Shown here: positions 1 through 64,000 of the stretch, piece after piece | Position numbering within the stretch: position 1 is the stretch's first letter | Layout: each line of letters opens with the position of its first letter | Virus record (IMG/VR): IMGVR_UViG_3300042269_000666 | Location: 12,507 to 76,506 of that record | Source of the DNA: a virus | Taxonomy: Duplodnaviria; Caudoviricetes | Reading direction: 5' to 3' (one strand) | Length of the DNA: 64,000 nt | The notes under the pieces: generated by a model | Databases searched by the model: none | Told to the model about the DNA's origin: nothing | What the model saw: only the letters and a program-made list of their open reading frames with translations | Position numbers and translations under genes: made by a program

Positions 1-288
1 CTTGCCGATGTTGCCGGAACCTTGACCTGCCTTCCAGCCGGTCTGTCGAGTCATGCCGCGGACGCCTGCGTCACCGCGCTTTCCGGCGGAAACGCGGTAC
101 TGACGCAAGGCGGCATTGTCACACTGGAAACCGGAATCGACGCGGACAGTGAACTCTTCCTCGGCGTCAACGGCAGTTTTACTGGCACAGCTCCAACCGT
201 CTCCGGTGAAATCGTCCAGAAAGTCGGCCGGGTTATCGACGCCGCTACCGTATTACTCAACCTCCAGCCGGGGAGGATAATTATCTGA
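1..288 (+). CDS. C-terminus of a phage virion/tail-associated protein (partial)
   Basis: Frame is open from base 1; ends ...GEIVQKVGRVIDAATVLLNLQP, typical of phage fibre-associated C-termini; stop overlaps next ATG (TGATG). Confidence 0.5.
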   Translation, partial: LADVAGTLTCLPAGLSSHAADACVTALSGGNAVLTQGGIVTLETGIDADSELFLGVNGSFTGTAPTVSGEIVQKVGRVIDAATVLLNLQPGRIII

Positions 289-2303
289 TGAATGCTCCGA
301 TATTTAATATACAAGTTGCGACAGCGACTTCGATCAAACAGTATTTTAAGTGGGTGTCAGGAGTTCATAATACTTTTACATTGACTGATTGTTCGGTTGC
401 GAATATCAATGGTGTTTATGAATTTTTAACTGACGCCAGGGATCAGTACAACAACCTGCGGGAATACTATCAAAACCAGGGAGATTCCGACATGTATATC
501 GTGATTTATTATTCGGAATGGGGCGATACCAGCATTTATTTCTGCGAGTATACCGGCGATATTACCACAGTCGATCCCTGGTCTTGTGATCTCCTGATCT
601 ATTATACCGGCCTCGGACTTTTCGATGAGGTATATTGGCAGGAGCCGCAGGTGACCATCGACACCATGCCAACCGTAGTAACCACTAATGCCGGGACCGG
701 ATTTTTCAGTTATAAGCTTGATGAAGAAGCTTGGAATGTTGATGCCGAAACATCCGAATATATAGTTGAAAATCTGGCCGACGGCTCGAATCACACTTTT
801 TACGTCCGGGAAAAACTCCTCGACGAAACTTACAGCGACATTGCCGAGTGTGCATTTAATGTCGTTTTCAGCAGCGGCAATATTCAGCTCAAGCCGCGGT
901 TTACCGCCATGGCGACCGACCTCGGTGCTATCGACGTCGAGTTTACTTTCCCGTCCTATGATTCGAAGCTCTTATCCGGGCTGAGCCGGGACGCTCTCGG
1001 CATTAGCGGGTTGTTCGTCAACTGCGGAGCGAAAAACGGCGCATCCTGTTATCACAACGGCGATTATTACCTGTGGTATTCGGTAAAGTTCACCCGCTGG
1101 CTGGTCACTATGCAGGATTATTTCAATGACGATGCCAATATGTACGACTACTACGAAAGTTATCTTTACGCCAACGACCAGACCGCTCCCGACACCTGGG
1201 CGACCGGAACCTGGTATATCGGCATGATGGGCGATATGTCGCTTTCGGGAACGCCAGCCTGGGCAAACGGGACGTTCAACGTGATTCCGCTGGGCATGGG
1301 AATCTGCCGTTACCAGGTCAACGGCGGGAATTACGTCGAACTTGCTCAGGGAACAGATGTTTTTACATTGCCGGTAAGTCTTGGCAGTTCCTACAGCGTC
1401 AAAATCTCCGAGTTGCTGGACAACGGCCTGTGGTCACCGGAAGTCGAGATGGCGATAGACTGCCATCTCCTGACCGCTCCGAACATTGCCGCTGCCGATG
1501 GTATAACCGAAAGCGACGGCGGCCGCAACGTCGCCTTCAATTGGAGCGGAGTCGGCTACAGTTTGGACTTCAACGGCACAAGTCTGCAGACGCCGGTATT
1601 CTGGGACAAGTCGCAGGAAGAGCCGCTGGACGGCTATCCCGAAGCCGGAGTCATTTACATTACCAACACCGACACTTCGGCAAGCGGCAGTTTCTGCGCC
1701 GTCAAGCTACTGCCGAACACCACCTATCGTCTGAACGTGCCCTGGCGCGAGGGCAATATGTATGATTCGGTCTATTACCCTGATCTGTCGACATTCATCG
1801 CTAAGCACGATTACGAGCATGCCTGGGAGGAAGTCGCCACCGGTGAAAACGGCGGACTGTGGATTTACGCGGTTCATGATCAGGGCAGTTGGGGCGACTG
1901 GAAACTGGCCTGTGATCCTGCTCCGGAGGAAATCACTCCGCAGGATATCGGAGATTTCTACCATATGATAACCGGAGGCTTCTGCGGGACCGGAACTTTC
2001 CGTTATCATGTAAATTCAGGGCCGTGGAGCGAGGAAACCACTGACCTCCGGGCACTGCAGATGTTCCAGCTTCCCACCGGAAACCACACCATTTACCTCG
2101 AGGAAAAATCATCCAACGGCGTCTGGAGCGAAACCGGCACGCTTGTGTTTAGCGTCATCAACGGCGCGGAAGGCGTTAATGGCGACAGTGGTATTACCGT
2201 TCCGGCCGGAAAATTTTTAGTCATGTTTGATCCCGCCACGAGGCGCGAGTTCCTCTGGGACGGCGCTTCCCCGGCAGATAATCTTGAACCTTTAACGGAG
2301 TAA
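288..2303 (+). CDS. Putative virion surface/receptor-binding protein with three FN3/Ig-like repeats
   Basis: 671 aa, acidic and aromatic-rich; three similar segments (SYKLDEEAW..HTFYVREKL, RYQVNGGNY..SVKISELL, RYHVNSGPW..HTIYLEEKS). Confidence 0.5.
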   Translation: MNAPIFNIQVATATSIKQYFKWVSGVHNTFTLTDCSVANINGVYEFLTDARDQYNNLREYYQNQGDSDMYIVIYYSEWGDTSIYFCEYTGDITTVDPWSCDLLIYYTGLGLFDEVYWQEPQVTIDTMPTVVTTNAGTGFFSYKLDEEAWNVDAETSEYIVENLADGSNHTFYVREKLLDETYSDIAECAFNVVFSSGNIQLKPRFTAMATDLGAIDVEFTFPSYDSKLLSGLSRDALGISGLFVNCGAKNGASCYHNGDYYLWYSVKFTRWLVTMQDYFNDDANMYDYYESYLYANDQTAPDTWATGTWYIGMMGDMSLSGTPAWANGTFNVIPLGMGICRYQVNGGNYVELAQGTDVFTLPVSLGSSYSVKISELLDNGLWSPEVEMAIDCHLLTAPNIAAADGITESDGGRNVAFNWSGVGYSLDFNGTSLQTPVFWDKSQEEPLDGYPEAGVIYITNTDTSASGSFCAVKLLPNTTYRLNVPWREGNMYDSVYYPDLSTFIAKHDYEHAWEEVATGENGGLWIYAVHDQGSWGDWKLACDPAPEEITPQDIGDFYHMITGGFCGTGTFRYHVNSGPWSEETTDLRALQMFQLPTGNHTIYLEEKSSNGVWSETGTLVFSVINGAEGVNGDSGITVPAGKFLVMFDPATRREFLWDGASPADNLEPLTE

Positions 2304-2309
2304 TTTTTT

Positions 2310-3053
2310 ATGAAAAATCTGTTTATTATCGTTTCGCTGGCATTCATTCTAACCGGCTGCCGCAGTTCCTGGACTACCGAAACTTTGCGCTCACGCCCTG
2401 AAATCGATTTGCGGCTTGAACAGGAAGCCAAACAGGTTTCCGAATCGGCGGAAAAGATCGACGGCCTCAGCGACGATCGGCAGGTCGAAAAAGAAACCTT
2501 CAAGCTGAAAACCGTATCAGCGTCATTGTTGCAAAAAGCACAGAAAAACTTGCAAATCGACATCTACGTCAAAAAGGTCGAAGACAAATTGATAGAATAC
2601 GAAAACGACCAGAAACGCCGGATTACCACCATATTTTTATGGATGCTTTCAGGCGGCTGCCTCTTGATAATCGCCGGAATTGCGGTGATCGTGTTCGGCA
2701 GCCAGGCGGGCATGAGCGGGCTGGGCATCCAACTCCTGGCTATCGGTGCGACGCTGGTCGGAGTCAGCTACACCATGATCGCCTATCCGTGGATAGCCCT
2801 GACCATCGGCATTGCGGTATTCAGTTTCGGGATGCTCTATTTCCTGTGGAAGTACGTCATCGCCCAGAAACATCTGTTCAAAACTTCCGATGAACTGAAA
2901 TCCACTGATGAAGCCCTCAAAGATTCAATCCGTTCCGCTGAGGCTATCAAGGAGCTCGGCTGGAATCCGCAGACCAGGCAAGTCCTCAACACCATCCAAA
3001 GCCCCAAATCCAAACAGTTGATCGGCAAAATCCGAACATCAGATAAAAATTAA
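2310..3053 (+). CDS. Lipoprotein with coiled coil and two transmembrane helices (spanin/lysis-like candidate)
   Basis: Lipobox LTGC after MKN + hydrophobic stretch; charged helical region; two hydrophobic segments in the C-terminal half. Confidence 0.55.
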   Translation: MKNLFIIVSLAFILTGCRSSWTTETLRSRPEIDLRLEQEAKQVSESAEKIDGLSDDRQVEKETFKLKTVSASLLQKAQKNLQIDIYVKKVEDKLIEYENDQKRRITTIFLWMLSGGCLLIIAGIAVIVFGSQAGMSGLGIQLLAIGATLVGVSYTMIAYPWIALTIGIAVFSFGMLYFLWKYVIAQKHLFKTSDELKSTDEALKDSIRSAEAIKELGWNPQTRQVLNTIQSPKSKQLIGKIRTSDKN

Positions 3054-3300
3054 AAAAATACTTTGAATTAAGTTCAAATACTGATTTGCATAGTTGCGAT
3101 ACCGGAGACAACTATACGACACCGTTAAGGACCCGCCAGGGAATGTGAAAGGCGCTCCGCGCATCGGGAGTACGGTAGAATTTCTGCCGTGCTCCCACCT
3201 TCTTGCAAACTGAAAATCCCGGTCATTTTGCGTGCTCAAGGCATTAATTCCGTAGATGCGTTAAAAACGCTTAATTAGTTGATTATTAATGCTTTACGAC

Positions 3301-3329
3301 TTGCTATTGTCGCATTAATGCTTTATACT
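3301..3329 (+). promoter_or_regulatory. Sigma70-type promoter, copy 1 of a duplicated leader
   Basis: TTGCTA (3301-3306), 17 nt, TATACT (3324-3329); leader ends AAGGAGATTGAAAG-ATG. Confidence 0.7.
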
Positions 3330-3382
3330 GTACATAGATTAAGATAAAGCATTGAACCTCAACAAGATAAGGAGATTGAAAG

Positions 3383-3583
3383 ATGAACGCGAATAACACG
3401 GCAAGCCGGAAGATCAAAGCCCACAAACAGTACACTGAAGCGGATTATGCCCACCTGAGCGGCAAGGGTTACACCAACGCCGAAATCCTCAAAATCTGGG
3501 ACCGGGATCAAGCCGAAGGCACTTTGCCAGCCGGAAGAACCTTCACCGACGAAGAAATCGTTAATTTTTACATCGGCAAATAA
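3383..3583 (+). CDS. Hypothetical protein
   Basis: 66 aa, strong AAGGAG RBS, downstream of promoter. Confidence 0.7.
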   Translation: MNANNTASRKIKAHKQYTEADYAHLSGKGYTNAEILKIWDRDQAEGTLPAGRTFTDEEIVNFYIGK

Positions 3584-3600
3584 ACAGGGAGGACGGAAAA

Positions 3601-3831
3601 ATGACAAAGACGGCAAAAAACGAACACGCCAGACTGAAAAAGGAAAATGAAAAACTTTTGAATCTGATAGGAGCCGAACTCAAAAAACGAAGCAACGATA
3701 ACCCGAGCTGGGGACGGGTTGGCGATCTCGGACATGCAAAGGAAAAGATGCTGGAAGTCCTGATCTTCCTCAGGAACGCCCGCGACGAAGAGTTGATGCG
3801 TGAACAAATTGAAAAGGAGTTGCAATCATGA
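3601..3831 (+). CDS. Hypothetical protein
   Basis: 76 aa, GGAGG RBS, in operon. Confidence 0.65.
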   Translation: MTKTAKNEHARLKKENEKLLNLIGAELKKRSNDNPSWGRVGDLGHAKEKMLEVLIFLRNARDEELMREQIEKELQS

Positions 3832-4073
3832 ACACCAACGAAGCATTATTAGAGGAAAACCGGATCATCCATTACCTGATGTCGGAACTAAACGGAGAAG
3901 CGGACAGTGCCGCCGAGGAATGGGAGAACTGGGCGGATATAATCGATCAGGAACGGGTTAGCCGAATGCTGCGCGAGATGTTTACCGGCATGCTGGTCGC
4001 GGAAGGCAAATGCACCGAATTCAACTCAAAAAATTATATAAACCAACTTATAAAGGAGCACGGAAAAAAATGA
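3828..4073 (+). CDS. Hypothetical acidic protein
   Basis: 81 aa, ATGA-coupled to neighbours. Confidence 0.6.
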   Translation: MNTNEALLEENRIIHYLMSELNGEADSAAEEWENWADIIDQERVSRMLREMFTGMLVAEGKCTEFNSKNYINQLIKEHGKK

Positions 4074-4510
4074 ACGCAAACGAAATCATCGTCGGAAAAA
4101 AGTATGCCGTGAAAGTCGGCAGAAATGAAATCGAAGTCACCGTAACGGAAAAAACCGAACGCGGCTGGCAGGTCGCATCCGCTTCAGGGAGAGTTTTCCC
4201 GGTCAACAGCAGCGAAAGATTCGTCAAGTGCCTTGAACAGCCGGAAGAACCCAAGCCTCAGCAGTCCGCTCCCAAAAGCAAACTTTCCATGCTGGACGCG
4301 GCGGCGGAAATCCTGAAAGGAGCATCGTATCCGATGTCTGCAAAGGAACTCATCGTTGCCATGGAAGAAGCGGAACTTTGGAAATCCGGCAGGGGCTTGA
4401 CCCCGGCTAATTCCTTATCAGCAGCCTTGAATAGAGAGATATCCCTGAAGGAAAATCCGCGTTTTCAAAAGACGGGCAAAGGGATGTTTACTCTTACGCA
4501 GGCTGAATAA
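4070..4510 (+). CDS. HARE-HTH (HB1/ASXL/restriction endonuclease winged HTH) domain protein
   Basis: C-terminal MLDAAAEIL..MSAKELI..TPANSLSAALNREI..RFQKTGKGMF; start moved to ATG 4070 behind AAGGAG. Confidence 0.75.
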   Translation: MNANEIIVGKKYAVKVGRNEIEVTVTEKTERGWQVASASGRVFPVNSSERFVKCLEQPEEPKPQQSAPKSKLSMLDAAAEILKGASYPMSAKELIVAMEEAELWKSGRGLTPANSLSAALNREISLKENPRFQKTGKGMFTLTQAE

Positions 4511-4537
4511 AAACAATATTAATCCCCATTTTCTATC

Positions 4538-4564
4538 AGGGCGGGTTTAATTTCCCGCCCTTTT
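4538..4564 (+). terminator. Rho-independent terminator
   Basis: AGGGCGGG-N8-CCCGCCCT followed by T-run, just after the 4510 stop. Confidence 0.75.
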
Positions 4565-4650
4565 ATTTCCGCTGAAATCCCCTGTTCCGGCGTTATTTAA
4601 AAGATATTTAAAAACAATGCAAATAGTTTAAAATAAACAACTTACACAGC

Positions 4651-4679
4651 TTGCTATATCGCAACACATCGTTTATACT
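4651..4679 (+). promoter_or_regulatory. Sigma70-type promoter, copy 2 of the duplicated leader
   Basis: TTGCTA (4651-4656), 17 nt, TATACT (4674-4679); same AAGGAGATTGAAAG-ATGAAC junction as 3369-3388. Confidence 0.7.
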
Positions 4680-4740
4680 GTACACAGAATAAGATAAGAT
4701 GTTGAATGTTAACGGCTTAACAACAAAAGGAGATTGAAAG

Positions 4741-5631
4741 ATGAACATGCAGGATTTAAAATGGGGCATCGAAATCGAAACGGTAAAAATCGAACGCCGC
4801 AAAGCAGCCGAAGCAGTACAAAGCGTAGTCGGCGGAACCATCGCCCACGAAGGCGGAGCTTACGACTGTTACAGCGTTACCGACCTGAGAGGGCGCAAAT
4901 GGAAAGTTGTCAGGGATGCTTCACTGGTAACCGTTCCATCGCACCTCCAGTCGGAAGTCGTCAGCCCGGTAATGACCTTTGAAGACATTCCGCAACTGCA
5001 GGAAGTCATCAGGGCCCTGCGGAAAGCCAAGGCCCGCTGTCATTCATGTTGCGGTATTCATATCCACGTTGAAAGTGCTCCTTTCGATGCGAAAAAGCTC
5101 GGCAACCTCGCCAAAATGATTTACAAAAACGAAGAGCTTTTCATCCACGCCCTCGGCATCCGGGAATCAAGGTTGGCGAATTACACCCGTCGGATGGACG
5201 AAGGCTTCATCAGACGCCTCGACCGCCAGAAACCCAAAACCATGGATGAACTCAACCGGGCGCTTTACGGTCACCACAACACGCGCCCGACTCATTACCA
5301 GCATGAACGCTACCACATTTTAAACCTGCACAACGCCTTTTATGCCAACACCGTTGAGTTCAGAGCGTTTGAAAGTACCCTCCACGCCGGAAAAATCAAG
5401 AGCTACCTTTTCCTAAGCCTTGCCCTCGCGGCAAAAGCCCTGAATTCCAAGGCGGCATCCAGCCGGAAAAAGGATTTTAACCCCGCCAGCGCAAAATACG
5501 ATTTCAGGGTGATTCTCCTGAGCCTCGGTTTTATCGGAGACACTTTCAAGAACGCCCGCAAACACCTTTTAGCCAACATGCCCGGCGATTCGGCTTGGAA
5601 AAATGGCCGTCCGCAACGGGCTGAAGCATAA
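4741..5631 (+). CDS. Putative amidoligase (COOH-NH2 ligase, Amidoligase_2-like)
   Basis: Motifs GIEIE, EVVSP, CGIHIHV, TVEFR. Confidence 0.85.
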   Translation: MNMQDLKWGIEIETVKIERRKAAEAVQSVVGGTIAHEGGAYDCYSVTDLRGRKWKVVRDASLVTVPSHLQSEVVSPVMTFEDIPQLQEVIRALRKAKARCHSCCGIHIHVESAPFDAKKLGNLAKMIYKNEELFIHALGIRESRLANYTRRMDEGFIRRLDRQKPKTMDELNRALYGHHNTRPTHYQHERYHILNLHNAFYANTVEFRAFESTLHAGKIKSYLFLSLALAAKALNSKAASSRKKDFNPASAKYDFRVILLSLGFIGDTFKNARKHLLANMPGDSAWKNGRPQRAEA

Positions 5632-5672
5632 ACATAAACCGGGGGAAAAAGCCCCCAAACGGAGGTAAAACC

Positions 5673-6164
5673 ATGATTAAACTGCAGATGCACCAGACGA
5701 CTCTTAACGGCAAACCGCTTTCCGAAACCGGAAAGGTTATTTCGGGAGCGGACGCCTATGAGGTAATCGAAGCGATGAAGCTCCAGTCGCCGTTCACGGC
5801 GGACATGACGGCAAGGCAGTACATCGACAATATCCTTGCCAAAATCCTGCCCGAAGGCGAAGCGACCGAGCTTGACGCAACCGAATTTTTAACCAAGCTC
5901 GCGGAACAAGGATTCATTTCCTTCCTGCCCGAGGATGACCACTATCCGGCGAACCTGATGGAAGTGCTGGAAACGATCCGGCAGTCCGGCGCGACCAACA
6001 TGCTGGACGCTCCGGTAGTTGCCGGACTCGCCGGGCAAATGGGCGAAACCGAGGTTGCCGGGTGGATTGACAGTCATCGGCGTGAATATGCCGGAATAAT
6101 TTTTAACGGCAGGCCGAACTGCGAAACAAGGGAGACAAAACCATGTGCGGACAATGCGGAATAA
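5673..6164 (+). CDS. Hypothetical protein with C-terminal DUF5049-like domain
   Basis: IRQSGATNMLD resembles the IRDTGxTNMFD signature of DUF5049, which accompanies phage amidoligases. Confidence 0.55.
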   Translation: MIKLQMHQTTLNGKPLSETGKVISGADAYEVIEAMKLQSPFTADMTARQYIDNILAKILPEGEATELDATEFLTKLAEQGFISFLPEDDHYPANLMEVLETIRQSGATNMLDAPVVAGLAGQMGETEVAGWIDSHRREYAGIIFNGRPNCETRETKPCADNAE

Positions 6165-6922
6165 TAATCGGGAGCCGGGAACGCTCTCCCGATGACCTGA
6201 AATATTTCAGGGAGGTATTTCAGCGGCTTCTTTTGCTGAATCAAAAGCGGGGCCATCACGCCGCCGGAGTCGCGGTGATTAACAGCGACTGCGGTTACCA
6301 GTTGCTGAAACGCCCGCTTGAAGCATCGGAGTTTGTGAAACTTCCCGAATATGGTGAATTTATGGATTCATTGAAGGAAAACACGACGCTGATCATGGGG
6401 CATACCCGTTTTGCCACGGTCGGCGATATTGAAAAAGCGGAAAACGCTCATCCCATCAGGTCGGGAAGCTGTCTCGGCACCGTCAACGGCACGATATTCA
6501 ACGCCGACGCGTTGTTCAGAAAATTCCGGCTGACGCGTTTCGCCGAAGTCGACAGCGAACTTATCGTGCGGCTGGCCAATAAATGCGCCCCGGAAGGCAG
6601 GCTTCAAATCGGGAATTTTCTGAATTACCTGAAGCACTGCCGGGGACAACTGGCGGCGGTTCTCGCCTCGTACATAGTCCCGGAACAGGTAATGGTTCTC
6701 AAAGGCAACCGCCCTTTGAGCCTGTTTTACAATCCGAAACTGAACGCAATTATTTATTCATCCGAAACCACTCATATCATGGCAGCCCTGCGAGGCGATA
6801 AAAACTGGCTCAAGTTAAATCTGGCTCCCATGACCTGCATCGTTTTCAATGTCGAAAATCTCATAACCCCAAAAGCATATCCATTGAGGTTCATCCCTCA
6901 GGAAAGGAGGAAAAAGCAATGA
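6143..6922 (+). CDS. Class II (Ntn) glutamine amidotransferase
   Basis: N-terminal MCG, GHTRFAT, NAHP, NGTIFN, VDSE. Confidence 0.88.
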   Translation: MCGQCGIIIGSRERSPDDLKYFREVFQRLLLLNQKRGHHAAGVAVINSDCGYQLLKRPLEASEFVKLPEYGEFMDSLKENTTLIMGHTRFATVGDIEKAENAHPIRSGSCLGTVNGTIFNADALFRKFRLTRFAEVDSELIVRLANKCAPEGRLQIGNFLNYLKHCRGQLAAVLASYIVPEQVMVLKGNRPLSLFYNPKLNAIIYSSETTHIMAALRGDKNWLKLNLAPMTCIVFNVENLITPKAYPLRFIPQERRKKQ

Positions 6923-7413
6923 TTAACATTTCTATATTCTGCTATGGTACGCTCAAGAAAGACTTTCCCAATCACCATTATTGCCGAAACGCAATAAGCG
7001 TCGAACCGGCAACCGTCTGCGGCAAACTCTACCAGTTACCGCCCGGCTATCCTGGCTTGCAGGTGCCGAATGACAGCATACTTCTGACGGGAATAAAGGA
7101 CGCTTTCGAGTCAGCGCAGGAACAGTATCAGGAAAACAACGACATGGACTTTGAATTCAAAATCCATGACGGCTGGAATACCGTTTACGGCGAACTCATA
7201 ACCTTTGCTGACCCTGAACGGGATATCCCGCCAATCGACAAACTCGAAGGGACGCCTTTCTATTATGACCGGGTGCTGATTCCCGCCAGAAAAACGGGCG
7301 GCTCAATTATCGCCGCATGGGCTTATGTCATGTATGAAATTCACTTTTCCGCCCGTTATTTGCCGGACGGAATCTGGCCGCCCAAAGAACTTAAGTTTGA
7401 AAAGGAGGCATAA
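6919..7413 (+). CDS. Gamma-glutamylcyclotransferase family protein
   Basis: FCYGTLK, VYGE, DKLEG, AWAYV. Confidence 0.85.
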   Translation: MINISIFCYGTLKKDFPNHHYCRNAISVEPATVCGKLYQLPPGYPGLQVPNDSILLTGIKDAFESAQEQYQENNDMDFEFKIHDGWNTVYGELITFADPERDIPPIDKLEGTPFYYDRVLIPARKTGGSIIAAWAYVMYEIHFSARYLPDGIWPPKELKFEKEA

Positions 7414-7416
7414 CAA

Positions 7417-7683
7417 ATGGCTAAAGAAAAATTAAGAAACTGCCCCGACTGTGACGTTGCTCCCGGACAACCTCATCATGACGGCTGTGATATCGAACGC
7501 TGCAGCGTCTGCGGGCTTCAACGGCTCGGTTGCACCTGTGAGGGGCATGACCCGCAATTCGCTCGCTGGACCGGTTTATGGCCGGGAGATGCCGAATCCC
7601 AATTGATGGGTTTGGACTTGAATCAATTCTATATGACTGGTGCCTATAAAAGTTTCATGATCAAACCGGAGGATAAACGATGA
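7417..7683 (+). CDS. Cys-rich putative zinc-binding protein
   Basis: CPDC..HHDGC..CSVC..CTC. Confidence 0.65.
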
Positions 7684-8144
7684 CAGATGACAGGAACAGA
7701 ACCTCCGTCCTGCGCCAGTTAACTGCTTTAAAGAAAATGACGCGCGGTGAACTCGACGACAAATGGCGTGATCTTTACGGTTCCGAACCGCCAAGATTTC
7801 GCCGGGCTTTTCTGGAACGCCGGTTAGCGTATCGCGTCCAGGAACTTTTTTACGGAGGGCTGGATGAGCCGGTCAGGGAAAAACTGGACGAAATAGCCGC
7901 CAAGGCCGAAGGGAAAAAAACTAAATCACAAGTCGAAGTCGACGGCAAAATCCTGCCCGGCACCCGTTTTACCCGAGAATGGAAAGGTAAACTCTATGAA
8001 ACCATCGTACGGGAAGACGGATTTGAATATAACGGGCAGATGTACCGTTCGCTGTCGGCCATTGCCAAAGCGATCACCGGCACCCAGTGGAACGGCCGCA
8101 AATGGTGGGGGCTGCCTTCAAAAAAACATAAGAAACGAGGTTAA
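7680..8144 (+). CDS. DUF2924 domain protein
   Basis: [39 protein letters not shown]; directly upstream of the recombinase as usual for this family. Confidence 0.85.
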
Positions 8145-8145
8145 T

Positions 8146-10065
8146 ATGTCTGAATCATCTGAAGCAAAAATCAAACGTTGCGTTATTTATACGAGGAAGA
8201 GTACCGATAAGGGGTTGGAAGAGGAATTCAATTCTTTGGATGCGCAGCGGGAATCCGCTGAAAATTTTATCAAAAGTCAGAAGCACAACGGCTGGCGATT
8301 GCTCCCTGTGCATTACGATGACGGCGGCTACTCCGGCGGCAATACCGAACGCCCTGCATTGAAACGCCTGATGGAAGATATAAAAGCTGGCGGAATAGAT
8401 ATTCTGGTAATTTACAAAATGGATCGTCTATCGCGTTCTCTGCTGGATTTTATGAATCTGGCGGAGTTTTTTGAAAAGCACAATGTCAGCTTCGTTTCCG
8501 TCACCCAGGACATCAATACTTCGACCTCTTCAGGCCGCATGATGCTCAATATTCTGATGGCCTTCGGGCAGTATGAGCGGGAAATTATTGGGGAGAGAAT
8601 TCTGGACAGCGTTGCCGGAAAAAAACGGCGCGGAAAATATTGCGGTGGCGGCCCGGTGTTGGGTTATGATGTTGATGATAAGAAACTTGTGATTAATCCT
8701 AAGGAAGCGAAAGTCATCAGGGAAATTTTCAAACTGTACGCAAAACTCGGTTCCGGTCGTGAAGTCGCCCGGATTATGAACGAGAAAGGAGCGCGCACCA
8801 AAAGCTGGACCTCGCAGAAAGGCAAATTTCATCCCGGCGCTAAACTGACTTCCAAGGCGCTCTACCGAATTCTGAGTAATCCGCTCTACATCGGTATGGT
8901 TCCGCATAAAGAGAAAACCTACCCCGGTGAACAGGATGCGATTATCGACAAGCCGCTTTGGGACCAGGTACAGGATTTGTTACAGGAAAACCGTCCGCTC
9001 AAACCCGGCGCCAAGAGGAACCCCATTGATTCTCCGTTCAAAGGATTGATGGTTTGCGGTTACTGCGGCGGCGCGTTCGGGATAACCTATACTAAAAAGA
9101 AAAACCGCCGTTATATGTATTACATCTGCATTAAAGACAATAACCGTGCCGAACATGAATGCCCACTGCGACGTTTTGCCGCCGGGGACATCGATAAAAT
9201 TATTCTCCGGCAACTCAACTATCTCTTTAAAAATCCGGCTATCCTGATGAAACTCTTTGAGTTACTACGAGAACGGGAGGAAGAGCAGAGCAAGGAGCTA
9301 CTGGAGCGACAAGCTGAATTGGAAAAGGCACAACAGGTAATCCGCGACCAACTGCAGTCTGGGGGCGATATTATCACCTTGAGGGAAGAGTTTAACAAGC
9401 TCAATCAGGAGTTGGATGGGGTAAAAAGCGAACTCAACTCTCTGAAGGAAATTTATTCCACCCGTGACCTGGCGGAAACCTGCAGTTCGATTGAAGCAGT
9501 CTGGGAGGAGCTGTTTCCGGTGGAACGCTATAAACTGGCGCATCTGCTTATCAACAAAATCACGCTATATAAGGACCGAATAGTCATGGACATCAAACAC
9601 CATGGTCTCAAATCTATGATCCGGGATTTAAAATCCGAACCGGAAATTACGGCAGTCACGCCTGTTGGGCAGGACACTATTCAACTGACGATTCCGATGC
9701 TGGTCAAACGCTGGAACGGACGCAAGCTCATCATGATGCCGGATGAACTGGAAAATGACGAACCGGAAAAAGACGAATCCAATGCTGTGGCGAAAAAACT
9801 GGCGCAGGCATACCGGCTGATGGCGATGATTGAAGCAGGTAAATATTCCACACGCACCCGTCTGGCCGAAGACCTCGGCCTCGATCAGTCAATGGTAGTA
9901 AAAACGCTCAACCTGCTAAATTTATCCCCGAAAATCCAGAAGATGATCGTCGAAAATAAAATGCCCGACGGCATGACGCTGGAACGGCTTTACGGGAATA
10001 TTCCGATTGAATGGGAGGAACAAGAAAAAATATTCGGATTAAAACAGGAGGTGCAACATGCATAA
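8146..10065 (+). CDS. Large serine recombinase (resolvase + recombinase + Zn ribbon) with C-terminal HTH-like extension
   Basis: IYTRKS catalytic Ser, DDGGYSG, DRLSR, CGYCG..C Zn ribbon; start placed at ATG 8146 after GAGG. Confidence 0.92.
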   Translation: MSESSEAKIKRCVIYTRKSTDKGLEEEFNSLDAQRESAENFIKSQKHNGWRLLPVHYDDGGYSGGNTERPALKRLMEDIKAGGIDILVIYKMDRLSRSLLDFMNLAEFFEKHNVSFVSVTQDINTSTSSGRMMLNILMAFGQYEREIIGERILDSVAGKKRRGKYCGGGPVLGYDVDDKKLVINPKEAKVIREIFKLYAKLGSGREVARIMNEKGARTKSWTSQKGKFHPGAKLTSKALYRILSNPLYIGMVPHKEKTYPGEQDAIIDKPLWDQVQDLLQENRPLKPGAKRNPIDSPFKGLMVCGYCGGAFGITYTKKKNRRYMYYICIKDNNRAEHECPLRRFAAGDIDKIILRQLNYLFKNPAILMKLFELLREREEEQSKELLERQAELEKAQQVIRDQLQSGGDIITLREEFNKLNQELDGVKSELNSLKEIYSTRDLAETCSSIEAVWEELFPVERYKLAHLLINKITLYKDRIVMDIKHHGLKSMIRDLKSEPEITAVTPVGQDTIQLTIPMLVKRWNGRKLIMMPDELENDEPEKDESNAVAKKLAQAYRLMAMIEAGKYSTRTRLAEDLGLDQSMVVKTLNLLNLSPKIQKMIVENKMPDGMTLERLYGNIPIEWEEQEKIFGLKQEVQHA

Positions 10066-10606
10066 CAAAAAACAAATCCTTAAGGACGCATTGAAATTTG
10101 ATGAATTGAAAAGCCTCGACAAAGAGACTTTTCTAAACGCATGGAAAGCGATAGCCTTTCTCAACCCAGGATTGCATCCTGACGAATATCAAAATCCCGA
10201 CGGAGGCTGGCCCGAAGAATTAAAGGTGTTTGCGGAAGAAGCTTTTCGCCGTTCTGAAGCTGGAGAACTTGCCGATGATGAGCTATATTGTTATGAGCAA
10301 GCCATGAAAGGTTTGGATGCGAAGGAAAATATGAAAGTAAATTTGAATAAAATTGAAATTATTGAAGCAAACAGTGATGAAACGCTTTGTTTTTCAGCCC
10401 ATCTGTATATCAATGGAGTTTTTGTTGCAACCGTTCACAACAATGGACAAGGGGAAGCAAATCGCTATTATTTCAAAGATAAACGAATCAGGGATGAGTT
10501 TTTTTCATATTGCCGGAATCTTCCCGACTTTGATTCGCCATATGGACCGCTAACGGCTGACGAAGACCTAGTTATTGGCGATTTAATCGCGAAAAAATTA
10601 TCCTGA
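10058..10606 (+). CDS. Hypothetical protein (possibly two fused domains)
   Basis: 182 aa, GGAGG RBS, overlaps recombinase stop; internal MKVNL.. looks like a second domain. Confidence 0.6.
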   Translation: MHNKKQILKDALKFDELKSLDKETFLNAWKAIAFLNPGLHPDEYQNPDGGWPEELKVFAEEAFRRSEAGELADDELYCYEQAMKGLDAKENMKVNLNKIEIIEANSDETLCFSAHLYINGVFVATVHNNGQGEANRYYFKDKRIRDEFFSYCRNLPDFDSPYGPLTADEDLVIGDLIAKKLS

Positions 10607-10866
10607 CTAAAAAAGCAACATTTTATACATTGGATAAAATTGAAAAGCTTTACAAAAGATATCTTTCAAAGTTTATAGAAGGCAATAAGCCAGAAGTATA
10701 TTAATCGGCATATTAGAAAATAATCGGTTTAAATCGGCAAAGATCGTTTGACTTAGTGTATTCCTTGCATATATTTTAAGTAAAATTTCAGATTGAAAGA
10801 TTAAGTTATCTTTTATTCTGTTTTTTAACCATTTTGAGTAATATTCAAGCGCCAACGGGGCATAAA

Positions 10867-11076
10867 ATGAATGAAATGGAAGATCGCTGGTTATCAATAA
10901 CCGAAATCTGCAAGTACCTCGGTGTAAGTAACGATACGGTATATAAATGGATTGATAAACACAATATGCCGGCTCATCGTATGGGACGTCTCTGGAAGTT
11001 CAAAAAAAACGAGGTAGATGAATGGATTAAAGCAGGAGGGGCAGCGGTAAAGGCTGGAGATACTCATGCGAAATAA
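10867..11076 (+). CDS. Excisionase-like HTH (HTH_17) DNA-binding protein
   Basis: RWLSITEICKYLGVSNDTVYKWI..PAHRMGRLWKFKKNEVDEWI. Confidence 0.85.
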   Translation: MNEMEDRWLSITEICKYLGVSNDTVYKWIDKHNMPAHRMGRLWKFKKNEVDEWIKAGGAAVKAGDTHAK

Positions 11077-11208
11077 CTGGAAATTAATGAGAACAGTAAT
11101 TCAAATAAAGGTGTTTTCCGGAGCTTACAGTGATTTTATATTTGCTGGCTGTTTTGTATATGCCAACGAATCGCATCCGGCAAATAAGCAAAGAACGGAG
11201 ATTATTTT

Positions 11209-12471
11209 ATGAATCAGGAATTGAACTTTCTTGATTTGTTTGCCGGAGCCGGCGGGTTGTCTGAAGGCTTTATCCGAGCCGGGTTCACTCCAGTTGCACA
11301 TGTTGAATCGGATCGGGCGGCCTGTTTTACTCTGCGGACCCGCATGGCTTATCATTGGCTGAATACTCAAAAACGAACAGAATTATATGCTGATTATCTG
11401 AATGGTGCTCTGTCTCGCCATGAATTTTATGAGCAAATTCCTGAAGATGTTATTGGTTCGGTCATTAACGCTGAGATCGGGGCAAAAACATTGTCGGAGA
11501 TTTTCCGACAGGTTGATGCCATGTTGAAAAATCGAAAGCTTGACCTGATTGTCGGGGGGCCTCCCTGCCAGGCCTATTCTATTGTTGGCAGGTCACGAGA
11601 CCAGAACCGGATGAAAGGCGACAAACGGAACTATCTTTATATTTATTATGCCGAATTTCTGAAACGCTATCAACCATCGTATTTTGTCTTTGAAAATGTA
11701 ACTGGTCTTTTTTCCGCCAAGGACGAAAACGGTTGTCTTTATCTTACCTCTATGAGGAATCTCTTTCATAAGTGTGGTTATGAAACTGAATTTAAGACGC
11801 TTTCTGCAGAAAATTATGGTGTTCTGCAAAGCAGGAAAAGAATTATTCTTGTAGGGAAAAAAGGCAAAACTACGGGATTTTATCCGAATCCAGATAAATG
11901 GAATCCAGATGTAAAAGTTCGTGAAATATTTCAGGACCTCCCCGTTATTGCTGCAGGAGAAGGAAGTCCGGGCCCCTGTCGTGTTGGAAGATATAACGGA
12001 ACATGGCAGATTAAGGCTGGAATCCGGAATGAAAAACTCCCGGTTACATGGCATCAGTCAAGATCCAATACCGATCAGGATCTTGAAATATACCGAATTG
12101 CAGTCGAGCTCTGGAACAAAAAGAAGAGCCGACTTGATTATAATTTGTTACCAGATCGATTGAAAACACATCGTCACAGAAATTCATTTGTTGACAGATT
12201 CAAAGTTGTTGCATCTGATTTGCCGTTTTCTCATACTGTGGTCGCACATATTGCTAAAGACGGACACTATTATATCCATCCGGATATAAATCAGAACCGT
12301 TCTATCACCCCCAGAGAAGCGGCACGATTGCAAACATTCCCTGATGACTATTGCTTTGAAAGCAGTAATGAATCTCCAGGGCGAACTCCCGTGTTTCGTC
12401 AGATTGGCAATGCTGTACCTGTTCTTCTGGCTCGGAAAATTGCAGAAAAATTAAAGGAGGGATGGTTGTGA
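11209..12471 (+). CDS. dcm: DNA cytosine-5 methyltransferase
   Basis: Motifs I DLFAGAGG, IV GGPPCQ, VI FENV, VIII QSRKR, IX-X TPREAARLQTFPD/QIGNAVP. Confidence 0.95.
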   Translation: MNQELNFLDLFAGAGGLSEGFIRAGFTPVAHVESDRAACFTLRTRMAYHWLNTQKRTELYADYLNGALSRHEFYEQIPEDVIGSVINAEIGAKTLSEIFRQVDAMLKNRKLDLIVGGPPCQAYSIVGRSRDQNRMKGDKRNYLYIYYAEFLKRYQPSYFVFENVTGLFSAKDENGCLYLTSMRNLFHKCGYETEFKTLSAENYGVLQSRKRIILVGKKGKTTGFYPNPDKWNPDVKVREIFQDLPVIAAGEGSPGPCRVGRYNGTWQIKAGIRNEKLPVTWHQSRSNTDQDLEIYRIAVELWNKKKSRLDYNLLPDRLKTHRHRNSFVDRFKVVASDLPFSHTVVAHIAKDGHYYIHPDINQNRSITPREAARLQTFPDDYCFESSNESPGRTPVFRQIGNAVPVLLARKIAEKLKEGWL

Positions 12472-14624
12472 GTTCAAGTGGTACTTATAAAATACGACCG
12501 GCGGGGCGACATATTCTGACTATTGGTCGAGATTTGATTCAGGATTGTTATGCTGCTGTAGTAGAGTTGGTTAAAAATGCTTATGATGCTGATTCTCCGG
12601 AAGTTAACATTATATTTCAAGCAAAACCTGATAGTAGTGGTTATTCTATTATCATTTCTGACCGGGGGCATGGTATGTCTCGGGATACCGTTATCCACAA
12701 ATGGATGGTACCTTCTACACGCGACAAGCTTGATCGGCGGGTAAGTCCCTCCGGCAGAATTATGCAGGGGCGGAAAGGTGTGGGGCGATATGCCGCTTCT
12801 ATTCTGGGCTCTGATCTCCTTCTGGAAACAGTCTCTCCAGAAGGGGAAAAAACCATGGCTTTGGTTGAATGGAGTACCTTTGAGGCAGCCGAATATCTGG
12901 ATAACGTGGAAATATTGATTGAAACGGCTAGGGGCTCAGAACCTTCTGGTACTAAGCTAACCATGACTGGTGATAGTGAATTTCTTGCAGAATGGGATCA
13001 AAACCAATTCAACAAGCTTCGTTTTGAACTGAAAAAGCTGATATCACCTGTAAATGCAGCTATAAGCGATACACAGGATAATGATGATGAGTTTTGCATC
13101 AATCTGGAAATTTATGGGTTTCCCAATGTACAGGACATTGCTGAAACCATCGAGCCTTATCCGATTTTTGATCTTTTTGATTACCGAATATTTGGAAAAA
13201 TAGATGTCGATGGTAAAGGTACATTGACATATTCATTACAAAAAGCACGCAACACATCTGACGAAAAAATCCAGTTTGATGCCGGAGTAGCCACTGGTTG
13301 CGGGGAATTGTTTTTTGATATCCGGGTATATGACCGCGAGAAGGAAGCTATTGAATCTCTTATTGGGCGTGGTCTTAAAGACGAATCGGGGAACTATGTC
13401 GGGAAGCTCCAGGCCAGGCAACTTCTTAATGAATACAACGGTATCGGCGTTTATCGGAACGGATTTCGCATCCGACCGCTCGGAGATGCAGATTTTGACT
13501 GGCTGAAACTTAATGAGCAACGTGTTCAGAACCCTTCATTACGTATAGGTAGTAATCAGGCTATCGGATATGTACAGATTCAGTCAGATGAGCTGTCGGG
13601 TCTAGTAGAAAAAAGTGCGCGGGATGGGCTTCGTGAAAACAATGCCTTTGCCAGGCTGAAAGAAATAACTAAAACAGTAATCTCAAAACTTGAAGAGCGA
13701 CGTTTCGATTACAGAAAAAAAGCCGGGCTCAGCCGGCCTGTGCTTAAAGTTGAACGAGAACTTGAAAGGTTATTTTCCTTTGATGATTTGAAACGTAATA
13801 TTCGGTCCAGACTTACCAGAGGCGGAGTCAATAGAGAAACGGCTGATGAAATCATCAACATCATTAGCCGGGATGCCGAAGATAAAAACAAAGCAGCCGA
13901 AGAAATCAGACAGGCTGTGGCCATCTATCAGGGACAGGCAACCCTCGGAAAAATTATTAACGTTATATTGCATGAAGGCAGGCGCCCTCTTAGTTATTTC
14001 AGAAATCAGATTCCACGCATTCATAAAAAAGTTCAGGCGTTTCAGAAAGAACAGAATATAAATACCGCTATTGATATTCGGGAAATATCGGAAGGTATCG
14101 GGAATAATTCAGAAATTTTTGTTGCTCTTTTTGGTCGACTGGATCCTTTAGCTGCAGGTAAGCGTACCGCAAAAAAACCAATTAACCTGAAAAAAATGAT
14201 TTTGGATTCACTTTGTGTCTTCGCAGAAGAAATGAAAACACATAATGTGGAGGCAATAGTTAATGGACCAGATAACTTCATGTTTTCAACATGGCGACAA
14301 GATATCCAGGCAATTTTCACAAATCTAATTGACAACAGTATTTATTGGATGAATGAAAAAGAGATTGAGAAGCGGCAAATCATGATTGAAATAGTAACCG
14401 ATAATGATGCTCTTTTGTACGTTGACTATCGTGATACCGGTCCTGGTATTGAACCATCACTGATTAATAGTGAAGTAATTTTTGAACCACAATTTTCAAC
14501 TAAGCCTTCTGGTACGGGATTAGGGCTGGCTATTGCCGGAGAAGCTGCAACGAGAAATGGGTTGGAACTGAAAGCATTTGAGGCTGATGCGGGTGCTTAT
14601 TTCAGACTTCAACCCGAGGAGTAA
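12462..14624 (+). CDS. MORC/MutL-type GHKL ATPase fused to a histidine kinase
   Basis: N-terminal ELVKNAYDA, DRGHGM, GRKGVGR; C-terminal H box ILHEGRRPL, N box NLIDNS, DTGPGI, FSTK, GTGLGL. Confidence 0.88.
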   Translation: MVVSSSGTYKIRPAGRHILTIGRDLIQDCYAAVVELVKNAYDADSPEVNIIFQAKPDSSGYSIIISDRGHGMSRDTVIHKWMVPSTRDKLDRRVSPSGRIMQGRKGVGRYAASILGSDLLLETVSPEGEKTMALVEWSTFEAAEYLDNVEILIETARGSEPSGTKLTMTGDSEFLAEWDQNQFNKLRFELKKLISPVNAAISDTQDNDDEFCINLEIYGFPNVQDIAETIEPYPIFDLFDYRIFGKIDVDGKGTLTYSLQKARNTSDEKIQFDAGVATGCGELFFDIRVYDREKEAIESLIGRGLKDESGNYVGKLQARQLLNEYNGIGVYRNGFRIRPLGDADFDWLKLNEQRVQNPSLRIGSNQAIGYVQIQSDELSGLVEKSARDGLRENNAFARLKEITKTVISKLEERRFDYRKKAGLSRPVLKVERELERLFSFDDLKRNIRSRLTRGGVNRETADEIINIISRDAEDKNKAAEEIRQAVAIYQGQATLGKIINVILHEGRRPLSYFRNQIPRIHKKVQAFQKEQNINTAIDIREISEGIGNNSEIFVALFGRLDPLAAGKRTAKKPINLKKMILDSLCVFAEEMKTHNVEAIVNGPDNFMFSTWRQDIQAIFTNLIDNSIYWMNEKEIEKRQIMIEIVTDNDALLYVDYRDTGPGIEPSLINSEVIFEPQFSTKPSGTGLGLAIAGEAATRNGLELKAFEADAGAYFRLQPEE

Positions 14625-14627
14625 TAT

Positions 14628-15725
14628 ATGAATGACTTCAAATTAATGCTTGTAGAGGATAGCGAAGAAGATATCAAATTGTGTCGTGCATGCATTGAAG
14701 ATTTTCAGCAAGAAAAATCATGTACTATTGATCTCGTTGAGAGCAGAAATGTTGATGAGGCATTCATAAAACTGGATAATTCTTTTGATGCCGCAATAAT
14801 TGATCTTAAACTTGCAGATCAAGGTAATGAGGGAAATCAGGTGGTTAATCGAATTGCAGAATCGCACTTGCGTATTCCAATGGCAATTCTTACCGGAACT
14901 CCAGATGCTGCCGACCTTGACTTTGCATATATCGGAATATTCAAAAAAGGTGATCCTGGCGCAGGGTATGTTGACATCATGGAACATTTCTGGAAAATTC
15001 ACAACACTGGACTTACACGCATCATGGGAGGCCGTGGAAAAATTGAAGAAACTCTGGATAATGTTTTCAAAAAAAATCTGCTTCCTGAACAATATCGAAA
15101 AAAATGGATAGAATATGGGGAAAAATATCCCGATCGAACTGAAAAAGCTCTTTTACGTCATGCACTTAGTCATTTGCTTCAGCTTCTTGATTATGATGGA
15201 AGCCGTTACTTTCCCGAAGAAGTTTATCTGGCTCCCCCTCTTGATTCGGAAATCAGAACCGGCAGTATTGTGAAAGAAAAAAGCAGCAATATTTTTTTTG
15301 TGGTTATGAATCCGGTCTGTGATCTTGTTGTTCGTGATACCGGAGAATGCAATACGGATAGAATTCTGCTTGTGGAAATAGATTCTCAATCTTTATTGTT
15401 TCCAAAGCATCCACCAACCGGACTCAGCAACAGCCAGAGAAAAGATTTGGAAAAAGCATATAAAAACAACAAGTCTTATTATTATCACTGGCTTCCTGAA
15501 ACAGATTTCTTTGACGGTGGTTTTCTGAATTTCAGAAAAATTTTCACGCTATCAAAAGACGAGTTAACAGAAAGATTTGAATGTCCATCTCTCCAGGTAT
15601 CGCCATCTTTTGTAAAAGATATGATTGCACGTTTTTCCGTATATTACGCTCGCCAGGGCCAACCGGATATAGACTTTGATCATTTCATCAATTCTTCTGC
15701 TGTACAAACTGGGAACTCTAAATAA
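14628..15725 (+). CDS. Response regulator receiver domain fused to an uncharacterised output domain
   Basis: LVEDSEED, IIDLKL (phospho-Asp), ILTG, FKK; C-terminal NPVCDL..RFSVYYARQGQP. Confidence 0.8.
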   Translation: MNDFKLMLVEDSEEDIKLCRACIEDFQQEKSCTIDLVESRNVDEAFIKLDNSFDAAIIDLKLADQGNEGNQVVNRIAESHLRIPMAILTGTPDAADLDFAYIGIFKKGDPGAGYVDIMEHFWKIHNTGLTRIMGGRGKIEETLDNVFKKNLLPEQYRKKWIEYGEKYPDRTEKALLRHALSHLLQLLDYDGSRYFPEEVYLAPPLDSEIRTGSIVKEKSSNIFFVVMNPVCDLVVRDTGECNTDRILLVEIDSQSLLFPKHPPTGLSNSQRKDLEKAYKNNKSYYYHWLPETDFFDGGFLNFRKIFTLSKDELTERFECPSLQVSPSFVKDMIARFSVYYARQGQPDIDFDHFINSSAVQTGNSK

Positions 15726-16189
15726 TGGATGTTCATTCTCCGGAACAACGTAGTTTTAATATGTCCAGAATCCGGGGGAAGAACACTCTTCCAGAAATGA
15801 TTGTGCGCAGATGGCTCTGGGCAAATGGCTACCGATATCGGCTTCACAAAAAAGACCTTCCTGGAAAACCAGACATAGTTTTATCAAAATATCATACAGT
15901 TATCTTTATCCATGGTTGTTTCTGGCATCGTCATGGTTGCCGGTTAACTACTACTCCAGGATCACGCAGGGATTTCTGGATTTCTAAATTTCAGGAGAAC
16001 GTTAACAGAGACAAGCGTAATATCGAAATACTGATGGATATGGGTTGGAGGGTAATGGTAGTATGGGAATGCATACTTAGAGGAAAAAATGCAGACATTG
16101 AATTATTTGCCAAACAGGTATCAGTTTTTTTTAATTCAAATACAAGCTTTTCTGAGATAGGTACAGAAATTCAGCCTACGGATTTGTAA
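15725..16189 (+). CDS. vsr: Very short patch repair endonuclease
   Basis: MDVHSPEQRSFNMSRI, PGKPDIV, FIHGCFWHRH, VVWEC. Confidence 0.95.
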   Translation: MDVHSPEQRSFNMSRIRGKNTLPEMIVRRWLWANGYRYRLHKKDLPGKPDIVLSKYHTVIFIHGCFWHRHGCRLTTTPGSRRDFWISKFQENVNRDKRNIEILMDMGWRVMVVWECILRGKNADIELFAKQVSVFFNSNTSFSEIGTEIQPTDL

Positions 16190-16270
16190 AATTGAAGATC
16201 ATTTTTATTTCTGTCAGATGATAATAGTTTTGCAATAAAATAATAGATTTGCCTTAATGGATTACTTTAT

Positions 16271-17242
16271 ATGACAATGCCCAAAAGACCCATACCACAT
16301 CATAATCAACAGTTATCCTTCACTGTTTTCGAAAACAAAGTCGGCAACCATTTGGGGATTATAAGACGCCAGACCGATAATGACTATGGTGTCGATTTCG
16401 AATTCGAGTTTGTTGATAAACAAAATGTTACAGGAAAAATAATAAAGTGCCAGTTAAAGTCTACAGAAAACATCTATATCAAAAAAGACGACTGTCCCAT
16501 ATGTAGAGGGATAAAGCAGAGCACCTTGGAGTATTGGGCTGAAATAAGTAAAAATATAAATGTCATAGTGTTTTTGGTTGATTTAAAAACTGAAAAGATA
16601 TATATGACCAAACCAATAAGAAGACAGGCCCATAGCCTTATATCTGACGATCCCAGCAAAACAAAAACTATATCATTTTTACCTTATTATTTCACCGATG
16701 AAATTATCCCTGTATTGACTAAAGCATTTGCATATGCTCCCACAGGGAATGAAGAAAAAAACTGTCATAAGAGGGCAATTGATTTTCTTCCGGCGCTTAT
16801 TGAGCAACTGACTTGGGTGGTTGGCTCTGACCCTACGTCTGAATTTGATATGGGAATAATAAGAACATTTTTGGATATATCTAAAGAGCTCTTATACTAC
16901 CCTAAAATATTGGGAAATGAATTTGCAGGCAAAGACGCTCATAATAACAAAATAGGAGTACGCATATGGAATGAAAATTACTGGCAGAATTTACTTGTTA
17001 GTCAGTGGCCTAATTTTTGGGCAAAAGAATCATTTGTTTTTTTATTCAATCTTTATGTTCGCGAACTAAAGATGCTAAAAGAATGCATGTCAAAAGGAGA
17101 GTATTACTGGAAAAAAAATGATCCAGATTATTTATATTTTGTCAATAACTCTTTTGTCCCTCGCGAAATTGATTTAAAAGCATGTAATGATGCTTGGAAG
17201 CTATATGAAGAATATGAAGCATTTCTAAAAAATCGAGATTAG
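16271..17242 (+). CDS. DUF4365-like protein (N-terminal PD-(D/E)XK-like domain)
   Basis: DYGVDFEFE..CQLKS..TLEYW..VFLVDL. Confidence 0.7.
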   Translation: MTMPKRPIPHHNQQLSFTVFENKVGNHLGIIRRQTDNDYGVDFEFEFVDKQNVTGKIIKCQLKSTENIYIKKDDCPICRGIKQSTLEYWAEISKNINVIVFLVDLKTEKIYMTKPIRRQAHSLISDDPSKTKTISFLPYYFTDEIIPVLTKAFAYAPTGNEEKNCHKRAIDFLPALIEQLTWVVGSDPTSEFDMGIIRTFLDISKELLYYPKILGNEFAGKDAHNNKIGVRIWNENYWQNLLVSQWPNFWAKESFVFLFNLYVRELKMLKECMSKGEYYWKKNDPDYLYFVNNSFVPREIDLKACNDAWKLYEEYEAFLKNRD

Positions 17243-17709
17243 AGCCATCGCTATCTATTTTGAGAATGATTAAACAGATTCAGAATAGATTTAAGCCTGA
17301 AGATTTGAAAATAGTCATAAATCAAACGAGAAAAACCTTAAAAACAACTTCCTGTAAAAATGCTAACCTCTCGCAGTAACTCCTGGAAAAAGTTCGAAAA
17401 AACACAGTTTTTTGCCTGTTTTTACCCCAGTCCAACTTACCGTTCAACAAACCGGGAAAGGCTTTTAAATGCCTTCTGTGCTCATAAGACGTTGGCAATA
17501 AAACACTAAGAGGCTTAATTTGGCTTGCTGAAATTAACTGGTGGCTACCAGTTATTTTAGAGAGAATCGTCTCAAACAGAGAGAAAACAGCGGATTAATA
17601 GCTTTTCTTAAAGGCCTGCCGGAAAATACTGAAATTCGTATATCCTTTTGACACAAGGGGATATGCATCATAATTACTTACTGGTAAGAGACATGAATAA
17701 AAAATAAAA

Positions 17710-17763
17710 TGGTACCCGGGGTGGGACTCGAACCCACACTCCACAAGGGAAACGGATTTTAAG
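17710..17763 (-). pseudogene. 3' half of tRNA-Leu(TAA); attachment-site core of the right-hand prophage
   Basis: Minus strand reads CTTAAAATCCG-long variable arm-GGTTCGAGTCCC-ACCCCGGGTACCA; upstream of the anticodon loop there is no D-arm or 5' acceptor strand; integrase starts 137 nt away. Confidence 0.88.
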
Positions 17764-17793
17764 AGCATTATTTTAAGTTCAAAAATGCTTGTG

Positions 17794-17815
17794 TGTATCA
17801 AGAATGTATCAAGAA
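17794..17815 (+). repeat. Tandem 11-bp direct repeat, likely integrase arm-type sites
   Basis: TGTATCAAGAA twice, between att core and integrase. Confidence 0.55.
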
Positions 17816-17899
17816 TTTTATATATTATATTGTTTGTTGTTAAAAATATACTATATTTGTCAAAAAGAATACAATTAATTTTAATAAGAAGAGTTTATC

Positions 17900-19207
17900 A
17901 TGGCAAGGGTAACAAAAGGCAGAATTTACCTGCGCGGTAAATCAAAAAATTATTTCGCTGAATACACAATCAATGGTAAAACGACTCGGCGCTTACTCCG
18001 TGATAATGACGGCAACCCTACAACTAGCAAAGCAACCGCAAACAAACTCTTGCATGATTTACTAAATCCGCTGGCTTTAAAGGAAAAGCAAGAGACTGTA
18101 CAGCAAATTGCACATAGCTTAGATGATTTAACAAAGCGTATTGAAAAAGCTGAAAAGGATTTAGAGCCAGTATTAAAACTGAGTGATGCATGGAGTGCTT
18201 ACGAGTCTGCGTCAAACAGGCCAGATAGCGGAGAGCGTACCATGCAAGATTACGGCTTATATTATTCTGCCTTTTTTAAATGGGTTAAAAATAATTATTC
18301 TGACTTAGCTTATTTGAAAGACATTACTGCAGATATAGCCAGCAAATACGCGACCAGTATAATTGAGGCAGGGAAATCTCCAGGAACATTTAATAAGCAT
18401 ATTGGATTTTTAAGGCTCCTTTTTGACACACTGGAAGAAACAGCCAAAATTATTAAAAATCCTTTTGCGAAAATAAAGCGCAGAAAGCTAAAAACGCAGT
18501 CAAGGCGAGAATTAACGATAGAGGAACTCTACAATATACTACAAGCTGCAACCGGTGATTTAACTTTATTATTAAGCTTAGGTACTTTTACTGGCTTACG
18601 TCTTGGTGATTGCTGTACCTTGAAATGGTCAGAGGTTGATCTGGTCAGGCGCGTGATCCGGCGCGTTCCCAATAAAACAGCAAGCAGGAGTACTTCAAAA
18701 CCTGTGGTTATTGGATTGCCAAGTGCTCTGTATAATCAGTTGGCAGAGATACCAGCGGAAAAGCGTAATGGCTATATAATACCGGAATATGCTGAACTGT
18801 ACAAGTCTCTTTCTACGCGTCCAAGGATAACAAGGCGTATTCAACGACATTTTGAAAATTGTGGTATACAATGTCATCGTGAGGGAACCGGACCGGGAAC
18901 AGGCAAACGTGCGGTTGTAGAAGTCGGATTTCACAGTTTGCGGCATACATACGTTTCCCTACATGCTGAACGTGGAACACCAGCTGCCATTATTCAAGGG
19001 AACGTCGGTCACGGCAGTCCAGCAATGACGGCACATTATACCCACATTTCAGATAAAGCAGCAGTCAAGGTTGCAAAAGTACTGGATTTTAATGAATCAA
19101 ATATTAAGACAAACCAGGAACGCCTGAAACTTCAAGAATTGATCGAGTCCGTACCTGATGACAAGATAAAGGATATAATTGATTTTATCACAAAGCAGGT
19201 GCAGTAA
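17900..19207 (+). CDS. int: Tyrosine recombinase / phage integrase
   Basis: GLRLGD (R), FHSLRH (HxxR), GH, MTAHYTH (Y); N-terminal arm-binding region. Confidence 0.95.
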   Translation: MARVTKGRIYLRGKSKNYFAEYTINGKTTRRLLRDNDGNPTTSKATANKLLHDLLNPLALKEKQETVQQIAHSLDDLTKRIEKAEKDLEPVLKLSDAWSAYESASNRPDSGERTMQDYGLYYSAFFKWVKNNYSDLAYLKDITADIASKYATSIIEAGKSPGTFNKHIGFLRLLFDTLEETAKIIKNPFAKIKRRKLKTQSRRELTIEELYNILQAATGDLTLLLSLGTFTGLRLGDCCTLKWSEVDLVRRVIRRVPNKTASRSTSKPVVIGLPSALYNQLAEIPAEKRNGYIIPEYAELYKSLSTRPRITRRIQRHFENCGIQCHREGTGPGTGKRAVVEVGFHSLRHTYVSLHAERGTPAAIIQGNVGHGSPAMTAHYTHISDKAAVKVAKVLDFNESNIKTNQERLKLQELIESVPDDKIKDIIDFITKQVQ

Positions 19208-19213
19208 GGTAAC

Positions 19214-19591
19214 TTATTTTTTTGCCAAAAGAGCCGCCAAAGCTTCTTCAAAAATGTGTCCGTGCAGGTATGCAAGAGCTTCATGATTGTCAAAGGTTAT
19301 TTGTATATTGCATACCTGCAATATTCGCATTGCAATATGTAAGCACTCATGAGACAGTGTACCCATATTAGAAATAGAATGATTGTATTCAGGCATCCAA
19401 ATAAAACCTAAACATTCAGCTGTTTTGGCTTCTTCTAACAATTCGCTATATCCGGCATAAAAACACTGTTTTGACGGAGGCAGTTGAAACACTCTTTTGC
19501 GATATGCCTCACATTCTTTATAACTGCCTATAAATATTGTTACAGGAATATTATAGGTATTGTTTTCTAAGATTTTATAGACTTTTTTCAT
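19214..19591 (-). CDS. Small phage protein with HExxH zincin motif
   Basis: SHECLH and downstream HEALAY. Confidence 0.55.
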   Translation of the reverse strand: MKKVYKILENNTYNIPVTIFIGSYKECEAYRKRVFQLPPSKQCFYAGYSELLEEAKTAECLGFIWMPEYNHSISNMGTLSHECLHIAMRILQVCNIQITFDNHEALAYLHGHIFEEALAALLAKK

Positions 19592-20997
19592 GATACTGTG
19601 ATAGTCCGTTTTAAGAATGTATAACGTTTACGGCTCATGATAAAGCCACCTGAGATTGCATCTACAAAGTCATCATGCGCACCACTGGGGAATTCCCTTA
19701 ACTGCTCTAAGGCTGCTTTATTCCACCAGGCGCGTTCCATGAAAACATTACCGACTTCAAATAAAGGCTCCATTTCTCCGGCACGTGATACTTTATCAGA
19801 ACTTACAGTGACCTTATCAACTATACGCCGTCCCTCTAAGATGCTTTTTAAAATCGTATAGGTGTCTTTATACCCTCCGGCACTTTCCACCCCTATACGG
19901 ACGCTGGAACCGTCTCTATCGGTAGTTTTCAAAATAAGATTATTACGCTCCAAGGCTTCTTTTTGACAAAATGCCAAATCTTTGATGAATAGTTGCCAGA
20001 GGTTATTTTTACGCCTGACTCCAACCAACGCCCCAGCCGTAAAGTCAGGATCAGCTTTAGCGCGTTCTTTTTCTCCTGAGGCCAAGTCCCAAAAGCGGTA
20101 ATAGCGGATATCTGATGGACATTTATCAATGATATTTACGTTATCAACCTTAAGCATGTTCCCTCCGCGCAAGACAGGCTCACACTGCAACAGTGCCGCA
20201 CTTTGATAACTGCCCAATGTAGCAAACTGCTTTTCATACCATTCGGCAGAAAAGCGTTCTGGGAAAAGATAATTACCATTAATATCACGCGCCGGAAAGC
20301 TCATAATTTCGTATTTGGGAAAGTCCGGGTTATAATCCTCGCTATTTTTGTCATTACGGTTTTTTATTCTGCCGATAATATCATCTCTATGCCATGGAGT
20401 AGCCAGTATTATGACAATATGCACTGGGGCAAGGCGTGTAATCAAATTGCCTCTGAAATTATCCCATTGCTTATTGCGCTCTGTCTCTGATTCGGCAATT
20501 GAGCGTCCACGCAGATAGTCATCTATAATTAAAACATCAGCGCCTTTACCAGTAGCACCTGCAGAGATTGTACACGACTGGAATTTTCCGTAATGCTTTC
20601 TTATTCCCCAGGTAGAAACAGACGCTGATTCACTTGATATTTTTAAACTAGGAAAAACTTGACTGTATTCCGGAGACTTAAATACATTACGGGCATCACG
20701 GCTCATAGCTTGAGATAATTCTTCTCCGTATGTGCTCAGGATAATTTCAGATTCAGGATTATGACCAAGGAAAAATGGAGGAAAATGACGGGAAATGATT
20801 TCTGATTTACCATGCCGGAACGGAACCGTACAAATCAGGTAAGTAGATTTGCCGTTCTTATAGTCATACATTGCCCTGTCAAGCCGTGTGGTAATGGCGC
20901 TAGTATGCCGCCCGACAATCAAAGGCCGGGAGTCCTGACGGACTGCTTTCATGAATTCAAGCATCCGGAATTTAGCAAGCAGTTTTTTCTTCATCAC
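19588..20997 (-). CDS. terL: Terminase large subunit
   Basis: Walker A-like PFRHGKS, Walker B VLIIDD, nuclease WDLAS, C-terminal HDDFVDA. Confidence 0.93.
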   Translation of the reverse strand: MMKKKLLAKFRMLEFMKAVRQDSRPLIVGRHTSAITTRLDRAMYDYKNGKSTYLICTVPFRHGKSEIISRHFPPFFLGHNPESEIILSTYGEELSQAMSRDARNVFKSPEYSQVFPSLKISSESASVSTWGIRKHYGKFQSCTISAGATGKGADVLIIDDYLRGRSIAESETERNKQWDNFRGNLITRLAPVHIVIILATPWHRDDIIGRIKNRNDKNSEDYNPDFPKYEIMSFPARDINGNYLFPERFSAEWYEKQFATLGSYQSAALLQCEPVLRGGNMLKVDNVNIIDKCPSDIRYYRFWDLASGEKERAKADPDFTAGALVGVRRKNNLWQLFIKDLAFCQKEALERNNLILKTTDRDGSSVRIGVESAGGYKDTYTILKSILEGRRIVDKVTVSSDKVSRAGEMEPLFEVGNVFMERAWWNKAALEQLREFPSGAHDDFVDAISGGFIMSRKRYTFLKRTITVS

Positions 20998-21674
20998 AAA
21001 GTTATCTTAAAATCAGGGGATTTGTCTTTTAATTCTTCTATTCGCTTTAAAGATGCCTGATATTCTTCTTCTGAATATTTAACCGGCATATGAATTTCAT
21101 CTGTAGAAAAGAGAGCATGGGTTGCTTTTTCAAGATCGTCCAGGCATTTGCCACCGTGCTGTGCTGCCGCATGCGCTAAAAAAAGTTCACTCCACGCGTT
21201 GTATTTTCCGACTTGGTTTGCCAGCTTGAAAAGATTCAGCAAAATTGGAATAGGTTCCTGCATTAAAGCTTCAAACGTATAGCATGGAAATTTATTAACG
21301 ATTTTCGCCGTGATGAATTCAAAATTGATATTTCCTGATGCCCCGTCAGCAGAAGCTTTATCATCATGACGGATCACCCGTTTCGATATGCCAAAGAATA
21401 ATTTTCCGGCAATATGTGCGGTGTCGCTGTAATCAAACAACAATAATTGTTTCCACTCTTTACTGGGCCATACTGTTTTGATTATTGCACGTAAACGCTT
21501 ACGACCTGCAGCCATGCTCTGCGGAGTTGGATTTTTCGCGACTTCGTCAAGAATATCAATATATTCATCATAGAACGTCGCAGGGAGCAAAGGTACAAGA
21601 AACTCCCTGCGACGACGATCTATTACTTTGATAGACCGATTTTTTAAAAATGGAAAAAGTTTATTAAGCAGCAC
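20994..21674 (-). CDS. Putative tail assembly chaperone (G/T-like in one frame)
   Basis: Directly follows major tail gene; helical 226 aa. Confidence 0.5.
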   Translation of the reverse strand: MLLNKLFPFLKNRSIKVIDRRRREFLVPLLPATFYDEYIDILDEVAKNPTPQSMAAGRKRLRAIIKTVWPSKEWKQLLLFDYSDTAHIAGKLFFGISKRVIRHDDKASADGASGNINFEFITAKIVNKFPCYTFEALMQEPIPILLNLFKLANQVGKYNAWSELFLAHAAAQHGGKCLDDLEKATHALFSTDEIHMPVKYSEEEYQASLKRIEELKDKSPDFKITL

Positions 21675-22152
21675 CGCTAGTCACCGCATAAAGTACATCA
21701 GCATCAGCATTTGAGGTGTTCAGAACCGCCTCAAAAGTAATCTCGATACCATGATCTTTGGTGCCGTCAACGTCATAGGAAAAAGCTTTTTCTACGACAG
21801 CGTTGTTTATGGTATGAATTCGATCTCCACCGATTTCAGACAATACCAATGGATGCTTTTCAGCTGCCGCCATTACATCGACACCAATTTCAGCACCGGT
21901 AATTGATTTGCCGGCACCGAGCAACAATTCCAAAGCCGGAGTGATTTCTTTAAACTTAGCTTTGACGATCATTTTGATTTCAATGAGCTTTTTCGCTACA
22001 ACGTTGCCTTTGGCCTGATTGCAGGTCACCTCGATATATTTATTTTCACGAGTGATATTTACCGCATCCTCAGTGCCGCCAAGCAGAACGTCATTGTATT
22101 TGACCGAACAAGGCTTATCACAAAAATTCTCTACATTGTAACCATCGGGCAT
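21664..22152 (-). CDS. Putative major tail (tube) protein
   Basis: 162 aa, LLGGTEDAVNIT..EVTCNQ..HGIEITFEAV beta-rich pattern; GGAGG RBS. Confidence 0.7.
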   Translation of the reverse strand: MPDGYNVENFCDKPCSVKYNDVLLGGTEDAVNITRENKYIEVTCNQAKGNVVAKKLIEIKMIVKAKFKEITPALELLLGAGKSITGAEIGVDVMAAAEKHPLVLSEIGGDRIHTINNAVVEKAFSYDVDGTKDHGIEITFEAVLNTSNADADVLYAVTSGAA

Positions 22153-22199
22153 TTTATACCTCCATGTTTAAAAGTTTCAACTGCTTTACACCATCTCTA

Positions 22200-22220
22200 T
22201 ATCAGTAAACGAAGTGTCAA
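22200..22220 (-). promoter_or_regulatory. Late-block motif upstream of major tail gene
   Basis: TTGACA (22220-22215) overlapping the upstream stop; 62 nt to ATG, the outlier of the set. Confidence 0.45.
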
Positions 22221-22594
22221 CAAGTGAGAGTTTTCGCTTTTATTTTGAGGTTAGCGCTTACTCCTGTGACATCTTTGCCTTTGTGTGAAGTGGGATAAGT
22301 AGCTATCGAGCCGATTTTCAGGATAGTCAAATTCTGTGAATAATACGGCAGGGACGCGTTTATTTTCGCGGCAATTCTCAAAGCATCGTCCCGGTCTTTG
22401 TACCGTCCCAGTATTTGTACCGTCAGGATTGGGATTGACGGGAAATTGTCAGGATCACAGGACTCTATGTGTATGCCGACCGCGTCGACTACTTTAGCGT
22501 TCAGGATTCCGCGAAATATGGTTTTATCAACGGTCATCTCAAGCTTTTCAGCAAAGTAACCTATCAATGCATGCTCTAAATCAATAATAGTCAT
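22217..22594 (-). CDS. Putative tail terminator / tail completion protein
   Basis: 125 aa, TIFRG, VQILGRYKDRDDA; typical size and motif. Confidence 0.6.
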   Translation of the reverse strand: MTIIDLEHALIGYFAEKLEMTVDKTIFRGILNAKVVDAVGIHIESCDPDNFPSIPILTVQILGRYKDRDDALRIAAKINASLPYYSQNLTILKIGSIATYPTSHKGKDVTGVSANLKIKAKTLTC

Positions 22595-22602
22595 GAAACT
22601 GT

Positions 22603-22663
22603 ACTCCTTTTGATAATGATGTTTCTTGTCAATATTGACAAACCCTGCTTATCTCAAAAGGAG
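22603..22663. promoter_or_regulatory. Back-to-back pair of late-block motifs sharing a 16-bp palindrome
   Basis: TTGTCAATATTGACAA (22626-22641); each strand reads TTGACA-N14-CAAAAGGAG, then ATG. Confidence 0.65.
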
Positions 22664-22670
22664 CTTTTTT

Positions 22671-25391
22671 ATGTCTGACGGTTTGGACTTAGGTAGAATC
22701 GGTTACGAAACTTATATAAACGATAAGCAGTATGAAAAGACACTACGCAAGATGGAGAATGATGCCGAACGTTCCGGCAAAAGTATAATGAAATCGCTTT
22801 TCGGTGCGTTGAGTATTTATTCCGGCTATCGTTTCTTCAAGGGATTGGTGCAGTCTGCTTCTGATCTTATAGAAGCAGAAAACAAATTCAGGGTGGTATT
22901 CCAATCAATAGGTGATTCAGCAGAAAAAGCAAGGAAGCGACTGCAAAAGGCTTTCGGGCGTTCAAAACTGGAATCTGCGGAATTACTTGGAAATGCAGGC
23001 GATATTTTAACTGGCCTTGGATTTAGTGCTGAAGCCGCATTGAAAATGTCATCTCAAGCTGCAGAGCTGTCAATTGATTTAACATCTTTGCAGAATTATA
23101 AAGGCGGCGCCAAAGGTGCTATGGAAGCAATGACTGCTCTGATGGTAGGAGAAACTGAACGGGCTAAAGCATTAGGTATACTTGTTCGTCAGGAATCTGC
23201 GGAATTCAAAAATTTAGTCAAGCATTATATGGAAGTTGAAAAGATGACCTTAGAGCAGGCTAAAGCACAAGCCGCTTTAGATATTGCTATCAAACAATCA
23301 AAAAATGCTATCGGCGATTACGCGAGAACAGCGGAAGAATTTGCCAACTCTTCACGCCGTGCAGGTGAACGAATACAGGATATTGCCTCAAAACTGGGAA
23401 AGAACCTCATTCCTTTGGCTTCAAAGATAATCCGGTTGATCTCATGGGGGACTGATGTGCTTGGAGATATGAACGGGACACTGGTAAGCTCTACAGCATA
23501 CTTCGGCATATGGATTGCCAGTATGTACGGATTGGAAAAAGTATTCGGCATAATGGGGAAAATTAAAAATGCCGTCAATGAGGCAGCTGTTAATGCCGGT
23601 TATATGTCTGCGGAAGCTTTAGCCGCAAAGCAGGCAGAGGAATTAAAGGTTGCAGAAAACCTCAAATCAAACGCTATTCGTCGTGCCCAGAATAAGAAAA
23701 GGGCTCTTGATGAAGCCGTTAACTACAAGATGGAAGCAAAGACCGCTTTTAAAGCTGAACGCCAGAAATACGCGGAAGCCAAAAAAGCCGGAACTGCAAC
23801 CTTGGAGCAAAAAGAAAAACTTAAGAATGCGGCTGGCAAATACCGTCAGAGCCTGGCTAGTCTGACCCGTGCAGAAAGGCAATACCGACGCGCCCAGATA
23901 GCGGCAAATATTACTTCTGCCCGTGCAAGCGCAACGCTCAACAGAAATACAATAGCTACAAAAGTTAACGCAACCGCAAAATATGCTCTTGGACGTGCCG
24001 TTTTATTTACCAAAGCCTGTTTTAAATCTTTGTGGGCCGCAATTGTCGCTAATCCGATTGGGGCGATACTGGCTGTGCTGGGATTGGCTATTTCCGCAAT
24101 GAATGCCTGGGGAGATAGCATAAGGCAAACAGCCGCAGAACAAATAGAATTAGCAAAGAACGCCTCTGAGCTTGCAGATAAAAGGCTGGATTCAGGCAAC
24201 AAACAACGCTTGGCTGACTTGGATAGTCTTGACAGGCTCAAGCGACTGGCAACCGCAGAACGCCTGAGTAATGATGAGAAAGCAGAAGCGAAAGAGCTTA
24301 TTGATGATCTATCAAAACGCTACGGTGATCTTGGAATATCAATTGACAAGACTACAGGAAAATTGAACATTCAGGCCGGGGCATTTGATAAGATCAATAA
24401 AAAAATGCTTGCTCAGGCTCAAGCTCAACGCAAAGCCGTCATTAAAAAGAAGATGGCTGAAATTGAAGCCCTGAAAGCGGAAAATAAAGCATTGGGAAGC
24501 TGGGGCGCTCAAGGCTTCTTCTGGATGAATTCAGAATCAAATAAAGCCAAGCAGGATGCCAACGCCAAAAGAATTAATGCCCTTTGGGATGAAGTCGGGG
24601 CAATGAAAATGGCTGTCAGAAATGCGACTGCTGTTGATAAAGAAAATGATCAGGAAAGGAAAAATAAAGTAAGACAAGCTAAAAATGCAGCAACCAAGAA
24701 AAAATATAAAGAATATGAGGAGCAAGAAGCTGAATGGAGAAACAACCGTTTAAGCGACTATGAACGAGAGCTGAAAGCAATAAATGAAATTGTTGATGCT
24801 CAAAAAATGCGTGCGCAAGAACTTTATAGATTGAAAGAATTATCAAAAGAAGACCTTGAAGCCTCTTTAAAACTGGCAGAATCAGAACGTAAACGCCTGA
24901 CTGATAAGCTGAATGCCGAACGCCAAGCGGAAGAAGCCCGTAAACAGGCTCAGAGAGCGGAGTTATCCCGGGACCTTGAGTATAATCGATTAAAAGCCCA
25001 ATTCCTTGCAGACGGCAAGCTTGACAGGCAGGAAAATATTTCACTGGCAGAAAAAGAGGTTGAACTACAGAAACAGCGTGTAGCGGAAGCCAAAAAGGCA
25101 GCGGAACAGGCAAAAGCCGAGAATAAGGCACAAACTGAAAATGCTTTGGCTCAAGCTCAGATAGAACTTGGTGAAAAAATGCGTGATCTTAAAGCCTTGA
25201 CTGATGCCCCGTTAAAAGCACGGCGAAGCATATCTCAAACTGGCGGTTTTCTGGCAACAAGAGTTTCTCTGATCGGCAATCAAGACCCGGCAAAAGAAAC
25301 AGCCAAGAACACCAAAGACATCGTAAAACATGTTAAGAAAACCGAGCAGAATACTAAAAAGATAGCTGAAAAGACTTTGACGTTTGATTAA
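22671..25391 (+). CDS. Tape measure protein
   Basis: Long Ala/Lys-rich helical protein, ASDLIEAENKFRVVF, central hydrophobic segments; start placed at ATG 22671 after AAGGAG. Confidence 0.85.
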   Translation: MSDGLDLGRIGYETYINDKQYEKTLRKMENDAERSGKSIMKSLFGALSIYSGYRFFKGLVQSASDLIEAENKFRVVFQSIGDSAEKARKRLQKAFGRSKLESAELLGNAGDILTGLGFSAEAALKMSSQAAELSIDLTSLQNYKGGAKGAMEAMTALMVGETERAKALGILVRQESAEFKNLVKHYMEVEKMTLEQAKAQAALDIAIKQSKNAIGDYARTAEEFANSSRRAGERIQDIASKLGKNLIPLASKIIRLISWGTDVLGDMNGTLVSSTAYFGIWIASMYGLEKVFGIMGKIKNAVNEAAVNAGYMSAEALAAKQAEELKVAENLKSNAIRRAQNKKRALDEAVNYKMEAKTAFKAERQKYAEAKKAGTATLEQKEKLKNAAGKYRQSLASLTRAERQYRRAQIAANITSARASATLNRNTIATKVNATAKYALGRAVLFTKACFKSLWAAIVANPIGAILAVLGLAISAMNAWGDSIRQTAAEQIELAKNASELADKRLDSGNKQRLADLDSLDRLKRLATAERLSNDEKAEAKELIDDLSKRYGDLGISIDKTTGKLNIQAGAFDKINKKMLAQAQAQRKAVIKKKMAEIEALKAENKALGSWGAQGFFWMNSESNKAKQDANAKRINALWDEVGAMKMAVRNATAVDKENDQERKNKVRQAKNAATKKKYKEYEEQEAEWRNNRLSDYERELKAINEIVDAQKMRAQELYRLKELSKEDLEASLKLAESERKRLTDKLNAERQAEEARKQAQRAELSRDLEYNRLKAQFLADGKLDRQENISLAEKEVELQKQRVAEAKKAAEQAKAENKAQTENALAQAQIELGEKMRDLKALTDAPLKARRSISQTGGFLATRVSLIGNQDPAKETAKNTKDIVKHVKKTEQNTKKIAEKTLTFD

Positions 25392-25666
25392 TCAATAGAG
25401 GTGAAATACGGGCAGGTTTCTTCGCCTGTCCAAATTTCATCTGATATATACTTGAATTTGGGGCAGGAACGATTCACGGGCTGGCGAATATCGCTATGCT
25501 TATAAAGCTTGCAGTCATAACACTGTTTGCAGGAATGACGGCTATCGTCTAAAGACATGCATTCTGCCCCGTCAATGATTTTTATTCTTCCTTTTATTTC
25601 CGGAAGATTTCGGATTGCTTCAAGGTTACGCTCCTGTTCTTCCTTGCTGACTTCATTTAACTTCAT
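25388..25666 (-). CDS. Small Cys-rich protein downstream of minor head protein (immunity candidate)
   Basis: CKQCYDC..C..CPYF; start at 25666 overlaps the upstream stop. Confidence 0.5.
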   Translation of the reverse strand: MKLNEVSKEEQERNLEAIRNLPEIKGRIKIIDGAECMSLDDSRHSCKQCYDCKLYKHSDIRQPVNRSCPKFKYISDEIWTGEETCPYFTSID

Positions 25667-27098
25667 ATTTAACACCTGAATTTTTCCATACTTTTTTATT
25701 AACATGATGCGCAATGGTAGCTTTGAATTTCTTGTATGGAACTTTGTTATTTAGGTATCTTTGCTGTAATTCGTTATAAGTATCATACCACTTGCCAAGC
25801 AAATTCGCAACATCTTTTGCTGATAAATATTGTTCCAGGCTAAGAGAATAGGTGTGCCTTGGCGAAACTATACGCAATTCTTTCGCTCCACTGCCCAGGA
25901 ATGTAGCAATATCGTCCATTGAAAAACTGGCATCAACTGGATGATTATGGGTAACAATGTTATTTCTTGCAAAATTTGTCGGGATATTAGGCACGGTATT
26001 AGTTGTACCCTGTTTAGCCCATACTAATTTGCCTGTTTCAGAATCAAAAATGCCGGCATGTTCAAAATTACCGTTTGCGATTTTTTCCTCAAAATCTTTT
26101 TGATTATCCGGATAGGTTTCAAATTCCTGCTTGAACTTTTTCATCTTACGGGTTCTTGGAGATTTTAAAGAGCCTTTTTTACGGTATTCGCGCCATGCTT
26201 CTTTATCATCTTTCTGCTCTTTGCCTTTGCTGTTCAGCCCATTATTAGGCCGTCCTTTTTCGTCAAAATCCTCTCCGGCAATCATCGGATCAACAGCAAC
26301 CATGCGGTGAGTGCAATTCGGGTGAAATAATCCTGATGATCGAGCCGATTCGATAGACGGATATTTGCCAGTACCGCTGATAGAGAGCAAACGCCCCTCC
26401 CAGACAGCACAGGCGGGGCAGGGGTTGCCGGACGTACTGATTGCCACAATATCGTTTTTCTCATCGCTACAGCCGTGCAAATAGGCTTCACGGGCGTTGT
26501 TGTGAAGCACTGTACGGCTTAACATTTCAAAATACGCGTCAGAGTTCCACTTCCTGCCGTCTTTTGCTATGAAAATGAATTTCTCGCCACCATTCTCATA
26601 GAACAGGCGTTTTGACACAGCTACTTGAGTTTCACCAGTCAAGGAAGATTCACGCATAACTCGTGCTGAAATACGCCGCAGGTTATTGATTGCAGCTGTG
26701 GACATCTGCTTTGTTGCCCCGGCAATGTGTGTGAAGTCATCTTCCAGCATGAGTTTCATTGTGTTTTTATTCAGGTTGCCGACTACTTCACTTGGATTTT
26801 CGGCAAGGTCAACGAGTGCTGAATGATAAAAGCTCTGAGCAACATAAGTAATTGCCGCTTTTGCGGTTTTCCGGTACTCCTGTTCAAAATCGGCGAACAT
26901 GCCCTGCAGTTCCTCCATAAGCATAACCAGGCGTGGCCCAGTAAATGAAGAACGTTGCTGCAGGACATATTCTTTTATGCGATCCTCAACACGTTCACGT
27001 GCCGCAAGGTAAATTGCGTACATGTCTTTTTCCTTTGCGGAAAGTTCTGTGTAGCCTTTGCTGGCATGGCTGTTGAGGAAAGCACGAATCAGGTTCAT
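25653..27098 (-). CDS. Minor head (MuF/minor capsid-like) protein with C-terminal JAB/MPN-like domain
   Basis: WNSDAYFEMLSRT, CPACAVWEGR, LFHPNCTH; C-terminal THNHPVDASFSMDD. Confidence 0.8.
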   Translation of the reverse strand: MNLIRAFLNSHASKGYTELSAKEKDMYAIYLAARERVEDRIKEYVLQQRSSFTGPRLVMLMEELQGMFADFEQEYRKTAKAAITYVAQSFYHSALVDLAENPSEVVGNLNKNTMKLMLEDDFTHIAGATKQMSTAAINNLRRISARVMRESSLTGETQVAVSKRLFYENGGEKFIFIAKDGRKWNSDAYFEMLSRTVLHNNAREAYLHGCSDEKNDIVAISTSGNPCPACAVWEGRLLSISGTGKYPSIESARSSGLFHPNCTHRMVAVDPMIAGEDFDEKGRPNNGLNSKGKEQKDDKEAWREYRKKGSLKSPRTRKMKKFKQEFETYPDNQKDFEEKIANGNFEHAGIFDSETGKLVWAKQGTTNTVPNIPTNFARNNIVTHNHPVDASFSMDDIATFLGSGAKELRIVSPRHTYSLSLEQYLSAKDVANLLGKWYDTYNELQQRYLNNKVPYKKFKATIAHHVNKKVWKNSGVKYEVK

Positions 27099-27463
27099 AT
27101 TCCAATTACTCCAAGCGCGGCTTTAAAAGCAATGGATAAACCAGTAGTTACAGCATTCAGGAGCAGGTTTGAGACTTTCAGCGACAAGATGGCCTGATGG
27201 TCTACTGCAATAGCACGGTAATTGTCAAGGTTTGCCAAATGACGCTTTTTCTCATCTTCGTCATTAGTAGCAAGCATGGCTTTTACTTCGGTTTCAACTC
27301 CTTTGAGGCACTGTTGCAAGAATGGACGGTCTTCTTTTTTGACTTCTTCTATCATTTCAGAAACGTCTTTTTTGAGTGCTCCAACGTATTCATCCCAATA
27401 TTGTCCAGCGGTCTTTTCCATATCAATCACCTCCAAATGGATTCCATGATTCAGCGTGTTCAC
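27095..27463 (-). CDS. Hypothetical helical protein with hydrophobic C-terminus
   Basis: Start may be MEKTAG at 27421; lysis-cassette position. Confidence 0.55.
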   Translation of the reverse strand: MNTLNHGIHLEVIDMEKTAGQYWDEYVGALKKDVSEMIEEVKKEDRPFLQQCLKGVETEVKAMLATNDEDEKKRHLANLDNYRAIAVDHQAILSLKVSNLLLNAVTTGLSIAFKAALGVIGI

Positions 27464-27905
27464 GGGCTTTTGTAATTACCTTTCGACTTGCCTGATAATT
27501 GAGAATGCGAGCAGTTTTGTCACCTTGGCTCATGGGGGTGCCGTCAGGATACTTACCAGCCTTTACGTATTCCTGATGTTCTTTCCCTGCAGTGTTCAAA
27601 TACGCCTCATAGGAATCCACAAGGGAAGTATTTACGCAGCCAGTCAATAGAAGAAACATTAAACCAAGAAGAATAAAAGCCGTCACTTTTTTCAGCCCTA
27701 ATTGTTTTTCCAGTTGCCGGAATTTTTCCCAACAGTCGCAATCATCTCTGCGAATTTTACAGACAGTATGATCTACCTTGTTTTTGTCGATGTTGGCAAT
27801 CTTCCAAAGAATCGCCCATACTCCACTGATTAACGCAATCAGGATGGTTACAAAAAGCCCGATGATTGTCACAAATAAAAGCATCATGTCAATTGTTACA
27901 TTCAT
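27423..27905 (-). CDS. Holin-like TM segment followed by an internal lipoprotein signal
   Basis: N-terminal TM helix, coiled segment, then KKVTAFILLGLMFLLLTGC lipobox. Confidence 0.55.
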   Translation of the reverse strand: MNVTIDMMLLFVTIIGLFVTILIALISGVWAILWKIANIDKNKVDHTVCKIRRDDCDCWEKFRQLEKQLGLKKVTAFILLGLMFLLLTGCVNTSLVDSYEAYLNTAGKEHQEYVKAGKYPDGTPMSQGDKTARILNYQASRKVITKAREHAESWNPFGGD

Positions 27906-27930
27906 TTTTTTAAATCTCCTCAGTTAATTG

Positions 27931-28335
27931 TTAATCGATCCATGCAGACCAGCCGCCCAATACACACGCCTGGTACGCTAACCAGGCGCGGCGTTCCCAG
28001 AAGCGACGGACAGGAGTCCAGAACCAGCCGGAAAAACGCGCTTTAATTTCAAGTCCCATATTATGACTAAATTCTTCGTTCGTCTCGTTAAACGTGGAAA
28101 GCAGCTTGTCCGAACGATCAAAACGCCAGTCATGGATCAGCACTGGCCCTTTGAATATTCGCAGGAAAATTGTTACAATCCAGCGCGCCCATTTAGGAAA
28201 CCAGTCCGGGCCAGCTCCATTGTAAATTTCTGCAAGTTCTTCAATCGGAGTATTCCAAAATTCTGCCGGAGCTTTCAGACCTAGCTTTTTACACCGATCA
28301 AAGATTTTCTTGATTTCTTGTTCGCGTTTGGTCAT
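27931..28335 (-). CDS. Phospholipase A2-like / DUF1353-like protein
   Basis: YNGAGP (YxGxG loop) and LIHDW (HD dyad). Confidence 0.5.
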   Translation of the reverse strand: MTKREQEIKKIFDRCKKLGLKAPAEFWNTPIEELAEIYNGAGPDWFPKWARWIVTIFLRIFKGPVLIHDWRFDRSDKLLSTFNETNEEFSHNMGLEIKARFSGWFWTPVRRFWERRAWLAYQACVLGGWSAWID

Positions 28336-28337
28336 TG

Positions 28338-28700
28338 TTATACCTCCTCAAGTATTTGTTTAAGGTTTTTTAGTCTGTTGCCGTAAGTGTCGCAATCTGT
28401 CCATGTAACCCCGGCAATTATCATTTTCTTTCCGGCTTCAGCTACGGTGTCGTTGATTGTGATATTCAAGCCGGTGTATTTGGCGTTGATCTCGTCGACC
28501 TGGTCAGACAGCCGTGTTAGAATGGCGTTGAGTTCTGCCCGTGCCTCTGTGCCTCCTGGAACGTTCTCAATGTTGAGTTCGTCCTTATTGCCGGAGTAGT
28601 CGGGCAGGTTTATGACCTGCAACCCGTCTGCTAATCCTGAAACTTTGCCATCGACAAAGTCCACTATATTTCCTGTAGCTGTTTCAAAAATTATTCGCAT
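28338..28700 (-). CDS. Hypothetical tail-fibre-associated protein
   Basis: 120 aa, AAGGAG RBS, follows fibre genes. Confidence 0.5.
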   Translation of the reverse strand: MRIIFETATGNIVDFVDGKVSGLADGLQVINLPDYSGNKDELNIENVPGGTEARAELNAILTRLSDQVDEINAKYTGLNITINDTVAEAGKKMIIAGVTWTDCDTYGNRLKNLKQILEEV

Positions 28701-28712
28701 AGTTTTCGCTCC

Positions 28713-29933
28713 TTAAATTTTATTTACGCCGTTGAGATAGACGGAACCGCCGTTTTTACTTCGGTAAGCCGCCGTTTGTGCCCCGGTGGGTGCAACTGAA
28801 GTTTGACATCTGAAAGTTGAAACGATACCGTAAAATGGATAAGGAGAGACGAACCGAGGCCCCGCCAGCTTTAGAAAATTGCCGCGAACCCAAGCAGAAC
28901 CGCCAGAGAATACACAAGCGGACAAGGTGAGCGACGCAACACTTTCGGCTTCATAGAAACAAGCGTTTTCAGACACAGAGCCAGGAACTGTTGCTGAAAA
29001 CTTACACCCGTCAATGTAACTTCCGTCGATATCGCACTTAGTAATCAACACCGCCTGAACACTTGAAGCTTTAAACTCAACTCCATAGCAGATTCGCAAC
29101 TCATAGAGTTGTAGCTCGTGCAAATACAATGCACCAAGGCCGTTCGTTGAATTAATAGTTAAAACTTTGTTATTTCTGGCGTAAGTCGTTGCGCCGGCGT
29201 AATCGTTTTCAGGTGGTTCGTATGCAAAATCAAGCTTGACCGCACCGTTGCGAACCTTGGTTATTTCCAGCATTTCGGAACCTAAATCATAGTACCCGCC
29301 TGTGTCAAAGGTGATCTGCAAAGCGTACCAGTTCAGATCGAGATTTCTGTGATTGGCCAAAAATGATATTATCTTATCAATTTCCGACTGAGGCTGTACA
29401 TACTGCATTACGGCTTCGGTATCACCACTAGGTAAGGTTTCCGCGACATAAGAAGCGGTGATTGTTACGGTTCCCTTGTTGCCAGTCGGGTTAGTATCTG
29501 GATGGTAATCACCATCCATGTGAGATACTATGTTGTAAGTGCCATCATAATTGACAGTATGCGCTATCCTGATTGAATCACCATCATCAAGAAAACAGTG
29601 GTAAACTTCGAACGTTACCGTTCCGTTACCGTTATCGACAACAGCAGAGCCGCCAACCAAATATGCTCCGTGTTTGCCGGATATTCCTACATGTAGAGTT
29701 GCGGTTGAGCTTATTTTGTCGTCAATGTATTTCAGCAAGCTAGCTATTTCATCTTTATTGTAATAATTGCTTAAATCAACTTCTTTGCCGGAAATTTGTG
29801 CGGTATCTCCATTGGAATTTTTACAGTGAAGATATACTTCGCCATCCACAACTTCAGGCCAGATAAGCAAGTACCCCTCCGGCACCTGCGAGTTATTGAA
29901 GTCCTCTGCTGTTTTAACTTTTAAGATTTGCAT
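28713..29933 (-). CDS. Tail fibre/spike-like protein
   Basis: VDLSNYYNKDEI junction motif; beta-helix-like C-terminus. Confidence 0.55.
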   Translation of the reverse strand: MQILKVKTAEDFNNSQVPEGYLLIWPEVVDGEVYLHCKNSNGDTAQISGKEVDLSNYYNKDEIASLLKYIDDKISSTATLHVGISGKHGAYLVGGSAVVDNGNGTVTFEVYHCFLDDGDSIRIAHTVNYDGTYNIVSHMDGDYHPDTNPTGNKGTVTITASYVAETLPSGDTEAVMQYVQPQSEIDKIISFLANHRNLDLNWYALQITFDTGGYYDLGSEMLEITKVRNGAVKLDFAYEPPENDYAGATTYARNNKVLTINSTNGLGALYLHELQLYELRICYGVEFKASSVQAVLITKCDIDGSYIDGCKFSATVPGSVSENACFYEAESVASLTLSACVFSGGSAWVRGNFLKLAGPRFVSPYPFYGIVSTFRCQTSVAPTGAQTAAYRSKNGGSVYLNGVNKI

Positions 29934-29942
29934 AATTGTTCC

Positions 29943-31241
29943 TTAATAGTTTATTTTGACGTGTTCAATAACGGCAGTCCATCTGGTAGATGTGGTGTTG
30001 GCCGGGATTATTTTGATCGATAGTGCATCATTCGTGTCGTCTGCTGAAATCGACCAGGTTGGAGTACCTATATTGGTGTCACCGAACCATGCAACAATTG
30101 TCTGCATATTTCCTGTAAGACTGGTAGTGCCACCCTCGTTCTTAATGAGTACTTGATAAACGGCAGTGCCGCATGAGCCGTCAGCCTGTTTTCCCAGCAC
30201 GGTAATTCTACAGGAATAGGCATCACCGTCTAATAAGGTAAATCTGCAAGAATTACCATCTAAAAATAATTCTGTTAGAGAAGTAGTTGACGTTTGTTTT
30301 CTTGCTTGAAGTTTTCCACTCTGGCAATCACCGTTATTAGCAAAAATACCTGATGAATGTGAAAATTCACAATAATTTGAAGCCTTAGCGTTGTATCCGT
30401 TTGAAAAAGAAGCAAAACCATCAGCTAAAGTCTCTCTTCCATACGAAAATGAATATAATCCATTAGATTCAGTGTCAAAGCCACCAGCAAATGAATAATT
30501 ACCAGTAGCTATTGTTGTACTACAGCAAGCAAATGAATAACTTCCACTCGCTAAAGTCATATAACCAGAAGAAAATGAACTATCTCCACTAGCCGTTGTG
30601 CTTCTTCCAAATGATATTGAATATTCTCCACTCGCAGTCGAATTAAAGCCACCAGCAAATGAATAATTACCAGTAGCGCCAAAGGTTGTTCCGGTTGTTG
30701 AATATTCTAAACTAACCGACTTAATGCCAGCAGTGCCTCTACCACTTGAAACATTATCTAGTCCATAACCACTATCTTCAATAATTAATTTTCCACCACT
30801 TGCGCTAGGCAAATTAGTTAATTGCGATCCGTCAACTGCCGGAAGTTTAGCTGAGCTATCTAACTGAACAACGTTATTTGCCGCGGTACCAGTGTTGAGA
30901 ATGGCAGCCGTACCGAGTCCCAAGTTAGTACGGGCGGTACTGACATTATTCACGTCTGACAGATTGTTGCTTATAGCCAATGCTGAAACCTGACTGGCCG
31001 TAACGCCGTGAGGATTAGCCGTGCTGACACTATGGGCAGTGTTATTGCTTACATTTGCAGCATCCGAAGCGGTGAACGCTTGCGTAGCCGTGCCGCCTAT
31101 CTTCAAATTACCGGAAGTAAAATCTGCGGTCTGTGTTGTAACTCCCGTTGTATTGTCAAGCATTAATGTTGTGCGCTTGGTTCCTGCGATAGTTAATGAT
31201 AAGACAATAATAATTGCAATTGTTGGTATTAGCTTTTTCAT
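29943..31241 (-). CDS. Tail fibre with Hep/Hag (YadA head-like) 14-aa repeats
   Basis: [32 protein letters not shown], repeated xASGxYSFAxG units. Confidence 0.7.
30477..30677. repeat. Exact 33-bp direct repeat inside the fibre gene
   Basis: AAAGCCACCAGCAAATGAATAATTACCAGTAGC at 30477-30509 and 30645-30677, 168 nt (four 14-aa units) apart. Confidence 0.85.
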
Positions 31242-33232
31242 GCGGTTAAATTCTCCGTTGTAAGTGATCCATCATCGTTAATTGTTATGCGAAATCTGGT
31301 GCCGGAAGTACTTGTCAATATCAAGCCTTTGCTTGCATCAGTGATTTCAAAATCATCAGAGCCTACTTTGTCAGCTTTGCCGGATACGTCAACATATTCA
31401 CCGGGATCACCTTTGTCTCCCTTATCACCCTTATCTCCTTTATCGCCTCCGGCAAGAACTAATTGCCATGTTCCTGCAATGGCGGTAATATTTTTCATCG
31501 CCATAATGCCGGATATATCTACAACCGTTGAATTGCTGGTGTAGCTGACGGCATTTTGCGACAACTGCCACTGTGTACCGTTCTCATCAGCAACCGCGAC
31601 AATGTTCATAACGGCATTTACATGAAGAATTTTTCCAACTAAATCATCATTAATAAAATCATGCCGTGCACCATGAACTTTTAGCCAGTTGAGATAATCT
31701 GACTCGGTGCCTGTATTGCCCTGAGAAAGCCACATCTGATATAGGCTTTGCCCGGAAATTCCTTGAGCAAAACGTATGCGTCCACCATTTGATACGTCAC
31801 TTTGACCAAAGTAGATAACGGTGCGAAGATTAGCCCATTCGGTTGTAATCATTACCGGACTATCAGGGTCACCAGCTTTGACGGTTTGCCCGTTGCCCAT
31901 TGCGTCATAAACTTCAATCTGAGCTATGGTCTTGGTTCCATCAATTACCAGTGAGCCGCCAAAAACATTGTCTGCGGTAAATTCAATGTCCGGTACAACT
32001 TCGGCATTTTCGCCACGATCACCCTGATCGCCCTTGTCCCCCTTATCACCTTTCTCGCCTTGTATGCCCTGAATGCCACCAGGAGCAGGTTCACTCCAAT
32101 CCCCGAAAGCATCACTGATTTTCAGATAGATATGATTGTTGTCGGTATCAAGATAGGTAAAGCCACGCTCAGCATCATCATACAGGCTTTTATTGGCAAG
32201 CGTTCCGGCCATATCGATTTTTACGCCATCGCCTTTTTCGCCAGTGTCTCCTTTATCGCCCTGATCCCCTTTATCTCCCTTTGCTCCAGTATCGCCGGGC
32301 AAACCTCTATCACCAGTATCGCCCTTTTCGCCCTGAATACCTTGGAGGCCTTGTATGCCTTGTGGTCCCTGCGCTCCATCTGCCCCAGCTGGGCCTTGTA
32401 TAGTAGTAATGTGAACAGGCTCAGACCATACACCACTCTTGAACCAATACATATCACTGGTATCACTGGCAAGATAGCGGTATCCCTCTGCAGGAGCTTC
32501 CGGCATGTCAGCAAGTAAACCTATTTCATCAGGTTCAATATTTTTACCGTCAAGCCCGTATGGAATTAATTGCGGGTCACTGGCAACTCCTGTAATGCCA
32601 TGCCTTACGCGTTGATATACATCAACATTTGCGTTTAAATCAGAGTGCCAGTTTTCTCCGTCTTCGGAAAACTCAAAAATAAGTTTACGTGCAATTGCCG
32701 CTTCGGTTTCAAGCGCGGTATAATATTCCGGTTGTTCTTCCGGTGTTGGAGGATCACCAGCAATATAAACACAGTTGCGTATTGTTACGCCAAACTGCCA
32801 TGCGAAAGACCTTGCAGGAGGTTCATCATCAGTAAAACCACCGATTTCACCTTTTAGACTGATTGTCTCCTGAGTATTTAGAGTATCACGCATAACCGGA
32901 TAATCAGTATTCGGCATCAGTGCTGAAAGTATAGTTCTTCCATTCTCGTCAGTTCTGACGGAAATATTTTCAAGCTGCAGCATTTTCGGAGGGGTAGCTT
33001 GATCAAAATCCCCGTCAAGTGCATAATAAAAACTGGCAACATCATCAAAAGATGAAATTGGATATACTTCTAGAATTCCGCTGTCAGAATCCACTTCGGT
33101 TGACCTGACATCAAATTCCAGATTGAGAATAGAACCTATAACGATATCAGGCAGGCTGTCTTTACCGCCGTATTCATCGGTGATTTTAGCAGTCGAGCCA
33201 TTTATTTGCAAAATTTTTCTTATCGTCTGCAT
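31238..33232 (-). CDS. Collagen-like repeat tail fibre/baseplate protein
   Basis: Three Gly-X-Y tracts ([11 protein letters not shown]..). Confidence 0.75.
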
Positions 33233-33239
33233 TTATAAA

Positions 33240-33272
33240 CCCTTTGTTTTTGTAATAGAAGAACTTTGTCAA
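33240..33272 (-). promoter_or_regulatory. Late-block motif upstream of fibre block
   Basis: TTGACA (33272-33267)-N15-AAAA; 34 nt to ATG. Confidence 0.6.
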
Positions 33273-33274
33273 TA

Positions 33275-33667
33275 TCAAACAGATAGATAAAGCTTTATGA
33301 ACTTTTTATCCCGGGCAGAAGCGGCTTCACGCCCACGAGTAAGAAACTTTCTGCCGACTTGAACGTCTGAGCGGTTTTGAGCATCAAGAGAATTAATCCC
33401 CAGGTTGTAATAATCCTCATGCATGCTGAGTACATAATCGCTTGCAGTGCTGTTTACGGGGACACGGATCACAACCGAAGAATCATAAACCTGTTTTACT
33501 ATGCCTACTCGCAAAAATCCTTTATCAATTGGAGCTCGCTTACTGCCCTCAAGAACATGATTGTTGCCGATTGCGTTCAGTGTTTTTCGAAGATTAACAC
33601 GGCGATCACGGATAGCTTTATCAATATTTTTTCTGAATTTGTCCATCCCCTCAATAGCCATCAACAC
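33275..33667 (-). CDS. HK97 gp10-like neck/tail completion protein
   Basis: RAPIDKGFLR, YVLSMHE, GRKFLTRG. Confidence 0.75.
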   Translation of the reverse strand: MLMAIEGMDKFRKNIDKAIRDRRVNLRKTLNAIGNNHVLEGSKRAPIDKGFLRVGIVKQVYDSSVVIRVPVNSTASDYVLSMHEDYYNLGINSLDAQNRSDVQVGRKFLTRGREAASARDKKFIKLYLSV

Positions 33668-33966
33668 ACCGCCAGTTTATAAAATTCATGGACATTATCA
33701 AAAAGGTTGTCGATGCGCTGAGCTGACCGCAAATCAAACTCAGCTTCGTTTTTATCGATAAAAGTGCAATCAGCGGTTATCTCATAATCGCCAAGTCCTT
33801 TGCACATATAAAAGTCTTCATACTGCAATACGCCATTAGCATCGCGGTAATTGTCACTCATGATAAAGTAAGTACAGGGATGCTCGGCATATTCCGGCTT
33901 GTTATCGACAAAGTTCCCTGTCGGGATTCTAACTTTGCCAGTATCTCTGCATAGTTCTTCAAACAT
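33661..33966 (-). CDS. Putative head-closure/stopper protein
   Basis: Start placed at ATG 33966 behind AAAGGA, overlapping the portal stop; size and position fit. Confidence 0.5.
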   Translation of the reverse strand: MFEELCRDTGKVRIPTGNFVDNKPEYAEHPCTYFIMSDNYRDANGVLQYEDFYMCKGLGDYEITADCTFIDKNEAEFDLRSAQRIDNLFDNVHEFYKLAVC

Positions 33967-35434
33967 CTTGAGGAGTCCTTTGACGTGGAAGTTTAGGTTC
34001 GTTGGATACTTCATTGATTTCCTTTAGAACCTTTTGGTAAGTTTCTGGGGAAACCTGATTGAGTTCCGCTAATTTGGCTAAGGCGGCACGTTTGACTTCC
34101 CGGGCATATTCATCACCGGCATCAAAGCTCGAAAGATTCATCAAGGCCGCAACTGATTTTTCGATATCTTTAACTGAAAAATCATGGTTGTAGGCAAGCG
34201 TAGGAATCTTTATGGAGGAATCCCAGAGGTTTAATAATTCCCATGCCTTGGCTTCGGCCTGCTCCAACTGTATAGCGCGATTTGCTAAACCCTGCTGAAT
34301 ATTGACCGAATCCCAAGCTTTAGATTCTGCGGTTTGAGCAGATTTGCTGCTGGATTGCAGTGCAAGCCCGACCACATCAAAAAGCTGTTCTTTGAGATAC
34401 GTATTTTCTTCACGGATTGTTTTAGTTTCAACACCACCAGGAGATATGTAACGGCAAATGCCTCTCTCCTGTTCAGTTTCCCAAATCGCGGCACTTTTGG
34501 CTAATTCTTGCGCGAGAGTTAAAGTTGAGGTTGCTGTTGTTTCCCTGCTGGATTCCTCTGTAGTTTCTTCAGTGATTTCAACAGTGCCGCTGGATCGGGC
34601 AAAGCTTTCCGGCAACACCAGCAGGCCGAATAGTTGCTGAATGATATTCATCTGCGCTTCGGAACCGTTATTGAGGATAGCGTCCGATATCCTGACAACG
34701 TCTTCAAACCAATGTGCGCCGGAACCCATACCAAAGCCGTCCGCTTCTTCTATCTTTACCAGTGGAACCCGTCCGAGTCCATGAACTGCATTAGCTGTTT
34801 CTTTTATTTCTCCATTGGAATTTTTTTCAAAAAGCCGCCAGTCGCTTCGGGTCCATACACGACGGCATTCAATGCGCTCACGCTCTGAGAAAGGGGTTTT
34901 TTCATCAAGCCGTGTTTCTGAAATTATAGCCCACGCAATTTCACCGTCTGAATCATATGCCCAGTCCCGAACCGCAAACGGTGATAAAACCTGACAGTAA
35001 GGACGAAGCTTGTGCTTCTTTTTCGTTTCCATATCTACATCATCGACTACTGCCGGCATGTCGACAAGCAGCCAGCTTAAGCCGTAACAATTGAGAGTAG
35101 TTGAGGCCTGTAGCATGACTTCATCAACACGCAAGCCGTGGCGGTCAAAATCTTCCTGTACATCATCGTCCACGCCATCGCGCTTAGGCTTTGAACTTAA
35201 GAGAAAATGACTGATAAGCCGCGCGATCTTTTTAGGCAAATTGATATAGTAGGCTCGTTTCAGGCGTTCCAGATAAGCCATCTCTAATTCTGCCATGTGT
35301 CTTATCAGGGCAGTTTTTAAATAACTTGCACCACCAGAGTAAGCCTGGTTAATTCTGATCCAAGTATTTTCATATTTACTCACCAGGGGATGAGTGCGTT
35401 CAAATAGTATATCATTCGGGTTCATTGGCATCAC
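33959..35434 (-). CDS. Portal protein
   Basis: 491 aa, YLERLKRAYY, WLLVDMP, LGRVPLV; SPP1-like portal pattern. Confidence 0.85.
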   Translation of the reverse strand: MMPMNPNDILFERTHPLVSKYENTWIRINQAYSGGASYLKTALIRHMAELEMAYLERLKRAYYINLPKKIARLISHFLLSSKPKRDGVDDDVQEDFDRHGLRVDEVMLQASTTLNCYGLSWLLVDMPAVVDDVDMETKKKHKLRPYCQVLSPFAVRDWAYDSDGEIAWAIISETRLDEKTPFSERERIECRRVWTRSDWRLFEKNSNGEIKETANAVHGLGRVPLVKIEEADGFGMGSGAHWFEDVVRISDAILNNGSEAQMNIIQQLFGLLVLPESFARSSGTVEITEETTEESSRETTATSTLTLAQELAKSAAIWETEQERGICRYISPGGVETKTIREENTYLKEQLFDVVGLALQSSSKSAQTAESKAWDSVNIQQGLANRAIQLEQAEAKAWELLNLWDSSIKIPTLAYNHDFSVKDIEKSVAALMNLSSFDAGDEYAREVKRAALAKLAELNQVSPETYQKVLKEINEVSNEPKLPRQRTPQDV

Positions 35435-35469
35435 TCCAATTTGTTTTTATAAGTGGAGCGACGTGTCAA
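35435..35469 (-). promoter_or_regulatory. Late-block motif upstream of portal
   Basis: TTGACA (35469-35464)-N15-AAAA; 29 nt to ATG. Confidence 0.6.
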
Positions 35470-35504
35470 TACCATTCTCTTTATTACGCTTCCTATGTCT
35501 ACGT

Positions 35505-35760
35505 ATGTTATGATGGGGGCGGTCTTAGTCCCCCATCTAATAACAACGTATACGAGAGCGTACGCGATACACATATGTATATATCTATGATATATAGTTA
35601 AAAGTACTCAATACGATACATACTAGTAGGTAAGGTATCGTGTACGATACCACGTTACTTTGTTAAGTGGTAAGGTATCGTCAACAAACCCTGAAAAACG
35701 TCAAAAAGTAGTGTAAAAACGGTAAAAATAACGTATACGATACCACCTAGGTGATAACGT
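35505..35760. other. Origin-like non-coding element, copy A
   Basis: GATGGGGG/CCCCCATC hairpin, TATATATC-N3-GATATATA palindrome, three TACGATAC and two GGTAAGGTATCGT repeats. Confidence 0.6.
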
Positions 35761-35770
35761 ATTTTTGCGG

Positions 35771-35798
35771 TTGACATAGCAGGCTCTTTAAAAAGGAG
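35771..35798 (+). promoter_or_regulatory. Late-block motif upstream of plus-strand tail block
   Basis: TTGACA (35771-35776)-N14-AAAAGGAG; 30 nt to ATG. Confidence 0.6.
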
Positions 35799-35806
35799 TT
35801 TTCCAG

Positions 35807-36637
35807 ATGTCGACTATTGATAAATTATACCATAATCATGGACAGAGCAATGACGCGTACAACAAGGAAACAAATGTTGAAATACCATATTTGGTGACAG
35901 GTGTTGAAAGTGTTCAGGATGCAATTGATGCTCTTGCCGCGTCAGAAGATGTACCTAAATTTCATGGACGTTTGGTTGTAACCGGATATGACTTTGACGA
36001 ATTGTCTGCAGAGGGAGCATATCAGATTGTTGTAAAATACGGGTTCTCGGCAACTTCTTCTGAATCATGGTCAAGTTCTGATGATGCGGACAGTAATCCG
36101 GAAGTAACTATTGATATCGGGGCTAATTCCGATACTCGAATGCATTCGCTAAGACGTGTTGCTACAAGTTCCGGCGCTCCTGATTCAATTGAGAGCAAAA
36201 CTGCTATCGGCGTAGATGCTGACGGTAATATCAATGGCTGTAAAGTTCTTACCGGTTATCGTACTCGTACAGAAATATTTTATATGCCGTTGAGACGCTT
36301 GTCTACTAAATACGAGAAAGCCCTTGATCAACTGGTGGGAGCTATCAATAACAAAGCTTTTCGCGGTTATGCTGCTGGTGAAGTACGTTTTGACGGTGCG
36401 ACCTATACTTACAGAGAGGGGCAGGAAGAACCTGTTCGAGTTACTTTCAAATATTCGATTTCAGCCAACATGGAAAAAGTTAAATTCGGCAAATGGAAAA
36501 TGACTAAACGCGGATGGGATTACGCATGGATAAAATACACTACTGACGAAGCGGACGGTGAGCCGGTAGCCGAATATGCTGTGATCGATGAAGTAAGTAC
36601 ATATGACGACTTTGGAAAATTGGGGATAGGCAGATAA
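35807..36637 (+). CDS. Putative tail/baseplate (distal tail-like) protein
   Basis: 276 aa, AIGVDADGNINGC, FRGYAAGEVRFDGA, KRGWDYAWIKY; late motif upstream. Confidence 0.55.
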   Translation: MSTIDKLYHNHGQSNDAYNKETNVEIPYLVTGVESVQDAIDALAASEDVPKFHGRLVVTGYDFDELSAEGAYQIVVKYGFSATSSESWSSSDDADSNPEVTIDIGANSDTRMHSLRRVATSSGAPDSIESKTAIGVDADGNINGCKVLTGYRTRTEIFYMPLRRLSTKYEKALDQLVGAINNKAFRGYAAGEVRFDGATYTYREGQEEPVRVTFKYSISANMEKVKFGKWKMTKRGWDYAWIKYTTDEADGEPVAEYAVIDEVSTYDDFGKLGIGR

Positions 36638-36638
36638 T

Positions 36639-37505
36639 ATGGATAAGGTAAAAAAGGGTGATCCGTTAAGACTTTCGGCAGGATTTATCAATGATACCAT
36701 TGATTCAAACGTCAGGAGCAAACAACATGATTTGACCTTGAATAATTTACGCCTGAAAAATCTTGGTATTGTTACTGTACGGAATAATTCTGATAAAGAC
36801 CGCAAGATTTTTGAACCGATCAATATTGATGGCATTTTGCTTGATATCGAAAAGGATGGCGGCATAAAAACCAATGGCATCTTTAAAGGGGTGCTCGATG
36901 ATAAGATTGATATTTTCGCGGTGTGCCTGAATGCCATTCCTAAAACTAAAACCGGACGTGCCATGCTGGTTGGTATTACTCCGGCCAGAGTGAAAATTGA
37001 GAGTGCAACCCATAAGTACATCACAGTAAAAGACGGCATACTTGTTTCCTGCTCATCAGGTCCGGCACGTTTGTTAGGTTCTCAAAAAGACAATGGCGAA
37101 ACATGGGGCATGATTTACCTCGGCGGTACTGGCAGCGGAGGCAATAACTATACCGGTTTTTTCAGGCTTGAACCTGATGGCGAGAATACCGATACCATAA
37201 ATATTGTAGATGGCTCCGATACCCTTGGCGATAATTGCGGTATTTATGTATCTGGTATTGATAAAACTTTAGTACCCAAAACCAGCCTGAAAATATCCAC
37301 TGAATCTTACATAATGCTTTACGCTACTTATGCAGAGGAAAAGTGGACTATTGAAATAAAAGCCGAACCCAGCATGCCGGATTTTTCCGCTGAAAAGTTC
37401 ACAGCCTTGCTGGGTATCGTTAAATGGGATACCGAAAACAAGAAAATGGGTCAGCCCATACAGATTTGGAATAACGGAATTATCTACAATAACAGGTATA
37501 GTTAA
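36639..37505 (+). CDS. Putative tail tip/baseplate protein
   Basis: MDKVKKGDPLRLSAGFIN start typical of the gene following the above family; Gly-rich linker. Confidence 0.5.
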   Translation: MDKVKKGDPLRLSAGFINDTIDSNVRSKQHDLTLNNLRLKNLGIVTVRNNSDKDRKIFEPINIDGILLDIEKDGGIKTNGIFKGVLDDKIDIFAVCLNAIPKTKTGRAMLVGITPARVKIESATHKYITVKDGILVSCSSGPARLLGSQKDNGETWGMIYLGGTGSGGNNYTGFFRLEPDGENTDTINIVDGSDTLGDNCGIYVSGIDKTLVPKTSLKISTESYIMLYATYAEEKWTIEIKAEPSMPDFSAEKFTALLGIVKWDTENKKMGQPIQIWNNGIIYNNRYS

Positions 37506-37687
37506 GGCTTTTTGATTATGGTATATATTATTTTTGCTTTATCCAACTTATCTGTTAGTTCTTTTAAGGTTCTTCCGGAATATTTAGATTCTTCATCCAT
37601 TACTACGCTGTAACATCCGTTGTCGTATTTTCTGATGCTTGTTTGGGTGCCATTAATTGTAGCTTTTCCAATAAATTCGTAATTCAT
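37502..37687 (-). CDS. Small moron-like gene with its own promoter
   Basis: 61 aa, AAGGAG RBS, ATGAAA-N17-TATAAT upstream, opposite strand to neighbours. Confidence 0.55.
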   Translation of the reverse strand: MNYEFIGKATINGTQTSIRKYDNGCYSVVMDEESKYSGRTLKELTDKLDKAKIIYTIIKKP

Positions 37688-37773
37688 TTTACGCTCCTTA
37701 TGAGTTATTTACATTATACATGATTACGTATGATGTTTCATTTATTTATAAAAAAAATCAAGGAAATTAAATA

Positions 37774-38673
37774 ATGCAAAAACCTACTGCCTGGAGCGAC
37801 TGGAATGATTTACCGATACTGGCCTTGCCGTCAGTTAAAGGCTACGAGATGTATGAAGCGATCCGCGAACGCATTGAATATGTTTTCCCTGAAATGATTG
37901 CTGAGGATATGCCGTCCGCTTTGCGTCCACTGCTTACAGATTTTAACCCGAATAGCGATCATAAGGTTATTGAGCGGAATATGCACAAAGCTATTACGGA
38001 ACTTATCCCATGGTACCGGAACTGGACAAGTGACGATGCAAGGCTTTGGAATGAAGCAGATTTACTTGCTGCGCTGGGAGAAGAAAAACGCATAGAGCCC
38101 AACCCTTATTTTTTAAGCGCGAAATGGCTGAAACAGGCATTCAGGATCGTCAATTACCTCCGAAAAAAAGAGGACATCATTTCTATTACTTGGATTGATG
38201 AAGCCGAACCGGGATACACGGAGGGCAATACTTATGACGAACACAAAGCAATGTTTGAGGATGCAATCGACTTTTTCACGGCAGTTATCCAACCAGGTGG
38301 TGGAAGTGGCGGTGATATTTTTGGTTCTTCTGGCAGGCCGTCAAATGTGCTGTACTATTCCTGTGACCGCGATCCATGCGATTCTATGAACAGCTTTGTA
38401 CAGGCATTCAATGCTTTGAAATCGCAGTATACAGCAACAAAATACACGGTCGGTTTGTTTGTGGATTCATCCGGATCAATGAGTTTGCGTACTATACAGC
38501 CAGCCTATGATAACTTTGTAGCTTATATCAAAGAGTTTTATCCTGATTCACGTCTTGTGGAACGCACTGCCGGCAATGAAGCATGGCTTATATGGACTAA
38601 GGAGTATATAAGCCAGTTGAGATTTAACTTTGAGTTTAAAGAGGAAGAAGAAGCGGAATCACCCGCGAGCTAA
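37774..38673 (+). CDS. Virion protein with C-terminal vWA-like MIDAS motif
   Basis: VGLFVDSSGSM (DxSxS) after a GGGSGG linker. Confidence 0.55.
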   Translation: MQKPTAWSDWNDLPILALPSVKGYEMYEAIRERIEYVFPEMIAEDMPSALRPLLTDFNPNSDHKVIERNMHKAITELIPWYRNWTSDDARLWNEADLLAALGEEKRIEPNPYFLSAKWLKQAFRIVNYLRKKEDIISITWIDEAEPGYTEGNTYDEHKAMFEDAIDFFTAVIQPGGGSGGDIFGSSGRPSNVLYYSCDRDPCDSMNSFVQAFNALKSQYTATKYTVGLFVDSSGSMSLRTIQPAYDNFVAYIKEFYPDSRLVERTAGNEAWLIWTKEYISQLRFNFEFKEEEEAESPAS

Positions 38674-39027
38674 ACGAATAGTTCGCGGAAGTTCTGATTT
38701 CGCTTGTTTGAGAAGCCTTGCGGCACGGGGAGCTATGCCCGGATTATCGCCGTTAATCAGCGTGAAAGACTGGCTTAAGCCTCCGGGCAAGCTTTGACCA
38801 GTGACCACCTTACCTTCAGTTTGCTTGTTGTAATTCCTGATAAGAAATACAGCCTGTTCGCAATATGCTTTTTTCAGCGTGTCGCTTTCTTCTGCATTAT
38901 TCAATATCAGGTCATTACGCGCCATCTCCAGAGCTGCTTCACGGGTAGCTTCATCTTGTGAAGTCCAGTAAGCGCCATCAAGGTGTATGGCAAAATAATT
39001 GTTCGCAAATTCCAGTAATTCAGTCAT
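38659..39027 (-). CDS. Head-tail connector/adaptor
   Basis: FANNYF, LKKAYCEQAVFL, APRAARLLK; follows capsid block. Confidence 0.7.
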   Translation of the reverse strand: MTELLEFANNYFAIHLDGAYWTSQDEATREAALEMARNDLILNNAEESDTLKKAYCEQAVFLIRNYNKQTEGKVVTGQSLPGGLSQSFTLINGDNPGIAPRAARLLKQAKSELPRTIRLARG

Positions 39028-39033
39028 GATTAT

Positions 39034-39612
39034 TTACTCCGTAAACTCCTTGAGAGCCTCGTATTCTTCAATGCTTTTAGGCTGATACCTGCCACGGAAA
39101 TAACTCTTTTTGAGCTTTTCACACCAGCCGGCATTCTTGAAGTGCAGAACAGGAATTTGTTTCTGCTTTTTAGCCTGATCTTTGCTGGCTTGTTCTGCGG
39201 CTTCTCTGGCTGCTTTTTCCGCGTCCGCTTTAGCTTTTGCCTCTGCTTCGGCTTGCTGTCTTTTGGCAAAATCAGCTTCCGTTTCCGGTTTGCCCGGGTC
39301 ACCCTGTAAGCCTGGTTCACCGTTGGGATCGCCATGGGCTTGAATGATAGCTTCGCACATTTCAATCAATTCTTCATGGCTGTATTCTTCGATGGGCTTG
39401 AGTTCCTGTTTGCTGTTCCTGCAAAGGAAATCATAAACAGCTTCAGGATCATTAAGGTCTACTACCTCTGTTTCAGAAGTGTCTCCACCCTTTGCTACTC
39501 CGGTGGCTTCATCATACATCTTTTCAAGTTCTTCAAGCTTGTAGGAATTGATGCCTTTTTCCGGCTTCTTACCCATATCAGTCAGCTTGTCATAGATTTC
39601 TTGTTTAGTCAT
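39034..39612 (-). CDS. Hypothetical head-associated protein (HeH/LEM-like N-terminus)
   Basis: 192 aa directly after capsid gene. Confidence 0.5.
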   Translation of the reverse strand: MTKQEIYDKLTDMGKKPEKGINSYKLEELEKMYDEATGVAKGGDTSETEVVDLNDPEAVYDFLCRNSKQELKPIEEYSHEELIEMCEAIIQAHGDPNGEPGLQGDPGKPETEADFAKRQQAEAEAKAKADAEKAAREAAEQASKDQAKKQKQIPVLHFKNAGWCEKLKKSYFRGRYQPKSIEEYEALKEFTE

Positions 39613-39628
39613 AACTCACTCCGTGAAT

Positions 39629-39653
39629 AAAAAGGCGGCATATTTCAGCCGCC
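39629..39653 (-). terminator. Rho-independent terminator after major capsid gene
   Basis: Minus strand GGCGGC-N8-GCCGCC-TTTTT. Confidence 0.7.
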
Positions 39654-39666
39654 ACGATTATCGGAA

Positions 39667-40854
39667 TTAACCGGTAATGCCATCCATAAGGATGTGGTTA
39701 ACTCCCACGTTTTCAACGATGAACCCGACAGAACCCTGAATGGATTTTCTCACTTCACGGCTGGATGCGCTGGGCTCATCCTTTTTCTGCAGGCCGTCAT
39801 CAGTGAGCCAACCCTTTTGGCAGTCGGACTGCTTAACGATCGGCAGTCGGTTATTGCCCATATCAGAATCAACACGAACCTTGATGATGTGTCCCTCAAA
39901 GTCGATAGAGTCGATATACACACCAGCGGTATGGTCGGCTTTGGTAGTCTGAACAGCCAGCTGACTGTTAGCCATGTTGAAAGTATTGATAATACCCTTG
40001 TTGGTCGGAGATGCCCAAATGGTATCTACAACGCCGCCTGCGTCAAAAACCATCTTGATAGCAGCAACAACTTTTTCTTCGGCAAGAGCGCCGGTATTGT
40101 TGTAGAGCAACGGGGCACGGTTGCCATTGTTAGTATCAGTCAACTGGGAATACAATCCGGCAGACATATAGCGGTCGGAATCATCGACTGCTTTCTGTTT
40201 GCGTCCATGGATAGACATACGAGCGAGAGTTTCTGCAACCCTGATCATTGCTTCCTGAACGATGATATAAGTTGCATCTGCAACACTCAGGCCTTTTCCC
40301 ACGTAAATGGCATGCTTTGTCCAGTCCATGACTTCAAAGATGGTCTGCACATAGTTGCTGTAAACGCTGGTAAGCTCAGACATGCTCTTAACGTTCTTGA
40401 GGTCGGTATCCGCACCAGCGTAACCAATGACAGAAAACGCGGTCTGATCAGCATGGGCTGCGGCAGTAGAATCACCTGCGCCACGAGCATATACATCAAT
40501 GGTATTTGCCGCACGGTCTACAGCTTTGATAATGACCACTTCATCTTCCACCTGCAGAACATGACCGATATTCAGGCCTTTAAGTATATCGGCAGGCATT
40601 TTCAGTCCGGAAACAGCGACATTATCCCAACCGCCAGCAGCTCCATCGCCAATGAGTCCATCACGGCTGGTTTTGCTTCGGCTGTAGATATCAAACTGTT
40701 TATTGGTCAACGGGGTGTCAGGTGCGCCCATACCCTGATAAAAGGCACCTTTAAACGGACCAAGTTCGATAGCTTTGGCTACTGCCAGCACTACGGGGTC
40801 TTTCTTGGCTACAGGGTCTGAGAACTCTGTGAATTGTCCGAATTCAAAAGACAT
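39667..40854 (-). CDS. Major capsid protein (SU10/DUF5309-like)
   Basis: 395 aa after scaffold; SNYVQTIFE, RYMSAGL, DSIDFEG, SIQGSVGF; terminator follows. Confidence 0.8.
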   Translation of the reverse strand: MSFEFGQFTEFSDPVAKKDPVVLAVAKAIELGPFKGAFYQGMGAPDTPLTNKQFDIYSRSKTSRDGLIGDGAAGGWDNVAVSGLKMPADILKGLNIGHVLQVEDEVVIIKAVDRAANTIDVYARGAGDSTAAAHADQTAFSVIGYAGADTDLKNVKSMSELTSVYSNYVQTIFEVMDWTKHAIYVGKGLSVADATYIIVQEAMIRVAETLARMSIHGRKQKAVDDSDRYMSAGLYSQLTDTNNGNRAPLLYNNTGALAEEKVVAAIKMVFDAGGVVDTIWASPTNKGIINTFNMANSQLAVQTTKADHTAGVYIDSIDFEGHIIKVRVDSDMGNNRLPIVKQSDCQKGWLTDDGLQKKDEPSASSREVRKSIQGSVGFIVENVGVNHILMDGITG

Positions 40855-40859
40855 ACTCC

Positions 40860-41450
40860 TTACTCCTTATTTTGGTTGTTGTCGATTTCGGTTTGTAATT
40901 CTATTACTCTTGAGGCCTCACGTTTTGTCAGGTTATCTTTACCCAACAATTCGTTAAGCTCCGCTTCCTGGGTCTTGGTTTTGTCCTCAGGAGTTTTTTC
41001 ATTTCCTGAACCGCCACCACCTTTATTTACTTCCGCAGTGAAATATTTCGGCTTATCCTTTTTCAGGTTGTCCATAAAAGATTCGCCGTCTTTTTCGAGA
41101 TCAACTTTGTCTTTGCCGACAAGGTATTTGAGGTACTCTGGATCAGTAAACTTATGCTTAGAGGCCAGCTTGCTTACTGCAAGATCAAAATCCTGTGCGG
41201 TCTTGGCAGCCTTGACATCATCATTCTCTTTTTTGAGCTTTTCGTTTTCTTTTTGAAGCTTTTCCACTTCCGAAAGTTTGTCGTTTTCGGCATCGTCAAT
41301 TTTCTGCTGAGCTTCTGCAAGCTGTTGAGCAAGTTCTTTTTCCTTGCTGTCATCATGCTTCGGCTCGTTGTATTCCTGCAGAAACTTCTTTTCCGCGTCA
41401 GAAAGCTCTTCACCTTTCAAAACTTTTGCTAGGAGTACTTTGATTTTCAT
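40860..41450 (-). CDS. Head scaffolding protein
   Basis: Highly charged coiled coil, KPKYF..GGGGSG; precedes capsid gene. Confidence 0.8.
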   Translation of the reverse strand: MKIKVLLAKVLKGEELSDAEKKFLQEYNEPKHDDSKEKELAQQLAEAQQKIDDAENDKLSEVEKLQKENEKLKKENDDVKAAKTAQDFDLAVSKLASKHKFTDPEYLKYLVGKDKVDLEKDGESFMDNLKKDKPKYFTAEVNKGGGGSGNEKTPEDKTKTQEAELNELLGKDNLTKREASRVIELQTEIDNNQNKE

Positions 41451-41460
41451 ATGCTGGATA

Positions 41461-41490
41461 TCCCTTTTTACATAAGGCTTCCTTTGTCAA
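41461..41490 (-). promoter_or_regulatory. Late-block motif upstream of scaffold/capsid block
   Basis: TTGACA (41490-41485)-N15-AAAA; 34 nt to ATG. Confidence 0.6.
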
Positions 41491-41671
41491 CATTGAAAAA
41501 GACTTGTGGAGTGATAGTGTATGAAAAAGAAAAGGTGAGTATTTATGGATAATGGCTACTGGTAATCAATAAAATGGAACATTTAACCTTTAATTATTTA
41601 TAAAGCTACTTTTGATTTTTCAACACAGAGAATACATAAAATTAAAGCAAAAATAATTAAAAGATAAGAAA

Positions 41672-42409
41672 ATGAATAATCAACAAATACAGGGTTGTAA
41701 GGCGTTAACTGAAAATGTATTAGAGTATTTAGATGAGTTTATTCGCAATGCAATATCAAGAAGTTCAAATATTCAATGTGTCAAAAGCATAGCTCATGAT
41801 TTGAATGTAATGAATGAATTTATTGGTCAAGAATCTCCAGATTGGATAAAAAATTTGATAGGGTTATGTGCTCGAGGACAAACAGACCCAAATACAACAC
41901 AAGAAATAATTAAGCTTAGGTCAGCTATTGAGTATTTCTCTTGGGAAGATTTTTATAACGATGATGGAGATATAGACAAATTAGACTATGATAAAATATT
42001 TACCGAAGAAGCCAATAAAAATGGGTTGAATGAGGCTCTTGATCGTTTAGTTGAATGCTTGGAAATAATTAAAAATGAGTCTCAGTTTAATTTTTCTAAG
42101 CAAACACGCATTGATATTGAAACTTTAATAATTGGACTAAAAAAGTCAAAAGGGAAATCAGAATCTTCAATAAAAACATGGGTGGAGTCAGTTTGGGCAC
42201 TTATAAAAACTTGTATTCCTCATGCTGATAAAATTGAAGCATTAAACAAATTGCTTTCTGATACTCAACACGCTTATAATGATGTATCTTTTAAAATAAT
42301 TGAAGCAAAGAACATGGTTATAGCAAAAATTCAAAATGAATTTTGCAATCAGAAGCTCCTGCCCAAATTTGAAGAGGCTAAGCAAATTGCAAACAATAAT
42401 TCTGAGTAA
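41672..42409 (+). CDS. AT-rich moron, unknown helical protein
   Basis: 245 aa, visibly AT-rich, antisense to flanking late genes. Confidence 0.65.
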   Translation: MNNQQIQGCKALTENVLEYLDEFIRNAISRSSNIQCVKSIAHDLNVMNEFIGQESPDWIKNLIGLCARGQTDPNTTQEIIKLRSAIEYFSWEDFYNDDGDIDKLDYDKIFTEEANKNGLNEALDRLVECLEIIKNESQFNFSKQTRIDIETLIIGLKKSKGKSESSIKTWVESVWALIKTCIPHADKIEALNKLLSDTQHAYNDVSFKIIEAKNMVIAKIQNEFCNQKLLPKFEEAKQIANNNSE

Positions 42410-42412
42410 ATA

Positions 42413-42898
42413 TTAAAAATCACCTTTCAGTAACTTATCCAGGAACTTTTCGCGCTCCTCGAAGCTCATATTCTCAATGAGCTTTTCAGCCATAGCTACT
42501 TCGGTGGCATTCTCAACCTCAGCTTCAAGCTTGTGCTTGTCGCTCCACTTTTCAGGACGGCGGTTAACCAGCCAGAACTTGATCGCGTTCACGTCCGGTT
42601 CAAAGGTTTTAGTCTTGACGGTTTGTTTAACAATTTCACCATCGCCATCGGTTTCCAGATGCCGTTCGCGGACTTCAAAGCCCAAACAACGCTTAAGCAG
42701 GGCGTTCTCAACCTTGGTATCAACCGGAGCTTTCCCGCGCGCGATAGCCTCCAAAAACTCTAGGTGCTTCTTCTGGTAATTGTAGTAAGTTGCGGTCGAT
42801 ATGCCGAGTTTTTGGGCGATCTGTTCGTCGTTAAGTCCCTCTCTCGCAAACCCTTCCGCAAGTATTGGAAAGTTTTCGTTATATTTGCCTTTGCTCAA
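42413..42898 (-). CDS. terS: Terminase small subunit
   Basis: HTH DEQIAQKLGISTATYYNY, VENALLKR, AIKFWLVNRRPEKW. Confidence 0.85.
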   Translation of the reverse strand: MSKGKYNENFPILAEGFAREGLNDEQIAQKLGISTATYYNYQKKHLEFLEAIARGKAPVDTKVENALLKRCLGFEVRERHLETDGDGEIVKQTVKTKTFEPDVNAIKFWLVNRRPEKWSDKHKLEAEVENATEVAMAEKLIENMSFEEREKFLDKLLKGDF

Positions 42899-43401
42899 AA
42901 TAGTTTCTCCTGAACCGCATCACCCTCTACAAACTGTTTCTTGTATCTGTTTCTTGCAGCGGTAATTTTCGACAATGTCAGGCAGAAGATACTTTTCAGT
43001 TCCGGATGATTTCTTACCGCAAATAAAAGGGCTGTATTAATGCGCTGTCGAGATACGCCTCGCTCCCTTGCCATTTCAGCCTGTGTAATATTCGGATTGC
43101 GAACCAAGGCACTAAGGAGCGAGAGCGTATTATCATCAAGAGAAAGTATGTAATTCAGAACTTCTGACAAATTCTCGTAATTATCACTTTTACCGATTTT
43201 ATCACACTCGTTGCTTTTACCTGCAACACGAAAAGAGTTCTTGTCGTAATCTACTGCATTACGAACTCTGTTGGCGTTATCAGGGTTGGGACTGCTGGTC
43301 ACATATTCGCACGAGTCCCAGTACTCACAAACATTTTTGCAGGATTGGTCGAAGTGTCCGAAACATTCACCTGCGGTTTTTTCGTAGTTTCGTTCTGTCA
43401 T
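42895..43401 (-). CDS. Cys-rich, sigma70 region-4-like HTH protein; candidate late activator
   Basis: N-terminal C-x7-C-x3-C-x5-C; C-terminal ITQAEMARERGVSRQRINTAL; start moved to ATG 43401 behind AAAAGGG. Confidence 0.6.
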   Translation of the reverse strand: MTERNYEKTAGECFGHFDQSCKNVCEYWDSCEYVTSSPNPDNANRVRNAVDYDKNSFRVAGKSNECDKIGKSDNYENLSEVLNYILSLDDNTLSLLSALVRNPNITQAEMARERGVSRQRINTALLFAVRNHPELKSIFCLTLSKITAARNRYKKQFVEGDAVQEKLF

Positions 43402-43411
43402 TTTTTTACTG

Positions 43412-43440
43412 CACCCTTTTATTTTTCGGCAAAGTGTCAA
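43412..43440 (-). promoter_or_regulatory. Late-block motif upstream of HTH/terS block
   Basis: TTGACA (43440-43435)-N14-AAAAGGG; 33 nt to ATG 43401. Confidence 0.6.
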
Positions 43441-43449
43441 CACAGCCAA

Positions 43450-44463
43450 TCAGGTCTTTTCACTAAGATTGTCAATAGCGTTTTTGTCACGAGTAAAAAT
43501 ATCCATTATCTCGGCGAAGCTCTTGCTGTTTATGACACGTCCCCCAATGGTGTTTTGCATCAGAGTCCTGAAACATGCAGATGAATTTTCTTTCATGGCC
43601 TTTGTGTACTTGAAGTTTTCATGATCATAAAGAAAATGATTCAGATTAGCCTTGTTGGTTGTGAACCCGGGAACGCCCTCAACACCACAGCAACAAAGGG
43701 AATCGCCCATATTCCGTAACCTGTTTTCGCCTGAAAAGAATTTCATGCCAAGGTCATGGGCCGTCTGCCTGATCTGTACGAAGTCCGCTTTCAGCTTTTC
43801 AACAGGATAGACGTAATCGGCGCCGCTTTTTATCATGCCCTTGCGCTTCTGGAAATACTTGATCCCCTCCACAATAATGCCATATACTCCGGCTTCTTTG
43901 TACCGTGGCAAATTACTGATAATATCATTCTTTACCTCACGTACATACGGCTGTATCCTGATAATAAGCCTTTTGCAGTGTTGAGAAATTACCGCAATAT
44001 CCTTAAGCCGTTGTTCAAAGGTCGGGGCACCTGGTTCAATAACATCGAACTTCGGAGATATCAGAGATACTTGCACAACGGCATTGCATTGTTTCAGTGA
44101 GTTCAGATACTCAGGCTGTACGAGGCAGGTTGTGCCCTTGGTCGATACAATAAAAGGATATTTCGTTTCCGCGAATACTTTCAGGCACTGCAAAGAGCTT
44201 TTAAATTTGTTCTCTATAGGCTGAAAAGGGTCAGACATACCGCCCCAATGCAACGGTATATCCCAGTCGCACCAACGCGTTTCAGTTGTGCGCTTTCCGT
44301 CAATGAACCTTTTTAGCGCGGTGGCTGATTCATCGAGCTTAATATTTGATATATCAGTCTTTCGGGTCACAAAACAATATTTGCACCCGTGCGAGCAACC
44401 GGAATAATTATCAAACCTGATCGGCAGGTCGCATAAAATAATCTGACTTCCACACTTTGGCAT
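43450..44463 (-). CDS. Radical SAM protein (spore photoproduct lyase-like branch)
   Basis: CSHGCKYC (CxxxCxxC), GGMSDPFQP, STKG. Confidence 0.85.
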   Translation of the reverse strand: MPKCGSQIILCDLPIRFDNYSGCSHGCKYCFVTRKTDISNIKLDESATALKRFIDGKRTTETRWCDWDIPLHWGGMSDPFQPIENKFKSSLQCLKVFAETKYPFIVSTKGTTCLVQPEYLNSLKQCNAVVQVSLISPKFDVIEPGAPTFEQRLKDIAVISQHCKRLIIRIQPYVREVKNDIISNLPRYKEAGVYGIIVEGIKYFQKRKGMIKSGADYVYPVEKLKADFVQIRQTAHDLGMKFFSGENRLRNMGDSLCCCGVEGVPGFTTNKANLNHFLYDHENFKYTKAMKENSSACFRTLMQNTIGGRVINSKSFAEIMDIFTRDKNAIDNLSEKT

Positions 44464-45047
44464 TATGCATCCCCCTCACAAAGCTTGATAATCTGTTCAA
44501 CGACTGCCTCCTTGCCGTATTCCTTGATGTACTTATCAATTTCCTCTTTTTTGCTTTTGGGAAAGATAAGAGTGACCGCAAAGGAATCAGAATCAGCGTT
44601 TATGGAGTTCTGGAAGTTGTTTTCCAGCAAATCATCAAGAATGCCGTCCGTTCGTTCAAAGGTTTCAATTTCCTCGTCAGAAAATCCGGTTGCATCAACA
44701 AGGGAGCCCATGCCGGCAAGCAGCTCGGCAACTTTCTCATCAGAAAAAACAGAAAGATCACTGGTTTTGTTGTCTGCCAGTGCCAGTGCTTTGCGCTTGT
44801 CGTCAGCGGTCTTTAAATCGGTTCGCTTGATGGCGATCAATTCAGTCCCGTCCGATTCGATAACGCGAACAGGCAGCCCTAAGGACTGTGCCTGTTCATA
44901 TACCCCGTTTCCGGCTATCAGCATGTTTTCAGAGTCAACCAGCACTGAACGTCCAGTGCCCAGCTCTTCGAGACTGCTTTTTATTGCGTTCTTGTTGTGA
45001 TCGTCATGTATGCGAGCATTTTGATTGTCAAAAACAATATCATTCAT
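44463..45047 (-). CDS. ParB-like N-terminal domain protein
   Basis: NARIH..IKSSLEELG.GRSVLVD..LIAGNG..LALADNKT. Confidence 0.8.
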   Translation of the reverse strand: MNDIVFDNQNARIHDDHNKNAIKSSLEELGTGRSVLVDSENMLIAGNGVYEQAQSLGLPVRVIESDGTELIAIKRTDLKTADDKRKALALADNKTSDLSVFSDEKVAELLAGMGSLVDATGFSDEEIETFERTDGILDDLLENNFQNSINADSDSFAVTLIFPKSKKEEIDKYIKEYGKEAVVEQIIKLCEGDA

Positions 45048-45074
45048 CGTAAAACCTTATAAGTTGTAAATCTA

Positions 45075-45764
45075 TTATGTGTCCGTCCTGTCAACAGGAG
45101 GTTTTATTCTCGCCCAGTGAGTTATATGCTTGCGATACACGAAGCCCGTGGAAGTGATATAAGCGTGGTCGCTTCCAGGTATAAAAACTCCCAAAGTCCA
45201 TGCATTATTCTTAAGCCACAAAGCTACATGTTCTTTATCATTCGGCCTTGATGAGTTTTCAGTGCTAATCCACTCTATGGGCTCTTCTTCGCTTACTTTT
45301 CGTGCCACTTCTGTAATGCATGGTATACGGTTGGCTTGTAGTTGATCTATAAACGCAATTATATTGGATAAATCCAAGAAAATTTTATTCCCCTGATTGT
45401 CTGTAATACATGGGAACATCCTTACACCATCAACCACGCTTGACTCGAATACCTGATCGTATTCATCTCCATCGAGCTGTAATTCGTCCTCATTAAACAA
45501 CATTACTTTTTTTACGGTATGCGTCTTAAAATTATCGCAATTAGAGTGTTTTCTTTCCGTATCGGATTCATTTTTAACGAAAACAACATCTTTCCCATCT
45601 GTTCGGAGAGATGACGCACACTCAGGAGAATTTATATCGTTGCATTCCATTCCTGTAATTTTGGCAAACTCGCAGTTACGGCAACGTTTATTTTCTTTAT
45701 CTTCAATGCACTTAAGGCTAATGCCACTCCAAACAAATTCTTCTCCTATTTTGTATTCTCTCAT
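45075..45764 (-). CDS. Mosaic hypothetical protein, C-terminal DUF551-like
   Basis: WIST..RP..ITHWARI at C-terminus. Confidence 0.5.
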   Translation of the reverse strand: MREYKIGEEFVWSGISLKCIEDKENKRCRNCEFAKITGMECNDINSPECASSLRTDGKDVVFVKNESDTERKHSNCDNFKTHTVKKVMLFNEDELQLDGDEYDQVFESSVVDGVRMFPCITDNQGNKIFLDLSNIIAFIDQLQANRIPCITEVARKVSEEEPIEWISTENSSRPNDKEHVALWLKNNAWTLGVFIPGSDHAYITSTGFVYRKHITHWARIKPPVDRTDT

Positions 45765-45875
45765 TTTATTCTATTCCTTATTTAACTTTTTTTCTTAACT
45801 GTTGAGAATAACGTCTTGCCGCTTTTAACAGCGCTTTAGCCTCTTTCCGGCTCATGCCGAAATGCTGATAATACC

Positions 45876-46175
45876 TCATTGTTCGCATTTCTCACCATCC
45901 TTTTTTACATTGTCTTTAGGTTCCCAATGGCTAAACGTATTTCTATTGCATGCAAGACACGCTGAATAGAAACTGTCATCATTGGGATTATCGTTAAGCG
46001 GCACCCACGGTTCTAAATACCATTTGCATGTAGAGCAATCGATAATTTTGCAATAGATAACACCGCTATCGGGTTCTTTATCGCATATATCTTCTAGTTC
46101 AGTATTCTCGCAATGAAAAACCTCTGTACTGCCGTCACCAATGATAGTACCACCGCAATTAGGACATTTACCCAC
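45876..46175 (-). CDS. Cys-rich hypothetical protein
   Basis: CPNC.., CSTC; GTG start after GGAGG. Confidence 0.55.
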   Translation of the reverse strand: MGKCPNCGGTIIGDGSTEVFHCENTELEDICDKEPDSGVIYCKIIDCSTCKWYLEPWVPLNDNPNDDSFYSACLACNRNTFSHWEPKDNVKKDGEKCEQ

Positions 46176-46325
46176 GGTTGCGCCTCCTCGATTTAGCTGC
46201 CTGTTTGTTCTTTTTGCGACGTTGTTTTATATCTTTTTCGTACTTTCCACGGTTGGCGGCTTCGCGAATTATTCTACATTTTGAGCCAAAATTTGAGCCA
46301 AAAATTGAGTTTGAATAGATTTCCA

Positions 46326-46520
46326 TTATAGCCCCCATTTAGCTTTGTATTTCTGAATAAATTCAGAGGGGAAAGAGCTTTTCCAACCACATTCGGGGCA
46401 TACGAACTGTTCGCCGTCAAAGGTTGTACGTGGCATACTGCATTTGGTCACGTTGCCGCAGTACGGCGTATACCATTTGTCGTTAAAGAGGTTGATCCTG
46501 ACTATTGTGTTTTTACTCAT
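46326..46520 (-). CDS. Small zinc-finger protein
   Basis: PYCG..C..CPECG. Confidence 0.55.
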   Translation of the reverse strand: MSKNTIVRINLFNDKWYTPYCGNVTKCSMPRTTFDGEQFVCPECGWKSSFPSEFIQKYKAKWGL

Positions 46521-47029
46521 TTTTCCGGTTCTCCCTCGAATGTTATCTGCAATTCATAATCTTCGCCGTCATCGAGTTCAACTTCATCATAAACGATCTT
46601 CCAGCAATATTTCTCATGATCATATCCCGACCAGCCAAACTGCCGTTGAAAAACTCCAATGACAAAATGCCCATCATACACATCATCCATAGTAGCTGGA
46701 TTCTTATCGTTTTCATGTATCATTTTCTTTGCTTCTTCAAGCGATTTAGCGAATCCAAGCGAATGATAAACTTCATCGCTCGTGATGTTTCTGATTTCAA
46801 AAATATTTTCGCTTATTTCTCCACAGGCATTGTTAGCCTCTTCCATGATTATATAATCTTCATCGGGAACAAAAATATCATGCCATTCTTCATTGTCAGG
46901 GCAGTGAAACTTTGCACCATAACACCCGAAAAATTCATGTTCTGTCATTGATTCGACTTCAATATCTTCATGGCAAACTTCGCCGTTACCTTGAAATGTT
47001 TTTACTCTAACTTTCACAACTCGCCTCAC
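46517..47029 (-). CDS. Acidic hypothetical protein
   Basis: 170 aa, coupled to neighbours. Confidence 0.55.
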   Translation of the reverse strand: MRRVVKVRVKTFQGNGEVCHEDIEVESMTEHEFFGCYGAKFHCPDNEEWHDIFVPDEDYIIMEEANNACGEISENIFEIRNITSDEVYHSLGFAKSLEEAKKMIHENDKNPATMDDVYDGHFVIGVFQRQFGWSGYDHEKYCWKIVYDEVELDDGEDYELQITFEGEPEK

Positions 47030-47865
47030 TTGTTTTCTTTTTCATACGCTTTGACGAATTCAGCAACACCGTACCCTGCATATTTGTGGGGCTCTGCGAA
47101 TTTGTCTGCACATGCTTCTGTACCGTTGCAGTGTTCTTCGGGAATTTTACATTCATAACATGGAGATTTGCATGGTCCCAGAATATTGATATAGCAGTCC
47201 CGGACGTGAACAGGTTTCAAGAGTTCCTTAAGGGCTTGTCGTATTGCGGTGTCAATTGCAGTATTGAATAAATCCATCCTTTCAGATGCCGGATTTATCC
47301 ATCCGCATTTATCAAGGTCATCGTAAGCACGCTTCCGAAGACACTCCATCTCATCAAAAAGATTATTATAAATTTTATCGAGTTCTTCTTTAGAAAAATC
47401 TTCCTTTTTTTTATCAAGAAGTCCATGCTTTTTTTCCCATAATCGTAGAGCATGTTTGTCACGGCGATTCCATTTGCCCTTAGGAACTGCAAAAGGATAA
47501 CCGTTTTCACGAGCCAACCGTTGTGCATCGGCGTTTTTAATGAGAAACGGCATACATCTTAGTCTATGTAATTCTTGATATTTTTCTTTTGAGAATCGAA
47601 CCCCGAATGAACAACTAGCACTTGAATTGCCTTTGATCATTACCCATAGATAAACCCCGTTCAAAGGAGTTGTCAGCACCCAAGACGCTAGTGTTTTGTA
47701 ATCATCATAGCCCTCAAAACTGAATCCGAAACGCCGCAAGAGGTAAGCGGTTGCGTGACCATAATCGAACTTATCACCATATATTTCCTGGGCTATTTTG
47801 CCCGGGTTTAATTCTCCCCCTGAGCCGAAACCATTTAAAAATTCTTCACCTGTGTACTGTTGCAT
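47026..47865 (-). CDS. Hypothetical protein
   Basis: 279 aa, AAGGAG RBS. Confidence 0.6.
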   Translation of the reverse strand: MQQYTGEEFLNGFGSGGELNPGKIAQEIYGDKFDYGHATAYLLRRFGFSFEGYDDYKTLASWVLTTPLNGVYLWVMIKGNSSASCSFGVRFSKEKYQELHRLRCMPFLIKNADAQRLARENGYPFAVPKGKWNRRDKHALRLWEKKHGLLDKKKEDFSKEELDKIYNNLFDEMECLRKRAYDDLDKCGWINPASERMDLFNTAIDTAIRQALKELLKPVHVRDCYINILGPCKSPCYECKIPEEHCNGTEACADKFAEPHKYAGYGVAEFVKAYEKENK

Positions 47866-47879
47866 AAGTATCTCCTTTT

Positions 47880-48269
47880 TTATAAGTTTTTATTCTCAAC
47901 CCTGACGAAAATACCAGGTACTTCAGAATGATATTTCTCGATGGTTTCTGAATAGACCTGAGAATCATCGTTCCAATATCCTGTTTTAGTCATTGCGTCC
48001 TTTACCAGCTTGATCAGATTATCTGTATCGGGGCGTGTAAGCTTGGGAATAACACCGCTTTTACCTTTGAGATGCGGAAAGTTGAACGTAACCGTCAATT
48101 TTATAGCACCAGTAAAGGGCTTTTCAGGCTTATACAACTCCATTACAGCTTGCCAGAATGCGGTAGCTTTTTTCAGGTTGTCACCTTTGTAACCGCCTTT
48201 CTTATTTTGTCTGCGCTGCTGTGCGGTGGTCTTGGGAATGACGCATTCATGATAGAATTCAATTTTCAC
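47880..48269 (-). CDS. rusA: RusA family Holliday junction resolvase
   Basis: RPDTDNLIKLVKDAM..WNDDSQV. Confidence 0.9.
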   Translation of the reverse strand: MKIEFYHECVIPKTTAQQRRQNKKGGYKGDNLKKATAFWQAVMELYKPEKPFTGAIKLTVTFNFPHLKGKSGVIPKLTRPDTDNLIKLVKDAMTKTGYWNDDSQVYSETIEKYHSEVPGIFVRVENKNL

Positions 48270-50476
48270 TTTGTTTCTCCTTTGGGAAATACAAGCCCGT
48301 TTTTATAGTTAAGCTTGTTACATGAAGTAATCCGTTTGCGCACTGACTGCTCACCGATCCCAAGATATTCAGCCATGTCTTTAACTGTTACAGGCTCACT
48401 ACTACCCATATTCACCGCGTTATAAGCCTTGAACGTTTCATCACTGGTTTGCTTTTTCTTATTGGCAACAGCTTCTTTGCGCGATGGCTTAGGAGCTGGT
48501 TCACCGATTGCAAGGCAGTCCGCTAATTCGTCATTATCATCAACTGGGTGAGTCGGATAATCGAAAAAGCAGTTAATGGGCTTGAATGACGCAAATTCAC
48601 GCAGAATACCGCCTATGCGCCATGCTGTGAGCTTTTCAGCATTAATACGAGCATGAGGGCGCACTGAACGCATAACGTCTCCTAAGCCGTGCTTTTCTGC
48701 CCAGTCCGCAAGATGGTTGCCGTTTGTGATTGTATCCTGATCACAATCATCCATCCAATCCGGCCTTGCCTTGCCAAAAGCGGCAATCATGGCTTCACAT
48801 TCCCGAACGTTTATGATCTGTTTGCGTTTAGCGTCGGTAATATCAAGCTGTATCATGTCGAGCAATGCGTCAGGATCACGAGCGAAAACGCCGGAACCGC
48901 TTGCACGGTCATGTGCTGATTTCTGCCCCTGCTGACCTTTTGAATGATGATGACAGTAGATTACTGACGCTTTCAGCTCATGACATACCTTGTCAAACTG
49001 GTTACAGAACTTTGCCATCTGATCGGCTGAGTTTTCATCACCCGTGATAACCTTGTAAATCGGGTCGATTATGATTGCTATGTAGTTCTTTTTTATGGCT
49101 CGTCTGATCAATTTGGGCGCAAGCTTATCCATTGCCATGGACTGACCGCGCAAGTGCCACATATCAATCAAACTGGCATTTTTCATAGGCAAGCCCATAG
49201 CCTTGTAAACGTCTGCCAAACGATGATAACAGCTTGCCCTGTCCAACTCCAAGTTTACATAGAGCACACGCCCCTGAGTGCATAGCCAGCCCAGCCACTT
49301 AACGCCCTCAGCGATTGCTACAGCTAATTCAAGCTGCAGGAAACTTTTGCCAGCCTTTGACGGTCCCGATAACAGCATTTTATGGCCTTGGCGCAAAATT
49401 CCCTCTATCAGGTTATCAGCCAGCGCAGGAGGATTTTTAACAAACTCCTCAGAGTTTTCCACGTCCGGCAAATCATCATTTAAGGCGGCAATCCAGTCTT
49501 CCCAGTCTTTCCATGAATCCTGACCAATATTGATATCAACAAGGCGTTGCTGCTTGCCGTTGCGTGTGGCACCAGGCAGACGCGAAAGCCGTGAGGGATT
49601 GCGGTTCTGACGGTCGATTACCAGTCCGTTACGCTTGCAAACGTCATACAGGAAATCAACTCGTTTCTGATATTCCTTGTAGTCCGGAGCGTCGACTTTT
49701 ACAATAGCATGCAAAGATTTACCGCCTGAATGAACCAGCGCGGCAACAGGCAGTTCCAGTTCTTTGATGATCGTATACTGACGCTCAATGCTGATTACAT
49801 CGGATTCAACAAGCGCATAGCGGTACTCGGTTACATTCTTATCAAAAGAACCGTTCCCGTCCATTGGATTAAAGCGAATCCAAGCACCGCATTCTTCCGG
49901 CCAGTCCCCGATTACTTCGCCAAGTTCCTTGGCTTTTTGCAATTCCTCAATCAATTCTCCTGCTGTACGTTTGGACGCTCCACGCTTGGGCATCCACTTG
50001 TAACTGCCGTCTGGATTGTCGACCTGGTACGCATCGGCAACAATACAGACGTGTTCGTCTACCTGAAAAACAGTTTGCAGGTATTTGGTCAGGTCATTGA
50101 CTCCGCTCCAATTCATCGGGGCAGGAGGAAGTTCTTTTTCTTCGAGCCATTCTTCCTTGATGACTTTCAGTTCATCAACCTTGATCGTGTCGTTCCAGTC
50201 AAGTTTTCCTGCAACGTTGGGGATATAACTATCTTCCCATACCACAGGCTGCTTACGTCCGTATTCGACGGCCTGTTGCCATTTCTTTTTGCCCTCTTTC
50301 GCGTCAAGGCACAGCCCTACAGCCAAGTTTTCCAAGTCCAGCATTTCAGATTGAGAGATGGCGCCGCCAGCCGCATAGCCGCCAGCTAAACGCCCGACAT
50401 CACGGAGGCAAAGGTGCATTTCACCCTGAATCATGCCCTCTTTAAGTTTCTGACCGACAATTTCACTTGCTTTCAT
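48266..50476 (-). CDS. Primase-helicase (primase-like + AAA_25/RepA ATPase + C-terminal HTH)
   Basis: VHSGGKSLHAIV, NPSRLSRLPG, Walker A GPSKAGKS, IIIDP, HHHSKG, terminal HTH. Confidence 0.88.
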   Translation of the reverse strand: MKASEIVGQKLKEGMIQGEMHLCLRDVGRLAGGYAAGGAISQSEMLDLENLAVGLCLDAKEGKKKWQQAVEYGRKQPVVWEDSYIPNVAGKLDWNDTIKVDELKVIKEEWLEEKELPPAPMNWSGVNDLTKYLQTVFQVDEHVCIVADAYQVDNPDGSYKWMPKRGASKRTAGELIEELQKAKELGEVIGDWPEECGAWIRFNPMDGNGSFDKNVTEYRYALVESDVISIERQYTIIKELELPVAALVHSGGKSLHAIVKVDAPDYKEYQKRVDFLYDVCKRNGLVIDRQNRNPSRLSRLPGATRNGKQQRLVDINIGQDSWKDWEDWIAALNDDLPDVENSEEFVKNPPALADNLIEGILRQGHKMLLSGPSKAGKSFLQLELAVAIAEGVKWLGWLCTQGRVLYVNLELDRASCYHRLADVYKAMGLPMKNASLIDMWHLRGQSMAMDKLAPKLIRRAIKKNYIAIIIDPIYKVITGDENSADQMAKFCNQFDKVCHELKASVIYCHHHSKGQQGQKSAHDRASGSGVFARDPDALLDMIQLDITDAKRKQIINVRECEAMIAAFGKARPDWMDDCDQDTITNGNHLADWAEKHGLGDVMRSVRPHARINAEKLTAWRIGGILREFASFKPINCFFDYPTHPVDDNDELADCLAIGEPAPKPSRKEAVANKKKQTSDETFKAYNAVNMGSSEPVTVKDMAEYLGIGEQSVRKRITSCNKLNYKNGLVFPKGETK

Positions 50477-51318
50477 CAGTTATCCTCATCTTCATCGACA
50501 TAAACGTATTTGCCATCAACCAGCTTGTAATCTTCTTTTCTGTCAGGTCTGAGCCTGAAAGCAATTTCATAAGCTTCTTTACTGCAATCTTCTACTGGTG
50601 CTATTCCACCCACTCCATTTTGAGCTTGTCCACAACCGCAGTTGCTGCCTGTATCTTCATCGCTCCATTCGTAATAGAATTTTACCTCTGGGAACATCTT
50701 GGATATTTTGTATATCAGATTAGGAACTCCATTCCATGCCGTTTCAAAATCAAACATGCCGTCATTGATACGTTCACAACTGTATGAATTCCATTTTGTG
50801 CCCCATTTTTCACGGCTCCATGAATACCAGGTAGCGTGTCCATATTTTTCCATGTTTTCGGCATAAATAAATCCACGTTCAATCATTTCTTTTTTTCTTT
50901 CAAGAGGAGCTTCCCAAAAGCGATTAAGATATAATTGAATATTGCCGAATATACTTTCAGTTTTTCCGGTAAGGACTGCGTAACCAGTCTCGCCGATTGT
51001 GCCCGATTCTACATTTAGAGATTCAGGCATCGGAACGATCTTATCAAAATCTGGGAATCGTATCCATTCTTCTGTATAATCCTGTTCAAAGTCTTCTGGA
51101 GCACCATTTACTGGGTCTTGTCCCATTTTGGTAAATAGGTTAGTTTCTTCTTCAAGCCACCCGTAAGTGTGCTTTTGTGTTTTATGCTTAAAAATAAGCT
51201 TTCCGTCAAAAGCTTTTCTTTTTTCTCTTGGAAAATGAGTACTCAGTTGCTCGTACACTGCGTTAATCTGCACTTGGGTTCCCATGATGTGAATTCTGTT
51301 TTTGATGTGATTAGGCAT
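50476..51318 (-). CDS. DUF1281/YubB ferredoxin-like domain protein
   Basis: MPNH..FDKIVPMP..WGTKWN..FETAW. Confidence 0.7.
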   Translation of the reverse strand: MPNHIKNRIHIMGTQVQINAVYEQLSTHFPREKRKAFDGKLIFKHKTQKHTYGWLEEETNLFTKMGQDPVNGAPEDFEQDYTEEWIRFPDFDKIVPMPESLNVESGTIGETGYAVLTGKTESIFGNIQLYLNRFWEAPLERKKEMIERGFIYAENMEKYGHATWYSWSREKWGTKWNSYSCERINDGMFDFETAWNGVPNLIYKISKMFPEVKFYYEWSDEDTGSNCGCGQAQNGVGGIAPVEDCSKEAYEIAFRLRPDRKEDYKLVDGKYVYVDEDEDN

Positions 51319-51321
51319 GGT

Positions 51322-51870
51322 TTACTTTCCTTTTGAGGTTATATGATTGCGGTAAACATTTCTTTCCTGAAAGTCTGATGCTGTCAGCATTATAGGAAGT
51401 TCAAAGTTATAAATTCCGAGTTGTCCTTTGCAGGGAATAGGCTTATTCAGAAGCACGGGATTGTCGATCACCCAATGCCAAGGTGCATCCATAGCCCACG
51501 GGCTAGAGTGATCCTGTACGCAGTCGACAATCTCAACATGTCCGATTATGTGACCAGGCATAAAGTGATTTTGAATATCGCAACGTTTTATATCGAACCT
51601 TTCACACATCCAGTCAAACGCTCCAAACTCAATTGTATTGGGGATTTGAATAAACACCTCCCCACGATAGTTAGTTCGTCTTGTGCGATTTTCGATGTCC
51701 TTTACTGGCACTCCTTTCGGCAACTGCTTTCCGAAAAACCAGTATCCCCAAGGAGCACGAACTGATAAAACTTTTACTATAAAGTCCTCTTTTGTTAAAG
51801 GGGTATCACAACCCAGTGAATCATAATCAACGCCACATTCCTCTGCCATAAATTCTTTTTCTATGCTCAT
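51322..51870 (-). CDS. ASCH domain protein
   Basis: LSVRAPW..KDIENR..YRG..IIGHVEIVDC..KGQLG. Confidence 0.8.
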   Translation of the reverse strand: MSIEKEFMAEECGVDYDSLGCDTPLTKEDFIVKVLSVRAPWGYWFFGKQLPKGVPVKDIENRTRRTNYRGEVFIQIPNTIEFGAFDWMCERFDIKRCDIQNHFMPGHIIGHVEIVDCVQDHSSPWAMDAPWHWVIDNPVLLNKPIPCKGQLGIYNFELPIMLTASDFQERNVYRNHITSKGK

Positions 51871-52316
51871 GATTGTTCCTCAGTATAGTTAATAGCTTTG
51901 CTGTAATCTATGAGTTCACTATCAACATGTAATACCGCTTTGCTCTTGATGTAATTAGCATCCCATATTTGATATTTACCGTCTGCCATTCTTGCATATT
52001 TTTCCGCTTCGGCACGACTGAATACTTCAGCGTCATTAATGTTGCACGTGTAGCCGTTGCCGTTCTTACGATAGAAGAGCAGGCAATTACCTACCCATGT
52101 TCTATTAACGGTCAGATAGCATTCACGCTTATCCAAACACGTACAGTTATCATCTGTTTCGCAATGCAGTTTGCCTTTGTTTTTGCATGGTGTATTTATA
52201 TGATTTTCCTTTCCAATCTCTTCGTTGTAATAACACCCACAATGAATGACACCGTGACATAAACTGCCATAAAGAAACTGGGCTTCTTTTCCACAATTTG
52301 GACATTTTTCAATCAT
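51867..52316 (-). CDS. Cys-rich hypothetical protein
   Basis: 149 aa, coupled to ASCH gene. Confidence 0.55.
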   Translation of the reverse strand: MIEKCPNCGKEAQFLYGSLCHGVIHCGCYYNEEIGKENHINTPCKNKGKLHCETDDNCTCLDKRECYLTVNRTWVGNCLLFYRKNGNGYTCNINDAEVFSRAEAEKYARMADGKYQIWDANYIKSKAVLHVDSELIDYSKAINYTEEQS

Positions 52317-52336
52317 TTTTTGACTCCTGTTTTTTG

Positions 52337-53881
52337 TTACGCCGCCAATCCTGCGGCAATTATTGCTTTAGCCATAATCGGAGGAACGGCATTTCCTATT
52401 TGCTTGACTTTTTGAGTGCTGTTACCGCTGAATTTGTAATCTTTCGGGAAACTGGTAGCAGCAGCCAGTTCATGCCATTTCAGCATTCTAAACCGAATAT
52501 CCAGCGTGTATTTACATCCCTCAACTAGCGCGAAACGGTCTTTAGTCGTAACCGTTCCCAGCGGTTTGCCTATGCTTTCCGCGTTTTCGCCTGAGCTGTA
52601 ATATTTCAACAGGAAAGGCTCAACGAGGGCGTGACCGCAACGAGTTGTAATTGTCGGCAAGGGCTTATGTATCGACACACAATCAACACCGCTCATCTGA
52701 TGCAGTATCAGCGGTTCAACCAAGCAATGTTCTGCTTTGGTCACAACTGTACTTAACGGCTCGTGGATGCTTTTGGAGCGATCTTTACTGCTGGTGTGTC
52801 CGGTAGCCATGATGAACGGTTCAACAACTCCATAGCGGTTGGAACAATCCAGTACCGGCACAGGTTCATTGATTGAGTGATTGCGATCTTCTCCACCGTT
52901 ATAACGAGTCAGGAATGGTTCGACTAACCCAAAATTAACCCCACCTGCGGTTACTGTCGGCAAAGGATTTTTCATGTCGCAAGTTGTTCCCGTCCCGTAA
53001 TGCTTTGTAAAAAACGGTTCAACTATTCCGGCATGAATGCCTCCGCAACTGACTGTAGGCAAGGGCTGGTTTATTTCCCGTGTTTTACTTTGTCCACGAA
53101 GAATTACCAAAAACGGCTCAGCCCATTCGCCCCAATACTTCTTTATTCCGGTTTCGATACGTTTAAGGGTATTTTCCGCAAGAGGCTTTTTGCGGTTAAA
53201 AATAGATTTGCTTTTGACATTCCAGTCAATTATATCCTTGGCTGGAACCCATCTTTCAGAAGCAAACATGTCCGGTTCCTGCGTATGGGTTTCTGCAGGC
53301 CAAGCAATTTTGTTCTTACCTCTGACCGCTTGCAGGATTACCCGTCTGCGAGTAGTTGGAGCTCCGTAATTAGCCGCGTTCATGATTCGCCAGTCAACTC
53401 TGTATCCTAAAGACTCAAGCGCAGTGACGAAAGCTATGAACGTTTGCCCTTTCTTTGATTTCAGTGGCTTGCCTGATGCTCCTAATGGTCCCCAGTCGAG
53501 AAATTCAGGCACGTTTTCAATGTACAGCCTGTCGACATACAATTCCTGAACCCATTTCAAAACCAGCCATGCGCTTGCACGGCTTTGGTCACTGCAAGGC
53601 TTGCCTCCACGGGCACGGCTATGGTGTGTGCATTCAGGAGAAGCCCAAAGCACATGTACACGTCCACCTGGTATCGCTTTCCACGGATCAACCGTCTGAA
53701 TGCTTTCGCATTTATGTTTTACTTCGGGATGGTTCTTGGAATGTGTTTCGATGGCGATATCCCAGTGATTGATAGCCAGCATTTCATATTCTTTGCCGGC
53801 TTCCTTAAAGGCTTCTATCATGCCCGTGGTTTCACCGCCAGCACCGCAAAACAAGTCCACCGCTATAAGTTTCTTAGTCAT
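52337..53881 (-). CDS. Phage DNA cytosine-5 methyltransferase with repeated target-recognition region
   Basis: DLFCGAGG, SPECTHHS, ENVPEF, QIGNAVPP; six PLxTV..VEP repeats. Confidence 0.9.
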   Translation of the reverse strand: MTKKLIAVDLFCGAGGETTGMIEAFKEAGKEYEMLAINHWDIAIETHSKNHPEVKHKCESIQTVDPWKAIPGGRVHVLWASPECTHHSRARGGKPCSDQSRASAWLVLKWVQELYVDRLYIENVPEFLDWGPLGASGKPLKSKKGQTFIAFVTALESLGYRVDWRIMNAANYGAPTTRRRVILQAVRGKNKIAWPAETHTQEPDMFASERWVPAKDIIDWNVKSKSIFNRKKPLAENTLKRIETGIKKYWGEWAEPFLVILRGQSKTREINQPLPTVSCGGIHAGIVEPFFTKHYGTGTTCDMKNPLPTVTAGGVNFGLVEPFLTRYNGGEDRNHSINEPVPVLDCSNRYGVVEPFIMATGHTSSKDRSKSIHEPLSTVVTKAEHCLVEPLILHQMSGVDCVSIHKPLPTITTRCGHALVEPFLLKYYSSGENAESIGKPLGTVTTKDRFALVEGCKYTLDIRFRMLKWHELAAATSFPKDYKFSGNSTQKVKQIGNAVPPIMAKAIIAAGLAA

Positions 53882-54405
53882 TTTGCCTCGGTGATTTTAT
53901 TGAATTCAGAAGCCAATATTTCAATAGCATATTCCGGTGGAGTCCACATAGGCTTACAATTGCTTAGGTATTTATCAGGAAAATGAAAAACAATACATGT
54001 TTTATCTTTTGATACTTGCCAATTAATACTTATAAGGAAGTTACGCTCATCAATTCTGGCATCATATTTATAAATGCCACGTGCTGGAAAATTCAATAAA
54101 TTCATAGCATCTTGTATTTTTGCAGATGGGAGTTTGTTTATTTTATCCCAAAACTCCCTGTTGCGCTGATAAGGTTTTTGCATACCATTGTGATCCGGCT
54201 TACAAAAACCTTTTGGGGCTTTGTCTTTAAACTGCAATCCTGCAAATTCGCAATATTCAACCCGTCCAGAATTATAGGTGAATAATTCTGCATTGTAACT
54301 TTTTGCTATTGCTAATAATTGAATCCTTTTTTCTTCAATTCGCTTTTCAATATTAGTAAAACAATCAACAATTTCTTTTTTTGTGACTTTGAAATACATC
54401 TTCAT
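53878..54405 (-). CDS. Hypothetical protein (AT-rich)
   Basis: 175 aa in operon. Confidence 0.55.
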   Translation of the reverse strand: MKMYFKVTKKEIVDCFTNIEKRIEEKRIQLLAIAKSYNAELFTYNSGRVEYCEFAGLQFKDKAPKGFCKPDHNGMQKPYQRNREFWDKINKLPSAKIQDAMNLLNFPARGIYKYDARIDERNFLISINWQVSKDKTCIVFHFPDKYLSNCKPMWTPPEYAIEILASEFNKITEAK

Positions 54406-54413
54406 TACTCCAT

Positions 54414-55205
54414 TTAAAAATTCATCAATAATTGTCCGGTTTCGGTTCTCTGATATTCAATTTTTGGAATATCAATTACGGGCGTTTTGGGTTGTAGTTC
54501 CGGGGTATTCATCAAGGCTTTCATGCTGTCAAGCAGTTTGTAAGACCGCAGTTTTTCAGGCCAGTGATTCAAGAAGTAGACAGGCGTGAACCATGCTTTA
54601 CGGCATTCGACTTGCAGGCAATCGCCCCATATTACCTGTCCGGCTGCTCCAAGCAATGAAAGCTGAATGTAAGCCATATTACAGCACTTGTAATCAATAT
54701 CCTGAGCCGTGAAAAGAACTTTGTTCTGAAAATCAAACCCTTGCTCCTGCAGACGGTCACAAGTTGCGATCAACATGGCACCGCCACCAATGCACGGGTC
54801 GTTGATTTCTATATAACGCTCATTTTCCAGCCCTTTTACATCACAAGAAGTCATTCTTGCCATCATCAAGCATATTTCATATGGAGTAAAAAACTGACCT
54901 TTCCATTTATTGCCGAATTCCAACCCCATATAGACTTCTCCAAGGAAGTCCTGAAAGCGGTATTCCAGCGCATCGGTAACGATACTGGACAGTTTGTCCA
55001 TCTTCTTGTAATCTTCGCTGTAACGTTCTGCAATTGTTTTAACTCTTAAAGCAGCTTCCTTACCATAAAAGGGCATTTGCAGACATGCGGCGAAAACATC
55101 CAGGAAGTCATTCCATACATTCCAACGGTCATGTTTACTGCTGATTGAATTAAATACCTTGATGAACTCTTTCTGATATTCATCATTACCCCGGAACCTA
55201 GCCAT
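54414..55205 (-). CDS. N6-adenine methyltransferase-like (HsdM-related) protein
   Basis: GQFFTP, DPCIGGGAML, QDID; no canonical NPPY/F. Confidence 0.7.
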   Translation of the reverse strand: MARFRGNDEYQKEFIKVFNSISSKHDRWNVWNDFLDVFAACLQMPFYGKEAALRVKTIAERYSEDYKKMDKLSSIVTDALEYRFQDFLGEVYMGLEFGNKWKGQFFTPYEICLMMARMTSCDVKGLENERYIEINDPCIGGGAMLIATCDRLQEQGFDFQNKVLFTAQDIDYKCCNMAYIQLSLLGAAGQVIWGDCLQVECRKAWFTPVYFLNHWPEKLRSYKLLDSMKALMNTPELQPKTPVIDIPKIEYQRTETGQLLMNF

Positions 55206-55207
55206 GA

Positions 55208-56320
55208 TTAACGGTCCCTTGCTGGCATAATGATGAAGATAAAACCATTATCATCAGTTACCTTGCTAGGACAATATTTGTCAGAAAAATGCAAGTTAAT
55301 TTTTTCAGCTTTCAAGTTTTTTATTGCTTGAATAAAGAGCTGTGGACTAAAACACATTTTTACCGGTTCGTCTTGATATTCAACTGAAATGAATGAGTTA
55401 AATTTGATTAATACCCTAGAGTCATTACGTTCTGTTGAGAATGATAATTTGTTATCATAAACTTCAAGTTGAAAGAATGAACCTGAATCAAGCATACTGA
55501 TGATCAGCTCAATATTTTGCTTAAACTCTTTCAACGGCACAGATACTTTGTGCTTGCTGTTTTTAGGAAATACTTGACGATAGTTTGGATAATTCGCAAC
55601 AATAGCTTTACACATGATACAGCTTTCATTGTTGCTTATTCTTATACGAGTGTTTTCTAAAAGGTCGAAAACAACATTTTTATCACCTTTCTTGAACATC
55701 TTCAATATTAGCTTTATAGCGTCATATGGAAGTATGAACTCACCTTTTCCCTCTCCAGCAGTTTCAACTGTTTCATTGACCAGGCATTTTCCGTTTGTAC
55801 TGGTAAAGGTTGTTTCCTGCTTGTTATTTTCAACACATATGCCGTGCAAGCCTTTTCGGGTGTCATCAAGGCTTATAGTACCCAAAGTATTATTTAAAAC
55901 TTTGATAAGCTTATCCCGTTTAATTATAAATGTGTTAATTGGCGCCGCTTCTATTTCTGTTGGAAAATCGTCAAGCGTGGAAAGCTCCAAGCATTTTTCT
56001 CCAGCGGTAATACAGAGGAGGCAGGGAGAACCAGCCAACTCTAATGATATTTCCTGGTCAGGGATTTTGGTAATTAACTTTTGCAAAAGCCTTGCATTTA
56101 CACATGCGGTACCGAATGCTGATGAAACAGTTGCGTTAATTTTTACTTCCGCTCGAATAGAAACATCTTCATCAACTGTAGTCAAGTGCAGTTTATCCGA
56201 AGAAGCTTGCAATTTAACAGTCTTCAATACAGGAATTATATTAAATGATCTTTTGGAGACAATTGTAGCTATTTGCCTAAGAGCGTTCAACAAATCTTTT
56301 GTCTTAATTTTGATATTCAT
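55208..56320 (-). CDS. dnaN: DNA polymerase III beta sliding clamp homologue
   Basis: 370 aa, IPVLKTVKL, DDFP, STNGKCL, NYPNYRQVFP, IIMPAR C-terminus. Confidence 0.85.
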   Translation of the reverse strand: MNIKIKTKDLLNALRQIATIVSKRSFNIIPVLKTVKLQASSDKLHLTTVDEDVSIRAEVKINATVSSAFGTACVNARLLQKLITKIPDQEISLELAGSPCLLCITAGEKCLELSTLDDFPTEIEAAPINTFIIKRDKLIKVLNNTLGTISLDDTRKGLHGICVENNKQETTFTSTNGKCLVNETVETAGEGKGEFILPYDAIKLILKMFKKGDKNVVFDLLENTRIRISNNESCIMCKAIVANYPNYRQVFPKNSKHKVSVPLKEFKQNIELIISMLDSGSFFQLEVYDNKLSFSTERNDSRVLIKFNSFISVEYQDEPVKMCFSPQLFIQAIKNLKAEKINLHFSDKYCPSKVTDDNGFIFIIMPARDR

Positions 56321-56340
56321 TTTTGTACCTTTTGAATGAA

Positions 56341-57933
56341 TTATTGATTTGGTTTATAATTTTGAGGATCAATTATTTGAGGAACATGCCATGCATTGCC
56401 GGCTATGCGCCCGATCATTTTATTAGCCTCTGTCCAACTCCACATACCGACATTCTTGAAGTTATAGCGTTCAAGGCAGCGGATTTGCTTTGGAGTGGCA
56501 AGGTTAGCATTACGACGTTTATGGATTGTATCGATCAATTGAGAGGCATGTCCCTGACAAGTTACCGCGTCAGGATTCAGTCCGGATTTCTCAATAAAAG
56601 CAAGTTGTGCCGCCGTTGCCGGTGCTTGCTCTTTCAGGTTATTCGGGTCCGGTTGATATTGCTTGCCTTTGTCATCTATCGACATTTCAAATTGAAGCAC
56701 ATCAACCAATTTAGCTTTTTTCTTACGCTGTTCTTCCAGCACCTTGCGTAATGATTCCTCGCGCTCTGCCGCTGCTTCCGATTCAGCCCCGTCCACGCCC
56801 TCAAGCAAATCAACCGCTTTACCTTTTGTTTCTTCTGCCAATATTTCAGCTACACGCATTGAGATATCAGCATTATCGCAAACAAGTGAAGCCGGACGGC
56901 ATAAATCATGCCTGTCAGTGTTCCAAAGGAAATCAAGCAAAAGCAGATGATCCTTGCCCGGGTGAAGCCGTGTGCCGCGGCCGACAATCTGAGCATACAA
57001 CGCTCTAACTTTTGTCGGCCTGAGGCAAACTATGCAATCCACAGACGGACAGTCCCAGCCCTCAGTAAGAAGCATTGAGTTACAGAGCACCTTATATTTA
57101 CCAGTTTCAAAATCAGTGATAATTTCAGTGCGATCCTGACTTGTGCCGTTTACTTCTGTTGCGCTCAATCCCTTTTTGTTGAGAATTTCGCAGAACTTCT
57201 GGCTGGTGGAAATCAATGGGAGAAATACTACCGTTTTTTTGTCGGAACAATGCATTACCATTTCATCGGCAATGCGCTCCAAGTACGGTTCGAGAGTCGC
57301 GCCCAGTTCCGAGGCTTGAAAATCACCAGCGGAAATTTTAACGTTGTTCAAGTTAATTTCCAAAGGGACTGTTTTTGCCTTGATCGGCACTAGAAATCCC
57401 TCTTTGATTGCCTTGACCAGCGTATATTCGTAGGCTATCGACTCAAAGTATTCTCCCAGGCTGCGTTTGTCTCCACGGTCAGCAGTAGCGGTTACGCCAA
57501 GAACTTTTGCGCTTTCAAAGTGATCCAGTACTCGGCGATAACTAGCAGATATGGCGTGATGAGCTTCATCAACAATAATCGTGTCGAAATAATCCTCTGG
57601 AAAAGTTTCAAGCCTTTTGGGGTTTTGAAGCGTTTGTATACTTCCAACAATCACGTTAAGCCAACTATCCCGACATGAATTCTCTGCTTTTTCAAGAGCC
57701 GTCCGCAAGCCTGTAGCCTTAAAGAGCTTGTCGGATGCCTGATTCAGCAATTCTTCACGATGTGCCAGTATCAGAACACGGTGACCATTACGAACCCTGT
57801 CTTCTACAATTTTAGAAAAAACAATCGTTTTGCCGGTTCCGGTCGGGAGAACCAGCAAGGTTTTATCCGTGCCGATCTCCCAAGTTTCCAAAACCGCGTT
57901 TTTTGCTTCTTCCTGGTATTTCCGTAACTGCAT
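56341..57933 (-). CDS. Superfamily II DEAD/DEAH helicase
   Basis: LPTGTGKT, DEAHH, TAT, LTEGWD, QIVGRGTR. Confidence 0.92.
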   Translation of the reverse strand: MQLRKYQEEAKNAVLETWEIGTDKTLLVLPTGTGKTIVFSKIVEDRVRNGHRVLILAHREELLNQASDKLFKATGLRTALEKAENSCRDSWLNVIVGSIQTLQNPKRLETFPEDYFDTIIVDEAHHAISASYRRVLDHFESAKVLGVTATADRGDKRSLGEYFESIAYEYTLVKAIKEGFLVPIKAKTVPLEINLNNVKISAGDFQASELGATLEPYLERIADEMVMHCSDKKTVVFLPLISTSQKFCEILNKKGLSATEVNGTSQDRTEIITDFETGKYKVLCNSMLLTEGWDCPSVDCIVCLRPTKVRALYAQIVGRGTRLHPGKDHLLLLDFLWNTDRHDLCRPASLVCDNADISMRVAEILAEETKGKAVDLLEGVDGAESEAAAEREESLRKVLEEQRKKKAKLVDVLQFEMSIDDKGKQYQPDPNNLKEQAPATAAQLAFIEKSGLNPDAVTCQGHASQLIDTIHKRRNANLATPKQIRCLERYNFKNVGMWSWTEANKMIGRIAGNAWHVPQIIDPQNYKPNQ

Positions 57934-57954
57934 TTTGTACCTTTATGTTAGAAT

Positions 57955-58431
57955 TTACCAAGAAGAAGGTTGGGGTGCCGATCCACCTCCCAAGTCATTG
58001 GGGTTAAAGCTGTCATCAAGTTCCGGTGGATCAAGGAACTCAATATTATTGCTTTCTCCATCACCTCCGTCTGTCTTTTTGAACTTCCGCACAGTGATCT
58101 TACAGCGTCCGGTTGCACCCTCAACGCGTGACCAGTCCATTATCAAAGGTTCGCCATGCTTTTTTTGCCCGATTGAGCGGAACAACTGAGACAATTTCCA
58201 TTCAAATTTTCTCAGCATGAAGAAGTTTTCCGTAACCTTTCCAACAGGTTCGCCAGCCTGGTTAATTTCTGCGGTGATTACCGCCATGTTGCATTCTTCA
58301 ACTTTGCCTTTGCCCTCGAAGCGTTTGCGCTCAAACTTGACAATCGTATAATCATATTCACCTGCAGGAATGACTGTAAATTCTCCGCTATCTTCTTTAA
58401 TTTCATCATTCCAACCTAATTCTTCACTCAT
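57955..58431 (-). CDS. DUF669-like single-stranded DNA-binding protein
   Basis: IPAGEYD, WKLSQLFRSIG, acidic tail; between AAA_24 and helicase. Confidence 0.75.
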   Translation of the reverse strand: MSEELGWNDEIKEDSGEFTVIPAGEYDYTIVKFERKRFEGKGKVEECNMAVITAEINQAGEPVGKVTENFFMLRKFEWKLSQLFRSIGQKKHGEPLIMDWSRVEGATGRCKITVRKFKKTDGGDGESNNIEFLDPPELDDSFNPNDLGGGSAPQPSSW

Positions 58432-58446
58432 GATAAGAGACTCCGC

Positions 58447-59466
58447 TTATTTGTTAATAGTTTTAGCTATGATTTCCCAGCCGGAAATGATCCGTTTGAG
58501 CAAATCTGTGTGATATTTTGTGTACGGCATGTCCGGAGGGCAAATGCCTTTTTTCGCGACTTCGACTTGCAATTGCTCAGGCGAAATTCCAGCCATTTCC
58601 ATAAGGGTGTTAAGCTGTCTCAGTTCGTCACTTTCAGGAACAGTTTCCGCTTGTGTCGAGGAGGCTTCCTTTTGGGGTGGTGGTGTTTTTTCAGGAGCAG
58701 AGGCAGAAGCAGCAGAAGAGGTTGCCGCTGTTTGAGCTGTAGCATTCTGTGTTGATGATGGGACATTAAACAAGCCTTTTATATGGTCAATGCCAAGGTC
58801 CATCATTTCGGGCAGATTGAAACGGTTCTTCGCGTCCCAGCAAGCATGGTGTGCTGAATACATAACGCGCCTTGCGCCTTTCGCTTTCTTTTTTCCGTCA
58901 TTTTCAACTACGATGGTTTTGTAGTTGCAGAATAACAGCAGGTCAGGCCATTCTTTCAAGAGAGCAGAGCCCTGCTTGGTCATTTTCATTTCCCAACGGT
59001 CAAAGCCTCCGGATTCTTCCGGCAGTTCCTGGCGCTTCATTTGAGCGTGGGCAAGAAATACAATGTGCATTCCGGTATTTCGGCTTAGACGGCTCAGGCG
59101 GTCAATAAGCTTTTTCCAAGCTTCTCCGGCAATAGTGAACCCTTTGCCATACCCGAAATCCTCAATACTCTGCTTATTGGCTCGTTTACATACATCATCC
59201 TGTATCAACGTTTCCAGCCAGTCAGCGGTATCAAATACCAGCGTTCTATAGCCTTTATTATCAATCTCCAAGTTATTGATAAGCTGGTGTATCTCTGCCA
59301 ATGTTTCCAAGTGAATACGGGATACATCTAACTGATTTGTGCCATGCTCCAAATCTACAAAAAGCGGATTGGGGAACTGGCTTGCCAGTGTGGTTTTGCC
59401 GATGCCCTCAACACCGTAAATAACCACGCTAAGCGGACTTTTTTGTTTTCCTGTGATAATTTGCAT
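58447..59466 (-). CDS. AAA_24 family phage NTP-binding protein
   Basis: YGVEGIGKTT, DTADWLE, GYGKG, WDAKNR; start moved to MQIITG. Confidence 0.85.
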   Translation of the reverse strand: MQIITGKQKSPLSVVIYGVEGIGKTTLASQFPNPLFVDLEHGTNQLDVSRIHLETLAEIHQLINNLEIDNKGYRTLVFDTADWLETLIQDDVCKRANKQSIEDFGYGKGFTIAGEAWKKLIDRLSRLSRNTGMHIVFLAHAQMKRQELPEESGGFDRWEMKMTKQGSALLKEWPDLLLFCNYKTIVVENDGKKKAKGARRVMYSAHHACWDAKNRFNLPEMMDLGIDHIKGLFNVPSSTQNATAQTAATSSAASASAPEKTPPPQKEASSTQAETVPESDELRQLNTLMEMAGISPEQLQVEVAKKGICPPDMPYTKYHTDLLKRIISGWEIIAKTINK

Positions 59467-59483
59467 TTTTATTCCTTTCAGAC

Positions 59484-59768
59484 TTAATTTGTGTTTGATA
59501 AGATGCGTTCTACTTCCGACCGTGGAACACGGACAATTCGACCAAAACGTATGAGGCTTATTTCTCCTGCTTTTTCCTTGTTCCAAAGCGTTTGACGAGA
59601 GATTTTAGCCAACTTGCAGAATTCTTTAGTAGTCAAGCTTGGCTGGTCAACGTCCACTTTCTTTTTGCTGGTAAGAAACTTCTCAAGTTTGCCCGGAGTA
59701 AGATCAGGGCAATATGGCGAGAACATTGCCGTTCCAGCAGCCAGCACTGATTGTGGTATTCTGGACAT
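59484..59768 (-). CDS. Excisionase/AlpA-like HTH protein
   Basis: LTTKEFCKLAKISRQTLW..GRIVRVPRSEV. Confidence 0.75.
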   Translation of the reverse strand: MSRIPQSVLAAGTAMFSPYCPDLTPGKLEKFLTSKKKVDVDQPSLTTKEFCKLAKISRQTLWNKEKAGEISLIRFGRIVRVPRSEVERILSNTN

Positions 59769-59781
59769 TATGGGCTCCCTT

Positions 59782-61077
59782 TTACCAGTCGAGTTGTTCG
59801 GGTTCAGTTTTTGTATCGTCTATTACCTGCTCCAAAACGTCAATAGGCTCGACGCTTTCGTCGACCGCATAGCCGTCCTCAATGACGATGGTGCAATCAT
59901 CGGTACGGCTGGTAACTCGGGTGCCAATAGCCTGCAGATTCTCAGCTTCCAGCCAGTTGTTAAGCTCTGTGAGCTGTTCTGCATCGAACATTTCAAGCTT
60001 ATCAAGCAACAGGAATCCGCATTCCGGTTTGAGCCCTTTGATAATCGCGGTTGCAACACGGATTTGTTCCATGCTGGACATGCAGTCCCAAGCCTTGTTG
60101 TTGTAAAGCAGGATCGGACGACCATTAGAATTTTTACCGATAGACAATTCCGGCAAGGGCAGATTTGCGTTATCAAGCAATGCTCGGCGTTCTGTCCGGA
60201 TTTTTTCAACTTCCTCAGACATTTTGTCGTACTGGCGTGAATATTCCTCGGCTTCTTCCTGGGCAATTTCCTTGCTTTTGTTGGCACGGATTTTAGCATT
60301 AGTATTGTCGATATTCTTGATCTGCTCTTCGATTTGAGCCGTTTCCTGAATTTCACCGACTGGGCCAGCCTCGATTGCGGCTTTATCGGCTTCCAGTGTT
60401 GCCAATTCCTTACGGAGATGTACAAGGCGGTTATCAATCTCAGACAGTTTGGATTGCCGTTCTCGTACGCGCTGGTTTTCACGCAGTATTTCACTTGACT
60501 TATTAATCAAGTCCGCTGCTGAAGCTTCTTTGTCCGGCACATCATGATATTCAGGCATTTCAGCGGCATATTTTTTCTTTTGATCTGCCACTATTCCGAA
60601 TTGATGACGTTTGTCGTAAGCTTCCTGTTCGCGCTTTTGGATGGCTTCAAGCTGCGGGCCGATGCCAAGCGTCAAAAGAAGCTGTTCAGCTTTTTCCGTT
60701 TCAGATTTTGCCATGAATTTCGGCAAGTTGATTGCCAGTTCTTCAATAAATGAATTAAGTAAAGTCTGTCCTGCGCGTTTTCCTGTCGGATCAGTAACCG
60801 TCAGAGTGGCTTTTTTCCCTTTTCGCTCAACAAGCAGTCCATTGGATAGTTTGAGAGACATACGGGCATCTGCCATTGTTCCATCATGCTGCAAGGTGCT
60901 GGGGCGATGACGTTCTCCACCAAGCGCGAACAGAATGCCGTCAAGGATTGAAGTTTTGCCTTGGGCGTTCTTGCCGCCAATGACCGTTAGTCCTTTGTCA
61001 TTTGGAGCCAGGCGAACCATGCTAACGCGTTTGACGTTCTCTAGCTCAAAGGCTACGATTTTCACTTTTTCTTCCAT
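59782..61077 (-). CDS. SMC-like AAA ATPase with coiled coil
   Basis: GKNAQGKTS, long coiled coil, MSSMEQ, LLLDKLE. Confidence 0.82.
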   Translation of the reverse strand: MEEKVKIVAFELENVKRVSMVRLAPNDKGLTVIGGKNAQGKTSILDGILFALGGERHRPSTLQHDGTMADARMSLKLSNGLLVERKGKKATLTVTDPTGKRAGQTLLNSFIEELAINLPKFMAKSETEKAEQLLLTLGIGPQLEAIQKREQEAYDKRHQFGIVADQKKKYAAEMPEYHDVPDKEASAADLINKSSEILRENQRVRERQSKLSEIDNRLVHLRKELATLEADKAAIEAGPVGEIQETAQIEEQIKNIDNTNAKIRANKSKEIAQEEAEEYSRQYDKMSEEVEKIRTERRALLDNANLPLPELSIGKNSNGRPILLYNNKAWDCMSSMEQIRVATAIIKGLKPECGFLLLDKLEMFDAEQLTELNNWLEAENLQAIGTRVTSRTDDCTIVIEDGYAVDESVEPIDVLEQVIDDTKTEPEQLDW

Positions 61078-61124
61078 TGTACCTTTTTCCTTTGTTAATT
61101 ATTTTTTCTGGGCGAATCCCAGTT

Positions 61125-61229
61125 TTAATTCATCTTTTGGGCGATTTGCCACCACAGCGACAGAAGCAAACCGAATGCGATACCACTGCAGAAAATGAAG
61201 AGATGTATTTTGAGTGCGTTGAATTTCAT
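61125..61229 (-). CDS. 34-aa membrane peptide (not in ORF track)
   Basis: MKFNALKIHLFIFCSGIAFGLLLSLWWQIAQKMN; ATGA-coupled to upstream ORF. Confidence 0.5.
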   Translation of the reverse strand: MKFNALKIHLFIFCSGIAFGLLLSLWWQIAQKMN

Positions 61230-61375
61230 GTAGTCGGGTCCTCTGATTGCTTTTTAGATTTCTCCACTTCTTTCAGCAGCGTTTCAAAAACTTTTTTATC
61301 CTCCGCGGTTAATTGTTCTTTTCGGGCGATTTCCTCCAATCTCTCAAATTCTTTTTCATCCTCTGGTGTTAACAT
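61226..61375 (-). CDS. 49-aa charged protein (not in ORF track)
   Basis: MLTPEDEKEFERLEEIARKEQ..; GAGG RBS. Confidence 0.5.
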   Translation of the reverse strand: MLTPEDEKEFERLEEIARKEQLTAEDKKVFETLLKEVEKSKKQSEDPTT

Positions 61376-61442
61376 TTTGCTTTTTTCCTCTTGGGGATTT
61401 ATATTGAAAGCGCAACGGTTTTAAAACATTTTGCACCGTTGT

Positions 61443-61478
61443 AGCCCCAGTGGATTCAGCACTGGGGCTTTTGTTTTA
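61443..61478 (+). terminator. Terminator-like hairpin oriented antisense to the early operon
   Basis: AGCCCCAGTG-N7-CACTGGGGCT then TTTGTTTT on +. Confidence 0.55.
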
Positions 61479-62060
61479 TTCTGGAAGCAAAACTCCTCCA
61501 AGCTCCCCGTAGACATCATATTTATCTACAATGGAATCGATGACTTGTTTGCGGACGCATTCCAAATAAAGCGGACCAGGTTCATTAGAAGTCATTATTT
61601 CGTAAATGGCTTCAGGAGTGAGTTGATGATTATAGATATGTATTCCAATACTCTTTTTTAGCCGTTCAAAATTACGTGAAGCTACTTTTTTTACCTGACG
61701 GTCAACTCCGGCTTCAAGAGCAGTGTTTACGCTATTTACAGAATAGCTGCCAGTTTTGCGGATTGCAGGAAGAACCTCGGAAGTAACCCACTTGCGGAAT
61801 TTTTGAGCAATTTTTTTACGGCTTTTGAAAATCAGATGATATAGTCCGGATTCGTTGATGATGAGCATTTTTTGTTCTCCCCCAAGGGTACAAATATTAC
61901 TTGTCCCTTTTTCATCATCATCTAAGCCTTTAACTGTCATTGAAACATCAGAGAGTCCTAAAACATCGCAAACATCTTTTGCTACAAAATAGATTTCTCT
62001 GTTTTTTTCGACCGTTCTTACAGCGAACCCTTCAAATTTAAAATTTTCTACATTGTTCAT
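61476..62060 (-). CDS. Bro-N domain antirepressor-like protein
   Basis: YFVAKDVCDVLG, INESGLYHLIFKSRK..FRKWVTSEVLPAIRKTG. Confidence 0.9.
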   Translation of the reverse strand: MNNVENFKFEGFAVRTVEKNREIYFVAKDVCDVLGLSDVSMTVKGLDDDEKGTSNICTLGGEQKMLIINESGLYHLIFKSRKKIAQKFRKWVTSEVLPAIRKTGSYSVNSVNTALEAGVDRQVKKVASRNFERLKKSIGIHIYNHQLTPEAIYEIMTSNEPGPLYLECVRKQVIDSIVDKYDVYGELGGVLLPE

Positions 62061-62082
62061 TTTTGTACCTTTTATTTATTTT

Positions 62083-62357
62083 ACTCATTTTTGGGTTAAT
62101 GGCGGCAAAAAAACATCTAACGCTTGCCTTACAAGGGAACTCTCTGAAGTAAAATCCTTTTCTGCTTTTTCCTTGAGTCTCTGCTTTATTTCAGCAGGAA
62201 CTTTAACTGCAATGTGCGCCTTTGGGCTTTTTTCTTTCATTAGCTATTTCCTTATGTGGGTTAAAAAACTTAATTTGATTATAACTCAAAAATGAGTAAA
62301 AGCAAGTTTGTTTGCGTAAAAAAATACACGAAAAATATTTTTTAAGTAAAAATGAGT
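62083..62357. promoter_or_regulatory. Three operators and the divergent lytic promoter
   Basis: ACTCAAAAATGAGT (62284-62297) in the spacer of a minus-strand TTGCTT-N16-TATAAT; variants at 62083-62096 and 62344-62357. Confidence 0.7.
62085..62240 (-). CDS. Ribbon-helix-helix (CopG/Arc-like) protein in the Cro position (not in ORF track)
   Basis: 51 aa: HIAVKVP strand, AEIKQRLKEKAEK helix, SESSLVRQALDVFL helix; AAGGA RBS. Confidence 0.75.
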   Translation of the reverse strand: MKEKSPKAHIAVKVPAEIKQRLKEKAEKDFTSESSLVRQALDVFLPPLTQK

Positions 62358-62415
62358 TGTTTTTACACACTTTGCGTACTATATTTAACTATAATAAACC
62401 AAAAGCGAGGTATAA

Positions 62416-63135
62416 ATGGTAATCATTGCTAACAATCTGAAACAACTTCGAAAAATCAAGGGTATGTCTCAGTATGAATTAGCCCAAAAAAGCGGAATCC
62501 CACAACAAACTATTTCGCGATATGAAAAAACTGGCAATATATCTAAAATTGATGCTTTAGAACGCTTAGCTAAAGCTCTTCATTGCTTAACCTCAGATAT
62601 TGATCCTCGTCAACTTGACTGGGATGATACTATAAAAACAGATAAATCTTCTACCATGTCAAATGCTCAACCAGCTGATTTAAGCATTTTCAAACAGGTA
62701 CCGTTAATAAGCTATGCTGCGGCAAAGAGTAATGGAGGACATATGCAGGCAACGGTAGATTCTTTGGGGGATTCGGACGAATATGTTTCTTTCCCTGCCG
62801 CCAAGGATACAGATAAAGCAATACAGATATGTGGTGACAGTATGAGCCCGTGGTATCCTGACGGCACGTATGTATTGATCTCAACGACCCAAATGCCTTT
62901 GACTGGTGACAGGGTTGTTGTAATAACCGAGGAAGGAGATATTCTGTTCAAGGTCTTTGTGGACGAAAAAGAAAATGTACGCTTAATGTCTATTAATCGT
63001 AACAATGGACAGGACATAGTTATTTCAAAGCGTTCTGAGGCAAAATTCTATCCTATCAAGATGTCTCTCCGTGATGAACAGAAACTTGATGATGAAATGA
63101 AAGAGGCAGGTATAAAACACTTTTGGGAAAAGTAG
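62416..63135 (+). CDS. cI: CI-like repressor (HTH_3 + S24 peptidase)
   Basis: LRKIKGMSQYELAQKSGIPQQTISRYE; GDSMSP Ser; FKVF Lys. Confidence 0.9.
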   Translation: MVIIANNLKQLRKIKGMSQYELAQKSGIPQQTISRYEKTGNISKIDALERLAKALHCLTSDIDPRQLDWDDTIKTDKSSTMSNAQPADLSIFKQVPLISYAAAKSNGGHMQATVDSLGDSDEYVSFPAAKDTDKAIQICGDSMSPWYPDGTYVLISTTQMPLTGDRVVVITEEGDILFKVFVDEKENVRLMSINRNNGQDIVISKRSEAKFYPIKMSLRDEQKLDDEMKEAGIKHFWEK

Positions 63136-63174
63136 TTTTTTAATCTACCTGTTTATTGTGTCTCTTATCTCTGC

Positions 63175-63320
63175 ATTATGGATGGGGAGGGGGAGGAAAC
63201 GAGTCCCCCCTCCCAATAACGCAGGAGAGAGCACACGCGATGTATGTATATATATCTTTAGATATATAGTGGTATTGTATAGTTCGATACTACACTATCG
63301 GTAGTGTGGTATCTTCCATG
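63175..63320. other. Origin-like non-coding element, copy B
   Basis: GGGAGGGGG/CCCCCTCCC hairpin, TATATATC-N4-GATATATA, inverted GATACTACAC/GTGTGGTATC. Confidence 0.55.
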
Positions 63321-63382
63321 GTTGCACTGCATATAGTGGTGTTTTTTTGGGACGAATTTAATATATTTATGAGGAGAAAATA

Positions 63383-64000
63383 ATGAAGACTAAAACTGTA
63401 CTGATTACTATTTTTCCGATCTTAATAATCATTGCCTTGATGGGCGGTTATTTTGTTTATATGGATCATTCTGACCGTCAACGAAAAAAAGAAATAAAAC
63501 GGCTTATTGTACAGATGCAGACTGAGATTCAGCAGGCAACCTATAATGCGAAAACAAAGAATAAAGCTGAGATCGTTCTAAAGACGGGGGAACTCAGACG
63601 GAAGAAAGCTATTGATGCAGCCTATAAGCTAAGAGAATACTCTTTTGATGTATACAATAAGAAGCATCTGGAAGAGTATCCAAATTCTAAACGTTCAGCT
63701 CGTATAAATATATATGAAGAAAAAGATATTAATAGCATTTTGGGTGATTTAGAAACACAGTATAAAATAAAAAAATATACAAAGTGGGATGAAGATAAGC
63801 GACGATTTTCTTGGTCGCAAGAAGATTATAATCAATTTCGTAAAAAACTGACTGCAGAAGCAAACAAAGAGCGCCAGGCTGTAATAAAAGAAAAGCTCTA
63901 CAATATTCGAGAGCTCAAAAAAGAAAACGCCTCACATGCTAAAATCATAGAAATTAAAGATAAATATAAGAACCTTATTCAAAAGCTCGAAACGGAGTAA
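63383..64000 (+). CDS. Membrane-anchored hypothetical protein (lysogenic conversion/exclusion candidate)
   Basis: N-terminal TM helix, Lys-rich helical body, GAGGAG RBS. Confidence 0.6.
   Translation: MKTKTVLITIFPILIIIALMGGYFVYMDHSDRQRKKEIKRLIVQMQTEIQQATYNAKTKNKAEIVLKTGELRRKKAIDAAYKLREYSFDVYNKKHLEEYPNSKRSARINIYEEKDINSILGDLETQYKIKKYTKWDEDKRRFSWSQEDYNQFRKKLTAEANKERQAVIKEKLYNIRELKKENASHAKIIEIKDKYKNLIQKLETE

Follow-up and report, generated by a model that had tools for sequence, protein, structure and literature searches.

A temperate prophage with late genes on both strands

The window, a stretch of 64,000 nt (positions 12,507-76,506 of the metagenome-derived IMG/VR record IMGVR_UViG_3300042269_000666; Duplodnaviria; Caudoviricetes), apparently contains one intact temperate siphovirus-type prophage of roughly 46.5 kb, lying at 17.7-64.3 kb in a tRNA-like site. 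Its probable host is a Victivallales-like bacterium of the Lentisphaerota. An attL core that looks like the 3' portion of a tRNA gene is located at 17710..17763 on the minus strand. At least 27 nt of it (17710-17736) are repeated about 275 nt past the right end of the window in a Logan contig, and the break points of Logan contigs suggest that the core reaches about 17763. Since attR sits past the window end, an att search restricted to the window did not recover it and it was the Logan contig that provided it; no complete tRNA gene was found within the window. The core is followed by a tyrosine integrase gene (17900..19207, plus strand; PF00589, E 2.9e-16), and a CI-like repressor with HTH_3 and Peptidase_S24 domain matches is encoded at the right end of the prophage (62416..63135, plus strand). 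Integrase, att repeats and repressor are all present, as in a temperate phage, and terminase, portal and HK97-type capsid genes place it in Caudoviricetes. The replication genes are intact. GC content is even (0.40-0.45) and each virion gene is found in one copy. The same contig carries a second, GC-richer prophage (prophage 1) with homologous tail genes.

We numbered the late genes as ten blocks according to their usual order in relatives and describe them here from the right. Block 1 (42413..43449, minus strand) encodes an HTH/Cys-rich protein of 168-184 aa (42895-43449) and the small terminase subunit TerS (42413-42898; firm PHROG match, E 1.5e-43). It is separated by a plus-strand ORF of 245 aa (41672..42409), possibly a moron, whose homologue is absent from the related loci searched, from block 4 (38659..41450, minus strand). 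The latter comprises the scaffold gene (40860-41450; firm PHROG match, E 1.1e-13), an SU10_MCP-type major capsid gene (39667-40854; firm PHROG match, E 3e-11; PF17236 SU10_MCP) and two ORFs of 192 and 122 aa in the connector position of relatives. Block 9 (35807..38673, plus strand) is inverted and consists of three genes for proteins of 276, 288 and 299 aa, assigned to the tail tip by their position in relatives (tape measure, 274, 299, 295 aa and fibre in prophage 1; tape measure, 276 and 288 aa in L091). Profile searches gave no family match for these three, and a model of the 276-aa protein (pLDDT about 54) was uninformative, with no match at E <= 0.001 in a fold search. Blocks 3 and 6 (33275..35434, minus strand), recognised by PHROG matches and relatives, contain the portal gene (33959-35434; firm match, E 1.1e-45) and, directly behind it, two small neck-type ORFs of 117 and 130 aa that are located downstream of the MuF gene in usual-order relatives; the neck match (33275-33667) is weak (E 6.1e-5). 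The 130-aa ORF is annotated as 128 aa in the Logan contig, probably from a different start codon.

Block 10 (27095..33232, minus strand) was assigned by profile searches and contains the gene for a collagen-like fibre of 664 aa (31238-33232; firm PHROG match, E 4.6e-30), two further large proteins of 432 aa (with a YadA-like repeat) and 406 aa, and four small ORFs. One ORF of 160 aa is holin-like and is the only one with two TM-like segments; no endolysin was recognised in the prophage by PHROG and Pfam searches. Block 5 (25388..27098, minus strand) carries a MuF-type minor head gene (25653-27098; firm PHROG match, E 5.5e-21; PF06152) and a small Cys-rich ORF. The inverted block 8 (22626..25391, plus strand) is the tape measure gene, with a weak PHROG match (E 3.3e-5) and probably a start at ATG 22671, giving 906 aa. 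Block 7 (20994..22594, minus strand) encodes a neck/terminator-like protein of 125 aa, a tube-like protein of 162 aa (21664-22152; weak PHROG match, E 6.8e-5) and a 226-aa ORF in the chaperone position; the three precede the tape measure gene in the same order in L046, L010 and L100. Tube-like folds head the fold search with a model of the 162-aa protein (pLDDT about 54), none of them at E <= 0.001, which is only suggestive. Block 2 (19214..20997, minus strand), with the terL gene (19588-20997; firm PHROG match, E 1.6e-74) and another 125-aa ORF (phrog_1365), usually stands after terS and is here the last of the late region. Tape measure, tube and neck are weakly identified, and their putative roles are backed by position in usual-order relatives. 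No ORF of the late region matched a sheath family in PHROG/profile searches, in which the tape measure and tube matches were themselves weak, and Pfam yielded no usable match for some 20 small ORFs.

Late gene order relative to related loci

Few features of long-tailed phages are as conserved as virion gene order, the cause of which is debated (co-regulation, recombination modules, assembly timing). About 35 related loci, with 40-75% protein identity and in several cases from Victivallales/Lentisphaerota MAGs, carry the genes described above on one strand. Most follow the order HTH-terS-terL-portal-scaffold-capsid-connectors-MuF-neck-tube-chaperone-tape measure-tail tip-fibre, which is kept by the nearest terL relatives (L100, L101 and L103, 63-65%) and the nearest capsid relative (L012/L091, 75%). 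Relatives of this usual order (L010/L038, L046, L100, L103, L012/L091) share with the window the HTH, terS, terL, portal, scaffold, SU10-type capsid, MuF, neck, tube and tape measure families (30-75% identity) and differ from it in having the late genes in classical order on one strand. Compared with them, the signed block order of the window is 1,4,-9,3,6,10,5,-8,7,2. None of the nine internal block adjacencies is kept, three segments are inverted and the canonical siphovirus order is lost; the reversal distance is 9 (at least nine inversions), or at least four events if transpositions are permitted. The block order is far from chance variation. Family searches and comparison with relatives thus bear out the original prediction of a morphogenesis module scrambled over both strands, with four minus-strand runs split by plus-strand segments at 41672-42409, 35807-38673 and 22626-25391, and with terL 21.4 kb away from terS. 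Recombination between long repeats was considered as a source of the rearrangements and rejected: inverted and direct repeats at block borders are only chance-level matches.

The synteny comparison also indicates that the scramble is not a common conserved layout. One sister clade (L005-L007, L015, L018, L072 and others) resembles the window in that terS and terL are apart and an HTH protein travels with a packaging gene, but only one block (HTH protein and phrog_979-type terL) is shifted there, by 4-7 kb to a place after the head genes, and all genes are on one strand; this layout is a conserved, mild variant. Closer to the window are L027 and L028, from two other metagenomes (71-75% nucleotide identity), which share two odd junctions with it, the inverted tail-tip/portal junction and the portal-neck-fibre junction. 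Between the window and the relative sharing these two junctions, pS is 0.65-0.97 vs pN of 0.12-0.22, with dN/dS < 0.1. As far as can be judged from sequence comparison, the scrambled layout would be inherited and stable in a small sublineage, with its genes under purifying selection.

Nothing closer than 30% (terL) or 24-27% (portal) was found in the collection of cultured phages searched, which hence gives no gene-order information. Single-protein scans of IMG/VR yielded no matches with portal or terL and only usual-order relatives with capsid. The terL family of the window is absent from all five of the MAGs that carry portal relatives. In a quick tree of portal proteins the branch of the window is long and its exact sister uncertain. 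Portal homologues were also found among genes without recognisable structural proteins in related bacteria.

Nearest relatives differ between genes (capsid, 75% to L012; terL, 65% to L103; the 299-aa tail-tip gene, 80% to prophage 1), as might be expected if two or more elements, such as a phage and a satellite or nested prophages, were interleaved. We regard this as very improbable: such differences are ordinary phage mosaicism, every function occurs once, all blocks map to one module in relatives, and there is one integrase with one att pair and no internal att-like repeats.

Junctions and assembly of the locus

Three gene overlaps support the proposed coupling of genes at odd junctions, one of them with a correction. 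The portal gene overlaps the next ORF and the ORF at 27095 overlaps the MuF gene as ATGA, but the overlap of the 226-aa ORF with terL is not literally ATGA, reading GTGA, or TGATG with an ATG start. At two other borders genes converge: the tape measure gene (plus strand) and a 108-aa ORF overlap by 4 nt at their ends, and the 299-aa tail-tip-position gene (plus strand) and the 122-aa ORF by 15 nt. No terminator lies between these overlapping convergent genes, which would be awkward for independent transcription units.

The record is metagenome-derived and a GC-richer prophage with homologous tail genes is on the same contig, so that chimeric assembly, either from strain variants or from both prophages, had to be considered. 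Logan contigs of SRR35183615 and SRR35183622, assembled separately for each run and with another assembler, are 100% identical to the window at 17734-27510, 31672-46048 and 58009-64000, although both runs may come from the population that also gave the record. They span every strand switch; the stretch 27511-31671, which holds co-directional fibre genes, is outside this second-assembly coverage. Genotype and arrangement are therefore the same in three assemblies. Together with the two odd junctions shared by a relative about 25% diverged in nucleotides, the even GC content and the overlaps at odd junctions, which suggest coupling, this makes misassembly the least credible of the explanations weighed here, in agreement with the original prediction.

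The order could also be one of several switchable states of a programmed inversion system, invertase- or shufflon-like, given the three opposite-strand segments and a perfect 16-nt palindrome at one divergent junction. No invertase is encoded inside the prophage, however, and the plus-strand segments are flanked only by chance-level 20-30-nt matches of about 70-85% complementarity. All three assemblies show one and the same state, their contigs continue across the junctions, and L027/L028 keep that state. In-place inversions, moreover, cannot yield transposed blocks, and we find this explanation hardly plausible.

A more serious alternative, which we still hold to be unlikely, is that the prophage is defective or domesticated, being a cryptic remnant or an element akin to a GTA or tailocin rather than a self-propagating virus, so that gene order has ceased to matter. 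The virions are predicted from genes, the endolysin is missing from the recognised genes, and portal homologues occur elsewhere in regions devoid of recognisable structural genes. On the other hand, the full set of expected virion genes is present undamaged, each gene once. Synonymous divergence is saturated, and purifying selection is nevertheless strong. The att repeat, the integrase, the CI-like repressor and the replication genes are likewise undamaged, and the genotype recurs in three assemblies.

A shared element upstream of block starts

Upstream of seven block starts is a common, strand-specific element of the form TTGACA-N15-A-run-RBS, which has 10 matches vs 1.15 expected, with seven of the sites at block starts. 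Two copies lie back-to-back (TTGACA-N15-AAAA-RBS) around the palindrome TTGTCAATATTGACAA at 22592..22673, one for the 125-aa ORF on the minus strand and one for the tape measure gene on the plus strand. A motif search placed further copies at 33230-33272, 35423-35469, 41448-41490 and 43399-43440 on the minus strand and at 35771-35809 on the plus strand. The element combines a perfect -35-like hexamer, 15 nt and an A-run joined to the RBS, and differs from sigma-70 spacing (TTGACA, 16-18 nt, TATAAT-like -10). A generic promoter/terminator scan showed no enrichment (47 sites vs 42.9 in shuffles).

Over 515 kb of relatives, 25 sites of the element were found on the gene strand and none on the opposite strand. 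Usual-order relatives have 1-4 copies vs seven in the window; theirs precede terS, portal, tape measure and a gene lying a short way upstream of the neck genes. New copies in the window precede the scaffold gene, the block of tail-tip genes and the neck gene of 125 aa, places at which the relatives examined have none. As usual-order relatives already have 1-4 copies, a multi-unit late region predates the scramble. This is compatible with the suggestion that per-block control signals freed gene order, without proving it. That suggestion holds up in part: seven block starts do share the element, while its promoter role is putative and its gain may postdate the shuffling.

Discussion

With its late genes thoroughly shuffled on both strands, the prophage described here is a rare natural departure from the fixed order of long-tailed phages. 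We consider it likely that a single-copy late gene set of a usual-order ancestor was rearranged into the ten blocks and now belongs to a stable, functional prophage with per-block units. An ancestor with the usual order would have undergone a series of rearrangements leading to the signed order given above, and expression of the late region would proceed in seven or more separate units, each led by the TTGACA element. We propose that an element per unit would provide correct timing independently of one long operon, so that order would be tolerated; judging by its genes, the scrambled phage would be viable. More tentatively, the element may be a portable cassette (TTGACA, 15 nt, A-run, RBS) controlling late genes, of which new copies would let blocks move or invert without loss of function. 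Such a cassette would often include a hairpin whose 3' arm holds the Shine-Dalgarno sequence.

In the T4-type late regulon, virion genes are distributed over numerous short units of either strand, and every unit has a late signal of its own. The phage in the window appears to work like this short-unit scheme, but T4 is a large virulent myovirus with another late promoter and sigma factor, and homology is not implied. Mycobacteriophage Marvin (Cluster S) is likewise a siphovirus with broken virion-gene order, although according to PMC9872701 the departure is confined to two minor tail genes, which lie atypically in the right arm, whereas every module adjacency is broken in the window. The Marvin paper also appears among the references of PMC9262239.

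For prophage and virus callers based on gene order, these observations serve as a warning. They also provide a scrambled, apparently functional genome that can be compared directly with usual-order relatives having the same proteins and regulatory element, and because both are shared across layouts, the cause of order conservation becomes testable. If the portable-cassette reading is true, the same fluidity would also have produced the portal genes that lie among neighbours without structural-protein matches, and the family would represent a natural experiment on why tailed phages keep their gene order.

A complete late gene set in transposed and inverted blocks

Late genes of the window prophage were identified from an ORF listing combined with PHROG/Pfam scans. 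Firm assignments, all on the minus strand, were obtained for terL (19588-20997), a MuF-type minor head protein (25653-27098), a collagen-like fibre (31238-33232), portal (33959-35434), an SU10-type major capsid protein (39667-40854), scaffold (40860-41450) and terS (42413-42898). Hits were weak for the tape measure (22626-25391, plus strand), tube (21664-22152) and a neck protein (33275-33667), which owe their roles to position in relatives, as do three plus-strand genes of 276, 288 and 299 aa (35807-38673) for which these scans returned no family match. Only a 160-aa ORF looks holin-like. The set of genes is complete, with one copy per function. Between the 288- and 299-aa genes is an antisense 61-aa ORF (37502-37687, minus strand), which independent assemblies also call.

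Searching genomes, IMG/VR and metagenomes with portal yielded 90 related loci, supplemented by contigs with terL homologues, and all window proteins were mapped onto both sets. Named relatives are limited to Victivallales/Lentisphaerota MAGs and one Lentisphaerota isolate genome (terL 60% identical). In about 35 loci the same set of genes occupies a single strand, most of these loci having the usual order HTH-terS-terL-(125 aa)-portal-scaffold-capsid-192-122-MuF followed by 117-130-125-162-226-tape measure-276-288. These one-strand loci include the nearest terL relatives (L100, L101 and L103, 63-65%) and the nearest capsid relative (L012/L091, 75%). A usual-order relative has a C-terminal ADP-ribosyltransferase toxin-type domain (PF03496) on its MuF-type protein (L103 13459-14961, L104 10870-12372), consistent with what is known of MuF-fused polymorphic toxins.

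Numbering the usual order as ten blocks (1, HTH-terS; 2, terL-125-aa ORF; 3, portal; 4, scaffold-capsid-192-122; 5, MuF; 6, neck 117-130; 7, 125-162-226; 8, tape measure; 9, tail tip; 10, fibre), the window reads 1,4,-9,3,6,10,5,-8,7,2. All nine internal adjacencies are changed, as is the module end; the exact reversal distance is 9, and at least four events are required even when three breakpoints are credited to every transposition. The original prediction placed terL about 21 kb from terS, and we measured 21.4 kb. Its block list, in which the lysis, closure/gp10 and terminator labels are putative, and its overlaps at the odd junctions were likewise correct, except that the 226-aa ORF and terL overlap by GTGA or TGATG and not ATGA. 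Nor is the arrangement a well-known conserved layout, most relatives being in the usual order.

The scramble is inherited and derived

Misassembly, already argued against from sequence, was contradicted by several lines of evidence. Per-run Logan assemblies (SRR35183615, SRR35183622) match window 17734-27510, 31672-46048 and 58009-64000 with 100% identity, and their contigs span every strand switch and transposed junction except the co-directional stretch at 27.5-31.7 kb. Two loci from two further metagenomes, 71-75% identical to the window in nucleotide sequence, share odd junctions that are absent from usual-order relatives: tail-tip(inverted)/portal/117 in L027 and portal/117/130/fibre in L028. 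Synonymous sites between the window and these loci are saturated (pS 0.65-0.97) with low pN (0.12-0.22), giving dN/dS below 0.1 where calculable, and GC is even across the prophage. The scramble is real and inherited within a sublineage, and its genes are under purifying selection. The prophage is probably viable. Neither an invertase gene nor meaningful inverted repeats flanking the inverted segments were found in the window prophage.

In a portal tree (quick version only), the window and L027 fall inside a clade of usual-order phages with 99% support, so the layout descends from the usual order. A milder variant, terS-portal-scaffold-capsid-(MuF)-HTH-terL (phrog_979 type), is conserved in a well-supported sister clade (L005-L007, L015, L018 and L072). 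Separation of terS and terL thus recurs in the family, but only over 4-7 kb and on one strand. The genes after terL in L006 have no phage-family match, one of them showing weak similarity to a sugar epimerase; this locus may therefore be a head-only cassette. Portal homologues (46-51% identity) also occur among genes without a recognisable structural role in L004 (G002 contig 9, 73-131 kb), L031, L034 and L043, near a Ser/Thr kinase, a pilin-like protein and regulators, sometimes with a gene of about 100 aa downstream. The 58 kb around the L004 portal contain no homologue of any other window protein, and 21 kb separate that portal from the nearest terminase-like gene.

Prophage limits and a co-resident prophage

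The window is the final 64 kb of a 76.5-kb contig. A tyrosine integrase (17900-19207, plus strand) adjoins the late region; to the right, ParB, methylases, a helicase, a beta clamp and AAA proteins are all on the minus strand, followed by a CI-like repressor (62416-63135, plus strand). The att core (17710-17736, at least 27 nt repeated) resembles a tRNA gene 3' end, and attR lies just past the window end: one Logan contig extends 302 nt further and terminates in 27 nt identical to 17710-17736. GTATCAAGAAT repeats near both prophage ends (both arms; window 17710-17830, L107 5993-6294) look like integrase arm-type sites. Together with Logan contigs breaking exactly at the att repeat, these features delimit a prophage of about 46.5 kb.

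The contig opens with 23 kb that form the tail end of another prophage, whose tail genes keep the usual direction (tape measure, 274, 299, 295, fibre). The 276-, 288- and 299-aa genes and the fibre of the window are homologous to these genes at 32, 44, 80 and 53% identity, and the segments in common (contig 4050-7941, before the window, versus window 37774-38673 and 31238-33232) reach 80% protein identity in the tail-tip gene and up to 72% in parts of the fibre. Such identity, despite unlike GC (about 50% versus 42%), suggests exchange between the co-resident prophages. The stretch separating them (11209-17242) resembles a defence island: it encodes a Dcm methylase, a Vsr endonuclease, a DUF4365 protein and a protein carrying two GHKL ATPase domains.

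A family-specific signal at block starts

We searched for the pattern TTGACA-N10-17-AAAA-N6-28-ATG, with 100 shuffles as control. The window has 10 matches at 8 distinct sites versus 1.15 expected, and no shuffle reached 10. Seven sites lie directly upstream of block-first genes (HTH, scaffold, tail-tip block, portal, fibre, tape measure and the 125-aa neck gene), and those of the tape measure and 125-aa gene have the palindrome TTGTCAATATTGACAA in common. Across 515 kb of non-redundant relatives, all 25 copies are on the gene strand and the opposite strand has none. They lie before portal (8), terS (4) and tape measure (1), and several more precede unassigned genes, some just upstream of neck-gene homologues. 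No copy precedes scaffold or the 125-aa gene in the relatives examined, so the window's copies there are new. Many relatives' copies form a hairpin after TTGACA (e.g. CTCCGC...GCGGAG) with TAAAA in the loop, a GGAG ribosome-binding site as 3' arm and often a T-run before ATG (L012 9948-9989, L101 13083-13126, L103 17578-17617, L058 9509-9552 and others).

Block starts thus carry a family-specific signal, which may be a late promoter, an activator site or a translational operator. Sigma-70 promoters are spaced differently, and a scan for generic promoters and terminators showed no enrichment. Each of the three plus-strand inserts meets a convergent gene at its 3' end, with a 15-nt overlap (38659-38673), a 4-nt overlap (25388-25391) or a 3-nt gap (42409-42413), and none of these ends has a terminator-like hairpin.

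The proposal that per-block control freed gene order from a single late operon holds as far as the signal itself; that the element drives separate late units is our interpretation. T4 has many short late units and is among the nearest precedents by analogy of how the layout would work. Displaced minor tail genes in Cluster S mycobacteriophages (PMC9872701) are another. A multi-unit organisation of this kind, already partly present in usual-order relatives, would make shuffling of the late genes tolerable.

Follow-up and report, generated by a model that had tools for sequence, protein, structure and literature searches.

The window analysed here is a stretch of 64,000 nucleotides from a phage that is temperate and siphovirus-like and has a host from the PVC group. 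The initial annotation had proposed that the hexamer TTGACA heads eight late blocks of this phage, and all eight copies are indeed present. Seven of them (22632, 33272, 35469, 41490 and 43440 on the minus strand, 22635 and 35771 on the plus strand) share a common geometry, with an A-run starting 13-15 nt after the hexamer and a start codon supported by a Shine-Dalgarno (SD) sequence, in all cases ATG, 30-38 nt past the hexamer end; all seven precede virion or packaging genes. The copies at 22607..22634 (minus strand; 21.3 bits in the weight matrix described below) and 22633..22660 (plus strand; 21.5 bits) are arranged back-to-back, the left half heading the block from 22594 to 19214, which begins with a 125-aa gene and includes TerL, and the right half heading the tape-measure gene (ATG at 22671). 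The 16-bp head-to-head palindrome noticed earlier at this pair is real (TTGTCAATATTGACAA, 22626-22641). On the minus strand, the copy at 33247..33274 (19.9 bits) is located between a neck gene and a fibre gene and begins 2 nt past the upstream stop codon, the copy at 35444..35471 (17.7 bits) heads the portal block, and the copy at 41465..41492 (16.8 bits) heads the block with scaffold and major capsid protein, while the plus-strand block 35807-38673 is headed by the copy at 35769..35796 (21.0 bits). A weaker copy at 43415..43442 (minus strand; 10.9 bits, rank 11) precedes terS and the gene of P0121, a 168-aa protein that carries a four-Cys cluster near its N-terminus and an HTH near its C-terminus (42895..43401, minus strand); at this site the sequence AAAAGGG lies 13 nt from the ATG, which is too far for a good SD. 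A candidate extra copy with one mismatch (TTGAGA-N11-TTATAAAAAAGGAG-N7-ATG; 47874..47901, minus strand; 16.0 bits, rank 7) lies before gene 47026-47865. The eighth proposed block start, 22220 on the minus strand (22195..22222; 11.3 bits), does not belong to the group, as it has no A-run at the required spacing and is separated from its ATG by 68 nt; closer to the gene, a match to TTGAAA-18-TAAAAT is found at 22180-22151.

As had been pointed out from the start, TTGACA also occurs by chance and the evidence lies in its positional regularity. The window contains 45 copies compared to 43.2 expected, which is no overall enrichment, whereas seven copies are located 32-46 nt upstream of same-strand start codons versus 0.43 expected under random placement, a number reached in none of 20,000 simulation runs. 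When a weight matrix trained solely on the sites of other genomes was run over 128,000 window positions, six of the window sites took ranks 1-6 (16.8-21.5 bits), with 0.15 matches above 16 bits expected from the shuffled control. None of the seven copies precedes a replication or lysogeny gene and the window scan found no copy in the early/immunity region; the early promoter, used as contrast, has the canonical form originally described (TTGCTT-N16-TATAAT; 62278..62305, minus strand).

The refined motif reads T-R-TTGACA-N11-T-N3-AAA-R and comprises about 26 bases. In a logo of 22 sites the purine at position -1 is present in all of them, T17 in 19 and A21-23 in 20-21, and nothing is conserved upstream beyond position -2, which led us to reject a conserved promoter upstream of the motif. 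The A-run had been described as running into the SD. Its distance from the hexamer was confirmed. SDs of the window phage ordinarily have A-rich surroundings, which account for part of the A-run signal and coincide with the A-run at five of the seven window sites, but the spacing to TTGACA is also fixed at 33272 and 35469 (both minus strand) and at many sites of relatives, although the SD lies elsewhere, and this holds true in hosts of 54-59% G+C. The second conserved element is T-N3-AAA at a fixed distance, which is more than a run of A that continues into the SD.

The motif was found at equivalent genes in related phages (L008, L009, G228, G001, G183 and G106). L008 and L009, which are metagenomic and have about 76% DNA identity, keep TTGACA and the spacing while the spacer sequence has diverged; for the site at 33272, L009 (76% DNA identity) retains both the hexamer and the 34-nt distance to the ATG. 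In the Lentisphaerota prophages G228 and G001, whose structural proteins are about 26-60% identical to those of the window phage, eight and four copies, respectively, precede structural genes. G228 contains two back-to-back pairs at gene junctions matching those in the window: the pair at 22607..22660 has its orthologue at J7850/7854, and the copy at 35769..35796 corresponds to J21066, again back-to-back with the portal copy. In genome coordinates, sites of G228 are located at about 1,238,823-1,238,877, 1,239,86x, 1,243,28x, 1,246,50x, 1,252,034-1,252,090 and 1,623,98x. The copy before the tape-measure gene has an equivalent before the homologues in G228 and G001, the portal copy is kept in L008 and before the portal homologues in G228, G001, G183 and G106, and for the scaffold site a copy precedes the scaffold homologue at 23984 in G228 locus B. 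High-GC relatives possess a single TTGACA-N14-16-AAAA heading a terS-portal operon. The window phage, G228 and G001 differ in their gene order. In G001 all blocks are collinear on a single strand, and an identical cassette of about 45 nt is present twice; the window contains three inverted blocks, all of them headed by a copy resembling the motif or by a pair. One relative is split within a complete host genome, with 370 kb between its two loci. Among 401 Lentisphaerota genomes the back-to-back pattern was matched only in G228 and G045, and the latter locus has no protein similarity to the phage. Neither a portal search of viral contigs nor a search of phage records retrieved a relative or a close relative, respectively; the exact pattern TTGACAN{14,15}AAAAGGAG gave only single, chance-level matches among the matches listed for viral contigs, and three DNA contig sets compared with the window at 80% likeness covered it sparsely and at none of the motif sites. 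Taken together, the sequence comparisons support the late signal proposed in the initial annotation: a real cis-acting element, conserved in this phage lineage and restricted to its late genes for virion and packaging functions.

The motif is not a general host signal. In the complete host genome of G228 it occurs 11 times, compared to 10 matches for a control pattern, and three of the 11 lie within the prophage. Host promoters follow the layout TTGACA-N16/17-TAnnnT, with canonical rRNA promoters of the form TTGACA-N16-TAAATT, and the motif sites do not fit this layout: the exact TTGACA at all seven sites equals the host -35 hexamer, yet a scan with the canonical promoter consensus calls none of them, and 16-18 bp downstream none of the seven has a hexamer whose second base is A and whose sixth is T. 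At -10 spacing we find instead AAGGAG, AGGAGT, AAAGGG, AAACAA and AGGGTG, so the first impression that these are not ordinary sigma70 promoters is correct with respect to layout. The motif heads the transcription blocks. Between divergent genes, two promoters must fit into 76 bp in the window and 63 bp in G228, and the motif is the sole conserved element there.

The 15 nt following TTGACA often pair with the SD of the same gene, at about one third of the sites, and cognate anti-SD pairing exceeds non-cognate pairing to an extent reached by only 5 of 20,000 permutations. At the portal site (35469, minus strand) the first 10 nt past the hexamer are paired with the SD region (leader hairpin 35426..35463, minus strand); the hairpin has a dG of -13.4 and a z-score of -4.7 (-5.9 for the L008 counterpart), and the cognate duplex (-15.5 kcal/mol) ranks first of 37. 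Apart from this site and L008, strong hairpins are found in G001 (three sites), G183, L010, L045 and L034. Cassettes of hairpin and T-run, in which a stable G+C-rich stem-loop is followed by a run of T, are present in G001 (J19507, J26184, J29244) and G228 (J12288 and locus B, 23984); in the window this combination is weak or missing at six of seven sites, and about half of all sites, including three of the seven in the window, have no usable hairpin. The predicted anti-SD/SD hairpin just after TTGACA, which was absent from the first reading, opens an explanation at the RNA level that is discussed below.

Several features bear on the position of the transcript start. Block-leading genes have well-spaced SDs beginning 19-26 nt after the hexamer, and terminators abut the upstream side of TTGACA at J8864 and J15508 of G228, ending 1 nt before the hexamer at both sites. 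In combination with the anti-SD pairing this argues for a start within about 24 nt of TTGACA, in which case the hexamer would not be a -35 box and would be located at roughly -10 to -20 from the transcript start. Counted from the first T, the start codon has its mode at 36, where leaderless sigma-70 transcription may occur; of the 19 A-run subfamily sites to which a start codon was assigned, 10 have it at 32-38. Values extend over 32-46 in this subfamily and reach 85 in relatives. Hairpins of terminator type that lie between hexamer and ATG in G001 would halt transcripts beginning just past TTGACA, so that two estimates of the start site disagree (about position 12 versus about position 21).

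The best candidate for a factor reading the motif is the lineage-specific protein P0121, whose gene lies just upstream of terS. Its family comprises 91 representatives with four conserved Cys residues, two invariant and two in at least 90% of members, and the family is present in 43 of 43 portal-positive genomes versus only 5 of 258 others. Elsewhere, in other genomes, promoters of canonical appearance precede this gene. The HTH shows weak similarity to KorA/ArdK, YlxM and sigma region 4; P0121 and 55 relatives match only generic HTH families (HTH_24, MarR_2; Sigma70_r4 in 3 of the 56) and none matches an ArpU- or RinA-type family. An alignment-based structure model (pLDDT 77) yielded no significant PDB match and only weak fold matches, and the single-sequence fold was of poor quality. 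No sigma-like or RNA polymerase gene was recognised in the phage, including any Pfam or PHROG sigma family. P0121 could equally be a packaging accessory of terS.

With slightly better than even confidence, we assume that the motif is an unusual start signal of late transcription units in temperate tailed phages of Lentisphaerota that is switched on by a phage factor. Every late block would carry its own copy, in either orientation, so that blocks could invert or move without losing expression. The sites would be silent with the plain host holoenzyme and turned on by the phage factor, which might be a divergent sigma-like protein or an activator, with P0121 as the best candidate, and the SD-pairing leader, followed by a T-run in some relatives, may insulate the gene from read-through or tune translation. 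A more specific version, which we consider unlikely in this exact form, regards TTGACA as the core of a compact single-region late promoter, in which T-R-TTGACA about 10-20 bp before the start would be used by host RNA polymerase with a factor of the P0121 family, and the hairpin would block read-through and be bypassed by transcripts starting inside it.

Other explanations have to be weighed against the preferred late start signal. The conserved four-Cys cluster of P0121, the significant cognate pairing, the strong hairpins at several sites and the hairpin and T-run cassettes of G001 and G228 would also suit an RNA-level signal, in which UUGACA is a single-stranded 5' tag of an SD-hiding hairpin that a phage protein opens or antiterminates, with the promoters elsewhere. 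We regard this as rather unlikely, because about half of the sites lack a usable hairpin, no promoter-like conservation exists upstream, and the terminator ending 1 nt before TTGACA at the two G228 sites leaves no space for an upstream promoter; in addition, only 2-5 bp separate paired hexamers, so each leader would begin inside the other's. Ordinary host sigma-A promoters, with TTGACA as true -35, a degenerate -10 and a start about 35 nt after the first T, would give leaderless or short-leadered transcripts and need no phage factor. This is quite improbable in our opinion: the hexamer is the host -35 consensus, ATG is used at all window sites and the start-codon mode of 36 nt is where a sigma-70 start would be expected, but none of the seven sites has an A2/T6 hexamer at a distance of 16-18 bp, the start-codon index is spread from 32 to 46 and to 85 in relatives, and the well-spaced SDs of block-leading genes would fall outside such transcripts. 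Moreover, the conserved site-specific leader pairing requires transcription of the first 15 nt after TTGACA, and a prophage with eight constitutive consensus -35 late promoters would not stay silent.

It is very improbable that the motif is a protein-binding site that does not start transcription, either a repressor operator on late blocks or a cassette for module recombination. Most copies are single, asymmetric and in fixed orientation to the gene, there is no copy at the early/immunity region, where a repressor must act, and the divergent blocks would still need promoters, for which the 63-76 bp offer no other candidates; nevertheless, the 16-bp palindrome resembles a dimer operator, and the variable gene order among the window phage, G228 and G001, the inverted window blocks led by motif-like copies or a pair and the duplicated identical cassette of G001 would fit such a role. 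Sigma-54, ECF, sigma-28 and sigma-32 promoters were rejected because the logo has no -24/-12 or CGT-type elements, and Hin/Gin-type inversion sites because an inverted half-site is missing. Reading the motif as an imperfect inverted repeat (TTGACA/TGTCAA) fails at positions 18-20 and leaves A23 unexplained, and an antisense promoter with the complement of the A-run as -35 works only within pairs, by construction.

Most phage late promoters keep the -10 box and lack the -35 box, whereas the motif described here has a perfect -35 word, no -10 box and lies too close to the gene. Phage late regulons with a promoter motif of their own include the T4 gp55 and the SPO1 gp33/34 types. The late promoters of T4 (TATAAATA) are recognised by gp55 together with gp33 and the sliding clamp. 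They are similar in being a short phage-specific element before many late genes without a canonical -35/-10 pair, in their A/T-rich octamer (T17-A24 of the motif often reads TATAAAAA) and in serving many small late transcription units on both strands. However, they have no TTGACA, which is invariant here and located 11 bp upstream, no homologue of gp55, gp33 or the clamp was found in the window phage, and the lifestyle, morphology and PVC-group host of the latter differ from T4. In phage Mu, the zinc finger protein Com acts on mom mRNA as a translational activator, and both systems combine a phage-encoded Cys4 protein with a hairpin that hides the SD and is preceded on its 5' side by a conserved single-stranded segment; the Mu system consists of one site and one gene, whereas here the hairpin is missing from about half of the copies and P0121 is far larger than Com and has an HTH as well. 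In phages of Gram-positive bacteria, the genes of the late activators RinA, ArpU and LtrC are located immediately before terS (PMC3753634). The gene of a small predicted DNA-binding protein adjoining terS upstream and a dedicated signal for late morphogenesis genes are shared features, but those phages have one late promoter and one long operon, in contrast to at least seven copies heading separate blocks here, and P0121 has no sequence match to those families. The promoter-early stem-loop (PeSL) cassettes of RB49 and phi1 combine a strong canonical sigma-70 early promoter with a terminator, flank non-essential genes and have been connected with the shuffling of modules (PMC2839356). They resemble our sites, which are putative promoters with a stem-loop at part of the copies, as repeated cassettes at block borders; in our case gene order differs among the relatives and G001 has duplicated cassettes. 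Unlike PeSLs, the sites described here lack a -10 and head essential late genes, and their hairpin covers the SD, on the downstream side of the hexamer.

To our knowledge, gene regulation has not been described for any phage of Lentisphaerota or, chlamydiaphages excepted, of the PVC group as a whole. Prophages of this lineage are found in about 15% of the sampled Lentisphaerota genomes. Since a cultured host with an inducible related prophage and strand-specific RNA-seq exists (PMC11361711), the reading as a late signal is directly testable. In these data (strains WC36 and zth2; PRJNA946146 and PRJNA756144; genomes CP085689 and CP071032), expression increases 15- to 70-fold for LJT99_05290, 05300 and 05340, which by gene order and annotation appear to encode TerL, a minor capsid protein and the portal of the related prophage. 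If it is true, the motif would represent a new promoter architecture and probably imply a new factor directing RNA polymerase, with the phage reusing the -35 word of its host at a different promoter position and each late block being self-insulated. The motif and the P0121 family would then provide a marker for finding and orienting late genes in prophages, and start signals for each block would free the phage genome to invert and scatter its structural modules.

A temperate tailed phage occupies about 17.9-63 kb of the window, which derives from a 76.5-kb virus record. Besides a MuF-like head protein and fibre genes, it encodes an integrase (17900-19207), TerL (19588-20997), the tape measure protein (about 22671 to 25391), the portal (33959-35425), the major capsid protein (39667-40854), the scaffold (40860-41450) and TerS (42413-42898), and its replication and early region runs on the minus strand from 62 kb down to 45 kb. 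Relatives of the portal with 40-52% identity are present in Victivallales and other Lentisphaerota genomes, which identifies the host as a member of the Lentisphaerota. The part from 1 to 17000, with a G+C content of about 50% up to roughly 10 kb, contains amidoligase and large serine recombinase genes followed by a Dcm, GHKL-ATPase/kinase and DUF4365 gene group, and appears to be another mobile element or defence island distinct from the phage.

The initial annotation listed eight TTGACA sites as the heads of late gene blocks. Seven of them (22632-, 22635+, 33272-, 35469-, 35771+, 41490- and 43440-) are intergenic, point towards the next gene and are followed by an A-run after 13-15 nt and by the ATG after 30-38 nt, and these hold as members; 22220- was excluded because the A-run is missing there and the ATG is 68 nt distant. 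The head-to-head palindrome TTGTCAATATTGACAA is found at 22626-22641 as described. TTGACA shows no global excess in the window (45 copies, 43 expected), whereas seven copies lie 32-46 nt before a start codon on the same strand compared with 0.43 expected from random placement of the 45 sites, a number reached in none of 20,000 trials. The positional regularity against a background at chance level is thereby confirmed. In a scan of all 128,000 window positions with a weight matrix built from 14 sites, all from other genomes, six of the seven sites took ranks 1-6 (16.8-21.5 bits), with 0.15 matches above 16 bits expected in shuffled controls; 43440- ranked 11. The same scan revealed a near-copy with one mismatch, TTGAGA-N11-TTATAAAAAAGGAG-N7-ATG (47874-47901, minus, TTGAGA at 47899), which overlaps the RusA gene at its 3' end, precedes the gene 47026-47865 (279 aa) and is a possible starting point of a middle or late unit.

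The signal is conserved in relatives. At about 76% DNA identity, the portal copy is kept in the metagenomic relative L008 and the fibre copy in L009, both with an intact hexamer, the same or nearly the same distance to the ATG and a diverged spacer. Prophages in the Lentisphaerota genomes G228 and G001 have most structural genes in common with the phage, with about 26-60% identity at the protein level. In G228, a complete 3.66-Mb genome with 32% G+C in the prophage region, back-to-back pairs separate the tape measure gene and the portal gene from their respective divergent neighbours, and further copies precede the 20994 homologue, TerL, MuF and the scaffold gene; in the reverse direction, a matrix of the seven window sites ranks prophage intergenic sites top in 80 kb. 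G001 has copies ahead of the portal, a neck-region gene, the tape measure gene and a distal tail gene. High-G+C relatives with a terS-portal operon carry one TTGACA-N14-16-(TG)AAAA(A)G at the operon head and the Shine-Dalgarno (SD) sequence about 30 nt beyond, which indicates that the A-run is part of the signal and not SD context only. In an alignment of 22 sites (first T of TTGACA = 0), position -2 is T in 15/22, -1 is a purine in 22/22, 17 is T in 19/22, 21-23 are A in 20-21/22 and 24-25 are purines; no conservation was found further upstream than -2.

These sites were described as differing from ordinary sigma70 promoters, and indeed a consensus promoter scan of 19-39 kb called none of them. 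The hexamers 16-18 bp after TTGACA consist of purine runs, for example AAGGAG or AAACAA, and for lack of a -10 box the sites do not qualify as canonical sigma-70 promoters. The early promoter, TTGCTT-N16-TATAAT at 62305-62278, is canonical as stated in the initial annotation. A host-type near-consensus promoter, ATGAAA-17-TATAAT (37713-37741, minus), precedes a 61-aa ORF (37502-37687) that looks like a moron and lies on the strand opposite to the enclosing plus-strand structural block. The four G228 rRNA operons have tandem TTGACA-N16-TAAATT promoters, and further promoters of host or moron genes in this set of genomes follow TTGACA-N17-TAnnnT. TTGACA-N12-15-AAAAGG occurs 11 times in G228 compared with 10 for the reversed control, and three of the 11 matches lie within 13 kb of the prophage, which speaks against a promoter class of the host.

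Several features constrain the transcript start. The divergent regions of 76 bp (window) and 63 bp (G228) contain only the paired motifs, and each must hold two promoters. Two sites in G228 have a terminator hairpin whose T-run stops one base short of TTGACA, and therefore the start should not lie upstream of the hexamer. In the genes at the head of divergent blocks, well-spaced SDs start 19-26 nt past the hexamer, and these serve a purpose only if transcribed. Furthermore, the 15 nt after TTGACA pair better with the SD region of their own gene than with those of other sites (mean -5.71 versus -4.63 kcal/mol, reached by 5 of 20,000 permutations). Taken together, the transcript probably starts between the hexamer and about position 24, and the centre of TTGACA would thus fall some 8-20 bp before the start and not at -35. 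The portal leader forms a strong hairpin in the window (dG -13.4, z -4.7), and strong leader hairpins are also found in L008, L010, L034, L045, G001 and G183.

Within this interval, a start near position 12 is suggested by a G or A there in 16/22 sites and by several hairpins beginning at this position. A start in the A-run is suggested by a pyrimidine at position 20 followed by A21 at five of seven window sites, and otherwise the T-run hairpins of G001 would terminate the site's own transcript. Alternatively, sites with ATG at position 36 could produce leaderless transcripts, but the -10 box is missing, start codons spread over 32-46, and both the well-spaced SDs of the divergent genes and the site-specific pairing speak against it. 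A leader of about 50 nt after TTGACA is shared before the scaffold homologues of G001 and G276 (joined-region positions 20955 and 7669; ...GCG.GGTCAC.C.CGTAAAAA.G.TGTGAAGT...) and could represent a structured leader RNA.

None of the phage genes was recognised as a member of a sigma or polymerase family. The gene of P0121 (168 aa) lies behind copy 43440- and immediately upstream of terS. Its family (91 representative relatives, mostly 140-200 aa) has four conserved N-terminal Cys, two invariant and two in at least 90% of members, and the C-terminal pattern LDDYTL...G.SRQA.HRK...PEL. In profile and feature searches it resembled KorA/ArdK, YlxM and sigma region 4 only weakly; its alignment-based model (pLDDT 77) had no significant structural match, and by sequence it does not belong to the RinA/ArpU families. 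Among 301 sampled Lentisphaerota genomes, the family occurs in 43/43 of those with the close portal family and in 5/258 others, in many of the former 2-3 kb from the portal gene; in several genomes it stands behind canonical-looking promoters instead of the motif. A candidate activator or sigma-like factor that is made first fits these data, and a packaging accessory fits equally well.

The structural genes of G001 are collinear on one strand, and in the window phage three blocks are inverted, each headed by a copy or pair. In the complete G228 host genome the relative is divided between two loci at a distance of 370 kb, one with tail, TerL, MuF, fibre and portal genes (C1 1,236,000-1,253,000, L047/L048) and one with repressor, replication, Cys4-HTH, terS, scaffold and capsid genes (C1 1,600,000-1,627,000, L086-L088), and the motif is present in both. 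Within 3 kb, contig C4 of G001 has two identical copies of a cassette of about 45 nt (joined-region 26184 and 29244, L049/L050), in which TTGACA is followed by a 9-bp hairpin with the SD as its 3' arm, then by eight T's and the ATG. TTGACAAAATTGGCATGAAAAAGG, which is present in four identical copies in G001 contigs C2, C3, C10 and C11, probably belongs to an insertion sequence and has no relation to the phage motif. The block rearrangement among these relatives resembles the shuffling associated with PeSL cassettes in T4-type phages (PMC2839356), but those are canonical early promoters, unlike the motif copies here.

The closest working analogies are phage late regulons that use a dedicated motif, as T4 does with TATAAATA and gp55, and the late activators whose genes lie upstream of terS in phages infecting Gram-positive bacteria (PMC3753634). 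In the one study of inducible Lentisphaerota prophages, apparently matching prophage genes were induced (PMC11361711); a literature search turned up neither an account of this signal nor one of Lentisphaerota phage promoters. We rate it as a real, conserved, non-canonical late-gene signal whose mechanism we infer. Late regulons with a dedicated motif are already known as a kind, and the signal is, as far as that search goes, a previously undescribed variant of it.
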